From assembly GCA_963763535.1 (NCBI GenBank), contig CAVXOX010000004.1, forward strand, positions 8,254-72,253: a stretch of DNA of 64,000 nucleotides, given 5' to 3'. Below are positions 1 through 64,000 of the stretch, piece after piece. The DNA is from an uncultured Acidobacteriota bacterium. Its GTDB lineage: Bacteria > Acidobacteriota > Thermoanaerobaculia > UBA5066 > Gp7-AA6. The first letter of the stretch is position 1; each line of letters opens with the position of its first letter. The notes below the pieces were generated by a model. The model was not told the origin of the DNA. It worked only from the letters and a program-made list of their open reading frames with translations, and searched no databases. The translations under genes and the position numbers were made by a program.

Positions 1-500
1 TGGAGTCCGGCCTCTCGAACTGGAAGGCGACGGACGTCATGGTGCACCAGGAGTTGAACGCCAAGGTCATGGCGGTCGCCGGAAACTCGATGCTCATCCG
101 CGGCTCGAAGGGCGTCGAGAAGTACGAGTGGCAGGATGCGAGCGACATCACGATCGTCAAGGACGGCAAGGTGGTCGACGCCTCGGCGATCCACGTCGGC
201 GATCACATCACCGGCATGATCGTGCAGAAGGCGGTTCATCACCCGGCGCCGGTCGCGGTCGCGCAGAACTCGGCTCCGGCCCCGGCCCCGAAGAGGGCGG
301 CTCCGGCGCCCGCTCCGGCCGCGGCTCCGGCTCCGGCCCCCGCTCCGGCCGCGGCTCCGGCCGAGCCGGCCCCGGCCCCCGCTCCGGCGAAGAAGCTCCC
401 CAAGACGGCGAGCGAAGTCCCGGCGGCCGGCCTCGCCGGTCTCGCGGCGCTCGTCGCGGGCGCTTCGCTCACGGCGATCCGCAAGAATCGCTCGAAGTAG
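1..500 (+). CDS. Secreted protein with Pro/Ala-rich linker and LPXTG-like (LPKTA) C-terminal sorting signal; 5'-truncated
   Basis: Frame is open to the left edge (ESGLSNWKATDVM...). PAPAPAAA linker, then KKLPKTASEVP, a hydrophobic helix and a basic tail RKNRSK. Confidence 0.8.
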   Translation, partial: ESGLSNWKATDVMVHQELNAKVMAVAGNSMLIRGSKGVEKYEWQDASDITIVKDGKVVDASAIHVGDHITGMIVQKAVHHPAPVAVAQNSAPAPAPKRAAPAPAPAAAPAPAPAPAAAPAEPAPAPAPAKKLPKTASEVPAAGLAGLAALVAGASLTAIRKNRSK

Positions 501-519
501 TTTTTCGGCGAATCCTTTC

Positions 520-554
520 GCGCCCGTCGCTTCGGCGGCGGGCGCTCTTTTTTT
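520..554 (+). terminator. Rho-independent terminator
   Basis: GCGCCCGTCGC-TTCG-GCGGCGGGCGC hairpin followed by TCTTTTTTT, 20 nt after the stop. Confidence 0.85.
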
Positions 555-570
555 GGCAGACTCGAGGGCA

Positions 571-897
571 ATGAAGGGCTCCCGCGCTCTGATGCTCGCC
601 GTTGCCGTGGCGGGCGCCCTCGCCTGCCGCCCGAGCGAGAACGAGGCGCGCGACGCGCGCCGAGCCGCGAAAAGAGCGGCGAAGAGCGCCGAGGAGGCGG
701 GACGGAAGGCGGCCGAGGCCGCCCGCGAGGCCGGTCGGGCCGCCGGCGAGGCGGGCCGCCGGGCGGGACACGAAGCCGCCGAGGCGGGAAAGAAGGCGGG
801 CGCCGAAGCGCGCGAAGCGGCGGAGCGCGCGGCCGAGTCGGCGCGCCGCGCCGCCGACGACGTCCGTCCGGCCGTCACCGTCACGCCGATACCGTAA
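571..897 (+). CDS. Small lipoprotein with 11-residue amphipathic helical repeats
   Basis: GAGGG before ATG571; signal peptide ending in lipobox ALAC; AGxxAxEAxxx repeats. Confidence 0.7.
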   Translation: MKGSRALMLAVAVAGALACRPSENEARDARRAAKRAAKSAEEAGRKAAEAAREAGRAAGEAGRRAGHEAAEAGKKAGAEAREAAERAAESARRAADDVRPAVTVTPIP

Positions 898-946
898 TCC
901 CCCGCTCCCGTCTCTCGCTCCTCGCTGAATTACTCTTCGAGCTGGG

Positions 947-2362
947 ATGCCGCGCACCAAGATCGTCTGCACGATTGGCCCGTCCTCCGCATCGCCGGGG
1001 GCGCTCGAGCGCCTCGTCGCGGCGGGGATGGACGTCGCCCGCCTGAACTTCTCCCACGGCACGCACGCGGAGCACGCCGCTGTGATCGCGTCGGTTCGCG
1101 TGATCGCCGCCGCGGCGAGACGCCCGATCGCCATCCTCCAGGACCTCGCGGGCCTGAAGATCCGGATCGGTGAGATCCCGATGGGGCCGGTGCGGCTCTC
1201 GCCGGGCGACGCGTTCACGCTCACGACGCGCCCCGTTCCGGGCGACGCGCGCGGAGCTTCGGTGACCTTCCCGACGCTGCCGCGGCTCGTCCGGCCGGGC
1301 GACCGCCTCCTGCTCGCGGACGGCGAAATCGAGCTCGCCGCGGAGAACGTGGGCGAGACGGACGTCGACTGCCGCGTGGTGGCGGGCGGCGCGCTGTCTT
1401 CGCACAAGGGAATCAGCCTCCCGAACGCATTGGTCCCCGGTTCGGGCCTGACGGAGAAAGACCGGCAGGACCTGCTCTTCGGGATCGCGCAGGGGGTCGA
1501 CTACGTCGCGCTCTCGTTCGTGCGGTCCGAGCTGGACGTCCGCCAGGCCCGGGCGTTCCTGGCGGAGCACGGCGCCGCGATCCCGCTCATCGCCAAGATC
1601 GAGAAGCACGAGGCCATCGGCACGATCGACGCGATCCTCTCGGAGAGCGACGGACTCATGGTGGCGCGGGGCGACCTCGGCGTCGAGACGCCGCTCGAGC
1701 ACGTCCCGCTCCTCCAGAAGATGCTCATCGAGAAGGCGAATCGCGCGGGCAAGCCCGTGATCACCGCGACCCAGATGCTCCTCTCGATGGTGGAAAATCC
1801 GCGTCCGACGCGCGCGGAGGTCGGCGACGTCGCCAACGCCATTCTCGACGGCACCGACGCGGTCATGCTCTCGGAGGAGACCGCCTCGGGCCGCTTTCCG
1901 GTCGAGGCCGTCGCGACGATGCGCCGCATCGCGGAGGACGCGGAGGCGGCGTTCCCGTTCGCCCGGTGGATGCGGCGGTTCGAGAACGAGAGCCTGCAGA
2001 CGCTTCCGGAGGCGGTCGCCGGCGCCGCCTGCGAGCTCGCGGAGCACATCGGCGCCGAGGTCATCGTGGCGTGGACGGAATCGGGCGCGACCGCCCGGCT
2101 CGTCGCGAGCCATCGGCCGCGGCGGCCCATCCTCGCGCTCTCGACCGCGCCCGCGACGGCCCGCCGGCTCGCGCTCGTCTGGGGCGTCATCCCGGTGCTC
2201 GCCGACGCGCCCGGGAGCGCGGATGCGATGCTCGACGCGGCGCCCGCGATCGCGGTGGCCGCCGGACTGCTGCGCCCGGGGCGCACCGCCGTCATCACCG
2301 CCGGGATTCCGATGGGTGTCGCGGGCAGCACGAACCTGATCAAGGCCGCCGTCGCGCCGTGA
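947..2362 (+). CDS. pyk: Pyruvate kinase
   Basis: RTKIVCTIGP, RLNFSHG, IAKIEK, MVARGDLGVE, TATQML, PRPTRAE, DAVMLSEETA, GSTN. Confidence 0.98.
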   Translation: MPRTKIVCTIGPSSASPGALERLVAAGMDVARLNFSHGTHAEHAAVIASVRVIAAAARRPIAILQDLAGLKIRIGEIPMGPVRLSPGDAFTLTTRPVPGDARGASVTFPTLPRLVRPGDRLLLADGEIELAAENVGETDVDCRVVAGGALSSHKGISLPNALVPGSGLTEKDRQDLLFGIAQGVDYVALSFVRSELDVRQARAFLAEHGAAIPLIAKIEKHEAIGTIDAILSESDGLMVARGDLGVETPLEHVPLLQKMLIEKANRAGKPVITATQMLLSMVENPRPTRAEVGDVANAILDGTDAVMLSEETASGRFPVEAVATMRRIAEDAEAAFPFARWMRRFENESLQTLPEAVAGAACELAEHIGAEVIVAWTESGATARLVASHRPRRPILALSTAPATARRLALVWGVIPVLADAPGSADAMLDAAPAIAVAAGLLRPGRTAVITAGIPMGVAGSTNLIKAAVAP

Positions 2363-2679
2363 CGAGGAGTTCCCGACCTCGCCGCCTTCGCCGCCGCAGC
2401 AAGACGCACAATCTGGTCTATGCGATCCTGTTCTTCCTGCTCGGGGTCGTCGGGGTGCTGATCCCGGTAATGCCCCAGGTTCCCTTCTTCATCATGAGCG
2501 CGCTGTTCTTCTCGCTCGTGTTTCCCGGAGTGCGGCGCCGGCTTCGAAGGTGGAGACTGAAGCACCCGAAGCTCGACGCGTCGTATCGTGGGTGGCGCGG
2601 CCGGGCGCGGCGCAAACGCCATACCGCCATCCATCGCCGGCGCGCCGCGAGGACGATGGCCGACCGGCCTCCGGCCTGA
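2359..2679 (+). CDS. Small membrane protein (DUF454/PGPGW-like)
   Basis: GTG overlaps the pyk stop (GTGA). LGVVGVLIPVMPQVPFFIMS hydrophobic hairpin followed by a basic tail. Confidence 0.65.
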   Translation: MTRSSRPRRLRRRSKTHNLVYAILFFLLGVVGVLIPVMPQVPFFIMSALFFSLVFPGVRRRLRRWRLKHPKLDASYRGWRGRARRKRHTAIHRRRAARTMADRPPA

Positions 2680-2761
2680 CGAACGCGATGCTCCCCGCGC
2701 GTCGGGGATCTTGCGAAATACATCGTAGCACGATATGTTGAGCCCCTCGGGGGAGGGCGCC

Positions 2762-3079
2762 ATGGAAAAGCGGAGAGTCCTTCCGACGGCGGTCGGCCTG
2801 GGAGTGACTTGGGGAGCCGGTGTCATGCTGCTCGGCTGGATCTCGGTCACGGGCTGGGGAGCCCGGATCGTCGACCTGCTCTCCGGTCTTTACGTCGGTT
2901 TCCGGCCGACATTTCTCGGCGGAATCGTCGGCGGCCTGTGGGCGTTCGTGGATGCCTTCGTGGCCGGCGTCGTGTTCGCGCTCGTCTTCAACGCGGTCGA
3001 TGCGCGGAGCGGCCGGTCTCCGTCGCTGGCGAGCCGCGAACACGAGGGCGTGGCCACGACGGCCACCGCGCAACACTGA
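2762..3079 (+). CDS. Small 2-TM membrane protein resembling the family annotated 'bacteriophage holin'
   Basis: GGGGAGGG RBS. Pattern WG...LLSGLYVGFRPTFLGGIVGGLWAFVD...LVFN. Confidence 0.65.
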   Translation: MEKRRVLPTAVGLGVTWGAGVMLLGWISVTGWGARIVDLLSGLYVGFRPTFLGGIVGGLWAFVDAFVAGVVFALVFNAVDARSGRSPSLASREHEGVATTATAQH

Positions 3080-3271
3080 CGACACGCCACCGCGAAGAAA
3101 TCCTCCCGGCCGCGCCGGGCGAGACTCAGCCTGCGTCTTCACCCGCGGGGCCTGGCGCTCCTCTCGGCCCTTCTCTCGTTCCGAAGCGGCCGGAGCTGAC
3201 GACGGGTCGGCAGCCTCCCTGCGAGGGAGTGCCCTGCCCGGGTGTCGTATCCTGAGCGGCGTGAGCTCGGC

Positions 3272-4741
3272 GTGAGGGACGGCATCCTCAATCGCTTTTG
3301 GAAAGCTCTCAGGGCCTTTCGCGTCCGGCCGGTGCGCGAGCCTCAGCCGCCCCACCTCGCCGACGAGAGCCGCTGGTATACGGAGCACACCGCTCTCCTC
3401 ATCAGCACGCTGAAGTGGGCGCTGCTCGGCGCCGCCGCCGGCCTCTGCGTGGGCCTCGGTACCCGGGCGTTTCTCTGGATGCTGAAGGCGTCGGGCGAAT
3501 GGGTCAGCCGAATCCGCATGGGGCCGCTGCCCTACTATGTCCTGCTGCCGCTCGCCCTTCCGGCGTGCGTCTGGCTCATCCGGACGTTCGCGCCCACGGC
3601 CAAGGGGCACGGGACCGAGGCCGTCATCGCGGCCGTGCACCAGCGCTCCGGCAGGATCGACTGGAAGGTCGCCCCGGTGAAGCTCTTCGCGACGGTGCTC
3701 ACGCTCGCCTTCGGCGGTTCGGTCGGCAAGGAGGGTCCCTGCGCGCAGATCGGGGCCGCGATATCGAGCCTCTTCGCCGACATCCTGCGCTTAAACGACG
3801 AGGATCGCCGGCGCCTCGTCATCTGCGGCATCGGCGGAGGCTTCGCCGCGGTGTTCGGCACGCCGGTCTCGGGAGCGCTCTTCGGCATCGAAGTCCTGTA
3901 CCTCGGCCGGATCGAATATGCCGTCCTCTTTCCGTGTCTCGTGTCGGGGATCGTCGCGCACCTCGTCTGCGGCGTCCGCGCGCCCGTTCCGGCCCTGACG
4001 GAATCGCTGGCGTCCTTCCGGCAGACGGAGGTGGTCCTCCTCGCGATCGTCTTCGGCGCGGCGTTCGGCCTGGCGGCCCTGATCCTGATCGAGACGATGC
4101 GCGCGATCGAGAAAGGGCTTCGCCGCTTCGAGCATCACCCGTACCTCATCGCGTGCGGCGGCGGGATCTTCCTCGCGTCGTTCTATGCGCTCGTCGGAAC
4201 CCGCTACGCCGGGCTCGGCACCGACACGATCGAAGCGGCGCTCTCCGGGGCGGCTTCGATCGCGCTGCTCGCGTTTCTCTGGAAGATCGTCGCCTCTTCC
4301 GTGACCCTCGAAACCGGCGGCAGCGGCGGCATCGTGACGGTGCTCTTCTTCATCGGGTCCACGTGCGGTGCGGCGCTCGCGCGGCTGTTTCACCTTCCCA
4401 TCGGCGCGTTCGCCGCCTTCGGCTTCGTCGCCGTCGTCGCCGCGGCCGCCAACACGCCCATTGCCGCGGCCGTGATGGGGATGGAACTCCTGCCGGGAGA
4501 CGTCGGCGTCTATGCCGCGCTGGCGGCCGGGACGGCATTTCTCATGGTCGGCCACCGGAGCGTCTACGCCAGCCAGAAGATCGGCCTCTCGAAGTCCGCG
4601 GGGCTGGACGTCCGCATGGACGTCACGATCGGCGAGCTGACCCGCTCCGGCTTTCGCGTCCGGGAGGGATCCCTCACGCAGAGGGTTCTCCGGAGGCCGC
4701 GCCCGCCGTCCGCCGGCGGTGCGGAGCCGCCGCCGAAGTAG
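3272..4741 (+). CDS. ClC family chloride channel / H+/Cl- antiporter
   Basis: GKEGP, FAAVFGTPVSG, GGSGGIVT, NTPIAA, SVY motifs; many TM segments. Start uncertain (GTG 3242 or 3272). Confidence 0.9.
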   Translation: MRDGILNRFWKALRAFRVRPVREPQPPHLADESRWYTEHTALLISTLKWALLGAAAGLCVGLGTRAFLWMLKASGEWVSRIRMGPLPYYVLLPLALPACVWLIRTFAPTAKGHGTEAVIAAVHQRSGRIDWKVAPVKLFATVLTLAFGGSVGKEGPCAQIGAAISSLFADILRLNDEDRRRLVICGIGGGFAAVFGTPVSGALFGIEVLYLGRIEYAVLFPCLVSGIVAHLVCGVRAPVPALTESLASFRQTEVVLLAIVFGAAFGLAALILIETMRAIEKGLRRFEHHPYLIACGGGIFLASFYALVGTRYAGLGTDTIEAALSGAASIALLAFLWKIVASSVTLETGGSGGIVTVLFFIGSTCGAALARLFHLPIGAFAAFGFVAVVAAAANTPIAAAVMGMELLPGDVGVYAALAAGTAFLMVGHRSVYASQKIGLSKSAGLDVRMDVTIGELTRSGFRVREGSLTQRVLRRPRPPSAGGAEPPPK

Positions 4742-4762
4742 CGGGCCGCGGCGGACGGATCC

Positions 4763-5926
4763 CTAGTCCATCTGCCTCCGCAGCACCGTCGGGATGTCGA
4801 AGTCGTCCCGGGAGGACGCCGCGTTCGGACCGAAGCCGCCGGAGTCGTCGCCGCGGAGGAAGGGCGGCCGCAGCGTCTTCGTCGCGACCGTCATCGGCTT
4901 CGGCTCCTCCTCGATCTCGGCGAGGTCGCGCTCGAGGCGGTCGAAGCCGGTCGCGATCACCGTCACCTTGACGGTGCCGGCCATGCGCTCGTCGTGCACG
5001 CAGCCGAAGAGGATCTCGGCCTCGGGGTCGGCGGCCTGCTGGATGATCTGCGCCGCCTCGGTCACCTCGAAGAGCGTCAGGTCCGCGCCGCCCGTGATGT
5101 TCATGAGCACGCCGCGGGCGCCCTCGATCGAGGCGTCCTCGAGGAGCGGCGAGGAGATCGCGGCCTGCGCCGCGTGGATCGCCCGGTTCTCGCCGTCCGC
5201 CACCGCCGTTCCCATCAGCGCCCGTCCCATGTCCGACATGATCTTGCGCACGTCGGCGAAGTCGAGGTTGATCTCCCCGGGGCAGTTGATGAGGTCCGAG
5301 ATGCCCTGGATCGCCTGACGCAGCACGTCGTCCGCGATCTTGAACGAGTCCTGGAGCGGCGTGTTGCGCTCGACGAACGCGAGGAGGCGCTGGTTCGGGA
5401 TCGTGATGAGCGTGTCCACGTGCTCCCGCAGCTCGCGCGAGGCGCGCTCGGCCTGGCGCATCCGCTTCTTGCCTTCGAACTCGAACGGCTTCGTCACGAC
5501 GGCGACCGCGAGCGCGCCCGCCTCCGCGGCGAGCTTGGCGATGATCGGGCCGGCGCCCGAGCCGGTCCCGCCGCCGAGCCCCATCGCGAGAAAGACCATG
5601 TCCGAGCCCTGCACGGCGTGCGCGAGCTTTTCCTGGTCCTCCAGCGCGGCGTTGCGGCCGACGTCCGGGTCGGCGCCCGCGCCGAGCCCCTTCGTCAGGC
5701 GCGAGCCGATCTGGATCTTGTTCGGCGCGGCGCACTTGCGCAGCGCCTGGAGGTCCGTGTTGCAGGCGAAGTACTCGACGCCCCGGACGCCGGCCGAGAT
5801 CATCCGATTCACGGCGTTCGAGCCGCCGCCGCCCACGCCGATGACGCGGATCGTCGCGGGAGAGGCATCGCCGCCGTCGAGCTCGATCGAAAGTTTCGGG
5901 GCGTCGTCGTCCATGAACTCGATCAT
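4763..5926 (-). CDS. ftsZ: Cell division protein FtsZ
   Basis: [24 protein letters not shown] tubulin signature, NLDFAD, C-terminal DIPTVLRR; GGAGGGAAGG RBS before ATG5926. Confidence 0.98.
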
Positions 5927-5964
5927 GCGTCCTTCCCTCCGTCGCCGCGTCTTGTTCGAAGCCA

Positions 5965-7188
5965 TCAAAAGAAATCCCGGATGAATCGGGAGACCGAGTT
6001 CGCCGCCTGAAAGAACGCCCGCGCCCGCCGGCGGGAGGGCTTGTGGCGGTGACCGTACAACAGAAGTCCGGTCGCCGTCGCCCACTCGGGCCTCGACACC
6101 ACGTCCACGAGGCCGCCGACCCCGGCGGGCACGCCGCGCCGGACGGGACCCTCGAAGATCCCCTCCGCGATCTCGATGACGCCCTCGAGCTCGCTGCCGC
6201 CGCCCGTCAGCACGACGCCGGACCGGATCTCCTTGTCCAGCCCGAGCCGCTGGAGGTCCTCCTGGATCAGGCCCAGCAGCTCCTCGGCCCGGGGCTGCAG
6301 AATGTCCGCGAGGGTCGAGCGCGGGCAGAGCTTCGGCGCGCGGCCGCCGACCATCGGCACCTCGACCATCTCGTCCTCGCCGACCGCGGACCGGAGGGCG
6401 CAGCCGTGTTTCTTCTTCAGGCGCTCCGCATCCGTGATCGGCGCGCGCAGCACGACGGCGAGATCGTTGGTGAAGTGATCGCCGCCGATCGGAACGACGG
6501 CCGTGTGGACGATCGTCCCCTTCTGGTAGACCGCGACCTCGGTCGTGCCGCCGCCAATGTCCACGAGGCAGATGCCGAGCTCCTTCTCGTCGGGGGTGAG
6601 CACCGCCTCCGCGGCCGCGAACTGCTCGAGGACGAGCTGGACGACCTCGATGCCCGCTTTGTTCATGCACGTGACGATGTTCTGCGTCACCGCGACGGGC
6701 GCCGTCACGACGTGCACCTCCGCCTCGAGCCGGCTGCCGATCATCCCGAGGGGGTCCGCCACGCCGTCCTGTCCGTCCACGGCGAAATCGCGGGGCTCGA
6801 CGTGCACAACCTCATGATCCTGAGGCATTTGCACGCCGCGGGCGGCGTCGACGACCCGCGTGACGTCGTCCTTCGTGATCTCCCGATCCTTGCCCGCCAC
6901 CGCCACCACGCCCCGGCTGTTGAACGACCGCACCTGCGACCCGGAGATCCCCACCCAGGCGCGCGAGATCTGGACGCCCGCCATGATCTCCGCTTCCTCC
7001 GCCGCGCGCTTGATCGCCTCGATCGTCGCGTCGACGTTGATGATGTTTCCCTTGCGGGTGCCCCGGTTGGCGGCGGCGCCCTTGCCGATGACGTCGAGGG
7101 CACCCCCGGCGTTCTGCTCCCCGATGAGGATGCAGACCTTGGACGTGCCGATGTCGCAGGCGACGAGGAAGTTCTCGGGCTTGGCCAT
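5965..7188 (-). CDS. ftsA: Cell division protein FtsA
   Basis: [22 protein letters not shown]; directly upstream of ftsZ. Confidence 0.97.
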
Positions 7189-7204
7189 CAGAAGGACCGG
7201 ACCA

Positions 7205-7984
7205 TCAGAGACGATTCCCCGCGCCGTACGCGCCGACGAGAATGATGCGATCGGCAAAACGAAGATCGATGGCCCGCGCCTCCCACCCGCGACTCTCCAC
7301 GAACCCGCGCGCCTCGAGCAACGCGCGGATCTTGGACGGCGCGTCGGCTCGCAGCACGCGAACCGGTTTTTTAAAGATCGCATCCATCATACCGAATCCC
7401 CCATCGGGGAGCGAGGCGATTTCCGAGAGCGCCGCGACGTAGTCGGGTTGCGCGGCGCGCAGATCGGCGAGGAGCCCGACGGCCTCGGGGAGGAGGCGGC
7501 GCTCTCCCGAGAGGATCACGTACTCGGTCCGGTCGCGTCGCGGATCGTAGGCGGCGATGAGATTCCCTGCCGCGCCGACCCACCAGAAGCCCGTCTCGTC
7601 CCGATAGAGCGCGACGGCGCGCCGCTCCGTGACTCGGAGGACGAGCCCGTCGGGAAATCGCTTCGAGATCGTGACGCGCTCGATCCAGGGATGACCGGCG
7701 ATGCGGCTCGCCATCGGCGCGAGGTCGAGCGCGAGGACGTTGCTTCCCGTCCACCGCGCCGCGATCTCCAGGATCTCCTCCGTGCGGGCGCGCGCGTTGC
7801 CGCTGACGTCGAAGCGCCGGAGCGCGAAGCGCGGTCCCGACACGAATCGGAAGAGACCAAAGGCCGCCCCCGCCGCGAGGACGGCCGCGAACACGAAGCG
7901 CAGCGTCGGCCGGCGGCGCCGGCGCCGCGGCGCGACGGCGGGCCGCCGCAGGAACGGGGACTCTTTCTTATCGGACGGCGCCAC
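7205..7984 (-). CDS. ftsQ: Cell division protein FtsQ/DivIB
   Basis: Basic N-terminus, single TM, POTRA domain (HPWIERVTISKRFPDGLVLRVTER), IDLRFADRII. Confidence 0.92.
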   Translation of the reverse strand: MAPSDKKESPFLRRPAVAPRRRRRRPTLRFVFAAVLAAGAAFGLFRFVSGPRFALRRFDVSGNARARTEEILEIAARWTGSNVLALDLAPMASRIAGHPWIERVTISKRFPDGLVLRVTERRAVALYRDETGFWWVGAAGNLIAAYDPRRDRTEYVILSGERRLLPEAVGLLADLRAAQPDYVAALSEIASLPDGGFGMMDAIFKKPVRVLRADAPSKIRALLEARGFVESRGWEARAIDLRFADRIILVGAYGAGNRL

Positions 7985-9353
7985 GCTTCAGGTACTCCTC
8001 GCCGAACTTGACGACGTCGCCCGCCCCCAGCGTCAGCAGGAGGTCTCCCGGAGCGAGCGTCCGCTCGAGCGTGTCGACAACTTCTTTCTTTTCATGACTA
8101 TAGATGACCGGTCCGGGGCCGATCCGGCGGGCCGCGTCCGCCACGAGCTCGCCCGTGATTCCCGGGATCGGCGCCTCCCGGGAGGGGTAGACGTCCATGA
8201 CGATGTTCATGTCCGCCGCGGCGAGGGCGGCGCCGAACTCGCCGGTGAAGTCCCGCGTTCGCGAGAAGAGGTGCGGCTGGAACAGGGCGACGATCCGCCG
8301 GTCCGGGTAGACCTGCCGCGCCGCCGCCAGCGTCGCGCGGATCTCCGTCGGATGGTGCGCGTAGTCGTCGACGACGAGCACCCCGGCGCGCTCGCCTTTC
8401 AGCTCGAAGCGCCGCACGACGCCCGTGAACGCCGAGAGGGCGCGGGCGATCGTGTCGAAGGGCACGAGCAGCTCGCGGCCGGCGGCGACCGCGGCGAGCG
8501 CGTTGGCGACGTTGTGCCGTCCCGCGAGCCGCAGGCGCACGGCGCCGAGCCTGCCCTGCTCGCCGTTCCAGACGTCGAAGCACGTCCCCGACGCGTCGAG
8601 CTTCACGTCGCGCGCGGAGAGGTCCGCGTCCGGGGAGAACCCGTAGGTGACGGCGCGCCGCTTGATGCGCGGAAGGATCTCCCGCACGCCCGGGTCGTCG
8701 GCGCAGGCGATCACCGCGCCGAAGAACGGCACCCGGTTCGCGAAGGCGGCGAACGCTTCGTGGATCTCGCCGAGGTCCTTGTACGTGTCGAGGTGGTCCG
8801 CCTCGACGTTCGTGATCACGGCGACGACCGGCGTCAACTCGAGAAACGACCGGTCGAACTCGTCCGCCTCGGCCACGAGGTATTCGCCCCGGCCGAGCCG
8901 CGCGTTGGTGCCGAGGATGTGCACCTGCCCGCCGACGACGATCGTCGGATCGAAGCCCGCCTCGGTCAGGACCATCCCCGTCAGGGAGGTGGTGGTCGTC
9001 TTTCCGTGCGTCCCAGCCACGGCCACGCCCTGCTTGAGCCGCATGATCTCGCCCAGCATCTCGGCCCGCCGGATGACGGGGATGCCGCGCTCCCGCGCCG
9101 CGGCGACCTCGGCGTTCGACTCCGAAACGGCCGAGGAGATCACGACGAGGTCGGCGCTCTCGACGTGGGCCGGATCGTGGCCGATCGCGATCCGGGCGCC
9201 GAGGCGCTCGAGCCGCTCGGTGACCTCGGAGCGCGCGAGGTCGCAGCCGGAGATCTCGAGCGGCGTGGCCTGGAGGAGGATCTCGGCGATGCCGCTCATG
9301 CCGACGCCGCCCGCGCCGACGAAGTGCAGCCGCCGCAGCCGCAGGAACCTCAC
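7968..9353 (-). CDS. murC: UDP-N-acetylmuramate--L-alanine ligase
   Basis: HFVGAGGVGMSGIA, GTHGKTTTT, EADEFDRSF, DDYAHHPTEI, FQPHLFSRT. Confidence 0.98.
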   Translation of the reverse strand: MRFLRLRRLHFVGAGGVGMSGIAEILLQATPLEISGCDLARSEVTERLERLGARIAIGHDPAHVESADLVVISSAVSESNAEVAAARERGIPVIRRAEMLGEIMRLKQGVAVAGTHGKTTTTSLTGMVLTEAGFDPTIVVGGQVHILGTNARLGRGEYLVAEADEFDRSFLELTPVVAVITNVEADHLDTYKDLGEIHEAFAAFANRVPFFGAVIACADDPGVREILPRIKRRAVTYGFSPDADLSARDVKLDASGTCFDVWNGEQGRLGAVRLRLAGRHNVANALAAVAAGRELLVPFDTIARALSAFTGVVRRFELKGERAGVLVVDDYAHHPTEIRATLAAARQVYPDRRIVALFQPHLFSRTRDFTGEFGAALAAADMNIVMDVYPSREAPIPGITGELVADAARRIGPGPVIYSHEKKEVVDTLERTLAPGDLLLTLGAGDVVKFGEEYLKRGAVR

Positions 9354-10432
9354 CGGGACGTCTCCGCCTCGAAGAGCAGTCGCGCGAGGTCGCGCGCGGC
9401 GTCGGGCCGGGCGAGCGCGCGCGCCTTCTGACCCATGGCCGCGAGGCGCGCCCGATCGCCGACGAGGGCGATGATCGTGCCGGCGAGGCTTTCCGCGGTC
9501 AGGTCGTTCTCGGTGATCACGACGGCCGCGCCCGCCTTCTCGAGCGCCCGCGCGTTCTCGAGCTGATGGCCGCCCGCGGCGGCTCCGAACGGGACCAGCA
9601 CGGCGGGGCGGCCCGCCGCCGCGAGCTCGGCGACCGTGAGCGCGCCCGCGCGCGACACCACGAGATCCGCCGCCGCCATCGGCTCCCAGAGGCGGGGCAG
9701 AAACGGCTCGAGCCGCCAGCGCGCCGGGACGCGGTGATAGCGCTGCCGCGTCAAGGTCAGGTCCTTCTCCCCGGTCTGGTGCACCACCTCGAGGTCCGAC
9801 TTCTCGAGCAGCACGGCGGCGCGCGCCATCGCGCGGTTGAGGACCCGTGAGCCCTGGCTGCCGCCGAAGACGAGAACGCGGCGCGAGGCGACCTCGGGGT
9901 CGAGCGGGGGCGCCGCGAAGAACTCGCGCCGCACGGGAGTGCCGGTGACCACGCCCGCACGGCGGAAGTGCCGGTTCGCCGCCGCGAGGCCGACGGCGGT
10001 CCGCGTGGCGAAGCGGTTCAGGAACCGGTTCGCGACCCCGGGGAGGGCGTTGGAGTCGTGGATCAGCGTCGGAATTCCGAGCGCGCGCGCGGCCGTCAGG
10101 ACGGGAAGCGTCACGTAGCCGCCGACGCCGACGACCGCGCGGGCGCGCAGCCGCCGCAGGAGCGCGCGCGACTGCAGGAAGCCCTTCGGGAGGCGGGCGA
10201 GCGAGCGGATCTGCTTGCCGAGGCTCTTGCCGACGAAGCCGGAGGCCTCGACGAGCTCGAGCCGGTATCCGGCGTTCGGAACGATCCGGCCCTCGAGCCC
10301 CTGCGCGGTGCCGACGAACACGATCTCGGCGCCGGCCTTCTGGGCCCGGATCTCGTCGGCGAGCGCGATCCCCGGAATGATGTGGCCCCCCGTTCCGCCG
10401 GCGGCGATCACATATGCGCCGAGCTCGCTCAC
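9350..10432 (-). CDS. murG: Undecaprenyl-PP-MurNAc-pentapeptide GlcNAc transferase
   Basis: GGTGGHIIPG, VGGYV, FGGSQG, SRAGALTVAEL, HQLENA. Confidence 0.97.
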   Translation of the reverse strand: MSELGAYVIAAGGTGGHIIPGIALADEIRAQKAGAEIVFVGTAQGLEGRIVPNAGYRLELVEASGFVGKSLGKQIRSLARLPKGFLQSRALLRRLRARAVVGVGGYVTLPVLTAARALGIPTLIHDSNALPGVANRFLNRFATRTAVGLAAANRHFRRAGVVTGTPVRREFFAAPPLDPEVASRRVLVFGGSQGSRVLNRAMARAAVLLEKSDLEVVHQTGEKDLTLTRQRYHRVPARWRLEPFLPRLWEPMAAADLVVSRAGALTVAELAAAGRPAVLVPFGAAAGGHQLENARALEKAGAAVVITENDLTAESLAGTIIALVGDRARLAAMGQKARALARPDAARDLARLLFEAETSR

Positions 10433-10436
10433 GAAT

Positions 10437-11540
10437 CTATCCCCGCTCGGCCACTTCGTGCTGAGACACGTTCAGGATCAGGCCGCCCGCGATCCACGAC
10501 GCGATCAGCGAGGAGCCGCCGTACGACACGAACGGCAGGGGAATCCCCTTGGTCGGCACGAGCGCGAGGACGACCGAGAGATTGATCGCCGCCTGCACCA
10601 CGATCATCGCCGTCGCGCCGGCGGCGAGGAACGCGGCGAACGCGTCGGGCGCGCGGCGGGCCGCGCGGAGGCCGCGCCAGGCGACGACGCCGAAGCACGC
10701 CACGAGCGCGAGGGCGCCGACGAACCCGAGCTCCTCGCCGACGATCGCGAAGATGAAGTCGGTGTGCGGGAACGGCAGGAAGAAGAGCTTCTGCCGGCTC
10801 CCGCCGAGGCCGTTGCCGAACCATCCGCCGGCGCCGACGGCGATCAGGGACTGGATCGCCTGGAAGCCGCGCCCGAGCGGGTCCGCCTCCGGGTGGAGGA
10901 ACGCGAGGAGCCGCGCGCGGCGGTAATCCGCCGAGAGCAGGAGCGCCGCGAGCACGGGGATCAGCGCGAGCAGCGCGAAGCCGAACCAGCGCGCCCGGAC
11001 GCCGGCGAGCCACAGCAGCACGGCGCAGAGCACGATGTAGCACGCGGCGGTCCCGAGGTCCGGCTGCACGACCACGACGGCCGCGGCGAGGCAGGAGAAG
11101 AAAGCCGCCGGGACGAGGGCGCGCTCCGGGTCTCCGGCCTTCTCGGACTTCCGGGCGAGCTGGTGCGCGAGAAGCAGGACGAGGGCGACCTTCAGGAGCT
11201 CGCCCGGCTGCAGCATCGTCACGCCGAGCGGAATCCACCGCCGGGCGCCGTTGATCGGCGGGCGGAAGAGCGCGAACACGGCGAGCGCCAGGCAGAGGCC
11301 GTAGGAGCCGTACACCACCCAGGGTTTGCCGAACCGCCGGTAGTCGGTCCGGTACACGGCGAATGCGGCGAGACCGCCCAGCGCGAGCGAGGCGATCTGC
11401 TTGAGCAGGTACCGGTACGGGTTCCCCGACGTCTCGCCGGCCGAGACGGCGGAAGCGCTGTAGATCATCACGCAGCCGAAGAGGGAGAGCGCGACGAGCG
11501 CGATGAAGAGGACTTTGTCCGACGCGAGCTTACGGGCCAT
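10437..11540 (-). CDS. ftsW: SEDS peptidoglycan glycosyltransferase FtsW
   Basis: NGARRWI, QPGELLK, QPDLGT, HTDFIFAIVGEELG, PLPFVSYGGSSL. Confidence 0.97.
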   Translation of the reverse strand: MARKLASDKVLFIALVALSLFGCVMIYSASAVSAGETSGNPYRYLLKQIASLALGGLAAFAVYRTDYRRFGKPWVVYGSYGLCLALAVFALFRPPINGARRWIPLGVTMLQPGELLKVALVLLLAHQLARKSEKAGDPERALVPAAFFSCLAAAVVVVQPDLGTAACYIVLCAVLLWLAGVRARWFGFALLALIPVLAALLLSADYRRARLLAFLHPEADPLGRGFQAIQSLIAVGAGGWFGNGLGGSRQKLFFLPFPHTDFIFAIVGEELGFVGALALVACFGVVAWRGLRAARRAPDAFAAFLAAGATAMIVVQAAINLSVVLALVPTKGIPLPFVSYGGSSLIASWIAGGLILNVSQHEVAERG

Positions 11541-12951
11541 GGCGTTGCCCCGACGCTTTCCGGGCGAGCGCCGCGAAGTGGCGGCCCCGCTCCTCGAAAT
11601 TCCGATATTGATCGAACGACGCGCAGGCGGGCGACAGGAGCACCGTGTCGCCCGGCCGCGCGAGGCGGGCCGCGCGCGCGACCGCCTCCCCCATGGTGCC
11701 GCAGGCCTCGACCCGCGTCGTTCCCTCGAGCGCGCGCTCGATCGCGGTCGCGGCCTCGCCGATCGTGAACACGGTGCGCGCCGTGGCGCGCACGACGTCG
11801 CGAAGCGCCGAAAAATCGCCGTGCTTGTCGCGCCCGCCCAGGATGAGGAGCACGCTCTCGGGCGGCCGTCCCTCGAGCGACTTCGCCGTCGCATCGACGT
11901 TCGTGCCCTTCGAGTCGTCCACCCAGCGGATGCCGGCCGACTCCGCCACCAGCTGGCTGCGGTGCGGCAGCCCCTCGAAGCCCGTCAGCCCGTCGACGAT
12001 GGCGGCCTCGGGCACGCGGAGGCACGCGGCCGCGGCGAGCGCGGCGAGCGCGTTCTCGAGGTTGTGCGCGCCCGGGAGGGCCACGCGGTCCGCCGCCAGG
12101 ACGGCGCGGGCCGGGCCGCCGACGTCGCAGCGGAGTGCCCCGTCCTCGAGCCACGCCGCCGAGCCGGCACGGCGCGGACGCCCGCGCCGTGAGAAGAGCA
12201 CGCGCCGCCCGCGCGTCGGCACCGTCGGCGCGACGGCGTCGTCGGCATGGAGGACCGCGAAGTCGTTCGCCTCCTGCCGCGCGAACAGGCGCGCCTTCGC
12301 CGCCGCGTAGGCCTCGAAGTCGGCATGGCGATCGAGATGATCCGGAGTCACGTTCGTCAGGACCGCGACGTGCGGGCGGAATCGCTCGACGGCCTCGAGC
12401 TGGAACGACGACACCTCGAGGACGAAGTCGCGCGGGCCTTCGCCGTCGAGAAAGCCCGATAGCGGCGCCCCGATGTTGCCCGCGAGCACCGCGGGCCGGC
12501 CCGCGCGCTTGAGGATCTCTGCGATCCAGGTGGTCGTCGTCGACTTCCCGTTGGTGCCCGTGACCGCGATCCAGCGGTGCGTCCCCGGCGCCTCCGTCTC
12601 GGCGATGCGCCAGGCGACCTCGAGCTCCGAGAGGACCGGGATGCCGCGCCGCCGCGCCTCGACGACCGCGGGGACGGACAGGGGCACGCCCGGCGAGACG
12701 GCGAGCCAGCCCGCGCCGTCGAGGAACTCCGGCGCCGGACCGCCGAAGAAGAACGCGACACCGCGGCCCGCGAGGGCCTCGAGCTCCTCGAACTCGGCTC
12801 TCGCGCGGCTGTCGCCGACCGCCACGGAGACGCCGCGCGCCACGAGGGCCTCCGCCAGGGCGCGCCCGCTGCGGGCGAACCCGAGCACGGCGACGCGGCT
12901 CGGAAGCTCCCGCGCGGCCGGACGTCGCTGGTCTGCCATCGACTTCGTCAT
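11530..12951 (-). CDS. murD: UDP-MurNAc-L-Ala--D-glutamate ligase
   Basis: VTGTNGKSTT, EVSSFQLE, PDHLDRH, DDSKGTN, LSPACASFDQY. Start ATG12951 or ATG12939. Confidence 0.97.
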   Translation of the reverse strand: MTKSMADQRRPAARELPSRVAVLGFARSGRALAEALVARGVSVAVGDSRARAEFEELEALAGRGVAFFFGGPAPEFLDGAGWLAVSPGVPLSVPAVVEARRRGIPVLSELEVAWRIAETEAPGTHRWIAVTGTNGKSTTTTWIAEILKRAGRPAVLAGNIGAPLSGFLDGEGPRDFVLEVSSFQLEAVERFRPHVAVLTNVTPDHLDRHADFEAYAAAKARLFARQEANDFAVLHADDAVAPTVPTRGRRVLFSRRGRPRRAGSAAWLEDGALRCDVGGPARAVLAADRVALPGAHNLENALAALAAAACLRVPEAAIVDGLTGFEGLPHRSQLVAESAGIRWVDDSKGTNVDATAKSLEGRPPESVLLILGGRDKHGDFSALRDVVRATARTVFTIGEAATAIERALEGTTRVEACGTMGEAVARAARLARPGDTVLLSPACASFDQYRNFEERGRHFAALARKASGQRHGP

Positions 12952-14033
12952 CGCAGCTTCAGCGTCGAGAGCCCCAGCACGGCGAACAGGATCGCTAGAA
13001 TCCAGAAGCGGATGATCACGCGCGACTCCGCCCAGCCCAGGAGCTCGAAGTGGTGGTGCAGCGGCGCCATCTTGAAGATGCGCCTGCCGGTCGTCTGGAA
13101 TGAGGCGACCTGGAGGATCACCGACAGGGCCTCGATGACGAAGAGGCCGCCCACGATCGCGAGGAGGATCTCCTGCTTCGTCATCACCGCCACGGCCGCG
13201 ATGGCCGCGCCGAGCGGGAGCGCGCCGACGTCTCCCATGAAGACGTCCGCGGGGTGGCAGTTGAACCACAGGAAGCCGAGCGCGGCGCCGACGAGGGCGC
13301 CGCAGAAGACCGCGAGCTCCCCCGACTGCGGGATGAACGGGATCTGGAGATAGCGCGCCGCGACCGCGTTCCCGGTGACGTAGGCGAGCACCGCGTAGGT
13401 TCCGGCGGCGATCCCCACCGCCCCCGTCGCGAGGCCGTCGAGCCCGTCGGTCAGGTTGACCGCGTTCGAGGAACCCACGACGACGAGCGCCACGAACGGG
13501 ATGTACAGGATCCCGAGGTCCGGCAGCACGCGCTTCAGGAACGGGACCGTGATCACCGTCGAGATCGCGCCGTGGCCGGCCCACTGCTGGATCGCGAAGG
13601 CGACCGCGAACGCCACGAGGAACTGCGGCACGAGCTTTCCACGGCCGGTCAGTCCGAGCGACCGGCGCTTCGTGACCTTCGTCCAGTCGTCCGCGAACCC
13701 CACGGCGCCGACGCCGACTAATGTCGCGAGCGCGATCCAGACGAAGCGGTTCGACAGGTCCATCCAGAGGACGGTCGCCGCCACGACGGCGAGGAGGATG
13801 AGCAGGCCGCCCATCGTGGGCGTGCCCGCCTTCGCGAGGTGCGTCCGCGGCCCTTCTTCGCGGATCGACTGGCCGATCTGGGCCTTCCGCAGCCAGCGGA
13901 TCATCGCGGGGCCGAGCACCAGCGCGAGCGCGAGCGCGGTCACGGCCGACATCGCGGTGCGGAACGTGATGTACCGAAAGACGTTGAAGACCGGGAAGCG
14001 CGCCGCGAGCGGATAGAGCAGCCGGTACAGCAC
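12948..14033 (-). CDS. mraY: Phospho-N-acetylmuramoyl-pentapeptide transferase
   Basis: KAGTPTMGG, NAVNLTDGLDGLA, FMGDVG, MAPLHHHFE; GTG start at 14033. Confidence 0.98.
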   Translation of the reverse strand: MLYRLLYPLAARFPVFNVFRYITFRTAMSAVTALALALVLGPAMIRWLRKAQIGQSIREEGPRTHLAKAGTPTMGGLLILLAVVAATVLWMDLSNRFVWIALATLVGVGAVGFADDWTKVTKRRSLGLTGRGKLVPQFLVAFAVAFAIQQWAGHGAISTVITVPFLKRVLPDLGILYIPFVALVVVGSSNAVNLTDGLDGLATGAVGIAAGTYAVLAYVTGNAVAARYLQIPFIPQSGELAVFCGALVGAALGFLWFNCHPADVFMGDVGALPLGAAIAAVAVMTKQEILLAIVGGLFVIEALSVILQVASFQTTGRRIFKMAPLHHHFELLGWAESRVIIRFWILAILFAVLGLSTLKLR

Positions 14034-14034
14034 G

Positions 14035-15399
14035 TCAGCGCTCCGGCGCGAGCAGCGCCACGGCGCGCTCGAGGCCGACGCCCCGCGACGCCTTGAACAG
14101 CGCCGCGTCCCCCGCCGCGAGGAGTCCCGCGAGCAGGTCCGCGGCCTCCTCGACGTTGGCGACGCGGCGCACCGCGCTCTCGGGCAGGCCGGCGCCGACC
14201 GCGCCCTCGCCGTAGAGCGGCGCGCGGGCGCCCACGCACACGAGAAGATCGGCGCGGCCGAACGCCGCGGCGCCCGCCTCGCGGTGCCAGCGGTCCTCGT
14301 CCGGCCCGAGCTCCAGCATGTCACCGAGCACCGCGATGCGCCGGCGGGCGGGCAGCGCCGCGAGCGTCTCGAGCGCCGCCCGCATCGACGCGGGATTCGC
14401 GTTGTAGGCGTCGTCGTAGAGGAGCGCGCCCGACGCGTGCCGCCGGACCTCGCCGCGGTGCGCGGCGGGGCGCAGCGTCTCGGCCGCGGCCGCGCACTCG
14501 GCCGGCGGCACCCCGACGGCATGGCCGATCGCGGCGGCGGCGAGGAAGTTCGAGACCTGGTGCGCGCCGGGCAGCGGCAGGCGCACGGGCGCCTCGCCCG
14601 CCGGCGTCGCGAGCACGAAGCGACTGCCTTCGGGCTCGGCGGCGACCCCACGGGCGGTGACGTCGGCGCCCGCGCCGCGGCCGAACCGGAGCACGCGGCC
14701 GCGGTGACGCGCCGCGATCGCGGCCACGCGCGGATCGTCGGCGTTCGCGACGAACGTCCCGCCCGGCTTGAGCCCCTCGAGGATCTCGGCTTTGCCGTCG
14801 GCAATCGCGTCGACCGACGCGAAGTACTGGAGGTGCGCGGCCGCGACGAGGAGAATCGCCGCCACGTCCGGCTCGAAGGCCCGGGAGAGCGTCGCCAGAT
14901 TGCCGGCCTCGGAGAGGCCCATCTCGCCGACCATCCATTCCGGAACGCGCGGCAGGTTCATCACCGACATCGGAAAGCCGATCTGGCTGTTCTGGTTGCC
15001 CGGGGTCTTCTCGACGGCGAAGCGGCGCGCGAGGACGGCGGCGGCGAAGTCCTTCGTAGTGGTCTTGCCGGCGGAGCCCGTGATCGCGGCGAGGCGGAAC
15101 CCCGCCGACTTCTTCGTCGCGGCCGCGAGCCGCAGCAGCGCGGCCACCGGCTGATGCACGAGGACGGCGGGAAACTCCGCCGGGAGATCGGCCGGTCGCC
15201 GCTCGCCGAGGAGGGCCGCCGCGCCCCGGGCGGCCGCGTCGCGCGCGTAGTCGTGGCCGTCGACACGCGCTCCCCGGATCGCCACGAAGAGATCGCCCGG
15301 CCGCGCCTGGCGTGAGTCGACCGCGACGCCGGTCAGGGCCACAGCGCCCTCCGCGGGGGCGCCCGCCGCGGCCGCGACCGCCGCGAGGTCGAACCTCAC
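14035..15399 (-). CDS. murF: UDP-MurNAc-tripeptide--D-Ala-D-Ala ligase
   Basis: DSRQ...GDLFVAI...DGHDY, ITGSAGKTTTKD, DDAYNANPASM, LGDMLELG, KASRG. Confidence 0.96.
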   Translation of the reverse strand: MRFDLAAVAAAAGAPAEGAVALTGVAVDSRQARPGDLFVAIRGARVDGHDYARDAAARGAAALLGERRPADLPAEFPAVLVHQPVAALLRLAAATKKSAGFRLAAITGSAGKTTTKDFAAAVLARRFAVEKTPGNQNSQIGFPMSVMNLPRVPEWMVGEMGLSEAGNLATLSRAFEPDVAAILLVAAAHLQYFASVDAIADGKAEILEGLKPGGTFVANADDPRVAAIAARHRGRVLRFGRGAGADVTARGVAAEPEGSRFVLATPAGEAPVRLPLPGAHQVSNFLAAAAIGHAVGVPPAECAAAAETLRPAAHRGEVRRHASGALLYDDAYNANPASMRAALETLAALPARRRIAVLGDMLELGPDEDRWHREAGAAAFGRADLLVCVGARAPLYGEGAVGAGLPESAVRRVANVEEAADLLAGLLAAGDAALFKASRGVGLERAVALLAPER

Positions 15400-16859
15400 G
15401 CGATCCCCGCGAGCTCGGCGGCCACGCGCCGGTCGTCGAACGGATGCTCGACGCCGCCGACCACCTGCGTCGTCTCGTGGCCCTTGCCGGCGATGACCAC
15501 CACGGTGCGAGCGTCGGCCGCGGCGATCGCCTCGCGGATCGCCTCGCGGCGGTCCGGGATCGAGCGCCAGCGCGCGTCGCCGGAGGCCGCGAGGCCGACC
15601 TCCACCTCGCCGAGGATCCGTTTCGGGTCCTCCGAGCGCGGGTTGTCCGAGGTCGCGATCGCGAGGTCGGCGAGCCGTCCGGCGATCTCGCCCATCGGCG
15701 CGCGCTTGCCGCGGTCGCGGTCGCCGCCGCAGCCGAAGACGAGCACGAGACGCTTGTCGGTCAGCTCGCGCACCGCCGAGAGGAGGCGCTCGAGCGCGTC
15801 GGGCGTGTGGGCGTAGTCGACCAGGATCGGGAAAGCCTGGCCCGCGTCGACCGGCTCGAGGCGCCCCGGCACGCGCGACACGCCCGCGATCGCCGCGGCG
15901 ACGTCGGACGGGTCGACGCCGAGACGAAGACCGGCCGCGGCCGCGGCCGCGATATTGGAGGCCTGGAAGCGGCCGAGGAGCGGCGAGCGGATCCCGAGCC
16001 GGCCGCCGGCGTGCGCGAGATCGAAGGCCACGCCGCGCAGGTCGCACCGCACGTCTTCGGCGCGGAAGTCCGCGTCGGCGCCCGCGGCCGAGAAGCTCGC
16101 GAGCGGCGGCGGGACCTCGGCGAGCAGGCGCCGGCCGTAGGGGTCGTCCGCGTTCACGATGCCCGGCGCGCCGGGCTTTCGCAGCGCGAAGAGCCGGCGC
16201 TTCGCGGCGTAGTAGGACTCCATGTCGCCGTGGAAGTCGAGATGATCGCGCGTCAGGTTCGTGAAGACGACGGCGTCGAAGCGGCAGCCGTCCACGCGCT
16301 CGAGCGCGAGCGCATGAGACGAGACCTCCATCGCCGCGGCCTTCGCCCCGTCCTCGAGCATCTCGGCGAGCATCCCCTGGATCACGGGAGCCTCGGGCGT
16401 GGTGCGGTCGGCCTCGTGCGCGCGCCGCGGCGTGCGATAGCCGATCGTCCCGAGAAACCCCGCGGCGCCGTAGCGCTTCGCGAGGATCGCCTCGAGGAGC
16501 TGCGTCGTCGACGTCTTCCCGTTCGTTCCCGTCACTCCCGCCAGGACGAGGCGCTCGGCGGGATCGCCGCAGAGCCGCGCGGCGACGAGGGCCAGCGCGC
16601 GGCGAGGCGCGTCGACCGCGATCCACGGGACCGTCGCGCCGTCGGGCGCGGGGCGGTCGGACACCACGGCGACCGCGCCGCGGCGGATCGCGTCGGGCAC
16701 GTGCGCGAGCCCGTCGGTCTTCGCGCCGCGCAGCGCGAAGAAGAGGTCGCCGGGCCGAACGAGCCGCGAGTCGACCGCGGCCCGCGCGACCTCGATGTCC
16801 CGCGCGGAAGGGATCTTCCCGGCGCCCGGCAGGACGGGGGCGAGGTCCATCAGCCTCAC
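15396..16859 (-). CDS. murE: UDP-MurNAc-dipeptide--meso-diaminopimelate ligase
   Basis: VTGTNGKTS, MEVSSHAL, FTNLTRDHLDFH, VDYAHTPD, SDNPR (mDAP-type), AGKGHE. Confidence 0.97.
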   Translation of the reverse strand: MRLMDLAPVLPGAGKIPSARDIEVARAAVDSRLVRPGDLFFALRGAKTDGLAHVPDAIRRGAVAVVSDRPAPDGATVPWIAVDAPRRALALVAARLCGDPAERLVLAGVTGTNGKTSTTQLLEAILAKRYGAAGFLGTIGYRTPRRAHEADRTTPEAPVIQGMLAEMLEDGAKAAAMEVSSHALALERVDGCRFDAVVFTNLTRDHLDFHGDMESYYAAKRRLFALRKPGAPGIVNADDPYGRRLLAEVPPPLASFSAAGADADFRAEDVRCDLRGVAFDLAHAGGRLGIRSPLLGRFQASNIAAAAAAGLRLGVDPSDVAAAIAGVSRVPGRLEPVDAGQAFPILVDYAHTPDALERLLSAVRELTDKRLVLVFGCGGDRDRGKRAPMGEIAGRLADLAIATSDNPRSEDPKRILGEVEVGLAASGDARWRSIPDRREAIREAIAAADARTVVVIAGKGHETTQVVGGVEHPFDDRRVAAELAGIA

Positions 16860-18895
16860 GGAGCCGAGGGAGCCGGTGCCGCTTCCTCCGCGCGGCGTCC
16901 TCCCGCCCGGGAGGGCGACGCAGTGCTGTCGGCCAGAAAGAGGGTGTGCACCGCCCCCGGCCGGATGGGCGAGCCGGCCGGAGGATCCTGAGCGACGACG
17001 AAGCCGGTTCCCTGGAGACGCGCGAGGACGCCCAGCCGCGCGAACGCCGCGAGGGCCTCGCGCGCCGACATTCCGATCGCGCTCGGCGTGCGGTCGTCGG
17101 CGAGCGCGCCGTCGAGACCGGGCGCGGCGCGCCGGGAGGCGGGCATCACGCCGGCCGCGTAGGTCGTCGCCGCGCGAGGCGCGGCCTCGGCCAGGACCGT
17201 GGCGGGAACGCGCTGCTCGCGGGGCGCCACACGGAGGATGCCGAGAGCCTGGGACATCACGCGCGAGAACAGGGGCGCCGCCACGTCGGCCGCATAGTAC
17301 TTGCCCTGGGGCTCCTCGAGCACGACCACCGCGACGCAGCGCGGCGCGTCGGCCGGGGCGAACCCGGCGAAGTTCGGCACGTGCCGTCCGGCCTGGTAGC
17401 CGCCGACGCCCGCCTTCTGCGCGGTCCCCGTCTTGCCGGCGACGGCGAAGCCGGGCACGGCCGCCTTCAGACCGGTCCCATGCTCGACGACGCCGACGAG
17501 AATGCGGCCGATCGCACGGGCCGTGGACTCCGAGACGACGCGGACCGGCGGCGCCACCGGCACCGGACGCACGGCGCCGCCCGGCTCGACGATCTTCGTC
17601 ACGACGTGGGGCTGCACGAGGAGCCCTCCGTTGGCGATCACGGCCGTGATCCGGGCGAGCTGCAGCGCGTTGAGGGACACCTCCTGCCCCATCGAGATCT
17701 CCGCGTTCGAGAGCGCCGACCAGCGCGGGAGCGGCCGGAAGATGCCGGTGTTCTCGCCCGGCAGGTCGATGCCCGTCGAGAGACCCACGCCGAAGGCGCG
17801 CGCGCCGTCGTACAGCCGCCGCGGGCCGAGGCGCAGCCCCACGCGGATGATGCCGATGTTCGAGGAGTGCTCGAAGATGCCGCCGAGGGTGAGCGCGCCG
17901 TAGCGGTGCCGGTCGGCCTCCTGGATCGTCGTGTTCGCGACGCGGATCGTGCCGTCGCCCGTGTCGATCACCTCGTCGAGAGAGACGATGCCCTGGTCGA
18001 GGGCGACGGACCCGGTCACGATCTTGAACGTCGAGCCGGGCTCGTACGTGTCCGCGATCGCGCGGTTGCGGCGGTCGTCGGGCGAATAGCGCGCGAACTC
18101 GTTGGGGTCGAAGTCCGGGGCCGACGCCATCGCGAGGATCTCGCCGTTCCAGGGGTCGAGGACGACGACGCTGCCCGACCGCGCGCGGTGCTCCGTCATC
18201 GACGCGGCGAGCTCCCGCTCCGCCGCGAACTGGACGCCCGAGTCGATCGAGAGGACGAGCGAGGCGCCCTCCTGCGCGGGGCGGCTGCTCGCGGCCTCGG
18301 CCTCGCCGTAACGGCTGCGGCGGGCGTCCGTCAGCGCGATGATCTCGCCCGGCTTGCCGCGGACGGTCTTGTCGTAGAGATGCTCGAGCCCGGCGAGGCC
18401 CGAGTCGTCCGTGCCGACGAAGCCGAGCATCGAGGACGCGAGGTGGCCCTTGGGGTAGAAGCGGCGCGGCTCCGCGACCAGGTGGATGCCGGCGAGCTTC
18501 AGCGCGCGCACGCGTTCGCCGGCCGCGGCGTCGATCTGCCGCTTGACCCACGTGAATCCGCGCTCGGAGGTCAGCTTCTCCTGCACGTCCGGCGCCGGCA
18601 TGCCCAGGAGCGGCGCGAGCGCCTGCGCGGCGGCGCGGGGATCCTGGAGCTCGTCGGGAATCGCGTACACCGACGCCGCCTCCACCGACACGGCGAGCTC
18701 CCGGCCCTCCCGGTCGAGGATCGATCCCCGCGAGCCCTTGATCTCGATGCGCCGCTCCTGCTGGCGCTGCGCGCGCGCGCGATACTTCGAACCCTGCGCG
18801 ATCTGCACCTGCACGAGCCGCCCGACCACGACGCCGGCCCAGAGCAGGAGGAACAGCGCGAAGAGCCGGGTCCGGCCGCGGCGGAGGGCGTTCAT
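16856..18895 (-). CDS. ftsI: Class B penicillin-binding protein (FtsI/PBP3) with C-terminal PASTA-like domain
   Basis: RGSILDREG, EPGSTFK (SxxK), HSSN (SxN), GKTGTAQK; position in dcw cluster. Confidence 0.95.
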   Translation of the reverse strand: MNALRRGRTRLFALFLLLWAGVVVGRLVQVQIAQGSKYRARAQRQQERRIEIKGSRGSILDREGRELAVSVEAASVYAIPDELQDPRAAAQALAPLLGMPAPDVQEKLTSERGFTWVKRQIDAAAGERVRALKLAGIHLVAEPRRFYPKGHLASSMLGFVGTDDSGLAGLEHLYDKTVRGKPGEIIALTDARRSRYGEAEAASSRPAQEGASLVLSIDSGVQFAAERELAASMTEHRARSGSVVVLDPWNGEILAMASAPDFDPNEFARYSPDDRRNRAIADTYEPGSTFKIVTGSVALDQGIVSLDEVIDTGDGTIRVANTTIQEADRHRYGALTLGGIFEHSSNIGIIRVGLRLGPRRLYDGARAFGVGLSTGIDLPGENTGIFRPLPRWSALSNAEISMGQEVSLNALQLARITAVIANGGLLVQPHVVTKIVEPGGAVRPVPVAPPVRVVSESTARAIGRILVGVVEHGTGLKAAVPGFAVAGKTGTAQKAGVGGYQAGRHVPNFAGFAPADAPRCVAVVVLEEPQGKYYAADVAAPLFSRVMSQALGILRVAPREQRVPATVLAEAAPRAATTYAAGVMPASRRAAPGLDGALADDRTPSAIGMSAREALAAFARLGVLARLQGTGFVVAQDPPAGSPIRPGAVHTLFLADSTASPSRAGGRRAEEAAPAPSAP

Positions 18896-18941
18896 GGACG
18901 GGCCCGTCGCGGCGCGCAGCGCCGGATACAAGAAAACGACA

Positions 18942-18978
18942 CCCCTCTCCCTCCGGGAGAGGGGGTAGGGGTGAGGGG
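18942..18978. repeat. REP-like palindromic element (CCCTCTCCC...GGGAGAGGG type)
   Basis: CCCCTCTCCC-TCC-GGGAGAGGGG followed by GTAGGGGTGAGGGG in the ftsL-ftsI spacer. Confidence 0.65.
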
Positions 18979-18994
18979 TCGATCCGCCACGCCA

Positions 18995-19363
18995 TCAGCG
19001 TCCCTTCCCATCCGGCGCAAGCGCCGCCGGCGTCTCGACGTACTGGATCTGTCCCGGGTGCGGTGGACGCAATCCCTTGCGCTGCGCGAGCGACGTCACC
19101 CGGTCGGGCGCCGACGCCCGGCCGAGCTCGGCGCGCAGCCGGCGGTTCTCCTCGGTCAGATCCGAGATCGTCGCCTGCCGCGCCTCACGCAGGTAGCCGA
19201 CACGCACCGTCTCGATGTGGAGGGCCGCATAGCCCAGGAGCGCGCACGCGACGGGGAGACCGGCGAGCACGAAGGTCGCGAGCTCCCGGCCGCGGCGCCG
19301 GTCCCGCTCCCGCGTGAGGTGCAGGTTCTCGACTCGCTTGGAGTGGGCGTACGAAGTGCTCAT
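18995..19363 (-). CDS. ftsL: Cell division protein FtsL
   Basis: Short basic cytoplasmic part, one TM, coiled coil, GLRPP..GQI end; between rsmH and ftsI. Confidence 0.88.
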   Translation of the reverse strand: MSTSYAHSKRVENLHLTRERDRRRGRELATFVLAGLPVACALLGYAALHIETVRVGYLREARQATISDLTEENRRLRAELGRASAPDRVTSLAQRKGLRPPHPGQIQYVETPAALAPDGKGR

Positions 19364-19375
19364 GCGATCCCCACC

Positions 19376-19462
19376 GTCATCCCGAGGAGCGAAGTGACGA
19401 GGGATCCCTTTCCGAGCCGTGGTCGCGGCTTCAAAGGGATCCCTCGCTGCGCTCGGGATGAC
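19376..19462. repeat. REP/MITE-like inverted-repeat element (GTCATCCCGAG...CTCGGGATGAC)
   Basis: 11-bp terminal inverted repeat plus inner inverted repeat CGAGGGATCCCTT/AAGGGATCCCTCG in the rsmH-ftsL spacer. Confidence 0.75.
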
Positions 19463-19472
19463 ATGAGGATCA

Positions 19473-20409
19473 CTAGACCGCGACTTTCTCGGCCACGCGC
19501 AGGCGCGCGCTGCGCGAGCGCGGATTGCGCCGGACCTCGGCGTCGGTCGGCCGGATCGGGCGGCGCGTCAGCACCTCGAGGGCCTTGCGCGCGCCGCAGA
19601 CGCACGCGGGCAGCCGCGGCGGGCACAGGCAGACGCCCGATTCGCGGCGGAACGCGTCCTTCACGATCCGGTCCTCCAGCGAGTGGTACGAGATGACCGC
19701 GACGCGGCCGCCCTGCTGCATGCGCGCGACGGCCGCGGCGAGGAACCGGGCGAGCGCGACGAGCTCCTGGTTCACCTCGATGCGGAGCGCCTGGAAGACC
19801 CGGGTCGCCGGATCGATCTTCTCGCGACTGCTCTTCTGCTCCGCGACCACCCGCTGCAGTTGCCGGGTGGTGGTGATGGGACCTCGAGCCCGCTCCGCCA
19901 CGATTCCCCGCGCGATCTTTCCCGCCATTCGTTCCTCCCCAAATTCACGGAAGATCCGTGTCAGTTCCTCCACGGAAGCCGTGGCCACGACGTCGGCCGC
20001 GCTCCGTCCGCTCTGTCCCATCCGCATGTCGAGCGGCCCGTCACGACGGAACGAGAAGCCCCGCTCCGCGCGATCGAGCTGCATCGACGAGACGCCGAGG
20101 TCGGCGAGAACGCCGGCCGGCGCCGGAAAATCCGCGAGAACGAGATCGAGCTCCCCGAAGTCCGCCAGGCGCAGCGCGACGCGCTCGCCGAAACGCTCCA
20201 GACGCGCGCCGGCCGCCGCGAGCGCATCGGGGTCGCGGTCGAGCCCCAGGAGGCGAATGCCCGGCCCCGCTTCGAGCAGCGCCTCCGCATGGCCGCCCGC
20301 GCCGACCGTCGCGTCGACGAAGAACCCGCCGCGCTCCGGCGCGAGCGCGCGAACGACCTCGTCGAGGAGGACGGGAACGTGCGGAGCGGTCTCAATCGGC
20401 CTGACTCAC
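19473..20409 (-). CDS. rsmH: 16S rRNA m4C1402 methyltransferase RsmH (start ambiguous)
   Basis: HVPVLLDEV, DATVGAGGH, DLGVSSMQLD, PLDMRM, FQALRIEVNQEL, SYHSLEDR, NPRSRSARLR. Only ATT(20396) is an in-frame start; GTG20409 is 1 nt out of frame. Confidence 0.93.
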
Positions 20410-20852
20410 AGGAGGAGCTTCGAGAGTTCGTCGTAGTCCTCGGGTCCGAAGTCCTCGGTCGCGAGCTTCTTGGCGAGGCCGCTCCGGTCGGACACGACGA
20501 GGTGATCGATGTTGCCGGTCACGACGACGTCCGGCGGCAGCTTCGCGGCGTCGCGCAGGATCTGCGGCACGAGCACGCGTCCCTGCGCGTCGAGAACGGA
20601 ATCCTGGCCGTAGAAGTTGACGCGCTCGAGAAACTTCGTCTTCGCGCGATGGATCGCCGGCTGCTGGGCGAGCTTCTCCTCGAGCGCCCGCCAGATCGGC
20701 ATCGGATACAGAAGGAAGTTGCGCCCGTGCAGCGACGTCACGAAGAGGTCGCGGCCAAAGGCCTCTTCGATCTGTTGCCGAAAAAGATTCGGCACCTTCA
20801 GCCGGCCCTTCTCGTCGAGTCGGGCCGGGGCACTTCCACGAAAGCGATCCAT
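20406..20852 (-). CDS. mraZ: Transcriptional regulator MraZ
   Basis: Two DxxGR motifs (LDEKGRLKVP, LDAQGRVLVP); first gene of the dcw cluster. Confidence 0.95.
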   Translation of the reverse strand: MDRFRGSAPARLDEKGRLKVPNLFRQQIEEAFGRDLFVTSLHGRNFLLYPMPIWRALEEKLAQQPAIHRAKTKFLERVNFYGQDSVLDAQGRVLVPQILRDAAKLPPDVVVTGNIDHLVVSDRSGLAKKLATEDFGPEDYDELSKLLL

Positions 20853-20880
20853 CCTTCAAAATGTCGTCCCGTCATGCAAG

Positions 20881-20920
20881 CCGGGACCACTTTCTCCCAC
20901 TTTTAGCCAGATTTGGCCAC
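20881..20920 (-). promoter_or_regulatory. MraZ-binding direct repeats
   Basis: Minus strand reads GTGGCCAAAT CTGGCTAAAA GTGGGAGAAA GTGGTCCCGG: four (G/C)TGG boxes at 10-bp period upstream of mraZ. Confidence 0.8.
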
Positions 20921-20926
20921 TGGCGG

Positions 20927-20956
20927 ATGTTAGGAGTGCCGTGGTTTATTAGTCAA
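20927..20956 (-). promoter_or_regulatory. sigma70-type dcw promoter
   Basis: TTGACT-N18-TAACAT on the minus strand, just upstream of the MraZ boxes. Confidence 0.7.
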
Positions 20957-21092
20957 GGGAAGTTGTTTGCCTAAAAAAATTAGGAGCGTAAATGGGGCGT
21001 AATGAGAAGCGGCGACCGCCGAGGACGCACTGCCCCAGCTCTTGTGCATCGCGCGACGCGCACCGCGAGCGGTCGCGTTTCGGAGGCGCTCC

Positions 21093-21962
21093 CTACGACG
21101 GCTTCTTCGCTCCGTCCCACGAAGGCACGTCCCCCTCGTGCCAGTCGCGCGTCAGATCGAGCCAGAGCGCGAGCCCGCGGTAGTCGCCGAAGCGCGCGTA
21201 CCGCCGCGCGATCGCCCCCTCGACCTTCGCGCGGCCCGGATACATCCTTCGGTACTTCATCCGCACCCACGAATCGATCGCGAAGAACTCGTGCCGGCCG
21301 AGAATGCGGAGGAGCCCCTCGGCCGCGTAGGGGCCGAAGCCGTACTCGGCGAGGATCGACTCGCGCACGCGCTCCGCAGGCGTGTCGGGCTTCTCCCAGA
21401 TGGAGAGGTCCAGGCGTCCCGAGTCGACCCGGCGCGCGAAGCGCGAGAGGGCCGGCGCGCGATAGCCGCAGCGCACGCGCGATCGCAGGGCCGCCGGACG
21501 AATCCGCGCCACCGCGGCGGGCGTCGGGAAGGCGCCCCCCTCGCCGGCGAGATCGATGAGCCGCACCACCATGCCCTGCGTCGCCGCCCACGAACAGTTC
21601 GTCGTCAGGAGCATCTTCACGGCGTCCTCGAAGAGCGTCGGCGCCCGGAGCATCCGGCCACCGCCCCGAGCGAGCGCGCGGCGGAGCGCGGGCTCGTCGC
21701 CGAGCATTCGATCGAAGCCGCCGAGCTCCAGGTCGAGCGAGAAGACGCGGCGGGCGATGCGAGAGAGCTCCTCCCTGCGCCCCGGACCCGACACCTCGAG
21801 CCGCACGCCGGCGCTCCGAAACTCGATCGCGCCGCGCGGCCCCGTGATGGCGAGGACGCCCCGCTCCCGCTCATAGGCGAAGGGCAGGAGGTTGTACCAG
21901 CCGTGCGAGCGCACGACGGCGTCGAAGGAGAAGTTCGAAGGCAGCGGAAGGCTGAGGCGCAT
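21093..21962 (-). CDS. HhH-GPD DNA glycosylase (AlkA/Ogg-like)
   Basis: LFEDAVKMLLTTN, FPTP, GYRA, HhH motif GFGPYAA, FAIDSWV. Confidence 0.85.
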   Translation of the reverse strand: MRLSLPLPSNFSFDAVVRSHGWYNLLPFAYERERGVLAITGPRGAIEFRSAGVRLEVSGPGRREELSRIARRVFSLDLELGGFDRMLGDEPALRRALARGGGRMLRAPTLFEDAVKMLLTTNCSWAATQGMVVRLIDLAGEGGAFPTPAAVARIRPAALRSRVRCGYRAPALSRFARRVDSGRLDLSIWEKPDTPAERVRESILAEYGFGPYAAEGLLRILGRHEFFAIDSWVRMKYRRMYPGRAKVEGAIARRYARFGDYRGLALWLDLTRDWHEGDVPSWDGAKKPS

Positions 21963-22035
21963 GAGGAGCTCCCGGCTGTCAGCGGGTATCGACGATCCGC
22001 ATCGGCTCGAAAGCGGAGAGCGACGGCCGACGGCT

Positions 22036-23019
22036 CTAGCTCGTCTTCTTCTCGTCGAGCTTGGCGAGATCCGGCACGTAAATCTTCACGAAGGCGTCGC
22101 GCCGCAGCTTGTCCATGTACTCGGAGAAGCGCTTCTCGTAGAGATCGTCCTGGATCCGCTTGCGCAGGTCCTCCTTCACCTCCGAGAACGGCTTGAATCC
22201 CGAGCCCTTCCGGTCCGTCACGTGAAAGAGGTGGATCGAGTCCGGCATCAGCGCGGGGGGCGGGTACTCGTCGGGCGGCGTCACGAAGATCGCGACGTCC
22301 AGCGCCTCGACGAGCTCGCCCTTCGACACGTTGCCGAGATCGCCGCCCTTTTCCTTCGTCGTGCCCTCGGACTCCTGCTTCGCGAGGTCGCCGAACGACG
22401 CGCCTCCGGCCTTCAGGCGCGTCCGCATCGCCTCGATCTTCTCGACCGCCTTCTGCCGGCCCTCGACGTCGCCGGGCGTGAACTTCAGCACGATCTCCGC
22501 GACGTGCGCGGACTCCGGCACCGCGTAGAACTGTTCCTTCTTGCGCTCGTACTCGAGGCGGAGCTGATCGTCCGTCAGCTGGAGCTGCGAGGCGACGTCG
22601 CGGCCGACGACCTTCTGCAGCGTGATGCTCTGCCGCATCTGGCGCTTCAACTCGTCGCGTGTCATGCCGGACTGCGCGAGCGCCGCGTCGAACTCGGCAT
22701 CGGTGGTCAGGTTGTACTGCGCCTTCACGCGCGCGACGGCGGCGTCCACCTCCTCGTCGGAGGCGCCGACCGCCATCTCCTTCGCGCGCTCCTCGAGAAG
22801 CTTCTCCTTGATCAGGTCCTCGAGGACGTTGCGCTCGAGCTCGACCGGATCGGTCGGATGGTTCGGCGCCCTCGCCGCGATCGCGAGGCGCTTGTCGAAC
22901 TCGGACTGGGTGATCAGCCGGTCGTTGACGCGGACGACGATCTGCTCGACGAGCTCGGCCGCGAAGGCGAACGCGGGCAGCGCGACCGCGAAGACGAGAA
23001 AGAGAAGAATCCGTCGCAT
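22036..23019 (-). CDS. SurA/PrsA-like parvulin peptidyl-prolyl isomerase
   Basis: Signal peptide, VEQIVVRVNDRLIT SurA_N region, FGDLAKQESE...GGDLG rotamase motif. Start ATG23019 or ATG23028. Confidence 0.9.
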   Translation of the reverse strand: MRRILLFLVFAVALPAFAFAAELVEQIVVRVNDRLITQSEFDKRLAIAARAPNHPTDPVELERNVLEDLIKEKLLEERAKEMAVGASDEEVDAAVARVKAQYNLTTDAEFDAALAQSGMTRDELKRQMRQSITLQKVVGRDVASQLQLTDDQLRLEYERKKEQFYAVPESAHVAEIVLKFTPGDVEGRQKAVEKIEAMRTRLKAGGASFGDLAKQESEGTTKEKGGDLGNVSKGELVEALDVAIFVTPPDEYPPPALMPDSIHLFHVTDRKGSGFKPFSEVKEDLRKRIQDDLYEKRFSEYMDKLRRDAFVKIYVPDLAKLDEKKTS

Positions 23020-23075
23020 CGAGGTCATTTTTAACACCCTTTGGAACCGGGGATTCCCGCATCTTGCATCCCACC

Positions 23076-26000
23076 TCACGCCGCGTCCCTCCTCGCGAGC
23101 GACGGCAGGAGCTCGACCAGGCCGGCGATGAGGGCGTCCCCTGCCGGGGACGGCAGCGTGAGCACCCGGGCGGGCGAGAGGCTCGCCCCGGGCGTCGCTC
23201 CCACGAATTCGAGCAGCCGGTCGGCGTCGACGGCGGCATCCTCCGCGAAGCGCAGATGCACTTTGCCGGCCTGCCGGGTGATCGCCGTGACGCCGAGGCG
23301 CTCCGCGCGGCCTCGGAGCCGCGCGTACTCGACGAGCCGGCGGACGACCGGCGGCGGCTCGCCGAAGCGGTCCGCGATCTCGCGGGCGGTCTCCGCCAGG
23401 GCCGCGTCGTCCCCGGCCCGGGCGATCTTCTTGTAGACCATCATCCGCCAGTTCTCGTCCGCGATGTAGGACGGAGGGATCGCGAGGTCGACGCCGAGCG
23501 AGAGCGTGACCGCGCGCTCCGGAATCGGCTCCTCGCCGCGGATCTCCCGGATCGCCTCCTCGAGGAGCGAGAGATAGGTCTCGAAGCCGACCGCGGCGAT
23601 GTGGCCGGACTGCTCGCCGCCGAGCATGTTGCCGGACCCCCGGATCTCGAGGTCTCGCGCGGCGATGCGGAACCCGGCGCCCAGGTCGCAGAATTCGCGG
23701 ATCGAGGCGAGGCGCTGACGGGCGACGTCCGAGAGCGCCGCGGTTTCCGACACGAGCAGATACGCGTAGGCCGGCTTGTCGCTGCGCCCGACGCGCCCGC
23801 GCAGCTGATAGAGCTGGGCGAGGCCGAAGGTGTCGGCGCGGTCGATCAGGATCGTGTTGGCCGACGGAATGTCGAGGCCGTTCTCGACGATCGCCGTCGC
23901 GAGCAGCACGTCGGCCTCGCGCGTGACGAAGCGCAGCATCGCCTTCTCGAGCTCCGCCTCCGGCATCTGCCCGTGCGCCGTCGTGATCCGGACCGACGGG
24001 AGCAGTTCCTCGAGCGTCCGCTTCACGCGGCCGATCGACTCGACCCGGTTGTGCACGAAGAAGACCTGGCCGCCCCGCCCGATCTCCGCCTCGATCGCCT
24101 CGCGGATGATCTCGGGCTTCGAGGGCACGACCTGGGTCTCGATCGCGAGGCGGTCGCGCGGCGGCGTCTCGATGATCGAGAGGTCGCGCAGGCCGGAGAG
24201 CGAGAGGTGCAGCGACCGCGGGATCGGCGTCGCGGACATCGCCAGCACGTCGATCGAGGCCTTCCACTCCTTCAGGCGCTCCTTCTGCGCGACGCCGAAA
24301 CGCTGCTCCTCGTCGACGATCAGAAGACCGAGATCGCGAAACGCGAGGTCCTTGGCGAGCATGCGGTGCGTCGCGATCAGGATGTCCACGGAGCCTTCGG
24401 CGACGCGGGCGATGACGTCTCTCTGTTCGTTCCGTTTGCGGAAGCGCGACAGGAGCTCGATCGTCACCGGGAAGGCGGCGAAGCGCCGCCGGAACGTGCG
24501 GAAGTGCTGATCCGCGAGGATCGTGGTCGGCGCGAGCACGGCGACCTGCTTGCCGTCGAGGACCGCCTTGAACGCGGCGCGCATCGCGACCTCGGTCTTG
24601 CCGTAGCCCACGTCGCCGCAGAGGAGCCGGTCCATCGGGCGCGCCGACTGCATGTCGCGCTTGACGTCGGCGATCGCCTGCGCCTGGTCCGGCGTCTCCG
24701 TGTACTCGAAGGCGTCCTCGAACTCCTTCTGCCAGGGCGAGTCCTTCGAGAACGCGAAGCCCTCCGCGAGGCTGCGGCGCGCGTAGAGCTTCAGCAGCTG
24801 ATCGGTCATGTCGCGCATGGCCTTGCGGACCGACGCCTTGCGCCGCGCCCAGCCCGCGCCGCCGAGGCGGTCGAGCGCGGGCTCGACGCCTTCGACCCCG
24901 GAGTACTTCTGCACGAGGTCGAGCCGCTCGACGGGCAGGAGGAGCGACTTCGCCTCGGCGTACTCGATGTCCATGAACTCGCGCTCCTCGCCCTCGACCG
25001 GAACGCGCTTCAACCCCTTGAAGCGGCCGATCCCGTAATCGGCGTGGACCACCGCGTCGCCGAGCTTCAGGTCGCGGAGGTCGGAGAGAAACGCCTCGGA
25101 CGGGCGGCGCCGCGCGGCGGAGGAGCGCCGCTCCTCGCCGAAGATCTCCTCCTCCGCGTAGACGGCGATCCGCGGCTCGCGCAGGCGGAACCCGGCGGAG
25201 ATCGCCGCCGGCACGGCGACCACCGCGCCCGGCCGGCGCTCCGAGGAGACGTGGAAGCCGTACTCGACCGCGAGGCGCTTGAGGTTCTCCGCGCCGCCGG
25301 TCGGCCGCGCCACGACGAAGACCTCCTCTCCCGAGGCGAGCGCGCGCGTCAGGTCCGCCGCGGCCTCCTTCGCGCGGCCGCCGTGGCCCGCGATCGCCTC
25401 CGCGGGAAGGCGCACCTCGCGCGTCCCTTCCGCGTCGAGCCCGAGACGGTCGAAGCGCATCCGCACGTCCGCGAGCGCCTCGCGGATCCGCTCCGCCGGG
25501 TGCATGAGCTCCTCGGGCGCGAACGCATCGCGGTCCGGATCGCGGTCGGCCGCGAGCCGCTCGGCGAAGCCCGCGACCTCTTCTTCGACGGCGGACGGCT
25601 CGACGAGAACGACGAGGGCGCCGCTCGCATAGTCGAGCCAACCGGCGGGCATCGCCTCGACCGCGGGCGCGAACACGCTCCGCTCCGCCTCCGACGGGGG
25701 ACGCCCGATGCGCTCGGTGAGGAGGTAGCGCGCCTCTTCGGATTCCTCCGCGGCCGAGAACGGCGGGAGCGTGACCTCCTCGAGCCGCTCGCGCGAGCGC
25801 TGCGTGTCCGGATCGAAGAGGCGGAGCGACGCGACCCGATCGCCGTCGAGCTCGACCCGCACCGCGAGATCGCGGTCCGGCGGGAACACGTCGAAGAGCC
25901 CGCCGCGCACGGCGAGGTCTCCCGTTTCGGTCACGAGGTCGCCGCGGCGATACCCGCGCCGCGTCAGCGTCGCGACGAGCGCGGAGAGCGACACCTCGGC

Positions 26001-26456
26001 GCCCACCGAGAGGCGGAGCACCATGCCGGAGAAGGCCGAGGGATCCGGCAGGCGCGTGAAGAGCGCGCGCGCCGGGAGGACCGCGACCGGTGCGGCGCCC
26101 GCGGCGAGCGCCGTCAGCAGCCCGAGCTCGTCGCGCCGCGCCTTGAGCGAGGCGGGGATGCGCTGGTAAGGCGTCAGCGTCGGCGCCGGCGCGTGGAACG
26201 CCTCGCCCGCTCCGGCCGCCGCGAGATCCTCGAGCATCCGCTCCGCGTCCTTCTCGTTGCCGACCACCGCGAGGAGCGGCCTTCCGAGGTCCTGCGCGAG
26301 CGCGGCGGCGAGGAGGGCGGGCAGCGCGCCGACGCCGCCCGAGACGACGAGACGGTCCTCTCCCCTCCGCGCTCCGTCGAGGAGGCCGTCGTAGAGAGGC
26401 AGACCGCGAACGAGATCCCTGAGCAACGAGCTTCCGGATGTTCTGACCGCCGACAC
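23076..26456 (-). CDS. mfd: Transcription-repair coupling factor
   Basis: CarD-like VVHADYGIGRF, DRLLCGDVGYGKTEVA, VDEEQRFG, SATPIPR, QLRGRVGRS, RDLEIRGSG. Confidence 0.98.
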   Translation of the reverse strand: MSAVRTSGSSLLRDLVRGLPLYDGLLDGARRGEDRLVVSGGVGALPALLAAALAQDLGRPLLAVVGNEKDAERMLEDLAAAGAGEAFHAPAPTLTPYQRIPASLKARRDELGLLTALAAGAAPVAVLPARALFTRLPDPSAFSGMVLRLSVGAEVSLSALVATLTRRGYRRGDLVTETGDLAVRGGLFDVFPPDRDLAVRVELDGDRVASLRLFDPDTQRSRERLEEVTLPPFSAAEESEEARYLLTERIGRPPSEAERSVFAPAVEAMPAGWLDYASGALVVLVEPSAVEEEVAGFAERLAADRDPDRDAFAPEELMHPAERIREALADVRMRFDRLGLDAEGTREVRLPAEAIAGHGGRAKEAAADLTRALASGEEVFVVARPTGGAENLKRLAVEYGFHVSSERRPGAVVAVPAAISAGFRLREPRIAVYAEEEIFGEERRSSAARRRPSEAFLSDLRDLKLGDAVVHADYGIGRFKGLKRVPVEGEEREFMDIEYAEAKSLLLPVERLDLVQKYSGVEGVEPALDRLGGAGWARRKASVRKAMRDMTDQLLKLYARRSLAEGFAFSKDSPWQKEFEDAFEYTETPDQAQAIADVKRDMQSARPMDRLLCGDVGYGKTEVAMRAAFKAVLDGKQVAVLAPTTILADQHFRTFRRRFAAFPVTIELLSRFRKRNEQRDVIARVAEGSVDILIATHRMLAKDLAFRDLGLLIVDEEQRFGVAQKERLKEWKASIDVLAMSATPIPRSLHLSLSGLRDLSIIETPPRDRLAIETQVVPSKPEIIREAIEAEIGRGGQVFFVHNRVESIGRVKRTLEELLPSVRITTAHGQMPEAELEKAMLRFVTREADVLLATAIVENGLDIPSANTILIDRADTFGLAQLYQLRGRVGRSDKPAYAYLLVSETAALSDVARQRLASIREFCDLGAGFRIAARDLEIRGSGNMLGGEQSGHIAAVGFETYLSLLEEAIREIRGEEPIPERAVTLSLGVDLAIPPSYIADENWRMMVYKKIARAGDDAALAETAREIADRFGEPPPVVRRLVEYARLRGRAERLGVTAITRQAGKVHLRFAEDAAVDADRLLEFVGATPGASLSPARVLTLPSPAGDALIAGLVELLPSLARRDAA

Positions 26457-26498
26457 CGCGTCCGGCGGGGAGCGGGCCGGCGGCCCGCGGACGACAGC

Positions 26499-27721
26499 CT
26501 ATCGCGAATGCGCGAGCGGTGACTGCTCCCGCAGGCGCTCGACGGTCCGGACCGCCGCCTCGGCGGCGAAGTCCACCTCCTCGGCGGTCGTGGACCGGCC
26601 GAGGCCGTACCGAATCGACGCGTGCGCGAGGTCGGCGGGCACGCCGATCGCGGTCAGGACGTGCGAGGGCTCGAGAGAGGCGGACGTGCAGGCCGAACCG
26701 GTCGAAACCGCGACGTCCTTCATCCCGACGAGCAGCGCCTCCCCGTCGACGCCCGCGAAGGAGACGTTGAGGTTCGCGGGGAGCCGCGCCTCGACCGCGC
26801 CGTCGGCGAGCTCGCCTTCCGGCCCGATCGTCGGCAGCGCCGGGCCGTTCAGCGTGACCCCCGGGAGGCGGCCGGAGAGCGTGGCGTGGAGGCGCCGCCG
26901 GAGGAGGCGCAGCCGACGGCTCTCGTCCGGCATCTCGGCTCGATCGCGATCTCCGCCGCGCGCGCGAGGCCCACGATGCCGGGCACGTTGAGGGTGCCGG
27001 GGCGGGTCCCGCGCTCCTGTCCCCCGCCGAAGAGCATCGGCTCGAGACGGACGCGGGGATGCCGCGCGCGCACGAAGAGGGCCCCGACGCCCTTGGGACC
27101 GTAGATCTTGTGGGCGGACACGGACGCGAGGTCCACGGGAAGCGTCCGCAGGTCGAACGGCACCTTCCCGAAGGCCTGGACCGCATCGGTGTGAAAGAGC
27201 ACGCCGCGCTCCCGGCACACGGCGCCGATGCCGGCGACGTCGTGGAGCACGCCGATCTCGTTGTTGGCCGCCATGAGCGACACGAGAAACGTCCGATCGG
27301 TGATGGCGTCGCGCACGCGCGCGGGCGAAATGGCTCCGGTGCCCTTGTCGGGCATCAGGAGCGTGACCGCGTATCCTTCCCTCTCCAGCCGCCGGCAGGC
27401 GTCGAGCACCGCCGGATGTTCCGTCGCGGCCGTGACCACGTGCCCGCCCTCGCGGCCCGGCAGCCTCGCGGCGCCGAAGATCGCGAGGTTGTCCGCCTCC
27501 GTCGCGCCACTCGTGAAGACGATCTCCTTCGGCGTCGCGCCGAGGAGCCCGGCGAGCGTCTCACGCGCCGCGTCCACCGCGGCCTCCGCCTCCCACCCGA
27601 AGACGTGGCCGCGCGAGGACGGGTTGCCGTAGACGCGCGAGAAGTAGGGGGTCATGGCGTCGAGCACGCGCGGATCGACCGGCGTCGTGGCGTGGTGGTC
27701 GAGGTAGACAGGCAGGTGCAT
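26499..27721 (-). CDS. iscS: IscS-type cysteine desulfurase (frameshift at ~26940, probably sequencing error)
   Basis: [32 protein letters not shown] in one frame; catalytic STGSACTS...PSHVL in the other. Junction reads ATC GA GCC GAG ATG. Confidence 0.9.
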
Positions 27722-27793
27722 ACCCGACCCTAATTATGGTCCGGCGCGGCGCCTCGGTTCGATCCGGTCAGCAGGCCGGGCGAGCCCCGCCGG

Positions 27794-30157
27794 TCATTGC
27801 AAGTGAAACGTCTTCGTCATGAAGACCGCCATCTGGCCGCGGGTATTCGGGTTGCCAGGGCAGTAGTCGCCTCCGCCGCAGCCTCCCGTGACCCCTTCGG
27901 CGGCGAGCTGTTCGATCCAGTTGGCGAACGTCGACGGACAGGGAACGTCCGCGAAGATACCCGCGCACGTCGGAGGAACGTACGACGATCCGTGCTCCCC
28001 CTTCAGGAGAAACACGGCCATCTGGTCGCGGCGAACGGGCGCCTGAGGACAGAAGTCCCCTCCGCCGCACCCGCCCGTGATGCCCTCGGCCGCCATCTCC
28101 TCGATCCAATCGGCGAAGGCCGAGGGACAGGGAACGTCCGCGAAAACCCCCGAACAGGGAGGCGGCGTGAAGCACAGCCCGTGCTTGCCCTTGAGGATGA
28201 AGACCGCCATCTGCTGCCGAAGCGTGTCGTCGTTGACGCCGTAGAGGCCTCCGCCGATGCCCGCCGTGATCGCGTTCGACACCAGGGTCGTGACGTAGGA
28301 ATAGAACTGCTGGATGCTCGGCACGTCGAGAAAGTCGGCCACGAACGCCTTCACGAGCGTCCCGGTGGTGCCGTCGGTGTTCGTGACGACGAGGTCGTTG
28401 GCCGTTCCGGGAGCGAGGGCCGGAGTCGCAGCCTGCATCGACTCGTACGAAAAGACAATGACGTTCGTCGCGGACACGCCTCCGATCGTCACCGTCGCTC
28501 CCGAGAGGAAGTTCGTGCCCGAAATGTCCAGAAACGTTCCTCCCGCCGCCGGCCCGGAATGGACATCGACGAAAAACGGGAGCCTCTGCGAGAACTCGGA
28601 CGTGTTTCCGGAGGGATCCGTCGCGGTCACCGAGATCTTCGACCCGGCCGCCACCGCCGGCAGCGTCGACACGGTGAAGGGAGCGTTGCCGGTGCCGTCC
28701 GTCGTCACCTGAGAGGAGCCCAGGTAGGTCTCGCCCTGGACGTAATCTCGGGGGAAGTTGGAGCACGCGGCGTTGGCGTAAAAGTCGAGGTCGAACGTCG
28801 TTCCAGGCGTCGAGTCCAGCAGCCCCGTCACCGTCGTGTTGCCCGCGCCGTAAGTGATCGACGAAACGACGGGAAAGTTCTGAAGATCGTTCGCGCCCGT
28901 GTCTCCGTCGCCGAGATCGTTCGCGACGGGATGGCTCGATCCGGTGGAAAGCGAGATTCCGAGCGGTGCATTGTCGTGGATGGAGTTTCCTCGCAGCGTG
29001 TTGCGCGTCCCGCTCAGGACGACGAGGCCGGATCCGCCGTTGTACGCGATCAGGTTTCCGCCGGGTCCCCCGGGCGTCGACGATCCGATGATGCTGGGAG
29101 ACGCCGGCGTCGGCGACGACTGTACGCGCAAGCCGAGGAGCGTGTTGGGCAGGGGCAGCGTGTGCGAGTCGTCGACGCCGATGAAGTTGCCCTGGACGAC
29201 CATGCCGTCCGCGGAAAGGTCGAGGCCGATCGGGTTGCCGGAGACGAGGTTTCCCTCGCCGGGACCCGTTCCCCCGACCACGAGGCTCGGCCCGCCGAGG
29301 TCGATCCCTCCGATTCCATTGCCGAGCGCTGCCGTTCCGTTGATGTCGGTGCCGATCAGGTTCCCCTGGATCGTGACGTCGGGGTGGTTGTTGATCAGGA
29401 TTCCGTACATTGGGTTGCCCGAGATGAGGTTGCCGGCGCCCGGCCCTCCGATCAACAGCGGAGCGTCGGACGTGCCCGAAACGGAGACGATACCGCTGCC
29501 GTTGTTGGGGAGCGCCACGGTGCCCGTCGGGTCGGTGCCGATCTTGTTGTTCTGGATCGTTCCACCGCCGGAGTTCATGTTGATGCCGTGGCCGTCGTTT
29601 CCGGAGATGAGGTTCCCGTCGGCGGCGGAGGGTCCGCCGATCGTGAGGATCGCGGCCGCCACCTCGATGCCTTCTCCGTTCGGTACCGCCACGGTCCCCG
29701 TGGCGTCCGTGCCGATGTAGCAGGCCTGGACCGTAACGGGGATCGGAGTGGCCACATTGACGGCGGTGAGGCAGCCTCCGATGGCCAGGCCCTTGATCGT
29801 CGCTCCTCCGGCCCCGTCCACGCTGAAACCGCTGAAGATCGCGCCGCAGGTGATCTGGATCAAGGGCGAGCCCGAGTAACCCGGCTGGGTCGTCCCGTCG
29901 ATCGTCACGCCGCCGGTCGCGACGCTGAGAAAGGGCAGGCCGCTCGCGAGAGTGATCGCCTGAACGCCGGAGCCGGGGATGTCGAACGTGATCGTGTGCG
30001 GCCCCGGACCGCCGCCGTTGGCGTCGGTGATGGCCTGGCGGAGCGAGCCGGCGCCCGAGTCGCTGGTGTTGGTGACGGTAAAGATCGTTGCGGCGGCGAA
30101 ACGGGCGAAGAGCGTGGCGACGAAAGTGAGAACGAAGGCACGATGCATGCGGTTCAT
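27794..30157 (-). CDS. Secreted beta-helix protein with IPT/TIG and C-terminal triple SLH-like cassette
   Basis: Signal peptide, VTNTSDSGAGSLRQAI, GNLISGN/IQGNxIGT repeats, IPT domain, 3 QMAVF repeats, ends KTFHLQ. Confidence 0.88.
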   Translation of the reverse strand: MNRMHRAFVLTFVATLFARFAAATIFTVTNTSDSGAGSLRQAITDANGGGPGPHTITFDIPGSGVQAITLASGLPFLSVATGGVTIDGTTQPGYSGSPLIQITCGAIFSGFSVDGAGGATIKGLAIGGCLTAVNVATPIPVTVQACYIGTDATGTVAVPNGEGIEVAAAILTIGGPSAADGNLISGNDGHGINMNSGGGTIQNNKIGTDPTGTVALPNNGSGIVSVSGTSDAPLLIGGPGAGNLISGNPMYGILINNHPDVTIQGNLIGTDINGTAALGNGIGGIDLGGPSLVVGGTGPGEGNLVSGNPIGLDLSADGMVVQGNFIGVDDSHTLPLPNTLLGLRVQSSPTPASPSIIGSSTPGGPGGNLIAYNGGSGLVVLSGTRNTLRGNSIHDNAPLGISLSTGSSHPVANDLGDGDTGANDLQNFPVVSSITYGAGNTTVTGLLDSTPGTTFDLDFYANAACSNFPRDYVQGETYLGSSQVTTDGTGNAPFTVSTLPAVAAGSKISVTATDPSGNTSEFSQRLPFFVDVHSGPAAGGTFLDISGTNFLSGATVTIGGVSATNVIVFSYESMQAATPALAPGTANDLVVTNTDGTTGTLVKAFVADFLDVPSIQQFYSYVTTLVSNAITAGIGGGLYGVNDDTLRQQMAVFILKGKHGLCFTPPPCSGVFADVPCPSAFADWIEEMAAEGITGGCGGGDFCPQAPVRRDQMAVFLLKGEHGSSYVPPTCAGIFADVPCPSTFANWIEQLAAEGVTGGCGGGDYCPGNPNTRGQMAVFMTKTFHLQ

Positions 30158-30253
30158 GGCGCCTCCCTCGTGCCGCGGGATCCTACATCCGGAGTCCGCA
30201 GACGGCGGAGGTGGAACGCCGTCGTTTAGCGGGCGTTCACCGAGAGCCGGCGC

Positions 30254-32627
30254 TCAGAACGGCAGGTTGAACGTCTTCACCAGAAACACCGCCATCTGCT
30301 GCCGCAGGGCCGGGTCCGCCGGACAGTAGTCGCCCCCGCCGCAGCCTCCCGTGATGCCGCGGTCGGCGAGATCGTAGATCCAGACGGCGAAAGGATTCGA
30401 GCACGGCACGTCGGGAAACGTCGGATTCGTGCAGTCCGGCGGCACGTACGTGAATCCGTTCAATGCCTTGAGCAGGAAGACGGCCATCTGCTGTCGATTG
30501 ACCGGATTCGTCGGACAGAAATGGGTCAGGTCGCAGCCCCCCGTGATGTGCAGCCCCGCCAGCGCCTCGATCCAGGGGTCGAACGGATTTCCGGTGCACG
30601 GCACGTCCTCGAAGACCATCCCGGTGCACGGCGGAGGCGTGTAGCACAGGCCGAGCTCGCCGCGCAGGAGGAAGACCGCCATCTGCTGCCGCGTGACCGA
30701 CGCCGTGGGGCAGTAGTTCGGCCCGCCGCAGCCGACCGTGAGGCCGTTGGCGACGAGACCGCCGATGAACGGACTGAATGCGCCGTTGATGTCCACGTCC
30801 GAGAACTGCGCGACGTAACCGCGCGGCAGCGTCCCCGAGAGACCCGAGGCGTTCGTCAGCGTGACGTCGTTGATCGAGCCGGGCGGCAGCGCGGGCGCAT
30901 TGGCCGTGGCGGTCGTGTTGCTGTCGTCGACGTAGCCCGTGGCCGCCGTTCCTCCCACCATCACCGTGGCCGTCGGCTCGAAGAGCATTCCATCGAGGAC
31001 GAGCTGCTGCCCTCCCGATGCCGCGCCGACGAGCGGCGCCGAGTTCAGGACGAGACGCTGGGAGAACTCCGACGTGTTGCCCTGCGGATCGGTCGCCGTC
31101 GAGGAGATCCGCGAGCCCGGATCGACGACCACCCCCGTGAGAACGACGTCGATCTCCGCGATTCCGTTTCCGTCCGTCGTCACCGGCGAGGCGCCGATCC
31201 ACTGCTCGCCCTGCAGGTAATCCTTCGGGAAGCGGGCGCACGCCGGATTCGAGTAGAAATCGAGGTCGAACGTCGTCGACGCGTGGGAGTTCAGCGTACC
31301 GGTGATGTGCAGGTTGCTGCCTTCCTGAGCGACCGTCGCGACGATCGGGAAGTTTTGGCCGCCGTTGATCACATAGCCGTCGGCGTCGCCGGGATCGTCC
31401 GGGAGCGGGTTCGTCAGACCCCCGAGCGAGACGCCGAACACGTTGTTGTCGTGAATCGAGTTTCCACGCATCGTGGTGCGCGTTCCGCCGAGAACGACGA
31501 GGCCGGTCCCGCCGTTGAAGGCGACGAGGTTCGCTCCGGCGCCTCCGGGGCTGGACGTTCCGATGACGCTCGGCGACGCCGGGGTCGCGGAGGACTGGAC
31601 GCGCAGACCGATCACCCGTGTTCGGCAGCGGCAGCGTGTGCGAGACGTCGACGCCGATGAAGTTCCCCTGAATCAGCATGCCGTCCGAATTCAGATCGAG
31701 GCCGACGGGGTTGCCGGAGACGAGGTTCCCCTCGCCCGCGCCCGTGCCTCCGACGATGAAGGAGGCCCCGCCACCAAACACTCCGCTGGCGCCGTTGCCG
31801 AGGGGCAACGTTCCAGTCGCGTCGGTGCCGATCAAGTTTCCCTGGATCGTGACGTCCGGGTGACCGTCGATCCGGATGCCGTTCTGGGTGTTGCCCGAGA
31901 TCAGGTTCCCCATGCCCGGGCCGCCGATCAACAGCGGCGCCTTGAACACGCCCGTGACCGCGTCGATGCCGTTTCCGTTCGGCAGCGCGACGGTGCCCGT
32001 CACGTCGGTGCCGATGCGGTTGTTCTGGATCGTGCCGCCGCCGGCGTTCATGAAGATGGCGGTCGCATTTCCGGAGATGAGGTTGCCGTCCGAGGCCGAC
32101 GGTCCGCCGATCGTCAGGTTCGCGCTCGCGATCTGGACCCCGCCCCCGTTCGGCACGGCGACCGTTCCCGTGGCATCCGTGCCGATGTAGCAGGCCTGGA
32201 CCGTGACAGGAACCGGGGTATCGGCCCCGACCGCCACGCTGCACCCGCCGATGGCCAGACCCTTGATCGTTCCCCCGCCGGCGGCGTTCACGGTGAATCC
32301 GCTGAACATCGCGCCGCAGGTGACGTCGATCAGCGGCGAGCCCGCATAGCCCGGCTGCGTCGTCCCGTCGATCGTCAATCCGCCGGAGGCGACCGCCATG
32401 TCCGGAAGGGCACTCGCGAGCGCGATCGTATGGACGCCGGAGCCGGGGATGTTGAAGGTGATCGTGTGGGGTCCGGGACCGCCGCTGTCGGCGTCGAGGA
32501 TGGCCTGGCGCAGGGAACCGACGCCCGAGTCATTGGTGTTGACGACCGAGAAGGTCGCGGCGCGGGCGAAGGAGACGGCGAGCAGGAGCAGGAGGCACCA
32601 CGCGAGGACACGACCCTTCTGGACCAT
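30254..32627 (-). CDS. Paralogous secreted beta-helix/IPT/SLH-like protein (frameshift at 31615-31617)
   Basis: GGAGG RBS, ATG32627 MVQKGRVLAW signal peptide. Removing one G gives PNTVIGLRVQSS, colinear with the paralog's PNTLLGLRVQSS. Confidence 0.85.
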
Positions 32628-32677
32628 GACTTCCTCCGAGTGAAGCGCCGAGGTTATACCCGTTCTACAATGACTCT

Positions 32678-34267
32678 GTGTCGAGTCTCCCCCGTCCCGC
32701 CGTGTCGGCCTCCGGCTTTCTCTCGGCCCCGCCTGGCGTCCGCCTGGTGCACGCCTTCGACCGGCCGTACGAGAACGTCGTGGCCACGGCCCGCACCTGC
32801 TACTCGGCGAAGGGCATCGTCTCCGAGGACCAGGCGTCCGCCCGTCCCGACCGGCGCGATGCCCTCGCGAAGTCGATCTACGAGGCCGGCCATCACACGA
32901 CCTTTCAGCACGCCCATTTCCAGTTCGCGCTCGAGAACGTCTCGCGGCAGTTCCTCTGGACGTTTCTTCACTCGCATCCTTTTTACAATTCCGAGCAGGT
33001 CTCGCAGCGCTACGTGGAGGTCGGCCGGGGCCAGTACGCGATCCCGCCGCTCGGACCGGCGGAGCGCGAGCTCTACGAGAAGACCGCCCGTCGTCAGCAG
33101 GAGGCGTACGCACGGCTGACCGAGCTCCTGACGCCGCTCGCCGCCGAGCGCTACTTCGGGATCTTTCCCGGGCGGACGCGGGGAGACGGGCGCGTGCGGT
33201 TCGCCGGGGCGATCAAGAAGCGCGCGCAGGAGATCGCGCGCTACGTGCTGCCCGTGGCCACGTTCTCGTACCTGTACCACACGATCTCCGGCATCACGCT
33301 CTTCCGCTACTGGCGCCTGTGCGAGTCCATGGACGCGCCCGCCGAGCAGCGCGAGGTCGTCGGCCGGATGGTCGAGGAGGTGCTGCGGCACGATCCGCTC
33401 TATGCCTCGGTCCTCGAGGATCCCCTGCCGCTCGAGGAGACGCCGGAATTCGCCGCATTTCAGAGCCTCCCGCGGACGCGGTCGGCGGGCCGCGAGTTCC
33501 GCGAGGAGTTCGACCGGGAGCTCGGCGGCCGCGTGTCGCGCCTCGTCGACTGGAAGGCCAACAACGAGGAGGTCCTCGCGTCGGCGGTGCGCGAGATCCT
33601 CGGGATGCCGCGCGCCTCGCTCTGCGACGACGACGCGATCCGCCGCGTGCTCGACCCGTCGCAGAATCGCGTCCTCGCGGAGACCCTGACGCTGACCACG
33701 CAGGACAAGCTCTCGCGGGCCCTCTTCCATCCCGGCTACACGTTCCGCAAGAAGCTGTCGCACACGGCCGACAGCCAGGACCAGCGGCACCGCATGACCC
33801 CGGCGTCGCGTCCGGCGCTGCCGGCGTATCTCTCCGACGATCCCGACTACGTCCGCCCGATGCTCGTGGCCGACCTGCCCGAGGCGGACGACCTGTACCG
33901 GCAGACGATGGAGGAGACGTGGTCGGCGATCGCCGAGCTGCGCCAGCGGGGAGTCGCGGACGAGTTCGCCGCGTATCTCCTGCCGAACGCCGTCGCGATC
34001 CGCTTCACCGAGTCGGCAGACCTCCTGAATCTTCACCACAAGTTCGCCATGCGCCTCTGCTACAACGCTCAGGAGGAGATCTGGCGGGCCTCCCTGGACG
34101 AGGCGCTCCAGATCCGCGAGATCAATCCCCGGATCGGACCGTGGCTGCTGCCGCCGTGCACGCTGAGGCACCACGCCGGCGTGCGGCCCGTCTGCCCCGA
34201 GGGCGATCGATTCTGCGGCGTCGTGGTCTGGAAACAGGAGCCGAAGGATTACGATCGAGCGCTCTAA
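32678..34267 (+). CDS. thyX: Double-domain FAD-dependent thymidylate synthase
   Basis: ARTCYS, GHHTTFQH, SEQVSQRY, ARYVLP in domain 1; QRHR, AYLLPNA, RLCYNAQEEI, CPEG..FCG in domain 2. Confidence 0.85.
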   Translation: MSSLPRPAVSASGFLSAPPGVRLVHAFDRPYENVVATARTCYSAKGIVSEDQASARPDRRDALAKSIYEAGHHTTFQHAHFQFALENVSRQFLWTFLHSHPFYNSEQVSQRYVEVGRGQYAIPPLGPAERELYEKTARRQQEAYARLTELLTPLAAERYFGIFPGRTRGDGRVRFAGAIKKRAQEIARYVLPVATFSYLYHTISGITLFRYWRLCESMDAPAEQREVVGRMVEEVLRHDPLYASVLEDPLPLEETPEFAAFQSLPRTRSAGREFREEFDRELGGRVSRLVDWKANNEEVLASAVREILGMPRASLCDDDAIRRVLDPSQNRVLAETLTLTTQDKLSRALFHPGYTFRKKLSHTADSQDQRHRMTPASRPALPAYLSDDPDYVRPMLVADLPEADDLYRQTMEETWSAIAELRQRGVADEFAAYLLPNAVAIRFTESADLLNLHHKFAMRLCYNAQEEIWRASLDEALQIREINPRIGPWLLPPCTLRHHAGVRPVCPEGDRFCGVVVWKQEPKDYDRAL

Positions 34268-34408
34268 AGAGGCGCTCCCCACGGGAACACTCATGGACGA
34301 AACCCCTCACTCCGTTCCGCTGGAGCCCGGTTCCCACGGCGGCGCGAGCAGAGCCGCCTCTCCCCGGCGCTGTGCCTCCGCGTCGCACGGCTCGGCGGGG
34401 AGCGCTCG

Positions 34409-34846
34409 TTGTGGCGGCGCGTGCGGGTTCCGTCGCAGATGACGCTGCGGCGCCTGCACGCGGTGCTCCGTTGCGTACTCGGGACACCCGACATCGAGGC
34501 GCACCGGTTTCGGGTCGGCGACATCCTCTACGGCAACACGGCCGACGGTCTGCCGACGCGCGATTCCCGATGGGCGACGGTCGGCGACGTCTCGCAGCAG
34601 GGCTTCGCGAGCTTCGGCTACGAGCTCGCCGAGCCCGGCACCGCCGTGCACGAGGTGCGGATCGAGGCCCTCCTGGAGGATGTCGCCGTCGACTCCCGCC
34701 CCGTCTGTCTGGGGGGCGAGGGGGTCTGGCCGGCCGTCGGCGTCCGGCCGATGAGAGGCGAGGAGGGGGTCGCATTCATCGCCCCGGACGACAGCATCGG
34801 CTTCGATCTCAACGCGGTCAACGTCGCACTCGCCCGCCTGCGCTGA
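34409..34846 (+). CDS. pRiA4b ORF-3-like protein (N-terminus uncertain)
   Basis: (LCLRVARLGGERS)LWRRVRVPSQMTLRRLHAVLR...HRFRVG...FDLNAVN. ATG34293 is out of frame, so an indel or a CTG/TTG start is needed. Confidence 0.65.
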   Translation: MWRRVRVPSQMTLRRLHAVLRCVLGTPDIEAHRFRVGDILYGNTADGLPTRDSRWATVGDVSQQGFASFGYELAEPGTAVHEVRIEALLEDVAVDSRPVCLGGEGVWPAVGVRPMRGEEGVAFIAPDDSIGFDLNAVNVALARLR

Positions 34847-34861
34847 GGCTCGGATTCTGAG

Positions 34862-34880
34862 CGGGCCGCTTCGCGGCCCG
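34862..34880. terminator. GC hairpin between convergent genes
   Basis: CGGGCCGC-TTC-GCGGCCCG; no U-tract. Confidence 0.4.
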
Positions 34881-34956
34881 GCCGACGAGCAGTGGTCCAA
34901 CGAAGCCGAAACCAGGGAATCGCCGACTTTCTTTCTCGCGGCGTTCTCCCGCCGCG

Positions 34957-36222
34957 TTAAGCGAGCTCCCGGCCGGGGGCGTTCTCGTCCTTCACGGCGA
35001 CGGGCGTGCCGAGCACGCCCTCCCAACGGGCGACGACCACGGACGCGACGCAGTTGCCCATCACGTTGATCGAGGTGCGGGCCATGTCCATGAGCTCGTC
35101 GACCGCGAGGATCATCGCGACGCCCGCCTCGCCGGGCAGGCCGAACGAGGCGCAACCCGCGGCGATGATGACGAGAGAGGCGCGCGGCACACCCGCGACG
35201 CCCTTCGACGTCATGAGGAACGTCAGCATCATCAGGAGCTCGGTCGGGAGCGGCAGATGGATCCCGGCCGCCTGCGCGATCGTCAGCGACGCGAGAGAGA
35301 TGTACAGCGTCGAGCCGTCCAGGTTGAAGGAGTAGCCCGCGGGGATCACGAACCCGGCCACCGACTCCGGCACGCCGAACTCGACCATCTTCTCGAGCGC
35401 GCGCGGCAGGGCGGCCTCCGAGGAGGCCGTCGAGAACGCGAGGAGGAACGGCTCGCGGATCTTGCGGAAGAAGAGGCGCACGTTCGCGCGCGCGATGACG
35501 AGCGCGGGCACGAGCACGAGCAGCGCGAACAGGACGAGGGCGCCGTAGAGCGAGGCGACCAGCTTCGCGTACGAGCCGAGCACCGCGAGCCCGTGGTGGG
35601 AAACCGAGCCCGCCATCGCGCCGAAAACGCCGAGCGGCGTCAGCGCCATGATGTAGTCGGTCAGCTGGAACATCACGGCGACCACCGAGTCCATGACGCG
35701 CAGAAACGGCTGGGACTTCTGGTGGACGTGCGCCGCGGCGATGCCGACGAGCGTCGCGAAAACGACGACCTGGAGCACGTCCTGCCTCGCCATCGCGTCG
35801 ACGACGTTCGACGGGAAGAGATGCAGCAGCGTCTCGACCAGCGTCTTCGGCTTCGACAGCGCCTCGCCCGATGGCGGCAGCCGCAGCCCCTCTCCGGGCC
35901 GGACCACGTGCGCGATCGTGAGGCCGAGGGCGAGCGCCGCGGTCGTCGCGAGCTCGAAGTAGACGAGCGCCTTCACCCCCATGCGGCCGACCGCTTTGAT
36001 GTCGCCGGTCTTGCCGATGCCGACGACGATCGTCGAGAAGATGAGCGGCACGATCAGGAGCTTGATCAGGCTGATGAACGCGCGCGAGAGGAACCGGAAG
36101 GTTTCGTAGGCAGCCGGGTGCGTCTCGGCCGGGAACGCGAAGCCGCACGCGACGCCGAGGACGAGCGCGTAGAAGATGAGCGCCGTCGAGGAGAGCCATG
36201 CCGGCCGGCTGGACCGCCTCAT
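34957..36222 (-). CDS. Dicarboxylate/amino acid:cation symporter (GltP/DctA family)
   Basis: FISLIKLLIVPLIF, FSTASSEAALP, GYSFNLDGS, SKGVAGVPRAS, DMARTSINVMGN. Confidence 0.95.
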   Translation of the reverse strand: MRRSSRPAWLSSTALIFYALVLGVACGFAFPAETHPAAYETFRFLSRAFISLIKLLIVPLIFSTIVVGIGKTGDIKAVGRMGVKALVYFELATTAALALGLTIAHVVRPGEGLRLPPSGEALSKPKTLVETLLHLFPSNVVDAMARQDVLQVVVFATLVGIAAAHVHQKSQPFLRVMDSVVAVMFQLTDYIMALTPLGVFGAMAGSVSHHGLAVLGSYAKLVASLYGALVLFALLVLVPALVIARANVRLFFRKIREPFLLAFSTASSEAALPRALEKMVEFGVPESVAGFVIPAGYSFNLDGSTLYISLASLTIAQAAGIHLPLPTELLMMLTFLMTSKGVAGVPRASLVIIAAGCASFGLPGEAGVAMILAVDELMDMARTSINVMGNCVASVVVARWEGVLGTPVAVKDENAPGRELA

Positions 36223-36287
36223 CGCCGCTCCCCTCTCATCGCGGCGGAAGTCTAACCCCCGGCACCGTGGCCGGTTCGTCTAGGACG

Positions 36288-36650
36288 TCATCGCGCGCGA
36301 AGCGCGAGCGAGCTCTCCCGGACCCCCGAGCCGACCGCATGGCGGACGGCGACGATGCGGTTGATCTCCTCGACGAGCGTCTCGAGGGTCTCGAGGAACT
36401 CGAACACCATCCCGTTCCCGTCGACCGTTCGGCACGAGAAGCGAATCGCCGAACGAGTCGCGTCGATCTCGTAGCGCCGATGGACGGGCGTCTCCTCCTG
36501 CCGGGAGCGGAACTCGGCCGTCCACTCCTCGCCGGGCGCGGCCTCGAGGCCGACGCTGTACCGCGTGCTCGTTCCGAGCGACTCCCCCGAAAGACGGGAC
36601 AAGTCGAGTTTCACGTCCGCGGGGGGTCCGGTGATCCAGAGATCTTTCAT
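36288..36650 (-). CDS. Hypothetical protein (120 aa)
   Basis: AAGGACAGGA upstream of ATG36650; host-like codon usage; no family recognised. Confidence 0.65.
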   Translation of the reverse strand: MKDLWITGPPADVKLDLSRLSGESLGTSTRYSVGLEAAPGEEWTAEFRSRQEETPVHRRYEIDATRSAIRFSCRTVDGNGMVFEFLETLETLVEEINRIVAVRHAVGSGVRESSLALRAR

Positions 36651-36672
36651 GGCTGTCCTGTCCTTCTCCACC

Positions 36673-36688
36673 GCAAACCCGAGGCCAG
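36673..36688 (-). promoter_or_regulatory. sigma54 -24/-12 promoter
   Basis: Minus strand CTGGC-CTCGGGT-TTGC (TGGC-N7-TTGC), 22 nt upstream of ATG36650. Confidence 0.65.
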
Positions 36689-36806
36689 GCCGCCAAGTCA
36701 TTCAAAACACGTGTCTTTAGATCTGGCCCTCATGGAGGGAGGGCCGAAAATGTCACCGACGGTAACAGTACACCTGTCCGAAAGAACAGGAATCGGGTTC
36801 GGCGAG

Positions 36807-37268
36807 CTAATCGCGCCGCTTGAGCGACAGCGTGAGGACGAACTCCGCGGCGGGCTCCTCGCCCGGCTCGCCCGGCACGCGCGCGACGATCGTGACCGGA
36901 AGCTCCTCGCGCTCGCCGGTCTCGATCGCGCGCGCGACGAGCGCCGCGACGGCCGCGCCGTCCTCGCACGTGAACAGAACGCTGCCCTCGGCGCGGCGGA
37001 AGAACCGGGCGCGCACGTCCTTGAAGATGAGCGAAACGCGCCGGCCGCTGGCCTCGATGCGCCGCATCGCGGTCAGCGCTCCGGCGAGATCCGCTCCCGC
37101 GCAGAGCGCGCCGAAGTACATCGACCCGAGGTGGTTGCGGGTGCGTCGCGTCAGAGGAATGCGGACGACGGTGCGTTCGGGCGACGCCTCGACGACCGAT
37201 GGACGCAGGAAGAAGAGCAGCGGGATCCGGAAGAAGGTCCAGACCCGCAGCCGCATCGTCTCGGTCAT
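36807..37268 (-). CDS. PaaI-like hotdog thioesterase (DUF4442/YiiD-C)
   Basis: IPLTRRTRNHLGSMYFGALCAGADLAG, F..RAEG.V.F.C. Confidence 0.85.
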   Translation of the reverse strand: MTETMRLRVWTFFRIPLLFFLRPSVVEASPERTVVRIPLTRRTRNHLGSMYFGALCAGADLAGALTAMRRIEASGRRVSLIFKDVRARFFRRAEGSVLFTCEDGAAVAALVARAIETGEREELPVTIVARVPGEPGEEPAAEFVLTLSLKRRD

Positions 37269-37415
37269 CGGTGGCCCGGAGGCGAAGGTATCACCTGTCC
37301 TTCGCGAACTTTCAGCCCCCGGCGCGCGGCGCACCTGACCGAACGGACGGCTGACATCGCTCGAAAAGCGCGCGAAAATGGGTGGTGCCCCTCACGACAT
37401 AGAAGGAGTCTCTCG

Positions 37416-39959
37416 ATGCGACTGCGGTCTCTCTCCGCCACGGTCCTGCTCTGTCTCGCCGCCGTCCCGGCCGCTCGAGCGACGGTGCGCTGCGTCATGC
37501 CGGTCCCGAGCGGCACCGGCTGCTGGGCGCCCGGAACCGCGTTCACGGACCTGCAGCCGGCGCTCGCCGCCTCGGGCTCGGGCGACGAGATCTGGGTCGC
37601 GGCGGCGACGTACAAGCCGGCCGCTGCGGATCGGACGATCAGTTTCGCGCTGAAGAACGGCGTCGGCATCTACGGCGGCTTCGCCGGCGGCGAGACGCTG
37701 CGGAGCCAGCGGGATCCCGCCGCCCACGTGACGATCCTCTCGGGCGACGTCGGAACGCCCGGTTCCGCTTCCGACAACAGCTATCACGTGGTCACGACGG
37801 ATGTCTCGGTGACGTCGTCCGGGGTCCTCGACGGGTTCACCATCACCGCGGGGCAGGCCGACGGGAATCCGGTCTCGAGCCAGGACCGCGGCGCGGGCAT
37901 CTGGGTCAACGGCGGAAGCCCCTCCCTGTCCCAGCTGATCGTCTCGTCGAACTTCGCGTCGGGGCAGGGGGCCGGGATGCGCGTCACGTCCGCCTCGCCG
38001 ACGATCCTGAACTCGTCCTTCCTCTTCAACTCGGTCAGCTTCGGCGGCGCGGGCGCCGGCCTCTACTCGGGAGGCGGCAGCGCCGTGTACCTGCAGGACT
38101 GCATCTTCCGGTCGAACTCGATCTCGGGCGCCTCGACGGGCGGCGGCGGCATCGACACGGCGGGCAACACCACGCTCGTCAACTGCGTCGTCGCGCAGAA
38201 CAGCCCGAACGGCATCCAGACGAACACGGCGGGCGGCAACAACAACACCATCAAGGACTCGACGTTCACCGCCAACAGCCCGGGATACGGCCTGGCGCTT
38301 TTCAACAGCACGGGAAACGTCATCCAGAACTCGATCTTCTGGGGCGACGCGTCCGGCGAGATCTTCAACGACGGGCTCTCGTCCTTCGGCGCCGAGTACT
38401 CGGACTTCCAGGGCGGCGGCGTCGCGGGCACGGGCAACATCGCCACGGACCCGCTCTTCCTCGGCGCGCCCGACGACCTGCGTCCGGGGCCGGGTTCGCC
38501 CGCCGTCGACGCCGGCAAGAACCTCGACGTTCCGGGCGGCGTGACCCTCGACCTCGCGGGACTGCCGCGGTTCTTCGACGACCCGGCGGTCCCCAACACG
38601 GGCGCCGGCATTCCCCCGATCGTCGACATGGGCGCCTATGAGCGCATCCCGATCACGGTCACGACGCCCGACGACCTCATCGTCTGCGCGGGGGCGCAGG
38701 CGGTCTTCAGCGTCGCCGCGACCGGCCAGCCGACGCTGACCTATCAGTGGCGCAAGAACTCGACTCCCATTTCGGACGCGGGTTCGATCTCGGGCACCAT
38801 GACCGACACGCTGACGATCGACCCCACCGTGATGGGAGACTCGGGCGCCTACGACGTCGTGGTCACCGACGGATTCGGGCAGAACCTCACGTCACCGTCG
38901 GCGCAGCTGACGGTCAACGCACGGCCGACGGCGTCGGCCTCCGGAGCCGCGACGGTGTGCGCCGGCATCTCGACGCCGCTGTCGGGCTCGGGCGGCGTCT
39001 CCTGCTCGTGGACGCCGTCGAGCGGCCTCGACAATCCCTCGAGCTGCTTCCCGAGCGCGACGCCGACGGTCACCACGATCTACACGCTGACGGTCACCGC
39101 GGCGAACTCCTGCCCGTCGACGAACAACCCGACGGTGACCGTGACGGTCAATCCGGTGCCGGATCTGCCCGGGATCGCCTCACCCCTCTCGGTTCCCGTG
39201 GGCGCCTCCGGCGCCTCGGCGAGCGCGCCGAACCACACCGGCTCCTCGTACGCGTGGACGCTCTCCGGCGGCACGATCACCGCCGGACAGACGACCCACC
39301 AGATCGTGTTCGACGCCGGATCCCCCGGCACGACGATGGTGTGCACCGTCATCGAGACGAACGCCGGCTGCGATTCGCCGATGGCGTCGAAGAACATCCA
39401 GGTGGACTTCCTCGACGTGCCGCCGTCGAACACCTTCCACGACTACGTCGACACCGTCGCGCGCAACGGCGTCACCGCCGGCTGCGGCGGGGGCAACTAC
39501 TGCGGCACCGCGACCGTCACGCGCGCGCAGATGGCCGTCTTCCTGCTGAAGGCCGAGCACGGCTCGAGCTTCGTTCCGGACTCCTGCAGCGGCCTCTTCG
39601 CCGACGTGCCGTGTCCGGGCGGGTTCGCGGTGGACTGGATCGAGCAGCTCGCCAACGAGGGCATCACCGGCGGCTGCGGCGGCGGCAACTACTGCCCGAA
39701 CAACGCCGTCCGGCGCGACCAGATGGCCGTCTTTCTGCTGAAAACGTCGCAGGGCGCCTCCTACGTCCCGCCGCCGGCGACCGGCACCGTCTTCGCGGAC
39801 GTCCCGGTCTCCGCGTTCGCCGCCGACTGGATCGAGGACCTCTATGCCCGCAGCGTCACGGGAGGCTGCCTGACCAACCCGCTGCGCTACTGTCCGACCA
39901 ACACCAACAACCGGCAGCAGATGGCGGTCTTCATCACGAAGACGTTCGGGCTGCAGTAG
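37416..39959 (+). CDS. Secreted beta-helix + Ig-domain protein with SLH-like cassette
   Basis: AAGGAG RBS, signal peptide, DEIWVAAATY, IYGGFAGGE, DMGAYE, LTYQWRKN Ig domain, 3 SLH-like repeats. Confidence 0.88.
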   Translation: MRLRSLSATVLLCLAAVPAARATVRCVMPVPSGTGCWAPGTAFTDLQPALAASGSGDEIWVAAATYKPAAADRTISFALKNGVGIYGGFAGGETLRSQRDPAAHVTILSGDVGTPGSASDNSYHVVTTDVSVTSSGVLDGFTITAGQADGNPVSSQDRGAGIWVNGGSPSLSQLIVSSNFASGQGAGMRVTSASPTILNSSFLFNSVSFGGAGAGLYSGGGSAVYLQDCIFRSNSISGASTGGGGIDTAGNTTLVNCVVAQNSPNGIQTNTAGGNNNTIKDSTFTANSPGYGLALFNSTGNVIQNSIFWGDASGEIFNDGLSSFGAEYSDFQGGGVAGTGNIATDPLFLGAPDDLRPGPGSPAVDAGKNLDVPGGVTLDLAGLPRFFDDPAVPNTGAGIPPIVDMGAYERIPITVTTPDDLIVCAGAQAVFSVAATGQPTLTYQWRKNSTPISDAGSISGTMTDTLTIDPTVMGDSGAYDVVVTDGFGQNLTSPSAQLTVNARPTASASGAATVCAGISTPLSGSGGVSCSWTPSSGLDNPSSCFPSATPTVTTIYTLTVTAANSCPSTNNPTVTVTVNPVPDLPGIASPLSVPVGASGASASAPNHTGSSYAWTLSGGTITAGQTTHQIVFDAGSPGTTMVCTVIETNAGCDSPMASKNIQVDFLDVPPSNTFHDYVDTVARNGVTAGCGGGNYCGTATVTRAQMAVFLLKAEHGSSFVPDSCSGLFADVPCPGGFAVDWIEQLANEGITGGCGGGNYCPNNAVRRDQMAVFLLKTSQGASYVPPPATGTVFADVPVSAFAADWIEDLYARSVTGGCLTNPLRYCPTNTNNRQQMAVFITKTFGLQ

Positions 39960-40019
39960 GGTCGGATGTAAACCCCGGACGCGGCCGGGCGTCCATCCCT
40001 CTGGAGGGAGGGAACCGCG

Positions 40020-41831
40020 ATGAGAACCCTCGGTTCATGCCGGCTGCTGGCGTTGGAGGTCGCGATCCTGGGGGCCGGCCATGCCCTTCTGGCCCAGGCT
40101 CCCTCGTTCACGCCCCTGACCGAGATGGGACCTGCAACCTATCTCGGCTTCTCGGGAGGCCTCTACGCGGACGGACGCAACACGATGCCGTCCGACCATG
40201 CTGCCGACGGCCTCGCGCGCGCGCAATCAATCCAACCGCTCGACGTGCTCGGCCATCCCGACCCGGCAGGACGGGTCGTCCTGCTCTCCATCGGGATGTC
40301 GAACACGACCCAGGAGTTCTGCTCGCAGGGGGGGCTGCAGCCCTGCAATGCCTGGACCTTCATCGGCCAGGCGACCGTCGACGCGGAGGTCGATCATTCG
40401 AGGCTGGCGCTCGTCAACGGCGCCCGCGCCGGTCAGACGGCGATGACGTGGGACTCTGCCTCCGACCCGAACTACGACCGCGTCCGGGACGTGGACCTGG
40501 CGGCGCAGGGCCTGACCGAGGCTCAGGTCCAGGCCGCCTGGGTCAAGGTCGCCGACGCCAATCCGACAATCTCTCTGCCCGATGCGAACGCCGACGCCTA
40601 CTTCCTCGAAGCGGAGATCGGCGACATTGCCCGCGCGCTGCGCGTCCGGTATCCGAACCTCCAGCTCGTCTTTCTTTCCAGTCGCATCTACGCGGGGTAC
40701 GCATCGTCGCCGCTCAATCCCGAGCCATACGCGTACGAGTCCGGCTTCGCCGTGAAGTGGATCGTGCAGGCTCAGATCGACCAGATCGAGAGTGGATCGA
40801 TCGTCGACCCGCGCGCGGGCGACCTCGACGACACGACAGTCGCGCCCTGGCTCGGATGGGCGGCGTATCCCTGGGCAGACGGCACGAATCCGCGGTGCGA
40901 CGGCCTGATCTGGGAGGCGGCCGATTTCGAGAGCGATGGAACACATCCGTCTCAATCCGGAGAAGCCAAGGTCGGCACGATGCTCCTCGACTTCTTCAAG
41001 ACCGACCCTCGCATGCGGCCGTGGTTCCTGGGCCTCGCCGCCGTGGCGGTCCAGCCGACGTCCGGCGATTCGGCGGGGGGCACCGCGATCACGATCTCCG
41101 GCGCGAACTTTCAGAACGGCGCTACCGTACACGTTGGAGGCTCCAACGCGTCCGTCGTCTCGGTCTCTCCGGAGTCGATCGCGGCGACCACGCCGGGCCT
41201 CCTGCCCGGAACCCTGAACGACGTCCAGGTCGACAATCCCGGTGATTCGAACGGCATCGCTCGGGCCGCGTTCTTCTCCGACTTCCTCGACGTTTCGCAG
41301 GCGCACCCGTTCCACGCGTTCGTCGAGACGATCTTGCGCTCGGGGGTAACCGCCGGATGCGGCACGGGGATCTTCTGCCCGGAGGAGGCCATCACGCGAG
41401 CGCAGATGGCGGTCTTTCTCCTCAAGGCGCGTTACGGAACCTGCTACGCGCCGCCGCCAGCGACCGTGACGCTCTTTGCCGACGTTCCTCAGGACGCCTT
41501 CGCCGCAGACTGGATCGAGGAGCTCTCCGGCCTCGGCATCACGGGCGGCTGCGGCGGAGGCAACTACTGCCCCGATTCGCCCGTCACGCGGGCTCAGATG
41601 GCGGTGTTCCTCCTCAAGACGCTCCTCGGCGCCTCCTACGTCCCGCCCGCGGCCGTCGGCATCTTCGGCGACGTACCGGTCGGGGCCTTCGCCGCCGACT
41701 GGATCGAAGACCTGTACGCCCGGGCCATCACCGGCGGCTGTTCGGCGAGCCCGCTCCTCTTCTGCCCCGATGCCTCCGACACGCGCGGCCAGATGGCAGT
41801 GTTCCTCACCAGGACATTCGGGTTGCCGTAG
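40020..41831 (+). CDS. Secreted SGNH-hydrolase-like protein with IPT/TIG and SLH-like cassette
   Basis: GGAGGGAGG RBS; LLSIGMSNT (block I-like), VNGA, DGTHPS (DxxH); IPT domain; 3 SLH-like repeats. Confidence 0.78.
41280..41831 (+). repeat. Representative copy of the SLH-like C-terminal cassette (8 copies in window)
   Basis: From DFLDV to stop: 552 nt at 41280, 44018, 48420 and 52883; 555 nt at 39405; 543 nt at 60675 and at 28336 (minus); a diverged copy ends at 30254. Confidence 0.9.
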
Positions 41832-41953
41832 GTCCGGACCCTGGATGCGGGATGCGGGCGCCGCATCCTGACCCCCGGGATCCCGCCTCCGCGCGGCCCG
41901 CGCGGGGATTCGGTCATAATCGCGCGATCCTTTCCAATAAGGAGAAGACATCC

Positions 41954-44569
41954 ATGCGGTCGCGCTCCGGGTTGACGCCGTTCCTCGCGCTCTGCCTCGC
42001 GCTCGCCGCCGGCACGGCCGCCGCCTCCGACTCCCGCCCGAAGGTCGATCCCTGGATCCTCCAGACCGCCGCGCAGGGCGACACCGAGTTTCTCGTGATG
42101 CTGCGCGAGCAGGCCGACCTCCGCGGCGCGAAGGTCTTGCCGACGAAGGCCGAGAAGGGCGCCTTCGTCGCCGACGCGCTCGCCGCGGTCGCCGCGCGAA
42201 GCCAGGGACCGATCCTCCGTCTCCTCGAGGAGCGCGGCGTGCCGCACCGCGCCTACTGGGTCGCGAACGCGATCTGGGTGCGCGGCGGTCTCGCCCTCGT
42301 CGAAGAGCTCGCCGCGCGCGACGACGTCTTCCACGTCTACGCCAATCCGACCGTCCGCGTGGCGCCGCCGCTCGACCCCGCGCCGTCCTCGCCGGACGCG
42401 GGCGAGACGATCGAGTGGAACGTCGCACAGGTGCACGCTCCCGAGGTCTGGGCGCTCGGCTACAAGGGCGCGGGCGTCGTCGTCGCCGGCGCGGACACCG
42501 GCTACCAGTGGGATCATCCCGCGCTGAAGGCGAAGTACCGGGGCTGGAACGGAGCCGCGAACCACAACTACAACTGGCACGACGCGATCCACGACTCGTC
42601 CGGAAATCCCTGCGGCAACGACTCGCCGTTTCCGTGCGACGACTTCGGCCATGGCACCCACACGATGGGCACGATCGTCGGCGACGACGGCGGGGTCAAC
42701 CAGATCGGCGTCGCGCCGTCGGCGAAGTGGATCGGCTGCCGGAACATGGACGCGGGGGCCGGGACGCCCGACCGGTACACGGAGTGCTTCCAGTGGTTCA
42801 TCGCCCCGACGGACCTGTCCGGGCAGAACCCGGATCCGACGAAGGCGCCGGACGTGATCAACAATTCCTGGGGGTGCACGACCGGCGAGGGCTGCACCGA
42901 TCCGACCATTCTGCAGACCGTCGTCGAGAGCGTGCGCGCCGCCGGCATCGAGGTCGTGGTCTCCGCCGGCAACTCGGGCCCGTCGTGCTCGACGGTCTCG
43001 GAGCCTGCCGCGATCTACGAGGCGTCGTTCTCGGTCGGCGCGACGGACTCCTCGGACGACATCGCCGGCTTCTCGAGCCGCGGCCCCGTGACCATCGACG
43101 GGAGCGGCCGCCTGAAGCCCGACATCTCCGGGCCGGGCGTCAACGTGCGCTCCTCGGTGCCGACCAACTCGTACGAATTCCTGAGCGGCACGAGCATGGC
43201 CGGACCGCACGTCGTCGGCGTCGTGGCGCTCGCGCTCTCGGGCCATCCCGAGCTGATCGGGAATCCGGACGGCATCGAGCCGCTCTTGACCGCGAGCGCT
43301 CTGCCCCGGACCACGAGCGAGAGCTGCGGCGGGATACCCGGCGACCAGATCCCGAACAACACGTATGGATGGGGACGGGTGGATGCCCTCTCGATTTTCA
43401 CCTCCGATCTCGCCGTGACGCAGACCGACTCGCCCGACCCGACGCTCGTCGGCGTCCCCGTCACGTACACGATCACCGTCACGGCCAATGGGCCGGGCTC
43501 GGCGATCGACGTGCAGGTCTCCGAGGGCCTCACGCTCACCGCGACCGTCGACTCCGCCACGCCGAGCCAGGGCTCGTGCACCCTCTTCACGCACGGCGTC
43601 AACTGCGACCTCGGGCCGATGGCGAGCGGGGCGATCGCGACCGTCACGATCGTCGGCACGCCCGGAGCGACGGGAACGATCACGTCGAACGCGGTCGTTC
43701 AGATCACCGGCCTCGATCCGAATCCGAGCAACGACTCCGCCCCGGTGCAGACGACCGTCTCCGACTGCCCCTTCCCCGCCCCCCAGATCACGGCGCCGGT
43801 CTCGGTGCCCCCGGCGACCGGCGGCCTCTCGGCGACCGTGTCCTCCGGCCCGGGCCACGCGGACGCGTGGACGCTCGCCGGCGGCACGATCGACTCCGGC
43901 CAGTCGACGACGCAGCTCGGATTCACGTCGGGAGCGCCGGGGACGACGATGACGCTGTCGGTCGTCGACGCGCTCGCGGGCTGCGAGGTGGCGGCGCCGG
44001 ACGCGCTCGTGTCGGTCGACTTCCTCGACGTGCCGCCCCCGCAGATCTTCCACGACTTCGTCAACACGGTCGCGCGCCACGGCGTGACGGCGGGGTGCGG
44101 CGGGGGGAACTACTGCCCGGACGCCTCCGTCACCCGCGCCCAGATGGCGGTGTTCCTCTTGAAGAGCGAGCACGGCTCCGCGTACGCGCCGCCTCCGTGC
44201 GCCGGCGTCTTCGCCGACGTTTCCTGCCCGGGCGGGTTCGCCGCCGACTGGATCGAGCAGCTCCAGACCGAGGGCGTCACCTCGGGCTGCGGCGGGGGCA
44301 ACTACTGCCCCGACGCGCCGGTCACCCGGGCGCAGATGGCGGTCTTCCTGCTGAAGACCCTGCTCGGCCCCTCCTACGTCCCGCCCGCGGCCGCCGGCAT
44401 CTTCGGCGACGTGCCCGTCGGCGCCTTCGCGGCCGACTGGATCGAGGACCTCTACGGACAGGGCGATCACGGGCGGCTGTTCCTCGAGTCCGCTCCTGTA
44501 CTGCCCGGGCAACCCGAACACCCGCGGGCAGATGGCGGTGTTTCTGACGAAGACCTTCACCTGCAGTAA
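41954..44569 (+). CDS. S8 subtilisin-like protease with DUF11, Ig and SLH-like cassette (compensating indels near the 3' end)
   Basis: AAGGAG RBS; triad ADTG / HGTHTMG / SGTSMAGPHV. Extra G at 44465 and a missing base at ~44558 scramble ~30 codons of the last repeat. Confidence 0.92.
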   Translation: MRSRSGLTPFLALCLALAAGTAAASDSRPKVDPWILQTAAQGDTEFLVMLREQADLRGAKVLPTKAEKGAFVADALAAVAARSQGPILRLLEERGVPHRAYWVANAIWVRGGLALVEELAARDDVFHVYANPTVRVAPPLDPAPSSPDAGETIEWNVAQVHAPEVWALGYKGAGVVVAGADTGYQWDHPALKAKYRGWNGAANHNYNWHDAIHDSSGNPCGNDSPFPCDDFGHGTHTMGTIVGDDGGVNQIGVAPSAKWIGCRNMDAGAGTPDRYTECFQWFIAPTDLSGQNPDPTKAPDVINNSWGCTTGEGCTDPTILQTVVESVRAAGIEVVVSAGNSGPSCSTVSEPAAIYEASFSVGATDSSDDIAGFSSRGPVTIDGSGRLKPDISGPGVNVRSSVPTNSYEFLSGTSMAGPHVVGVVALALSGHPELIGNPDGIEPLLTASALPRTTSESCGGIPGDQIPNNTYGWGRVDALSIFTSDLAVTQTDSPDPTLVGVPVTYTITVTANGPGSAIDVQVSEGLTLTATVDSATPSQGSCTLFTHGVNCDLGPMASGAIATVTIVGTPGATGTITSNAVVQITGLDPNPSNDSAPVQTTVSDCPFPAPQITAPVSVPPATGGLSATVSSGPGHADAWTLAGGTIDSGQSTTQLGFTSGAPGTTMTLSVVDALAGCEVAAPDALVSVDFLDVPPPQIFHDFVNTVARHGVTAGCGGGNYCPDASVTRAQMAVFLLKSEHGSAYAPPPCAGVFADVSCPGGFAADWIEQLQTEGVTSGCGGGNYCPDAPVTRAQMAVFLLKTLLGPSYVPPAAAGIFGDVPVGAFAADWIEDLYGQGDHGRLFLESAPVLPGQPEHPRADGGVSDEDLHLQ

Positions 44570-44630
44570 TCGACGAACGGGAGGGCCCCGCATCCCACAT
44601 CGCGTTCCGAGGGTGTACGATGGATTTCGG

Positions 44631-45080
44631 ATGATGAAGATCCGCGCGGCCGCGCTTTCGCTTTCCCTGCCGCTCGCGGCTGCCGCGCTGTCCGCGCAGA
44701 CTGCGGCCGAGCCCCGGCTCGCGCCGCTCTGCACCGCCGACGCGCACACCCTGTGCCTCGACGGCAGCCGCTTCTCGGTCACGGCCGAATACCAGCAGTC
44801 GGAATCGGGACCGTCGGTCGAGGCGACGGCCGTGACGCTGACCGACGCGACGGGCTACTTCTGGTTCTTCGATTCCTCCAACGTCGAGCTGATCGTGAAG
44901 GTCCTCGACGGGTGCGCCGTGAACAACCACTACTGGGTCTTCGCGGCCGGACTGACGAACGTGGGCGTGCACATGACGGTCACCGACCTGCGCAGCACCC
45001 AACAGCAGGTCTTCGACAACGCGGTCGGGACGCCCTTCGCGCCGATCCAGGACACGATGGCCTTCGCCACTTGTCCGTAG
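44631..45080 (+). CDS. Small secreted Cys-containing protein (LCL..RF / GYFWFF / VKVLDGC domain)
   Basis: Signal peptide, then CTADAHTLCLDGSRF...GYFWFFDSSNVELIVKVLDGCAVNNHYWVFAAGLTNV...DTMAFATCP. Confidence 0.8.
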   Translation: MMKIRAAALSLSLPLAAAALSAQTAAEPRLAPLCTADAHTLCLDGSRFSVTAEYQQSESGPSVEATAVTLTDATGYFWFFDSSNVELIVKVLDGCAVNNHYWVFAAGLTNVGVHMTVTDLRSTQQQVFDNAVGTPFAPIQDTMAFATCP

Positions 45081-45124
45081 CCTAAACATCGGCTGCGAGC
45101 CGGGTCGCCAACCTGGTTCTTCGC

Positions 45125-45499
45125 ACGCTGCCCTGCCGCCGCGGTCGGCCAACCTGGCGGCGACCTTGCTCGATTTCGGCGAGTGCCCGTAATACATCCC
45201 TTCTATGAATTCGTTATTCAGGTCGAGAACAACGGAGTATCGGTGGGATGGACGGGTGACCTCCCGTATCCAATGGCAGATTTCTTGCTCGAGGCAAGGC
45301 ACGGACCGATATACTGTGCCACCCCGCTGAGGGAATCTCCGGAGACCTGCCCCCGGAGGAACGTTTCTCGCCATGAATCGAAGGATTAAAGGCGGAACAA
45401 GCCTCGGGCGGACCGGGCCCGCTGCGCTATTGTCCGGACCATCCGAACACGCGCGGACAGATGGCCGTCTTTCTCGTGAAGACGTTCGGATTGCCGTGA
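45125..45499 (+). pseudogene. Decayed IPT/SLH-like cassette remnant
   Basis: Pieces read [78 protein letters not shown]. Has deletions, frameshifts, Trp-to-TGA and AT drift. Confidence 0.8.
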
Positions 45500-45539
45500 G
45501 AATCGGCGTCGAGTAATCGGCAAATCGATTGAGGCAAGC

Positions 45540-48500
45540 ATGACTTCGACGGTTCGACCTGGCGGCGCGAGGGGCGCTGCGTTCCTCGCGGTTGTCTTCG
45601 CGCTGTTGACCGCACCCGCGATTCGCGCCGCGACGAACTACCACCAGACGGGCTTCTCGGAGTCGGTGGTCTTCAGCGGCCTCTCGAGCCCCACCACGGT
45701 GCGGTTTCTTCCCGACGGCCGCGTGATCGTCGCGGAGAAGAGCGGGTTGATCAAGCTGTTTCCGAACCTGACGACGAACAGCTACACGGTCGTCGCGGAC
45801 CTGCGGACGAACGTGCACGACTTCTGGGACCGCGGACTGCTCGGCCTCGCCGTGGACCCGAACTTCGCGTCGAACAACTACGTCTACGTCCTCTACACCT
45901 TCGACGCTCCGATCGGCGGCACGGCGCCGACGTGGGGCCCCGGCGACGGCACGTCGGACCCCTGCCCCACACCGCCCGGCGCCACGACCGACGGCTGCGT
46001 CGTCAGCGGACGCCTGTCGCGCCTGACGGCGGTGGGCACGGACTGGACCTCGAGCGAGACCGTGCTCATCAACGACTGGTGTCAGCAGTTCCCGAGCCAC
46101 TCGGTCGGCTCGCTCAACTTCGGCGCCGACGGGTACCTCTACGTGACGGCCGGCGAGGGGAGCAACTTCAACAACACCGACTGGGGACAGTGGGGCGGCA
46201 CGCTGCCGGGCACGCCGACGCCGAAGAACCCCTGCGGCGACCCGCCGGCCGGCGTGGGCGGCGACGAGACGCCGCCGTCGGCCGAGGGCGGGGCGCTGCG
46301 CGCCCAGTCGCCGCAACGGGCGGGCGCGGAGCCGCGCCTCCTGAATGGGTCGGTGCTGCGCGTCGATCCCGCGACCGGCGACGGCGTGCCGGGCAACCCG
46401 TTCTTTGCGAGTAATGACCCCAACGCGCGACGCATCATCGGCTACGGAATGCGCAATCCCTTCCGGGCGACGATCCGGCCCGGCACGAACGACATGTGGA
46501 TCGCGGACGTGGGCTGGAACGACTGGGAGGAGATCGACGGTTGCCCGACCTGACGAGCGCCCGCGATTACGGCTGGCCGTGCTACGAGGGCACGGGGCAC
46601 CAGCCCAGTTACGACGCCGCCGCGCTCACGATCTGCGAGGACCTCTACACGGCGGGTACGGCCGTCGCGCCCTTCTTGACCTACAACCACGCGAACCACG
46701 TCACGGGGGACGACGGCTGTCCCACCGGCAGCTCCTCGATCGCGGGACTCGCGTTCTACGAGGGGGGCAGCAACTACCCCTCGAACTACAACGGCGCGAT
46801 GCTCTTCTCCGACTACTCGCGCGTCTGCATGTGGATCATGTTCCCCGACGCCAACGGCGTGCCCAATCCGGCGACCACGGAGGCCTTCGCCTCGGCAGCC
46901 CAGGGGCCCGTGGACATCCAGGTGGGTCCCGACGGGAACTTCTACTACGTCGACTTCCTCGGCGGGCAGGTCCTGAAGATCCAGTACGGCCTCCACGCGA
47001 TCGCGACCGGCACCCCGACCACGGGTCCGCTCCCGCTCACCGTCCAGTTCGACGGCTCCCAGTCGGTGCCGGCGCAGCCCGGCGACACGCTTTCCTACTC
47101 GTGGGACCTGAACGGCGACGGCGTCTTCGGCGACTCGACGCTCGTCCAGCCCACGTACCAGTACACCGTGGCGGGCACCTACAACGTCCGGCTGAAGGTG
47201 ACCGACCAGCGCGGAGGCAGCGACATCTCCACGCCGGTCGTGATCAACGCCGGCAACGAGGACCCCACGGCGACCATCACGGCGCCGCCGGGCACGCTGA
47301 CGTGGAAGGTGGGCGACACGATCAACTTCGCGGGCACCGGCACCGACCCTCAGGACGGGACGCTTCCGCCGAGCGCCTTCGCGTGGACGATCATCATCCA
47401 CCACTGCCCGTCCGACTGCCACACCCACATCTACCAGACGTTCAGCGGGGTCACGAGCGGCTCCTTCGTCGCGCCCGATCACGAGTATCCGTCGTGGCTC
47501 GAGATCCAGCTCGTGGTCACCGACTCCGACAACAACACGGGCACGGCGAGCGTCCTCATCTATCCCCAGACCGTCGTCCTGACGATGGCATCGGTGCCGT
47601 CGGGCCTGCAGCTGTCGATCGGCACGCAATCCGGCCCCACTCCGTACACGGACACGGTGATCATCGGGTCCGCCAACCAGGTCATCGCCGCGCCCACGCA
47701 GGGCGCGTACCCGCAGATCTGGGAGTTCGTGAGCTGGTCCGACAACGGCGCCTCCACTCACGTGATCACCGCGCCGCCGAACCCCGCGACGTACACGGCG
47801 ACGTACACGGTCCACGCGGACCTCTCGATCGGCATGACCGGACCGGCCGAGATCTGCGAAGGGCAACCGGCGACGTACACCCTGAACGTGGCCAACGCGG
47901 GGCTCTCGCAGGCGACCTCGATCACCGTCGTCGACACGCCGCCCCCGGGGGCGACGGTCGTGTCCGCGAGCGGCGACACGTGGACCTGCGGCGGGACGGC
48001 GCCCATCATCTGCACGCTGCCGGTGCTCGACATCACCTCGGCGCCGCCGATCACGGTCGTCCTGAACGCGCCGGTCGGGATGGGCACCAACACGGCCACC
48101 GTCGGCTCCAGCGTCACCGACATCAACGGCGCGAACAACACGGCCTCGGTCAACACGACCGTCGACGCCGCCCGGCGCAGCCTCGATCACCGTCGAGAAC
48201 TGGACCCCGGTCGGCGCGGTGGGCGTTCCCGCGAGCGTGCCCGACGATCCCGGCTCGAGCTGGGCGTGGACGTTGACGGGCGGGTCGATCGACACGGGAC
48301 AGGGCAGCTCCGCAATCACGTTCGACGCGGGCGCACCGGGAACGACGATGTCGCTCCAGGTCGTCGAGTCCAACGGCTCGGGGTGCGCGTCGCCGGCCGG
48401 ATCGGCCCTCGTCCAGGTGGACTTCCTCGACGTGCCGCCGGCGCAGATCTTCCACGACTACGTCGACGCGATCGCGCGCAACTCCATCACCGTCGGCTGC

Positions 48501-48971
48501 GGCGGCGGCAACTACTGCCCCGACGCGCCGAACACGCGCGCCCAGATGGCGGTCTTCCTGCTGAAGGCGGAGCACGGCGCCTCCTACACGCCGCCCGCGT
48601 GCGCCGGGATCTTCGCGGACGTGCCCTGTCCGGGAGGCTTCGCCGTCGACTGGATCGAGCAGCTCGCCAACGAGGGCGTCACGACCGGCTGCGGCAACGG
48701 GAACTACTGCCCCGACGCTGCGGTGACGCGCGCCCAGATGGCGGTCTTCCTGCTGAAGACCCACCTGGGTTCCAGCTACGTGCCGCCGCCGGCCGTCGGC
48801 ATCTTCGGCGACGTCCCGCCGGGATCCTTCGCGGCCGACTGGATCGAGGACCTCTACAACCGCTCGATCACGGGCGGCTGCCAGGCGTCGCCGCTGCTCT
48901 ACTGCCCCGACAACCCCAACACCCGCGGTCAGATGGCCACCTTCATCACGAAGACTTTCGGGTTGCCGTAA
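45540..48971 (+). CDS. PQQ-dependent sugar dehydrogenase-like beta-propeller + PKD + DUF11 + Ig + SLH-like cassette (frameshifts at ~46539 and ~48175)
   Basis: DRGLLGLAVDPNF, FGADGYLYV, GMRNPFR, ADVGWN..EE, YSWDLNGDG. Three ORF pieces are colinear with the intact paralog at 49124. Confidence 0.85.
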
Positions 48972-49123
48972 ATCCGTATCGGCTCGCTGGCTTCATTCGA
49001 GTAACCACCGAGCAACGCCGGCTGGCGCCGGCGCCGGCTCGGACCCCTGTCCGGACGGGCGGCCGTTGACCGAAGGGCCAGGCCCGCGACATACTCCCGT
49101 CCCCGTTTCACAAGGGAGGGATC

Positions 49124-52100
49124 TTGAGGCTGGCCGGCGAGCAATTGGTCGCGGGTTCGCGGGGCCCCGCGCTCCGTCCTCGGCGCGCGGCCGCGGCGGC
49201 CGCGGTCCTCCTTCTCGCCGTGACGACGGCGGCCCTGGCGACCTCCTTCAAGCAGGCCGGTTTCTCGGAGACCGCCGTCTTCACCGGGCTGACCAACCCG
49301 ACCGTCGTCCGCTTCCTCCCCGACGGCCGCGTGCTCGTGGCCGAGAAGAGCGGTCTCCTGAAGATCTTCCCCAACCTCACGACGAATACGTTCACGGTCG
49401 TCGCGGACCTGAGGACCGAGGTGCACAACTTCTGGGACCGCGGGCTCCTGGGCCTGGCGATCGACCCGAACTTCGCGTCGAACAACTTCGTGTACGTCCT
49501 CTACTCCTACGACGCTCCGATCGGCGGCTCGCCGCCCCGGTGGGGCGTCGCCGGTCAGACCTCCGACGGCTGCCCGACGCCGCCCGGGGCGACCACGGAT
49601 GGCTGTGTCATCAGCGGCCGGCTTTCGCGGCTCACCGCGACCGCCGGGGACTGGGGGGCGAGCGAGACGCCGCTCATCAACGACTGGTGCCAGCAGTTCC
49701 CGAGCCACTCGATCGGATCGCTCGACTTCGGCGCCGACGGTTATCTCTACGTCTCGGGCGGCGACGGCGCGAGCTTCAACAACGCCGACTGGGGACAGTT
49801 CGGCGGCACGTCCGGAGCGCCGCCCCCGATTCCCGCCAACCCGTGCGGCGATCCGCCGTTTCCGGTCGGGACGCCGCAGACGAAGCCCACCGGCGAGGGC
49901 GGCGCGCTGCGAAGCCAGAGCCACCTGCGCACGGCGGGCGAGGCGAGGGTCCTGAACGGATCGATCCTGCGCATCGACCCCGCCACCGGCGCGGCGGCTC
50001 CCGGCAATCCCCTGATCGGGTCCGGCGACCTCAACGAGCAGCGGATCATCGGCTACGGCCTGCGGAACCCCTTCCGCATGATCGTGCGCCCGGGCACGAA
50101 CGAGGTCTGGATCGCCGACGTCGGCTGGAACACGTGGGAGGAGCTCAACCGGATTCCGGACCTGACGAGCGCGCGCAACTTCGGATGGCCGTGCTTCGAG
50201 GGCAACGCGGCTCAATACACGGGCCTGAACATCTGCCCGCCGCAGGCGCAGACGACCGCGCCGCTGCTGACGTACAACCATTCTGCGTCGGTCGTCGCGG
50301 GCGACGGCTGCCCGACCGGAAGCTCCTCGGTCGCGGGCCTCGCCTTCTACCAGGGCGGCAGCAACTACCCGTCGAACTACCCGAACTCCCTCTTCTTCTC
50401 GGACTACTCGCGCAAGTGCATCTGGGTGATGTTCGCCGACGGCGGCGGCAATCCGGACCCCGGAAACGTGGCCGCGTTCGCATCGAGCGCGGCGGGCCCG
50501 GTCGACCTGAGGATCGGCCCGGACGGAAACCTCTTCTACGCCGACTTCGACGGCGGCCGGATCATGGAGGTCGAGTACGGCCTCGCGGCGATCGCCACCG
50601 CGACGCCGACCTCAGGCAGCGCGCCGCTGACGGTCGACTTCGACGGCTCGGGATCGGTGCCCGCGCAGCCGGGCGACACGCTCACGTACGCCTGGGACCT
50701 CGACGGCGACGGCCAGTTCGACGACTCGAGCGCCCAGAAGCCCGTCTTCGTCTACGACACGCCGGGCACCTACACGGTCCGGCTCAGGGTGACCGACCAG
50801 CGCGGCGGCTCCTCGACCTCGGCGCCGATCACGATCTCCGCCGGCAACACGCCGCCGACGGCCTTCATCGACGGGCCGCCGTCCTCGCTGACGTGGAAGG
50901 TCGGCGACACGATCACGTTCTCGGGCCACGCGACCGACGACCAGGACGGCACGCTCCCGGCATCGGCCCTGTCGTGGCAGGTGATCATCCATCACTGCCC
51001 GTCGAACTGTCATACGCACATCTACCAGACTTACTCGGGCGTCGCGGGGGGCTCCTTTCCCGCACCCGACCACGAGTACCCCTCCTACCTCGAGATCCAG
51101 CTCACCGCCACCGACGCGCAGGGCTTGACCGGCACCGCGAGCGTGAGCATCCAGCCGCAGACCGCCTCGCTCATGTTCCAGACCAGCCCCACCGGGTTGC
51201 AGCTGACGGTCGGAACCTCGCCGCCCCAGACGACGCCGTTTACGCAGACCGTCATCGTCAACTCGCTGAATAGCGTCCAGGCCACCTCGCCGCAGGGCGC
51301 GCTGCCGAACATCTGGGAGTTCTCGTCCTGGTCGGACGGCGGAGCCCAGAACCACAACATCACGGCGCCGCCGGGCACGTCCTCCTACACGGCGACCTAC
51401 CTGACGCACGCGGACCTCGCGGTCGGCGCGAGCGTGACGCCGGAACCGGTCGGCGCCGGACTGCCGATGACCTACACGCTTTCCGTCTCGAACACCGGCC
51501 CCTCGCAGGCGAACTCCGTCACGCTCACCGACGCCCTCCCCGCGGGCGCGTCGTTCGTCTCCGCCGGCGGAACGGGATGGACCTGCGGCGGCACGGGGCC
51601 GGTCACCTGCACGCTGCCGGCGTTGCCCCCCGGGGCGGCGGCGCCGATCACGCTCGTCGTCACCGCGCCGAGCGAGGGCGCGTCGGTGTCGAACACGGCG
51701 ACCGTCGCATCGGCGACGAACGACCCGGCCTCGGGCAACAACTCGGCGACGACGCCCTCGACCGTCTTCGCGCGCGCCGACCTCTCGATCGGACAGACCG
51801 GCGCGCCGGCGGCGATCTGCGCGGGGGCGCCGATCACGTACTCGCTGAACGTGTCGAACGGCGGACCGTCGACCGCGGCGACGCTGACGGTCACCGATGT
51901 CCGGCCCGCCGGCGCCACCCTCGTCTCCGCGTCGGGCGCCGGCTGGTCCTGCAGCGGCACGGCCACGGTCACGTGCACGCGCCCCTCGCTCGCGCCCGGC
52001 TCCGCTCCCGCGATCACCGTCGCCACCACGGCGCCGTCGGCGGCGGGCACCGCGACGAATGCCGTGTCCGTCTCGTCGCCGACGAGCGATCCATCGGCCG

Positions 52101-53434
52101 CGAACAACGCGGCGAGCGCCTCGACCACCGTCAACGCGATCCCGCCGGCGCCGACCGTGGGCAACAGCGGACCGGTGTGCGTCGGCGGCACGCTGCAGCT
52201 CACCGCGTCCACCGTTCCCGGGGCGACGTACTCCTGGTCCGGCCCGAACGGCTTCGCGTCCGCGCTCCAGAATCCCACGATCGCGGGCGTCACGCCCGCC
52301 GCCGCGGGCGCCTACTCGGTGACGGTCAGCGTCGAGGGCTGCGCCTCGGCGGCGGGGGGTACCACGGTCTCCGTGCTGCCGGTGCCCTCGGCGCTCGTCA
52401 GCGGCGACGCGACGATCTGTCCCGGCTCCTCGACCGAGATCTCCGCCGCGCTGACGGGCACCGGGCCGTGGAACCTCATATGGTCGGACGGCCTGGCGCA
52501 GAGCGTCGGGTCCTCGCCCGCGACCCGAAGCGTGGCGCCGTCGGCCACGACCGTCTACACCGTCACGAGCGTGCAGGACGCCCTCTGCGCCGCGCCGGGC
52601 TCCGGCAGCGCGACCGTGACCCTGGCGCCGCCGGTTCCGGCGCCCGTCGTCGCGGCCTCGAGCTGGGTGCCGGCCGGCGCGACCGGCATCGCGGCGAGCG
52701 TGCCCGCGCACGACGGATCGACGTACGCGTGGACGCTGTCGGGAGGAACCATCTCGAGCGGCCAGGGCTCCCCGACCGTCACGATCGACGCCGGCGCGCC
52801 CGGCACGACCATGGTCCTCTCGTGCTCGGAGACGAGCGCGCAGGGGTGCGCGTCGCCGGAGGGCGTCGCGAGGATCCAGGTGGACTTCCTCGACGTGCCG
52901 CCCGCGCATCCCTTCCACGACTTCGTGGACACGATCGCGCGGGACGGCGTGACCGCGGGCTGCGGCGGAGGGAACTACTGCCCGGAGGCGCCAAACACGC
53001 GGGCGCAGATGGCCGTCTTCCTCCTGAAGGCGAAGTACGGCGCCGACCACGTGCCGCCGCCGGCCACCGGCAGCGTCTTCCAGGACGTCCCGGCATCGAA
53101 CCCGTTCGCGCCGTGGATCGAGGAGCTCGCCGGTCTCGGCGTCACGGGCGGTTGCGGCGGCGGCAACTACTGCCCTGGCGCTCCCGTCACCCGCGCCCAG
53201 ATGGCGGTGTTCCTGCTGAAGGCCCTGCTCGGGGCCAGCTACGCGCCGCCCGCGGCCATCGGTATCTTCGGCGACGTGCCCGTAGGCGCGTTCGCGGCCG
53301 ACTGGATCGAGGACCTCTACGGCCGCGGAATCACGGGCGGCTGCCAGGCCTCGCCGCTGCTCTACTGCCCGAGCAACCCGGATACCCGCGGCCAGATGGC
53401 GGTCTTCCTCACGAAGACGTTCGGGCTGCAGTAA
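49124..53434 (+). CDS. PQQ-dependent sugar dehydrogenase-like + PKD + 2x DUF11 + Ig domains + SLH-like cassette
   Basis: AAGGGAGGGA RBS before TTG; GLRNPFR, NFGWPCFEG, YAWDLDGDG, YSWSGPNGF; 3 SLH-like repeats. Confidence 0.9.
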   Translation: MRLAGEQLVAGSRGPALRPRRAAAAAAVLLLAVTTAALATSFKQAGFSETAVFTGLTNPTVVRFLPDGRVLVAEKSGLLKIFPNLTTNTFTVVADLRTEVHNFWDRGLLGLAIDPNFASNNFVYVLYSYDAPIGGSPPRWGVAGQTSDGCPTPPGATTDGCVISGRLSRLTATAGDWGASETPLINDWCQQFPSHSIGSLDFGADGYLYVSGGDGASFNNADWGQFGGTSGAPPPIPANPCGDPPFPVGTPQTKPTGEGGALRSQSHLRTAGEARVLNGSILRIDPATGAAAPGNPLIGSGDLNEQRIIGYGLRNPFRMIVRPGTNEVWIADVGWNTWEELNRIPDLTSARNFGWPCFEGNAAQYTGLNICPPQAQTTAPLLTYNHSASVVAGDGCPTGSSSVAGLAFYQGGSNYPSNYPNSLFFSDYSRKCIWVMFADGGGNPDPGNVAAFASSAAGPVDLRIGPDGNLFYADFDGGRIMEVEYGLAAIATATPTSGSAPLTVDFDGSGSVPAQPGDTLTYAWDLDGDGQFDDSSAQKPVFVYDTPGTYTVRLRVTDQRGGSSTSAPITISAGNTPPTAFIDGPPSSLTWKVGDTITFSGHATDDQDGTLPASALSWQVIIHHCPSNCHTHIYQTYSGVAGGSFPAPDHEYPSYLEIQLTATDAQGLTGTASVSIQPQTASLMFQTSPTGLQLTVGTSPPQTTPFTQTVIVNSLNSVQATSPQGALPNIWEFSSWSDGGAQNHNITAPPGTSSYTATYLTHADLAVGASVTPEPVGAGLPMTYTLSVSNTGPSQANSVTLTDALPAGASFVSAGGTGWTCGGTGPVTCTLPALPPGAAAPITLVVTAPSEGASVSNTATVASATNDPASGNNSATTPSTVFARADLSIGQTGAPAAICAGAPITYSLNVSNGGPSTAATLTVTDVRPAGATLVSASGAGWSCSGTATVTCTRPSLAPGSAPAITVATTAPSAAGTATNAVSVSSPTSDPSAANNAASASTTVNAIPPAPTVGNSGPVCVGGTLQLTASTVPGATYSWSGPNGFASALQNPTIAGVTPAAAGAYSVTVSVEGCASAAGGTTVSVLPVPSALVSGDATICPGSSTEISAALTGTGPWNLIWSDGLAQSVGSSPATRSVAPSATTVYTVTSVQDALCAAPGSGSATVTLAPPVPAPVVAASSWVPAGATGIAASVPAHDGSTYAWTLSGGTISSGQGSPTVTIDAGAPGTTMVLSCSETSAQGCASPEGVARIQVDFLDVPPAHPFHDFVDTIARDGVTAGCGGGNYCPEAPNTRAQMAVFLLKAKYGADHVPPPATGSVFQDVPASNPFAPWIEELAGLGVTGGCGGGNYCPGAPVTRAQMAVFLLKALLGASYAPPAAIGIFGDVPVGAFAADWIEDLYGRGITGGCQASPLLYCPSNPDTRGQMAVFLTKTFGLQ

Positions 53435-53465
53435 CCCGCGGTACGCACGGAAGAACTGAGGCGGC

Positions 53466-55169
53466 TCACGGCCGAAACGTGTCGGCCCGATACACCTCTT
53501 TGCCCTCGAGCAGCGTCCACAACACCTTCGCCTCGTGGATCCGCGACGGCGGGATCTCGAAGAGATTCCGGTCCAGCACGATCAGGTCCGCGGCCTTCCC
53601 GACCTCGATCGACCCGGTCTCCTTCTCGGTGAAGTCGAGATACGCGCCGCGGATCGTGTAGCCGGCGATCGCGTCGGGAAGGGTGATCCGCTCCTCCGGA
53701 AGCCACGCCGGCCCCGGGCCCTTCTCCGGCTCGCGGTGCGTGATCGCCACTTCGATGCCGTCGAGGGGATTCATCGACGAGACGCTCCAGTCGCTGCCGA
53801 AGGCGGTGACGCCGCCGGTGGCCTCGACGCTCGCGATCGGATAGATCCAGCGCGAGCGCTCGGGGCCGAGCTCGGGCTCGGTCATTCGGGTGATGTACTC
53901 GTCGCCGTTCGCCCAGAACGGCTGGAAGTTCGCGACCACGCCCAGGCGCCGGAAGCGCGGGATGTCGGCGGGGTCGACCAGCTCGAGGTGGGCGACGTGG
54001 TGGCGGGAATCGCGGGCCCCATTGGCGTTCCGCGCGGCCTCGAGCGCGTCGAGCGTGTCCCGCACCGCGCGGTCGCCGATGGCGTGGACGTGGATCTGGA
54101 AGCCCTCGCGATCGAGCGCCGTCGCCAGGGCGCGGAAGTCCGCCGGCGCGAGGTTCGTCTTCCCGCGGTCCGTGCCGAAGCCGATGTACGGCTCGAGCAC
54201 CGCGGCCGTCCGCGTCTCGATGACGCCGTCCGCGAAGATCTTGACGGCGTCGGCATGGAACCGCTTTCCCCGGTAGCGCGTCCGAAGGTCCCGGAGCCGC
54301 GGCATGTCCGCGAGGACTTTGTCGGTGTCGGCGGTGATCGCGGCCGATACGCGCGCGGTCAGGGCGCCCGCGTCCTCGACGGCGCGATAGGCGGCGAGGT
54401 CCGCCTCGGAGGCGCTCGCCTCCTGCAGCGAAGCGAGGCCGAACGCGTTCGCGACCTGAAGGCCCTTGCGCAGTCCGTCGACGTGCTCCTGCGGCGTCCT
54501 TCGCGGCAGGAACTTCGCCACCAGCCCGACGGCCTCCTCCCGCAGGGTGCCCGTGGGCTCGCCCGAGGCGTCGCGCTCGATGCGGCCGTGCGCCGGGTCC
54601 TTCGTCCCCTTCGTGATTCCGGCGATCGCGAGCGCCTTCGAGTTCGCCCACGCGGAGTGGCCGTCGCTCGCGTCGAGCAGGGCGGGACGATCGGACACGG
54701 CGTCATCGAGGAGCCGCTTCGAGGGATTGCCCCCCGGAAAGAGCGGGAGGTCCCAGCCGCCGCCGCGGATCCACGCGGCCTTCGGATGCGCGGCCGCGTA
54801 CGCGCGCACCGCCGCGAGCACCCGCTCGGCATTCGCGATCCCGTGCAGGTCGCACTCCATGGCCTCCATGCCGCCCGAGACCGGATGCACGTGGGAATCG
54901 TGGAACGCGGGCAGGAGCATTCGACCCGCGAGGTCGACGATCTTCGTCCGCGGACCGGTCCACGCCTTCGCGTCTCCGGAGGTCCCGACGAAGACGATCC
55001 GCCCGCCCGAGACGGCGACGGCCTCGGCCCAGCTCCGCGCGCCGTCCACCGTGTAGACCGCTCCCCCGGTCAGCACGAGCTCGGCGGGCGCGGGACCCGT
55101 CTCGTTCCCCGCGCGCGTCGAGGCCGCCGCGGCGAGGAGAGCGGCGGCGACGAAGAGGCGCCGCGTCAT
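53466..55169 (-). CDS. Exported amidohydrolase (YtcJ/Amidohydro_3 family)
   Basis: Signal peptide; PAFHDSHVH, DGHSAWANS, KIFADG, HVHAIGDRA, FGSDW, GSIEVGKAADL. ATG overlaps the upstream stop. Confidence 0.92.
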   Translation of the reverse strand: MTRRLFVAAALLAAAASTRAGNETGPAPAELVLTGGAVYTVDGARSWAEAVAVSGGRIVFVGTSGDAKAWTGPRTKIVDLAGRMLLPAFHDSHVHPVSGGMEAMECDLHGIANAERVLAAVRAYAAAHPKAAWIRGGGWDLPLFPGGNPSKRLLDDAVSDRPALLDASDGHSAWANSKALAIAGITKGTKDPAHGRIERDASGEPTGTLREEAVGLVAKFLPRRTPQEHVDGLRKGLQVANAFGLASLQEASASEADLAAYRAVEDAGALTARVSAAITADTDKVLADMPRLRDLRTRYRGKRFHADAVKIFADGVIETRTAAVLEPYIGFGTDRGKTNLAPADFRALATALDREGFQIHVHAIGDRAVRDTLDALEAARNANGARDSRHHVAHLELVDPADIPRFRRLGVVANFQPFWANGDEYITRMTEPELGPERSRWIYPIASVEATGGVTAFGSDWSVSSMNPLDGIEVAITHREPEKGPGPAWLPEERITLPDAIAGYTIRGAYLDFTEKETGSIEVGKAADLIVLDRNLFEIPPSRIHEAKVLWTLLEGKEVYRADTFRP

Positions 55170-55672
55170 GACTTCTTCCTGGCGATCTTTTGCCGGTCGT
55201 ACTTCTCGATGCGCTTCTTGAAATCGTCCGTCAGGGCGTTCGGGATCGGGATCGAGAGGTTGTACTGGGCGATCTTCCAGCCGGCCGTCGTCGCGACGAG
55301 GACCCCGGAGCCGCGGCACGGCCCGAGGTTCGGCGTGTCGAGCGCCTCGTCGAACCACGCGACGGTGCGGTCCGACGCGAACGTGATCCAGCGCGCGGTC
55401 GCCTTGAAGCTCCAGGCCTTCCCCTTCGCGAAGTAGGGATGCGCCCAGGCGCGGAATTCGTCCCGCGTCCAGCGCTCCGTCGGGTCGGTGCCGAGGAAGA
55501 CCGCGTCCGGCGTGAAGTAGGAGAAGTACTTCTCCTCGTCGGCCGCCGCGGCCGCCGTGTGCCACGCGTCGAGGACGCCGGCGATCGCGCCCTGCGCGAA
55601 AATGCCGTCGACCTGGGCGCGGGCCGCCGCCGGGAGCGCCGCGAGGAGAAACGCGAGCAGGATTCGTTTCAT
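55166..55672 (-). CDS. Exported NTF2/SnoaL-like protein
   Basis: Signal peptide; LDAWHTAAA, FLGTDPTERW, AWFDEAL, WKIAQYNLS. Confidence 0.85.
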   Translation of the reverse strand: MKRILLAFLLAALPAAARAQVDGIFAQGAIAGVLDAWHTAAAAADEEKYFSYFTPDAVFLGTDPTERWTRDEFRAWAHPYFAKGKAWSFKATARWITFASDRTVAWFDEALDTPNLGPCRGSGVLVATTAGWKIAQYNLSIPIPNALTDDFKKRIEKYDRQKIARKKS

Positions 55673-55726
55673 GGTCGTTTTCCCTCCGGGGCCGGGCCGG
55701 CGCGCATCATAGCCGCGAACGAAGGC

Positions 55727-58192
55727 TCAGCGGCTCGGGCACGCCGCCAGGCGTTCCTTCGCGGCGGCGAACTGCTCACGGCGCTTCGGCGGCAGTCCCC
55801 CGCCGGCCGCGATCGGCTCGAAGAGTCCAACCGCTCTGGCATAGAGGGAGCACGCCTCGCCCGCGTTCTCCGACCTCTCGAGGTCGGCCCACTCCACGCA
55901 GAGCGAACCGAGCATCCCCGACGCCCAGGCCCCCGACGGCGATGCGGCGACGACGGATTCGTAAGCCGAGCGCGCGAGGCGGAACTCCTGGATGGCCTCG
56001 GCGGGGCGCCCCAGCTTCGCCAGCGTCTCGCCGCAGTTGTGATGGCTCATGGCGACGCCGAGCACCGGATCCGTGCTCCTGCGGTCCGCGGCCGCCATCA
56101 CTTCGAAGGTCGCGAGGGCCCGCCGGTGCGCCTCGAGCGCCGCCGCCGGGTCCGCCAGCGCCTCGTCCGTGTTGCCGATCGCCAGGTAGGAGTAGGCGAG
56201 ATCGCGGTGAAACATCACGCTCGAGGGGTCCTCCCGAAGGAGCGCCTCCTGCATCGCGGCCGCGGCGCGGTACCGCTCGAGCGCGCGCGGGAGGTCCCGG
56301 GCATTGGCCGCGGCGTCGCCCGTCAGGTAGACGTTCTGCGCGAGGCTCCGGCGCACCGCTCGATCGGCGGGACGGATGCGGCTCTGCGCCTCCAGGATCG
56401 CCGCCTGGTGTCCCAGTGCGACTTCGGCATCGGCGTACTTTCCGACCGCGGTCGCATCGAACGCGACGTACTGCCACGCCTGAGCCAGCTCCATCTGCCG
56501 CTCGGGCGACGGGCTCTCCGCGGCGAGTCCCTGCCGCAGCGCGAGCCCCCGCTTCGCCCTCGCGAGCGCATCCTCCGGCCGGCCCCGGACGAGGGAGAGT
56601 CCGGCGTCGACCAGGTAGGTCGCCGCGAGCGTGCTCCGCTCCGCGTCGGTCGCGCCGGGCGAACCGACCGCCGGCTCGAGCAGGTCGATCGCCTTGCGAT
56701 AGCTCGCCGCCGCGCCGTCGACGTCGCCGAGGTTCGCCGCGTACGCGTTGCCCTGAACGTCGCCGACGCGACGATAGGCCTCCGCGAGCTCGCGGCGCAG
56801 CGTGCGGTCGCCGCTCGACTCGGCGGCGAGCGAGTCGAGGTACTCGAGCGCGCGGCGCACGACGAGGGCGCGGGCGGCGGTCGATCCCGGGAGATCCTGG
56901 ATCGCGTCGTGGAACTCGAAGAGGAACGAGTTCGCGAGCCGCCGCACGTCGTTGAAGCGCCGCTCGGCGCGGGCCTCCGCGGCGCGGGCGCGGCGCGCCT
57001 CCGAGAGCGTCGCGAGCACGCCGCCGACGAGCGCGACGAGGACGACCGCCGTCGCGGCCGCGCCCACGCGGTGCCGCCGTACGAACTTGCGCGCGCGATA
57101 GGCGGTCGATCCGCGGCGGGCCTCGACCGGCCTCCCCTCCAGGCAGCGGCCCACGTCCTCCGACAGCGCCGCGGCCGAGGCGTAGCGCCGCTCCGGCTCC
57201 TTGCGCATCGCCTTGAGGACGATCGCGTCGAGATCGGCCGAGAGGCCCGGCGCGTGCGCGCTCGGACGCTCCGGGTCCTGCTCGCAGACGAAACGCAGCA
57301 GATCGGCCGGATCGCCCGACTCGATCCGGTACGGCTTCCGGTCGGCGATCAGCTCGTACAGGATCACGCCGAGCGAGTAGACGTCGCTCGCGGTCGTCAC
57401 CGGCAGGCCGCGAACCTGCTCCGGGCTCGCGTACTCCGGCGTCAGCATTCGCTCGAAAGTGGCCGTCGACTCCGCGGCGTCGGATCCGGCTCCCTGCGAG
57501 AGGAGCTTCGCGATGCCGAAGTCGAGGAGCCGCACCGAGCCCTCCGGCGTCACGAGAATGTTGCCCGGCTTCAGATCGCGATGGACCACCAGGTGCTGGT
57601 GGGCGTACTGGACGGTCGCGCAGATCTCGCGAAAGAGGCCCAGGCGCTCCGGCAGCCGCACGCCGTTTCCGCGGCAGTGATCGAAGAGCGGCCGCCCCTC
57701 GACGTATTCCATGACGAAGTAGGGCTCGCCCGCCGCCGTCGTGCCGCCGTCGAGCAGCCGCGCGATGTTCGGGTGATCGAGGGCCGCGGCGATCTGCCGC
57801 TCGCTGCGGAAGCGCCGCACGTCGAGCTCACTGAAGAGCCCGGAGCGCATCAGCTTGACGGCCACCTTCTTCTGGAACTCGTCGTCGGCGCGCCGCGCGA
57901 GATAGACGACTCCCATGCCGCCGTGCGCGATCTCCGCGACCAGCTCGTAGGCGCCGACGCGCTCGCCCGCCCGGGTCGGCGGCTCGGGCACCTCGACGCC
58001 CCCGGCGACGGCGTTCGTCGCGTCGAGCAGCCCGGCGTCCCCCTCCGCCGCCCGAGCGAGCGACTCGACGCTCGCGCGAAGGCTCGCATCGCCGCCGCAG
58101 GCCGCGGCGATGTAGGCCGGGCGGTCGGCGGCCGGCCGCTCGAGGGCGTCGTCGAGAATCTCCTTGACCCGCCGCCACTCGTCCGGCGTCAC
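55727..58192 (-). CDS. Hanks-type Ser/Thr kinase with TM segment and TPR-like C-terminus
   Basis: GGMGVVY, VAVK, HRDLKPGN, LDFGIAK, TPEYASPEQ, DVYSLG, TM helix, helical repeats. Confidence 0.95.
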   Translation of the reverse strand: MTPDEWRRVKEILDDALERPAADRPAYIAAACGGDASLRASVESLARAAEGDAGLLDATNAVAGGVEVPEPPTRAGERVGAYELVAEIAHGGMGVVYLARRADDEFQKKVAVKLMRSGLFSELDVRRFRSERQIAAALDHPNIARLLDGGTTAAGEPYFVMEYVEGRPLFDHCRGNGVRLPERLGLFREICATVQYAHQHLVVHRDLKPGNILVTPEGSVRLLDFGIAKLLSQGAGSDAAESTATFERMLTPEYASPEQVRGLPVTTASDVYSLGVILYELIADRKPYRIESGDPADLLRFVCEQDPERPSAHAPGLSADLDAIVLKAMRKEPERRYASAAALSEDVGRCLEGRPVEARRGSTAYRARKFVRRHRVGAAATAVVLVALVGGVLATLSEARRARAAEARAERRFNDVRRLANSFLFEFHDAIQDLPGSTAARALVVRRALEYLDSLAAESSGDRTLRRELAEAYRRVGDVQGNAYAANLGDVDGAAASYRKAIDLLEPAVGSPGATDAERSTLAATYLVDAGLSLVRGRPEDALARAKRGLALRQGLAAESPSPERQMELAQAWQYVAFDATAVGKYADAEVALGHQAAILEAQSRIRPADRAVRRSLAQNVYLTGDAAANARDLPRALERYRAAAAMQEALLREDPSSVMFHRDLAYSYLAIGNTDEALADPAAALEAHRRALATFEVMAAADRRSTDPVLGVAMSHHNCGETLAKLGRPAEAIQEFRLARSAYESVVAASPSGAWASGMLGSLCVEWADLERSENAGEACSLYARAVGLFEPIAAGGGLPPKRREQFAAAKERLAACPSR

Positions 58193-58205
58193 GCGCGGGC
58201 CCCGC

Positions 58206-58790
58206 TCACGTCCACGGGGTGGCGTCGAGCCCGATCTCGTGGCGCAGGAACGCGCGCGCGGTCCGCCACTCGCGCTTGACCGTCGCCGTGGACACGCCCG
58301 CCACCTCGGCGGTCTCCTCGACCGAGAGGCCGGCGAAGAAGCGCAGCTCGACGACGCGCGCCTGGCGGGGATCGAGGCGCTCGAGCTCCGTCAGGGCGCG
58401 GTCGAGCGCGAGGAGCTCGGGGGCGCGGTCCGCGGCGGCGGCGACCTCCTCGCCCAGATCGACGTAGAGCGTCCCCGGCGAGCGCTTCGCCGCCAGCCGG
58501 CGGCGGGCGTGGTCGACGAGCACGCGCCGCATCATCTGGGCGGCGATGCCGAAGAAATGCGCCCGGTTCGCCCACGAGACCGAACGCTGGCCGACGAGGC
58601 GGAGGTAGGCCTCGTGGACGAGGGCCGTCGGCTGGAGGGTGTGGTCGCCGCGCTCCGAGCGCAGGTGGGAGGCCGCCAGGCGTCGAAGCTCCCCGTAGAC
58701 GAGCGGCATCAGGCGCTCGAGCGCACCGCGGTCCCCCGCGCTCCACTCCCGGAGGAGAGCCGTAACTTCCTGTCCGGACGGCTTTTCCAT
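58206..58790 (-). CDS. ECF sigma factor, kinase-associated type
   Basis: LMPLVYGELRRLA, HTLQPTALVHEAYLRL, MRRVLVDHAR, VELRFFAGLS..ETA, TVKREW. Confidence 0.95.
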   Translation of the reverse strand: MEKPSGQEVTALLREWSAGDRGALERLMPLVYGELRRLAASHLRSERGDHTLQPTALVHEAYLRLVGQRSVSWANRAHFFGIAAQMMRRVLVDHARRRLAAKRSPGTLYVDLGEEVAAAADRAPELLALDRALTELERLDPRQARVVELRFFAGLSVEETAEVAGVSTATVKREWRTARAFLRHEIGLDATPWT

Positions 58791-58886
58791 GAATGTCCCA
58801 GGCTTTTCGGGCGGGATTTAACCACAGCCGACGAATATGATCCCGGTCCTCCGCGCTCCCCGCGTTTGGAGAGGAGGCCAATCCTC

Positions 58887-61217
58887 ATGACAACCCGACC
58901 CGTCGGCCGCGTCCTGGTTCTGGTCCTCGCGCTCCTGGCCCCCTGCGCCATGACGGCGGCCACGCTCACGGTCACGAACACCGGCGATTCCGGCGCCGGA
59001 TCGCTGCGGCAGGCGATTCTCGACGCCGACGCCGGTGCGGGAGGCGACACGATCACGTTCAACATCCCCGGCGGCGGGCCTTTCGTCATCTTGCCGCAGC
59101 CGCCCGGGCTTCCGGCCATTCTCAAGCCGACGACCGTGGACGGCACGACGCAGCCCGGCTATGCCGGCACCCCGATCATCGAGATCGCCAACTTCAGCGG
59201 CACCGGCTTGAAGCTCCAGGGCGGCGGGAGCACGGTTCGCGGCGTCGTCGTGCGCGGCATGAACAACGGCATCTCGATGGAGAGCAGCAACAACCACGTC
59301 GAGGGCTGCTACGTCGGGACCGACGTGACGGGCACGCTGGCCGCCGCCAATGGCACCGGGATCACCGTCCAGTCCGGCTCGACCGGCAACACGATCGGCG
59401 GCTCCTCGGCGGCCCAGCGGAACCTGATCAGCGGCAACATGGCAGGCATCGCGCTCATCAACGCCACGAATGCCGTCATTCAGGGCAACTACATCGGCAC
59501 GACCGCCGACGGCACCGCCCCCCTCGGCAACAGCCAGGGCATCCTCGCGACCGCCACGACCAATCTCGTCGTGGGCGGTTCGGGCGCGGGTGAGGGCAAC
59601 GTGATCGCGGCGAGCTCCCTGGAGGGGATTTACCTGACGAGCGGGAGCGGCGCCCTCATCCAGGGCAACCGGATCGGGACGAACGCGGCGGGCACCGAGG
59701 CCCTCGGAAACGACGTCGGCGTCAGCGCCTCCAGCCATACCGGCCTCGCCCTCGGCGGCAACTTCAATGCGGGCGAAGGGAACCTGATCTCCGGAAACAC
59801 CCATCAGGCCGTGTTGCTCGCGAGCGTCGGCGCCGTCGTGAAGGGCAACACGATCGGCCTCGACGTCACGGGCCAGCTGCTCCTCGGCAACGGGACGGGC
59901 ATCGAGATGGACGTCGCCGCGACCGACTGCGTCATCGGCAGCATCGCGAACGGCGAAGGCAACGCGATCGCCTGGAACGACGTCGGCATCTACAACTACG
60001 GCGTCCGCAACTCGATTCGCGGCAACCCGATCTTCTTCAACGGCTCGATCGGCATCGACAACGACCCGGCCGGCGTGACCATCAACGACGCCGGCGACGC
60101 CGACACGGGCGCGAACGAGCTGCAGAACTTCCCGTTCATCTCGTCCGTCGACTACGGGCCCGGGCCTTCGCTCACGGCGCACGGCATCCTCCAGTCGACG
60201 CCGAACGTGACGTTCGATCTCGACTTCTACGAGAGCCCCTCCTGCACGCCGCACCCGCGCGACCTCCTGCAGAGCGCGTACTACATCGGGTCGACGCAGG
60301 TTATGACGGACGGCTCGGGCAACGTCAACTTCGACACTCTCCTGAGTGACCCCAATGCCGCAAGCATGCCGATCATCACCGTCACCGCGACGGATCCCTC
60401 CGGCAATACCTCCGAGTTCTCGCAGAACGTGATCTACGCGTCGAGCCCGCGCTCCGGCCCTCCCGCGGGAGGCGTGACGGTGACGCTGACCGGGACGCAC
60501 TTCGTCTCGGGCGCGACGGTCACCTTCGGCGGGGTTCCGGGCACGAACGTCACCTTCACCAGCGAGACGAGCATGAAGGCGGATGCGCCCGCCCTTTCCG
60601 CGGCGACCGTCAACGACATCATGGTGACGAACACGGACGGCACGGCGGGAACGCTCAAGAAGGCCTGGATCGTCGACTTCCTCGACGTGCCGCCCTCGCA
60701 GCAGTTCTACACGTGGGTCACGACGCTGGTCTCGAACGCGATCACGGTCGGCGTCGGCAGCGGCAACTACGGCGTCGCGGACCCCACGCTGCGGCAGCAG
60801 ATGGCCGTCTTCCTGCTGAAGGGCCGCCACGGCATCTGCTACGTCCCGCCGACGTGCCAGGGCGTCTTCGGCGACGTCGCCTGTCCCTCGACGTTCGCGG
60901 ACTGGATCGAGGCCCTGGCGGCCGAGGGCATCACCGGCGGATGCGGCGGCGGCAACTACTGCCCGACGAACCCGGTGCGCCGCGACCAAATGGCGGTCTT
61001 CCTGCTGAAGGCCGAGCACGGATCGGCGTACGTTCCGCCGGCGTGCCTCGGGATCTTCGCCGACGTCCCCTGCCCGTCGCAGTTCGCCAACTGGATCGAG
61101 CAGCTGAGCCACGAGGGGATCACCGGCGGCTGCGGCGGCGGCAACTACTGCCCGCAGAACCCGAACACCCGAGGCCAGATGGCCGTGTTCCTCGTCAAGA
61201 CGTTCGGCCTGCAGTAA
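58887..61217 (+). CDS. Secreted beta-helix protein with IPT/TIG and SLH-like cassette
   Basis: GAGGAGG RBS; VTNTGDSGAGSLRQAI, NLISGN repeats, IPT domain, 3 SLH-like repeats. Confidence 0.88.
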   Translation: MTTRPVGRVLVLVLALLAPCAMTAATLTVTNTGDSGAGSLRQAILDADAGAGGDTITFNIPGGGPFVILPQPPGLPAILKPTTVDGTTQPGYAGTPIIEIANFSGTGLKLQGGGSTVRGVVVRGMNNGISMESSNNHVEGCYVGTDVTGTLAAANGTGITVQSGSTGNTIGGSSAAQRNLISGNMAGIALINATNAVIQGNYIGTTADGTAPLGNSQGILATATTNLVVGGSGAGEGNVIAASSLEGIYLTSGSGALIQGNRIGTNAAGTEALGNDVGVSASSHTGLALGGNFNAGEGNLISGNTHQAVLLASVGAVVKGNTIGLDVTGQLLLGNGTGIEMDVAATDCVIGSIANGEGNAIAWNDVGIYNYGVRNSIRGNPIFFNGSIGIDNDPAGVTINDAGDADTGANELQNFPFISSVDYGPGPSLTAHGILQSTPNVTFDLDFYESPSCTPHPRDLLQSAYYIGSTQVMTDGSGNVNFDTLLSDPNAASMPIITVTATDPSGNTSEFSQNVIYASSPRSGPPAGGVTVTLTGTHFVSGATVTFGGVPGTNVTFTSETSMKADAPALSAATVNDIMVTNTDGTAGTLKKAWIVDFLDVPPSQQFYTWVTTLVSNAITVGVGSGNYGVADPTLRQQMAVFLLKGRHGICYVPPTCQGVFGDVACPSTFADWIEALAAEGITGGCGGGNYCPTNPVRRDQMAVFLLKAEHGSAYVPPACLGIFADVPCPSQFANWIEQLSHEGITGGCGGGNYCPQNPNTRGQMAVFLVKTFGLQ

Positions 61218-61231
61218 TCCCGTCTTCCCTC

Positions 61232-61262
61232 GAGGGGAGAGGCGCCCGCCTCTCCCCTCTTT
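61232..61262. terminator. Hairpin terminator between convergent genes
   Basis: GAGGGGAGAGGCG-CC-CGCCTCTCCCCTC followed by TTT. Confidence 0.65.
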
Positions 61263-61298
61263 CCTCGATCCTTCTCCCCGGCTTCCTGCTGAGGAAAC

Positions 61299-62744
61299 CT
61301 ACGACGCCGGGATCGCCTGCGCGGGCGCGACGGGCGAGACCCGCTGCGCCTCCTCGTGCTCCTTCAGGTACGCCTGCGCCCTCATCATGCGCTGGGTGCG
61401 CGCGAGGACGCGGGTGAGATACGGGATCTGCGACGGCTTGATCTGCCGCATCCAGTCGAGCCAGCTCTTCTCGCCGGAGGTATTCAGGATCGAGCGCCGC
61501 CACGTCTCGGCGTACAGCTCGAAGAAGCGCCTCGCGCCGAGGCGCGGCTCCCACAGCACGTGGTGCATGTCGTACTTCCACCACGGCTGGCCCTCGAGCA
61601 CCGGCGCGAGCTTCTGGAAGAGCTCGGTGCCGGGCAGCGGCGTCAGGATCGTGTAGCCCGCGCGCTGGAAGCCGTTCGCCGCGACGAAGTCCCAGAGCTC
61701 ACGGAACTTCGCCTCGCCCCAGTCCGGGTCGACGAGGAAGTTGCCCGTGACGCCGTAGCCGAGCTCGCGCGAGATCCGCGCCGCCTCGAGCGACGCCGCG
61801 ACGCCGGTGTCCTTGACCACGTCGGCGAGGCCCGCGTCGGAGGCCGCCTCGAGCCCGAAGAAGATGTCGAAGTCCTTGGCGATCGGCCTCCATGCCTCGA
61901 GGAGGTCCGCGTTCCGGCCGACGAGATCGGTCCGCGTCTGGACGAGGATCCACCGCTTCTTCACGCCGCGCTTCCGGAGCGCTTCCGCGAGCGCGCGGCT
62001 CCGCTCGGGGTGGTTCCAGAACAGGTCGTCGGCGACGAAGATCGCGTCGCCGGCGGACTCGAAGTCCTCGACGACGGCGCCGATCGAACGCTCGCGGAAG
62101 GAACGGCCGTAGAGCTGCCACACCGAGCAGAAGTTGCAGCGGAAGGGGCAGCCGCGCGCCGTCTCGATCAGCCAGACCGGCTTGAAGAGAAGGCAGTGGT
62201 AGCGATGGCGGTGCCGCGCGATGAGATCGCGCGCGGGCAAGGGCACGGCGTCGAGGCTCGTGCGGTCCTCGAGCGGGCGCGTGGCGGTCCAGGCGTCGCC
62301 GTTCTGCACGAGGAGCGCCGGCACGTCGCCGAGCTCCCGGCCGGTGGCGACCGCGTCCGCGACGGCGGGGACGACCTCCTCGCCGTCGTCGACGCAGATC
62401 GCGTCGATCTCGGGCGCCTGGAGCGGGGCGGGGTACGCCGCCGCCGCGTGGCCGCCGACGAGGATCGTGGCATCGGGACTCTCGCGCCGGACCTGCCGGG
62501 CGGTCTCGATCACGCGCTCATACTCGAGCGCGTGCATGCACGAGATCCCGACGAGGGCGGGCCGCGTGCGGCGCACCCAGCGCCCGATCGAGTCGCCGAA
62601 GCGGAGGTCCACGATCGTCGGCGAGTGGCCGCGCGCGCGCAGGGCGGCGGCGACGTACTCGAGCCCGAGCGGCTCGACGCGGAAAAAGGGGCCCAGCCCG
62701 AAACGTTCGTTGCCCGGATCGGGACGCAGCAGCAGAACGTTCAT
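61299..62744 (-). CDS. Cobalamin-dependent radical SAM protein (HpnR-like)
   Basis: EPLGLEYVAA, LVGGH B12-binding domain; RGCPFRCNFC; ILTPLPGT. Start ATG62744 or GTG62753. Confidence 0.9.
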   Translation of the reverse strand: MNVLLLRPDPGNERFGLGPFFRVEPLGLEYVAAALRARGHSPTIVDLRFGDSIGRWVRRTRPALVGISCMHALEYERVIETARQVRRESPDATILVGGHAAAAYPAPLQAPEIDAICVDDGEEVVPAVADAVATGRELGDVPALLVQNGDAWTATRPLEDRTSLDAVPLPARDLIARHRHRYHCLLFKPVWLIETARGCPFRCNFCSVWQLYGRSFRERSIGAVVEDFESAGDAIFVADDLFWNHPERSRALAEALRKRGVKKRWILVQTRTDLVGRNADLLEAWRPIAKDFDIFFGLEAASDAGLADVVKDTGVAASLEAARISRELGYGVTGNFLVDPDWGEAKFRELWDFVAANGFQRAGYTILTPLPGTELFQKLAPVLEGQPWWKYDMHHVLWEPRLGARRFFELYAETWRRSILNTSGEKSWLDWMRQIKPSQIPYLTRVLARTQRMMRAQAYLKEHEEAQRVSPVAPAQAIPAS

Positions 62745-62779
62745 CGTGTGCACGGCGGATTGTAGACTTGAACGCCGCG

Positions 62780-63730
62780 ATGGGAGAAGCCGAGGCGCTC
62801 AACGGGTACAGCGGGGGACCCCCCGAACGGCGCGGCCGCAAGAAGTGGGTCAGCCACGGCCTTTCGAACCGGGTGGTCTACGGCGGACTCCACTACGGCG
62901 CGCGCTGGCTGCCGATGGCGGCGCTGAACGCGATCAACGTCGTTGGAAACAGCCTGGCGGTGACGCTCCTCCGCCGCACGAAGGCCGGCATGCGGGACAA
63001 CTTCCGGTGCGCGCTCGGCGTCTCGGAGCCCGAGGCCGAGTCGCTCGCGCGGCGCCAGTTCTTCGAGTACGGCCGCCACACGATCGACGTCTGGCGCCTG
63101 CGGAGCGAGGCCTACGTGCCGACGGTCACGACGCTCGCCGAGGACGCGCGCGCGATCGCCGCGTGCCGCCACGGCGGCCGGGGGTTCCTGCTCGTCACGG
63201 GCCATGTCGGCAACTGGGAGATGGGAGCGGTGACGCTGCGACAGCACGATCTGGTCCCGGCCGTCGTCGGGCAGGCCGAGCTCGACCCGAACGTGCAGGA
63301 AATGCGCCAGCAGCTGCGGGCGCGCCTCGGCGTCGAATCGATCGACATCGGCTCTTCGATGGCGACGGCGTTCAAGGTGCGGGCCGCGGTCGACCGCGGC
63401 CGCGCGGTGGCGCTGCTCGTGGACCGCGCGTATCCGGAGGACCGCGTGATCGTTCCGTTCTTCGGCAAGCCGACGCCGTTTCTGCGCTCGCCCGCGCTGC
63501 TGGCGCGCTTCTGCGGCTGCGCCATTCTTCCGGGCTTCTTCCTGCGGAATCCGGACGGCTCCTACTTCAACGTCTGGGGCGAGCCGCTCTTCGCGAACCC
63601 GTCGCTGTCTCCCGACGAGGACGCGGTGCGGATCATGTCGCGCGTCGCCGACGACCTCGAGGCGATCGTGCGCCGGCATCCGACCCAGTGGTTCAACTTC
63701 TACCGATTCTGGGACGTGCTGCGGTCGTAG
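62780..63730 (+). CDS. Lipid A lauroyl/lysophospholipid acyltransferase family protein
   Basis: LVTGHVGNWE, VALLVDR, VPFFG, HPTQWF..FW. Confidence 0.9.
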   Translation: MGEAEALNGYSGGPPERRGRKKWVSHGLSNRVVYGGLHYGARWLPMAALNAINVVGNSLAVTLLRRTKAGMRDNFRCALGVSEPEAESLARRQFFEYGRHTIDVWRLRSEAYVPTVTTLAEDARAIAACRHGGRGFLLVTGHVGNWEMGAVTLRQHDLVPAVVGQAELDPNVQEMRQQLRARLGVESIDIGSSMATAFKVRAAVDRGRAVALLVDRAYPEDRVIVPFFGKPTPFLRSPALLARFCGCAILPGFFLRNPDGSYFNVWGEPLFANPSLSPDEDAVRIMSRVADDLEAIVRRHPTQWFNFYRFWDVLRS

Positions 63731-63838
63731 GAGGCGGGGGCTGAAGCCTGCGCCCCCTGCATTCATCCGCTCCCAGCCGTGTAGGGGCGGCCCGTGCGGC
63801 CGCCCCGCAGTGCGGGCGGGGACAAGCCCCGTCCCTAC
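63727..63838. repeat. GTAG-type REP cluster
   Basis: GTAGGGGCGGCCCGTGCGGCCGCCC...GGGCGGGGACAAGCCCCGTCCCTAC doublet (63781-63838) and a degenerate GTAG-led unit at 63727-63760. Confidence 0.65.
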
Positions 63839-64000
63839 GGGGTTCGCGCGCCGGAACCGGGCCGCTGCCACTTCCCGTAGACGTAGCTCCCGCAGCACCG
63901 CGCGCAGATGGGGAGCGGCTCCTTCGCGAGCTTGGCGCGGAACTTCCGGGCGCGCTCGCCCTTCCAGACCTCCGTGAACGACTGCCGCCGCACGCTGCCG
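63835..64000 (-). CDS. 3' end of a probable radical SAM/SPASM protein
   Basis: GSVRRQSFTEVWKGERARKFR...LPICARCCG...* resembles a SPASM/Twitch C-terminus; truncated by the window edge. Confidence 0.7.
   Translation of the reverse strand, partial: GSVRRQSFTEVWKGERARKFRAKLAKEPLPICARCCGSYVYGKWQRPGSGARTP

Follow-up and report, generated by a model that had tools for sequence, protein, structure and literature searches.

A cysteine-paired SLH trimer at the C-terminus of many proteins in a Thermoanaerobaculia-like diderm

Eight genes and one remnant between positions 27794 and 61217 of the window, a stretch of 64,000 nucleotides of bacterial DNA, end in the same triple repeat of about 183 amino acids. 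By profile score and predicted fold, this cassette is a bona fide SLH domain with the three-pronged spindle fold. Nearly all of its repeats carry a pair of cysteines, very probably joined as a disulfide, beside the glycine that binds the ligand in known SLH domains. The host is a Thermoanaerobaculia-like LPS-type diderm in which the cassette is greatly expanded. The stapled trimer is probably an ordinary anchor to a pyruvylated glycan that happens to be in an unusual host, where it would work under the outer membrane.

Cassette genes and their cargoes

The cassette was located by a six-frame motif scan and in the translations of the open reading frames (Table 1). This confirms the eight genes and one remnant of the first-pass annotation, which was made by a model from the letters alone.

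Table 1 Genes of the window that end in the SLH cassette, with domains in order from the N-terminus.
Gene	Positions	Strand	Domains before the cassette	SLH cassette
A	27794-30157	-	signal peptide, beta-helix, TIG	triple, 27797-28354
B	30254-32627	-	signal peptide, beta-helix	triple, 30257-30814
C	37416-39959	+	signal peptide, beta-helix, Ig/I-set, PKD-like	triple, 39399-39956
D	40020-41831	+	signal peptide, N-terminal domain without Pfam family, TIG	triple, 41271-41828
E	41954-44569	+	signal peptide, subtilase S8, DUF11, PKD-like stretch	in-frame repeats 1-2
Remnant	~45282-45499	+	cargo absent	end of repeat 2, repeat 3
G	45540-48971	+	signal peptide, GSDH propeller, PKD, DUF11, PKD-like	triple, 48411-48968
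H	49124-53434	+	GSDH propeller, PKD, DUF11 x2, PKD-like	triple, 52874-53431 (residues 1251-1436)
I	58887-61217	+	signal peptide, beta-helix (NosD-like), TIG	triple, 60657-61214

The cluster is non-contiguous, with genes for ThyX, an SDF symporter, an amidohydrolase and a Ser/Thr kinase interspersed, and it is one of several cassette clusters in the genome. Seven cassettes compared with that of H are 54-75% identical, and 63 columns of the alignment are invariant. The C-terminal ends read KTFNLPF in B and RTFGLP in D. Judged by eye from the translations, the N-termini of all eight genes resemble Sec signal peptides; the start codon of H is uncertain. The remnant is decayed, its translation being broken by one stop and one frame change.

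That a triple SLH-type anchoring module sits on varied, unrelated cargoes is supported by Pfam and by the predicted fold. Most of the cargo calls made earlier also stand. Pfam finds the four beta-helices (beta-helix/NosD families in A, B, C and I), the S8 protease (Peptidase_S8 with DUF11 in E) and the two PQQ-type propellers (GSDH, a PQQ-type sugar dehydrogenase, with PKD and DUF11 in G and H). The SGNH-like esterase called in D is unconfirmed: its N-terminal domain matches no Pfam family, and TIG is the sole Pfam match outside the cassette. The domain is possibly SGNH-like, judging from motifs read by eye and from weak language-model matches (0.79-0.80) to GDSL clusters.

On database homologues, the cargoes include M35/M10 peptidases and GH16. 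The S8 protease and the beta-helix/Ig cargoes look extracellular, and are a poor fit to a periplasmic location.

In the present assembly, single-base frame changes break the reading frames of three of the eight genes (B, E and G). B has one near 31615-31631, and G has two, near 46540 and near 48150-48220. In E, two compensating single-base shifts near 44462 and 44553 leave the core of repeat 3 between them out of frame. Three soil-metagenome read sets contain 5-8% of the sampled words; none of the assembled read pieces listed (about 150-320 bases) covers the frameshift sites of B, E and G. The genus-mate G286 has a DNA identity of about 78% over the cassette, and is therefore too distant to judge single-base errors.

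Fold, ligand residues and cysteine pairs

The cassette had been described as SLH-like, which is too weak for a member of the SLH domain family, PF00395 in Pfam and PS51272 in PROSITE. The Pfam SLH model (PF00395) scores 28.5-51.3 bits in all eight genes, against a gathering cut-off of 20.8. By sequence, the cassette profile matches the SLH domains of SbsB (4aq1, 9e-9) and Sap (3pyw, 6bt4). An AlphaFold model of the cassette (pLDDT 85.8, pTM 0.82) has six helices in the three-pronged SLH arrangement. Foldseek gives 15 matches with E<=0.001 to this model, all of them Sap or SpaA SLH trimers. Among the top matches 3pyw, 6bt4 and 6cwc (TM 0.68-0.79), 3pyw ranks first, with TM 0.79 and E 1.8e-8. 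The comparison with PF00395 and the structure prediction, both proposed as checks in the first-pass annotation, thus agree on an SLH domain.

Each repeat has the pattern G(I/V)T.G, and its glycines (G29, G93, G156) are invariant in seven cassettes. The arginine at the TRAE position (R43, R107, R172) is invariant in the three repeats of the same seven-cassette alignment. The motif itself varies here (TRAQ, TRGQ, RRDQ, LRQQ, NRQQ), and its last residue is always Gln, replacing Glu. According to the available text of Blackler 2018 (PMC6081394), the GIIxG glycine and the TRAE arginines bind the pyruvate ketal, and the residue after Gly29 is the pocket residue Lys110 in SpaA. In the cassette, this pocket position is taken by Cys.

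The canonical sugar-stacking Trp13 is not kept. In a HMMER alignment to Sap, its column holds Ala or Pro, with a conserved Phe adjacent. The cassette has an invariant Trp of its own (W81, W144) four residues past the Trp13 column, where repeat 1 has F, Y or W.

The loop cysteines follow the pattern G-C-x5-7-C-P. The first comes directly after the ligand-binding glycine (SLH-Gly29), and the second is in an F/Y-C-P turn. In the modelled cassette the three loop pairs are C30-C36, C94-C100 and C157-C165. A and I have a repeat 1 without the pair. Scored by alignment column, 254 units in this genome have both loop cysteines in 227 cases, neither in 25 and one only in 2; these counts, like those that follow, include paralogues of shared descent, and since the 25 loops that lack Cys nearly all come from repeat 1 in a single subfamily, they amount to few independent events. 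Both discordant units fall in broken fragments. An optional linker pair, C-x8-C, precedes repeats 2 and 3; in this genome, both of its cysteines are present in 112 units, neither in 85 and one only in 2. The 837 units of 264 database proteins have both loop cysteines in 802 cases, neither in 20 and one only in none, with 15 gapped.

This strict co-presence, together with a VKOR homologue in the genome, makes it very probable that the loop cysteines of each repeat form a disulfide staple, as had been proposed from the letters. DsbB was not found in the genome. A metal site was considered and set aside: there are two Cys per repeat, and the pairs lie in separate predicted lobes. Paired cysteines beside the ligand-binding glycine are a simple, testable structural variation, which may stabilise the binding loop. 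A stapled SLH domain could also serve in robust display tags.

An SLH subtype with paired cysteines was not found described in the literature searched, which lay outside subscription journals and supplements. A literature case of a conserved cysteine with SLH domains concerns a lipoprotein Cys.

The known trimers of Sap (3PYW/6BT4) and SpaA (6CWC and related structures) likewise consist of three tandem repeats of about 60 amino acids in a spindle fold, predicted here at TM 0.7-0.8. A GIIxG-type glycine and an arginine at the TRAE position are common to every repeat of those trimers and of the cassette. The TRAQ variant is shared too, being natural in SpaA SLH3 (PMC6081394, available text). Like Gram-positive SLH trimers, the cassette is a terminal module on many enzymes and comes with a CsaB-like pyruvyltransferase. 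It differs in having a Cys pair after Gly29 in nearly every repeat, a place that is free of Cys in the aligned repeats of Sap and SbsB. Also unlike Sap and SpaA are the optional linker pair, the loss of Trp13, the motif-final Gln in all repeats, and a setting in which an acidobacterial LPS-type diderm has a CsaB-like domain fused to glycosyltransferase domains, with TagA not found.

Spread of the cassette and its glycan machinery

The 4.6-Mb genome contains 66 near-complete cassettes, and the Pfam SLH model has 97 matches across it. The cassette is C-terminal in 61 of the 66; the other five stop short of the end of the reading frame, and two of these are confirmed as TIG-SLHx3-DUF1800. Four internal or N-terminal SLH proteins were scanned. 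Two are DUF1800 fusions, one is an SDR and one an RHS/PGAP1-like protein; none of the four is an OmpM-like SLH-porin.

Database searches with the cassette match at least 7,972 proteins; at E<=1e-30, matches are found in 5,477 cluster representatives. Among the matches listed, 120 of 120 carry at least two Cys-loop motifs. Proteins that NCBI names from Chloroflexi/Anaerolineales MAGs (Chloroflexota) have the Cys-type cassette as well, so the module, contrary to the earlier view, is not lineage-specific. Public annotation already labels cassette proteins as SLH-domain proteins, and the system as such is of a known kind. The first-pass annotation would have counted scatter across phyla with no co-occurring machinery against its idea. 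The scatter is there, but co-occurring machinery does exist.

That machinery includes one CsaB-like reading frame. It scores 200.8-203.4 bits on TIGR03609 over profile positions 2-291 of 301, just under the NCBIfam cut-off of 213.1, and clearly passes Pfam PS_pyruv_trans with 127.5 bits. The CsaB-like gene of genus-mate G286 is above the TIGR03609 cut-off, at 218.6 bits. Two cassette genes lie about 5 kb from the CsaB-like domain, which is followed in the same reading frame by GT2 and GT1 domains. Given this fusion and the score under the cut-off, the glycan may differ from the 4,6-Pyr-beta-D-ManNAc epitope.

Profiling over 301 sampled Acidobacteriota genomes finds a CsaB-like gene in 9 of the 11 that are cassette-positive, versus 7 of the 290 others. 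This co-occurrence, which is indirect evidence for binding to a pyruvylated secondary cell wall polymer, spans at least five families, and in three genomes (G143, G276, G096) the two kinds of gene are neighbours. To call the ligand unknown, as was done at first, is therefore too strong. Two cassette-positive genomes, G071 and G144 (91-93% complete), have no CsaB-like gene at E<=1e-40. The TagA/WecG ManNAc transferase was not found in the 95%-complete genome under study, by a search that was positive in 4 of 4 SLH/CsaB control organisms.

A single SLH match is common in other Acidobacteriota. One such protein, inspected as a possible porin, turned out to be a TPR protein whose SLH repeats are canonical and lack Cys. 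No report of SLH in Thermoanaerobaculia or Acidobacteriota was found in the literature searched, and a search for Anaerolineae yielded unrelated work only. Searching for SLH, Acidobacteria and pyruvyl together turned up one general review.

Location of the cassette proteins and competing explanations

LpxC and two Omp85 homologues in the genome bear out the earlier presumption of a diderm host. SLH proteins in a diderm raise the question of their location. In an LPS-type diderm, proteins with Sec-only signal peptides would have the wall/periplasmic layer beneath the outer membrane as their default site. The surface display proposed by the first-pass annotation is not supported; the periplasmic side would be the default for a Sec-exported SLH protein in such a cell.

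An ordinary anchor under the outer membrane, the probable reading, would work as follows. A CsaB-like pyruvyltransferase would make the pyruvylated glycan that serves as ligand. The cassette, folded as a three-pronged spindle, would non-covalently hold Sec-exported enzymes and adhesin-like proteins on this peptidoglycan-linked glycan. An envelope VKOR-type oxidase would form the disulfides: the Cys after the GIIxG glycine and that of the F/Y-C-P turn would staple the ligand-groove loop, and the optional C-x8-C pair the linker preceding repeats 2 and 3. The proteins would then be in the wall/periplasmic layer and not on the outer surface. True surface display would result from the same cassette in monoderm Chloroflexota.

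True display on the present host appears unlikely. It would take an outer-membrane crossing, for example by a T2SS, and a trimer bound to a pyruvylated surface glycan such as a capsule, EPS or O-antigen-like polymer. The extracellular-type cargoes (S8 protease, beta-helices with Ig/PKD/TIG stalks, and the peptidases and GH16 of the homologues) would suit this, as would disulfide staples in a harsh external milieu. The CsaB-like enzyme is moreover fused to two glycosyltransferase domains, like in polysaccharide loci, and with TagA not found, something other than a classical peptidoglycan-linked SCWP could be the polymer. However, by eye the signal peptides are of the Sec type only, the E. coli GSDH-type dehydrogenase is periplasmic, and the characterised diderm SLH domains, in Thermus, Deinococcus, cyanobacteria and Negativicutes, act in the periplasm. 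In its available text, the Witwinowski preprint (10.1101/2021.05.31.446380) describes diderm SLH domains as wall-binding. Quite improbable is a stapled SLH trimer that binds a non-pyruvylated ligand, be it polyamine-modified peptidoglycan or peptidoglycan itself, while the CsaB-like gene is there for an unrelated polysaccharide. The altered pocket, with Trp13 not conserved and Cys after Gly29, would allow for this, and so would the absence of a TagA match, the score under the NCBIfam cut-off and the CsaB-like genes in cassette-negative genomes. Polyamine-modified peptidoglycan is reportedly the ligand of OmpM in Negativicutes. Against a non-pyruvylated ligand of the cassette are the Arg43 equivalent, invariant in all three repeats, and the strong co-occurrence with CsaB-like genes over several families, up to adjacency in three other genomes.

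It is hardly credible that the cassette serves mainly as a signal for sorting or secretion by a dedicated machine, like T9SS C-terminal domains or PEP-CTERM, and does not bind the wall. The mostly strict C-terminal position and the conserved terminal motif KTFxL(Q/P) are what such a signal would have. Yet this motif closes the final core helix of the SLH bundle (172-183 of 186), the SLH fold extends across the whole cassette, a hydrophobic tail and a cleavage-type motif are absent, and the DUF1800 fusions are among the five cassettes that do not end their reading frame. A further reading, less likely than not, is a distinct anchoring system with a glycan ligand of its own. Such a system would comprise the stapled trimer and the CsaB-glycosyltransferase fusion, without TagA, would have been transferred between Anaerolineae-type Chloroflexota and a few Acidobacteriota, and would tether some 66 enzymes and adhesin-like proteins under or on the outer membrane. 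If true, this would be an SLH-based enzyme-laden layer in an LPS-type Gracilicutes diderm.

SLH/CsaB anchoring is treated as a Terrabacteria trait. A broad survey (10.1101/2021.05.31.446380), in the text available, has it all but missing from Gracilicutes and lost in Chloroflexi. An acidobacterial LPS-type diderm with this many cassette genes, and the Chloroflexota carriers, bear on where envelope-anchoring systems occur and how they are exchanged. The OmpM/Slp-type outer-membrane tethers of the diderm Terrabacteria Thermus, Deinococcus, cyanobacteria and Negativicutes likewise combine SLH domains with a diderm envelope and show the SLH/CsaB pair (same preprint, same text). Unlike these tethers, the SLH trimer here forms the C-terminus of soluble enzymes, with no beta-barrel porin fused to it.

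Clostridia, Thermoanaerobacterium and Paenibacillus have glycoside hydrolases and proteases anchored by C-terminal SLH domains, often with Ig-like spacers before the trimer. The modular logic of one anchor on many catalytic cargoes is common to these enzymes and the cassette. That SLH also anchors 'other proteins' is stated in the available part of the preprint (10.1101/2021.05.31.446380). Compared with the enzymes of Clostridia, Thermoanaerobacterium and Paenibacillus, the cassette has a far higher copy number, a different envelope type and Cys-stapled loops.

Cassette genes and their cargoes

The window is about 70% G+C, which leads to many long spurious ORFs. Cassettes were located by a six-frame motif scan and by ORF translations, and these bear out what the first-pass annotation had claimed: eight genes and one remnant share a C-terminal triple-repeat cassette. 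Its cargo assignments largely hold in Pfam, with beta-helices in A, B, C and I, an S8 peptidase in E, and GSDH domains in G and H, but not for gene D. That gene was called an SGNH-like esterase, and its N-terminal domain matches no Pfam family. Its resemblance to GDSL clusters in a language model is weak (0.79-0.80), which leaves an SGNH-like cargo as a lead.

Features in and around the cassette cluster (window positions). Genes A to I carry the cassette at their 3' end; domains are from Pfam unless noted.
Feature	Position	Strand	Content
IscS/NifS-like cysteine desulfurase	26499-27721	-	just upstream; frameshifted
Gene A	27794-30157	-	beta-helix; TIG ahead of cassette
Gene B	30254-32627	-	beta-helix
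ThyX-type protein	32678-34267	+	529 residues, about twice the usual length; two Thy1 stretches
Gene C	37416-39959	+	beta-helix; PKD-like ahead of cassette
Gene D	40020-41831	+	TIG ahead of cassette
Gene E	41954-44569	+	Peptidase_S8, DUF11; PKD-like spacer (by eye)
Remnant without cargo	~45282-45499	+	end of repeat 2 and repeat 3 kept; one stop, one frame change
Gene G	45540-48971	+	GSDH, PKD, DUF11; PKD-like spacer
Gene H	49124-53434	+	GSDH, PKD, DUF11; PKD-like spacer (by eye)
Gene I	58887-61217	+	beta-helix; TIG ahead of cassette

The spacers in E and H were called from their likeness to that of C; in B, Pfam finds no spacer domain ahead of the cassette. Seven cassettes, aligned over 192 columns (63 invariant), are 54-75% identical to that of H. 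The cassettes of D and H share 75% identity and sit on unrelated cargoes, which argues that the cassette has moved between genes as well as being duplicated with them. The mobile unit may include the Ig-like spacer as well.

Single-base frame changes interrupt genes B, E and G. In E, the core of repeat 3 lies between two shifts, at ~44462 and ~44553, some 90 bases from each other and opposite in sign. They cancel, leaving some 30 residues of that repeat out of frame and the ancestral stop retained. This is either real decay or a pair of assembly errors. The IscS-like gene is frameshifted too, near 26880: its match to Aminotran_5 breaks off at position 267 of the 371-position profile, and a typical C-terminus resumes in another frame. 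That such a gene is affected in the same way suggests that at least some of the frame changes are assembly indels, and not pseudogenes. Among the short contigs listed from soil metagenomes, none spans a shift site of B, E or G. Elsewhere they show two one-base differences from the window, an insertion at 34353 (two runs) and a deletion at 45517 (one run).

An SLH trimer with paired cysteines

The cassette is an ordinary trimer of SLH domains, and public annotation already names these proteins SLH-domain proteins. All eight genes pass the Pfam SLH model (PF00395), at 28.5-51.3 bits versus a cut-off of 20.8. Among solved structures, a profile of seven cassettes matches the SLH domains of SbsB and Sap. 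The AlphaFold model made from the seven-sequence alignment (pLDDT 85.8, pTM 0.82) has two helices per repeat, and all 15 of its Foldseek matches at E<=0.001 are SLH trimers of Sap or SpaA, with a TM of up to 0.79. In this predicted model, the conserved KTFxL(Q/P) ending is where the last core helix (residues 172-183 of 186) finishes, and not a separate signal.

For SpaA and Sap, the relevant sections of Blackler 2018 (PMC6081394) give as ligand-binding landmarks the second Gly of GIIxG, the Arg of TRAE, and Trp13. The Gly and the Arg are retained in all three cassette repeats, whereas Trp13 is not conserved at its canonical column. The TRAE-type motif of the cassette always ends in Gln, like the natural TRAQ of SpaA SLH3 described in the same sections (PMC6081394).

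What sets the repeats apart is their cysteines, in the motif G(I/V)T.G-C-x5-7-(F/Y)-C-P. The first loop Cys directly follows SLH-Gly29, and the second occupies the x of the canonical F-x-P. A single-repeat HMM run over all six frames of the genome yields 266 units. Both loop cysteines are present in 227 of these and neither in 25; 12 are gapped, and the 2 discordant units are both in broken fragments. The linker pair is a C-x8-C that brackets F.DVP where repeats 2 and 3 begin; it is complete in 112 units and absent from 85, with 2 discordant. Of 837 units from 264 database proteins, 802 have both loop cysteines, 20 neither and none just one, with 15 gapped, though all these counts take in many paralogues and so overstate the number of independent events. 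Even so, the lack of lone partners across two phyla is the pattern expected of a disulfide, and on this sequence evidence the loop cysteines are predicted to form one.

The 25 Cys-less loops in the genome come almost entirely from the first repeat of a single subfamily, to which A and I belong. An extra Cys (h-C-Y) ends 23 of these 25 units, giving the cassette an odd number of cysteines. The host genome encodes a VKOR homologue (33.9 bits, cut-off 27.5); no DsbB was found in it. The literature searched yielded no description of a Cys-paired SLH subtype.

Copy number and distribution

In the 4.62-Mb host genome, 107 six-frame ORFs match the cassette HMM. Near-complete cassettes are found in 66, at the C-terminal end of the ORF in 61. 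The largest cluster has 20 genes, on contig C8. The window cluster comes second with 8 near-complete ORFs, a count that includes one gene past the window end and excludes E.

Other arrangements also occur. In two loci of the host genome G000, C14:34483-36933 (L004) and C8:211184-214294 (L005), the trimer is mid-protein, in the order TIG-SLHx3-DUF1800, which database homologues share. Some 13 paralogous small secreted proteins (~220-260 residues) combine an uncharacterised N-terminal domain with a single C-terminal Cys-type repeat, for example at C4:173733-174545, C11:512669-513514 and C5:1215938-1217116. These might trimerise to form one SLH spindle.

In species-representative genomes, the 80 best-matching loci (58-79% identity) all come from Thermoanaerobaculia or Acidobacteriota MAGs, which places the host in that class. 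LpxC and two Omp85 homologues mark it as an LPS-type diderm. At E<=1e-20 the cassette occurs in 11 of the 301 Acidobacteriota genomes sampled, a patchy spread. The genus-mate has it, with a comparable expansion; the genomes sampled from the family's other genus and from the order's sister family gave no match.

A public protein search with the D cassette finds at least 7,972 proteins. Every one of the 120 matches listed has two or more Cys-loop motifs, and 116 have at least three. Sources that NCBI names for some of them are Thermoanaerobaculia, Chloroflexi/Chloroflexota, Anaerolineales, Candidatus Villigracilis and one Syntrophomonadaceae MAG. When 1.84 billion cluster representatives were searched with a profile, 94,377 matched at E<=1e-3, of which 32,888 reach E<=1e-10 and 5,477 reach E<=1e-30; the weaker matches will take in ordinary SLH domains. 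The cassette is neither local nor lineage-specific. The initial interpretation was right about an SLH-type anchor on many cargoes in a diderm host, but not about a lineage-specific module.

Any Pfam SLH match is found in 61 of the 301 genomes, mostly one each. In about 50 this is a single match in an open frame, many of ~450-540 residues. The one examined (L093, G227:C41:18700-20900) is a TPR protein whose SLH repeats are canonical, of the TRAE type and Cys-less; a sugar transferase gene lies beside it.

Putative ligand machinery

The most economical explanation is the known SLH anchor to pyruvylated glycan, with disulfide-stapled binding loops, put to extensive use by a diderm that does not belong to the groups in which SLH and CsaB are expected. 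A CsaB-like match (E<=1e-40) occurs in 9 of the 11 cassette-positive genomes versus 7 of the other 290. The Fisher p of ~1e-11, or 3e-9 without the host's own genus, is overstated, since kin are not independent. In three genomes (G143, G276 and G096) CsaB-like and cassette genes lie a few kb apart on one contig. Searches of the host genome, which is 95% complete, found no TagA/WecG-type ManNAc transferase, which counts against a system canonical in every part; the genome does encode a UDP-GlcNAc 2-epimerase.

Judged by their Sec signal peptides and a wall-linked ligand, the cassette proteins would sit on the periplasmic side; judged by their cargo types, on the outside of the cell.

Three host ORFs match PS_pyruv_trans. 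One of them (contig C10:39651-43694, locus L009:4652-8692) has two cassette genes about 5 kb upstream and scores 200.8 bits over the full length of the CsaB equivalog model, a little short of the cut-off of 213.1. Its single long frame encodes the pyruvyltransferase domain, ~350 residues without a family, GT2 and GT1, in that order. Similar long open frames carry the CsaB-like match in the genus-mate G286, and in G064 and G276, so this CsaB-glycosyltransferase fusion is probably real.
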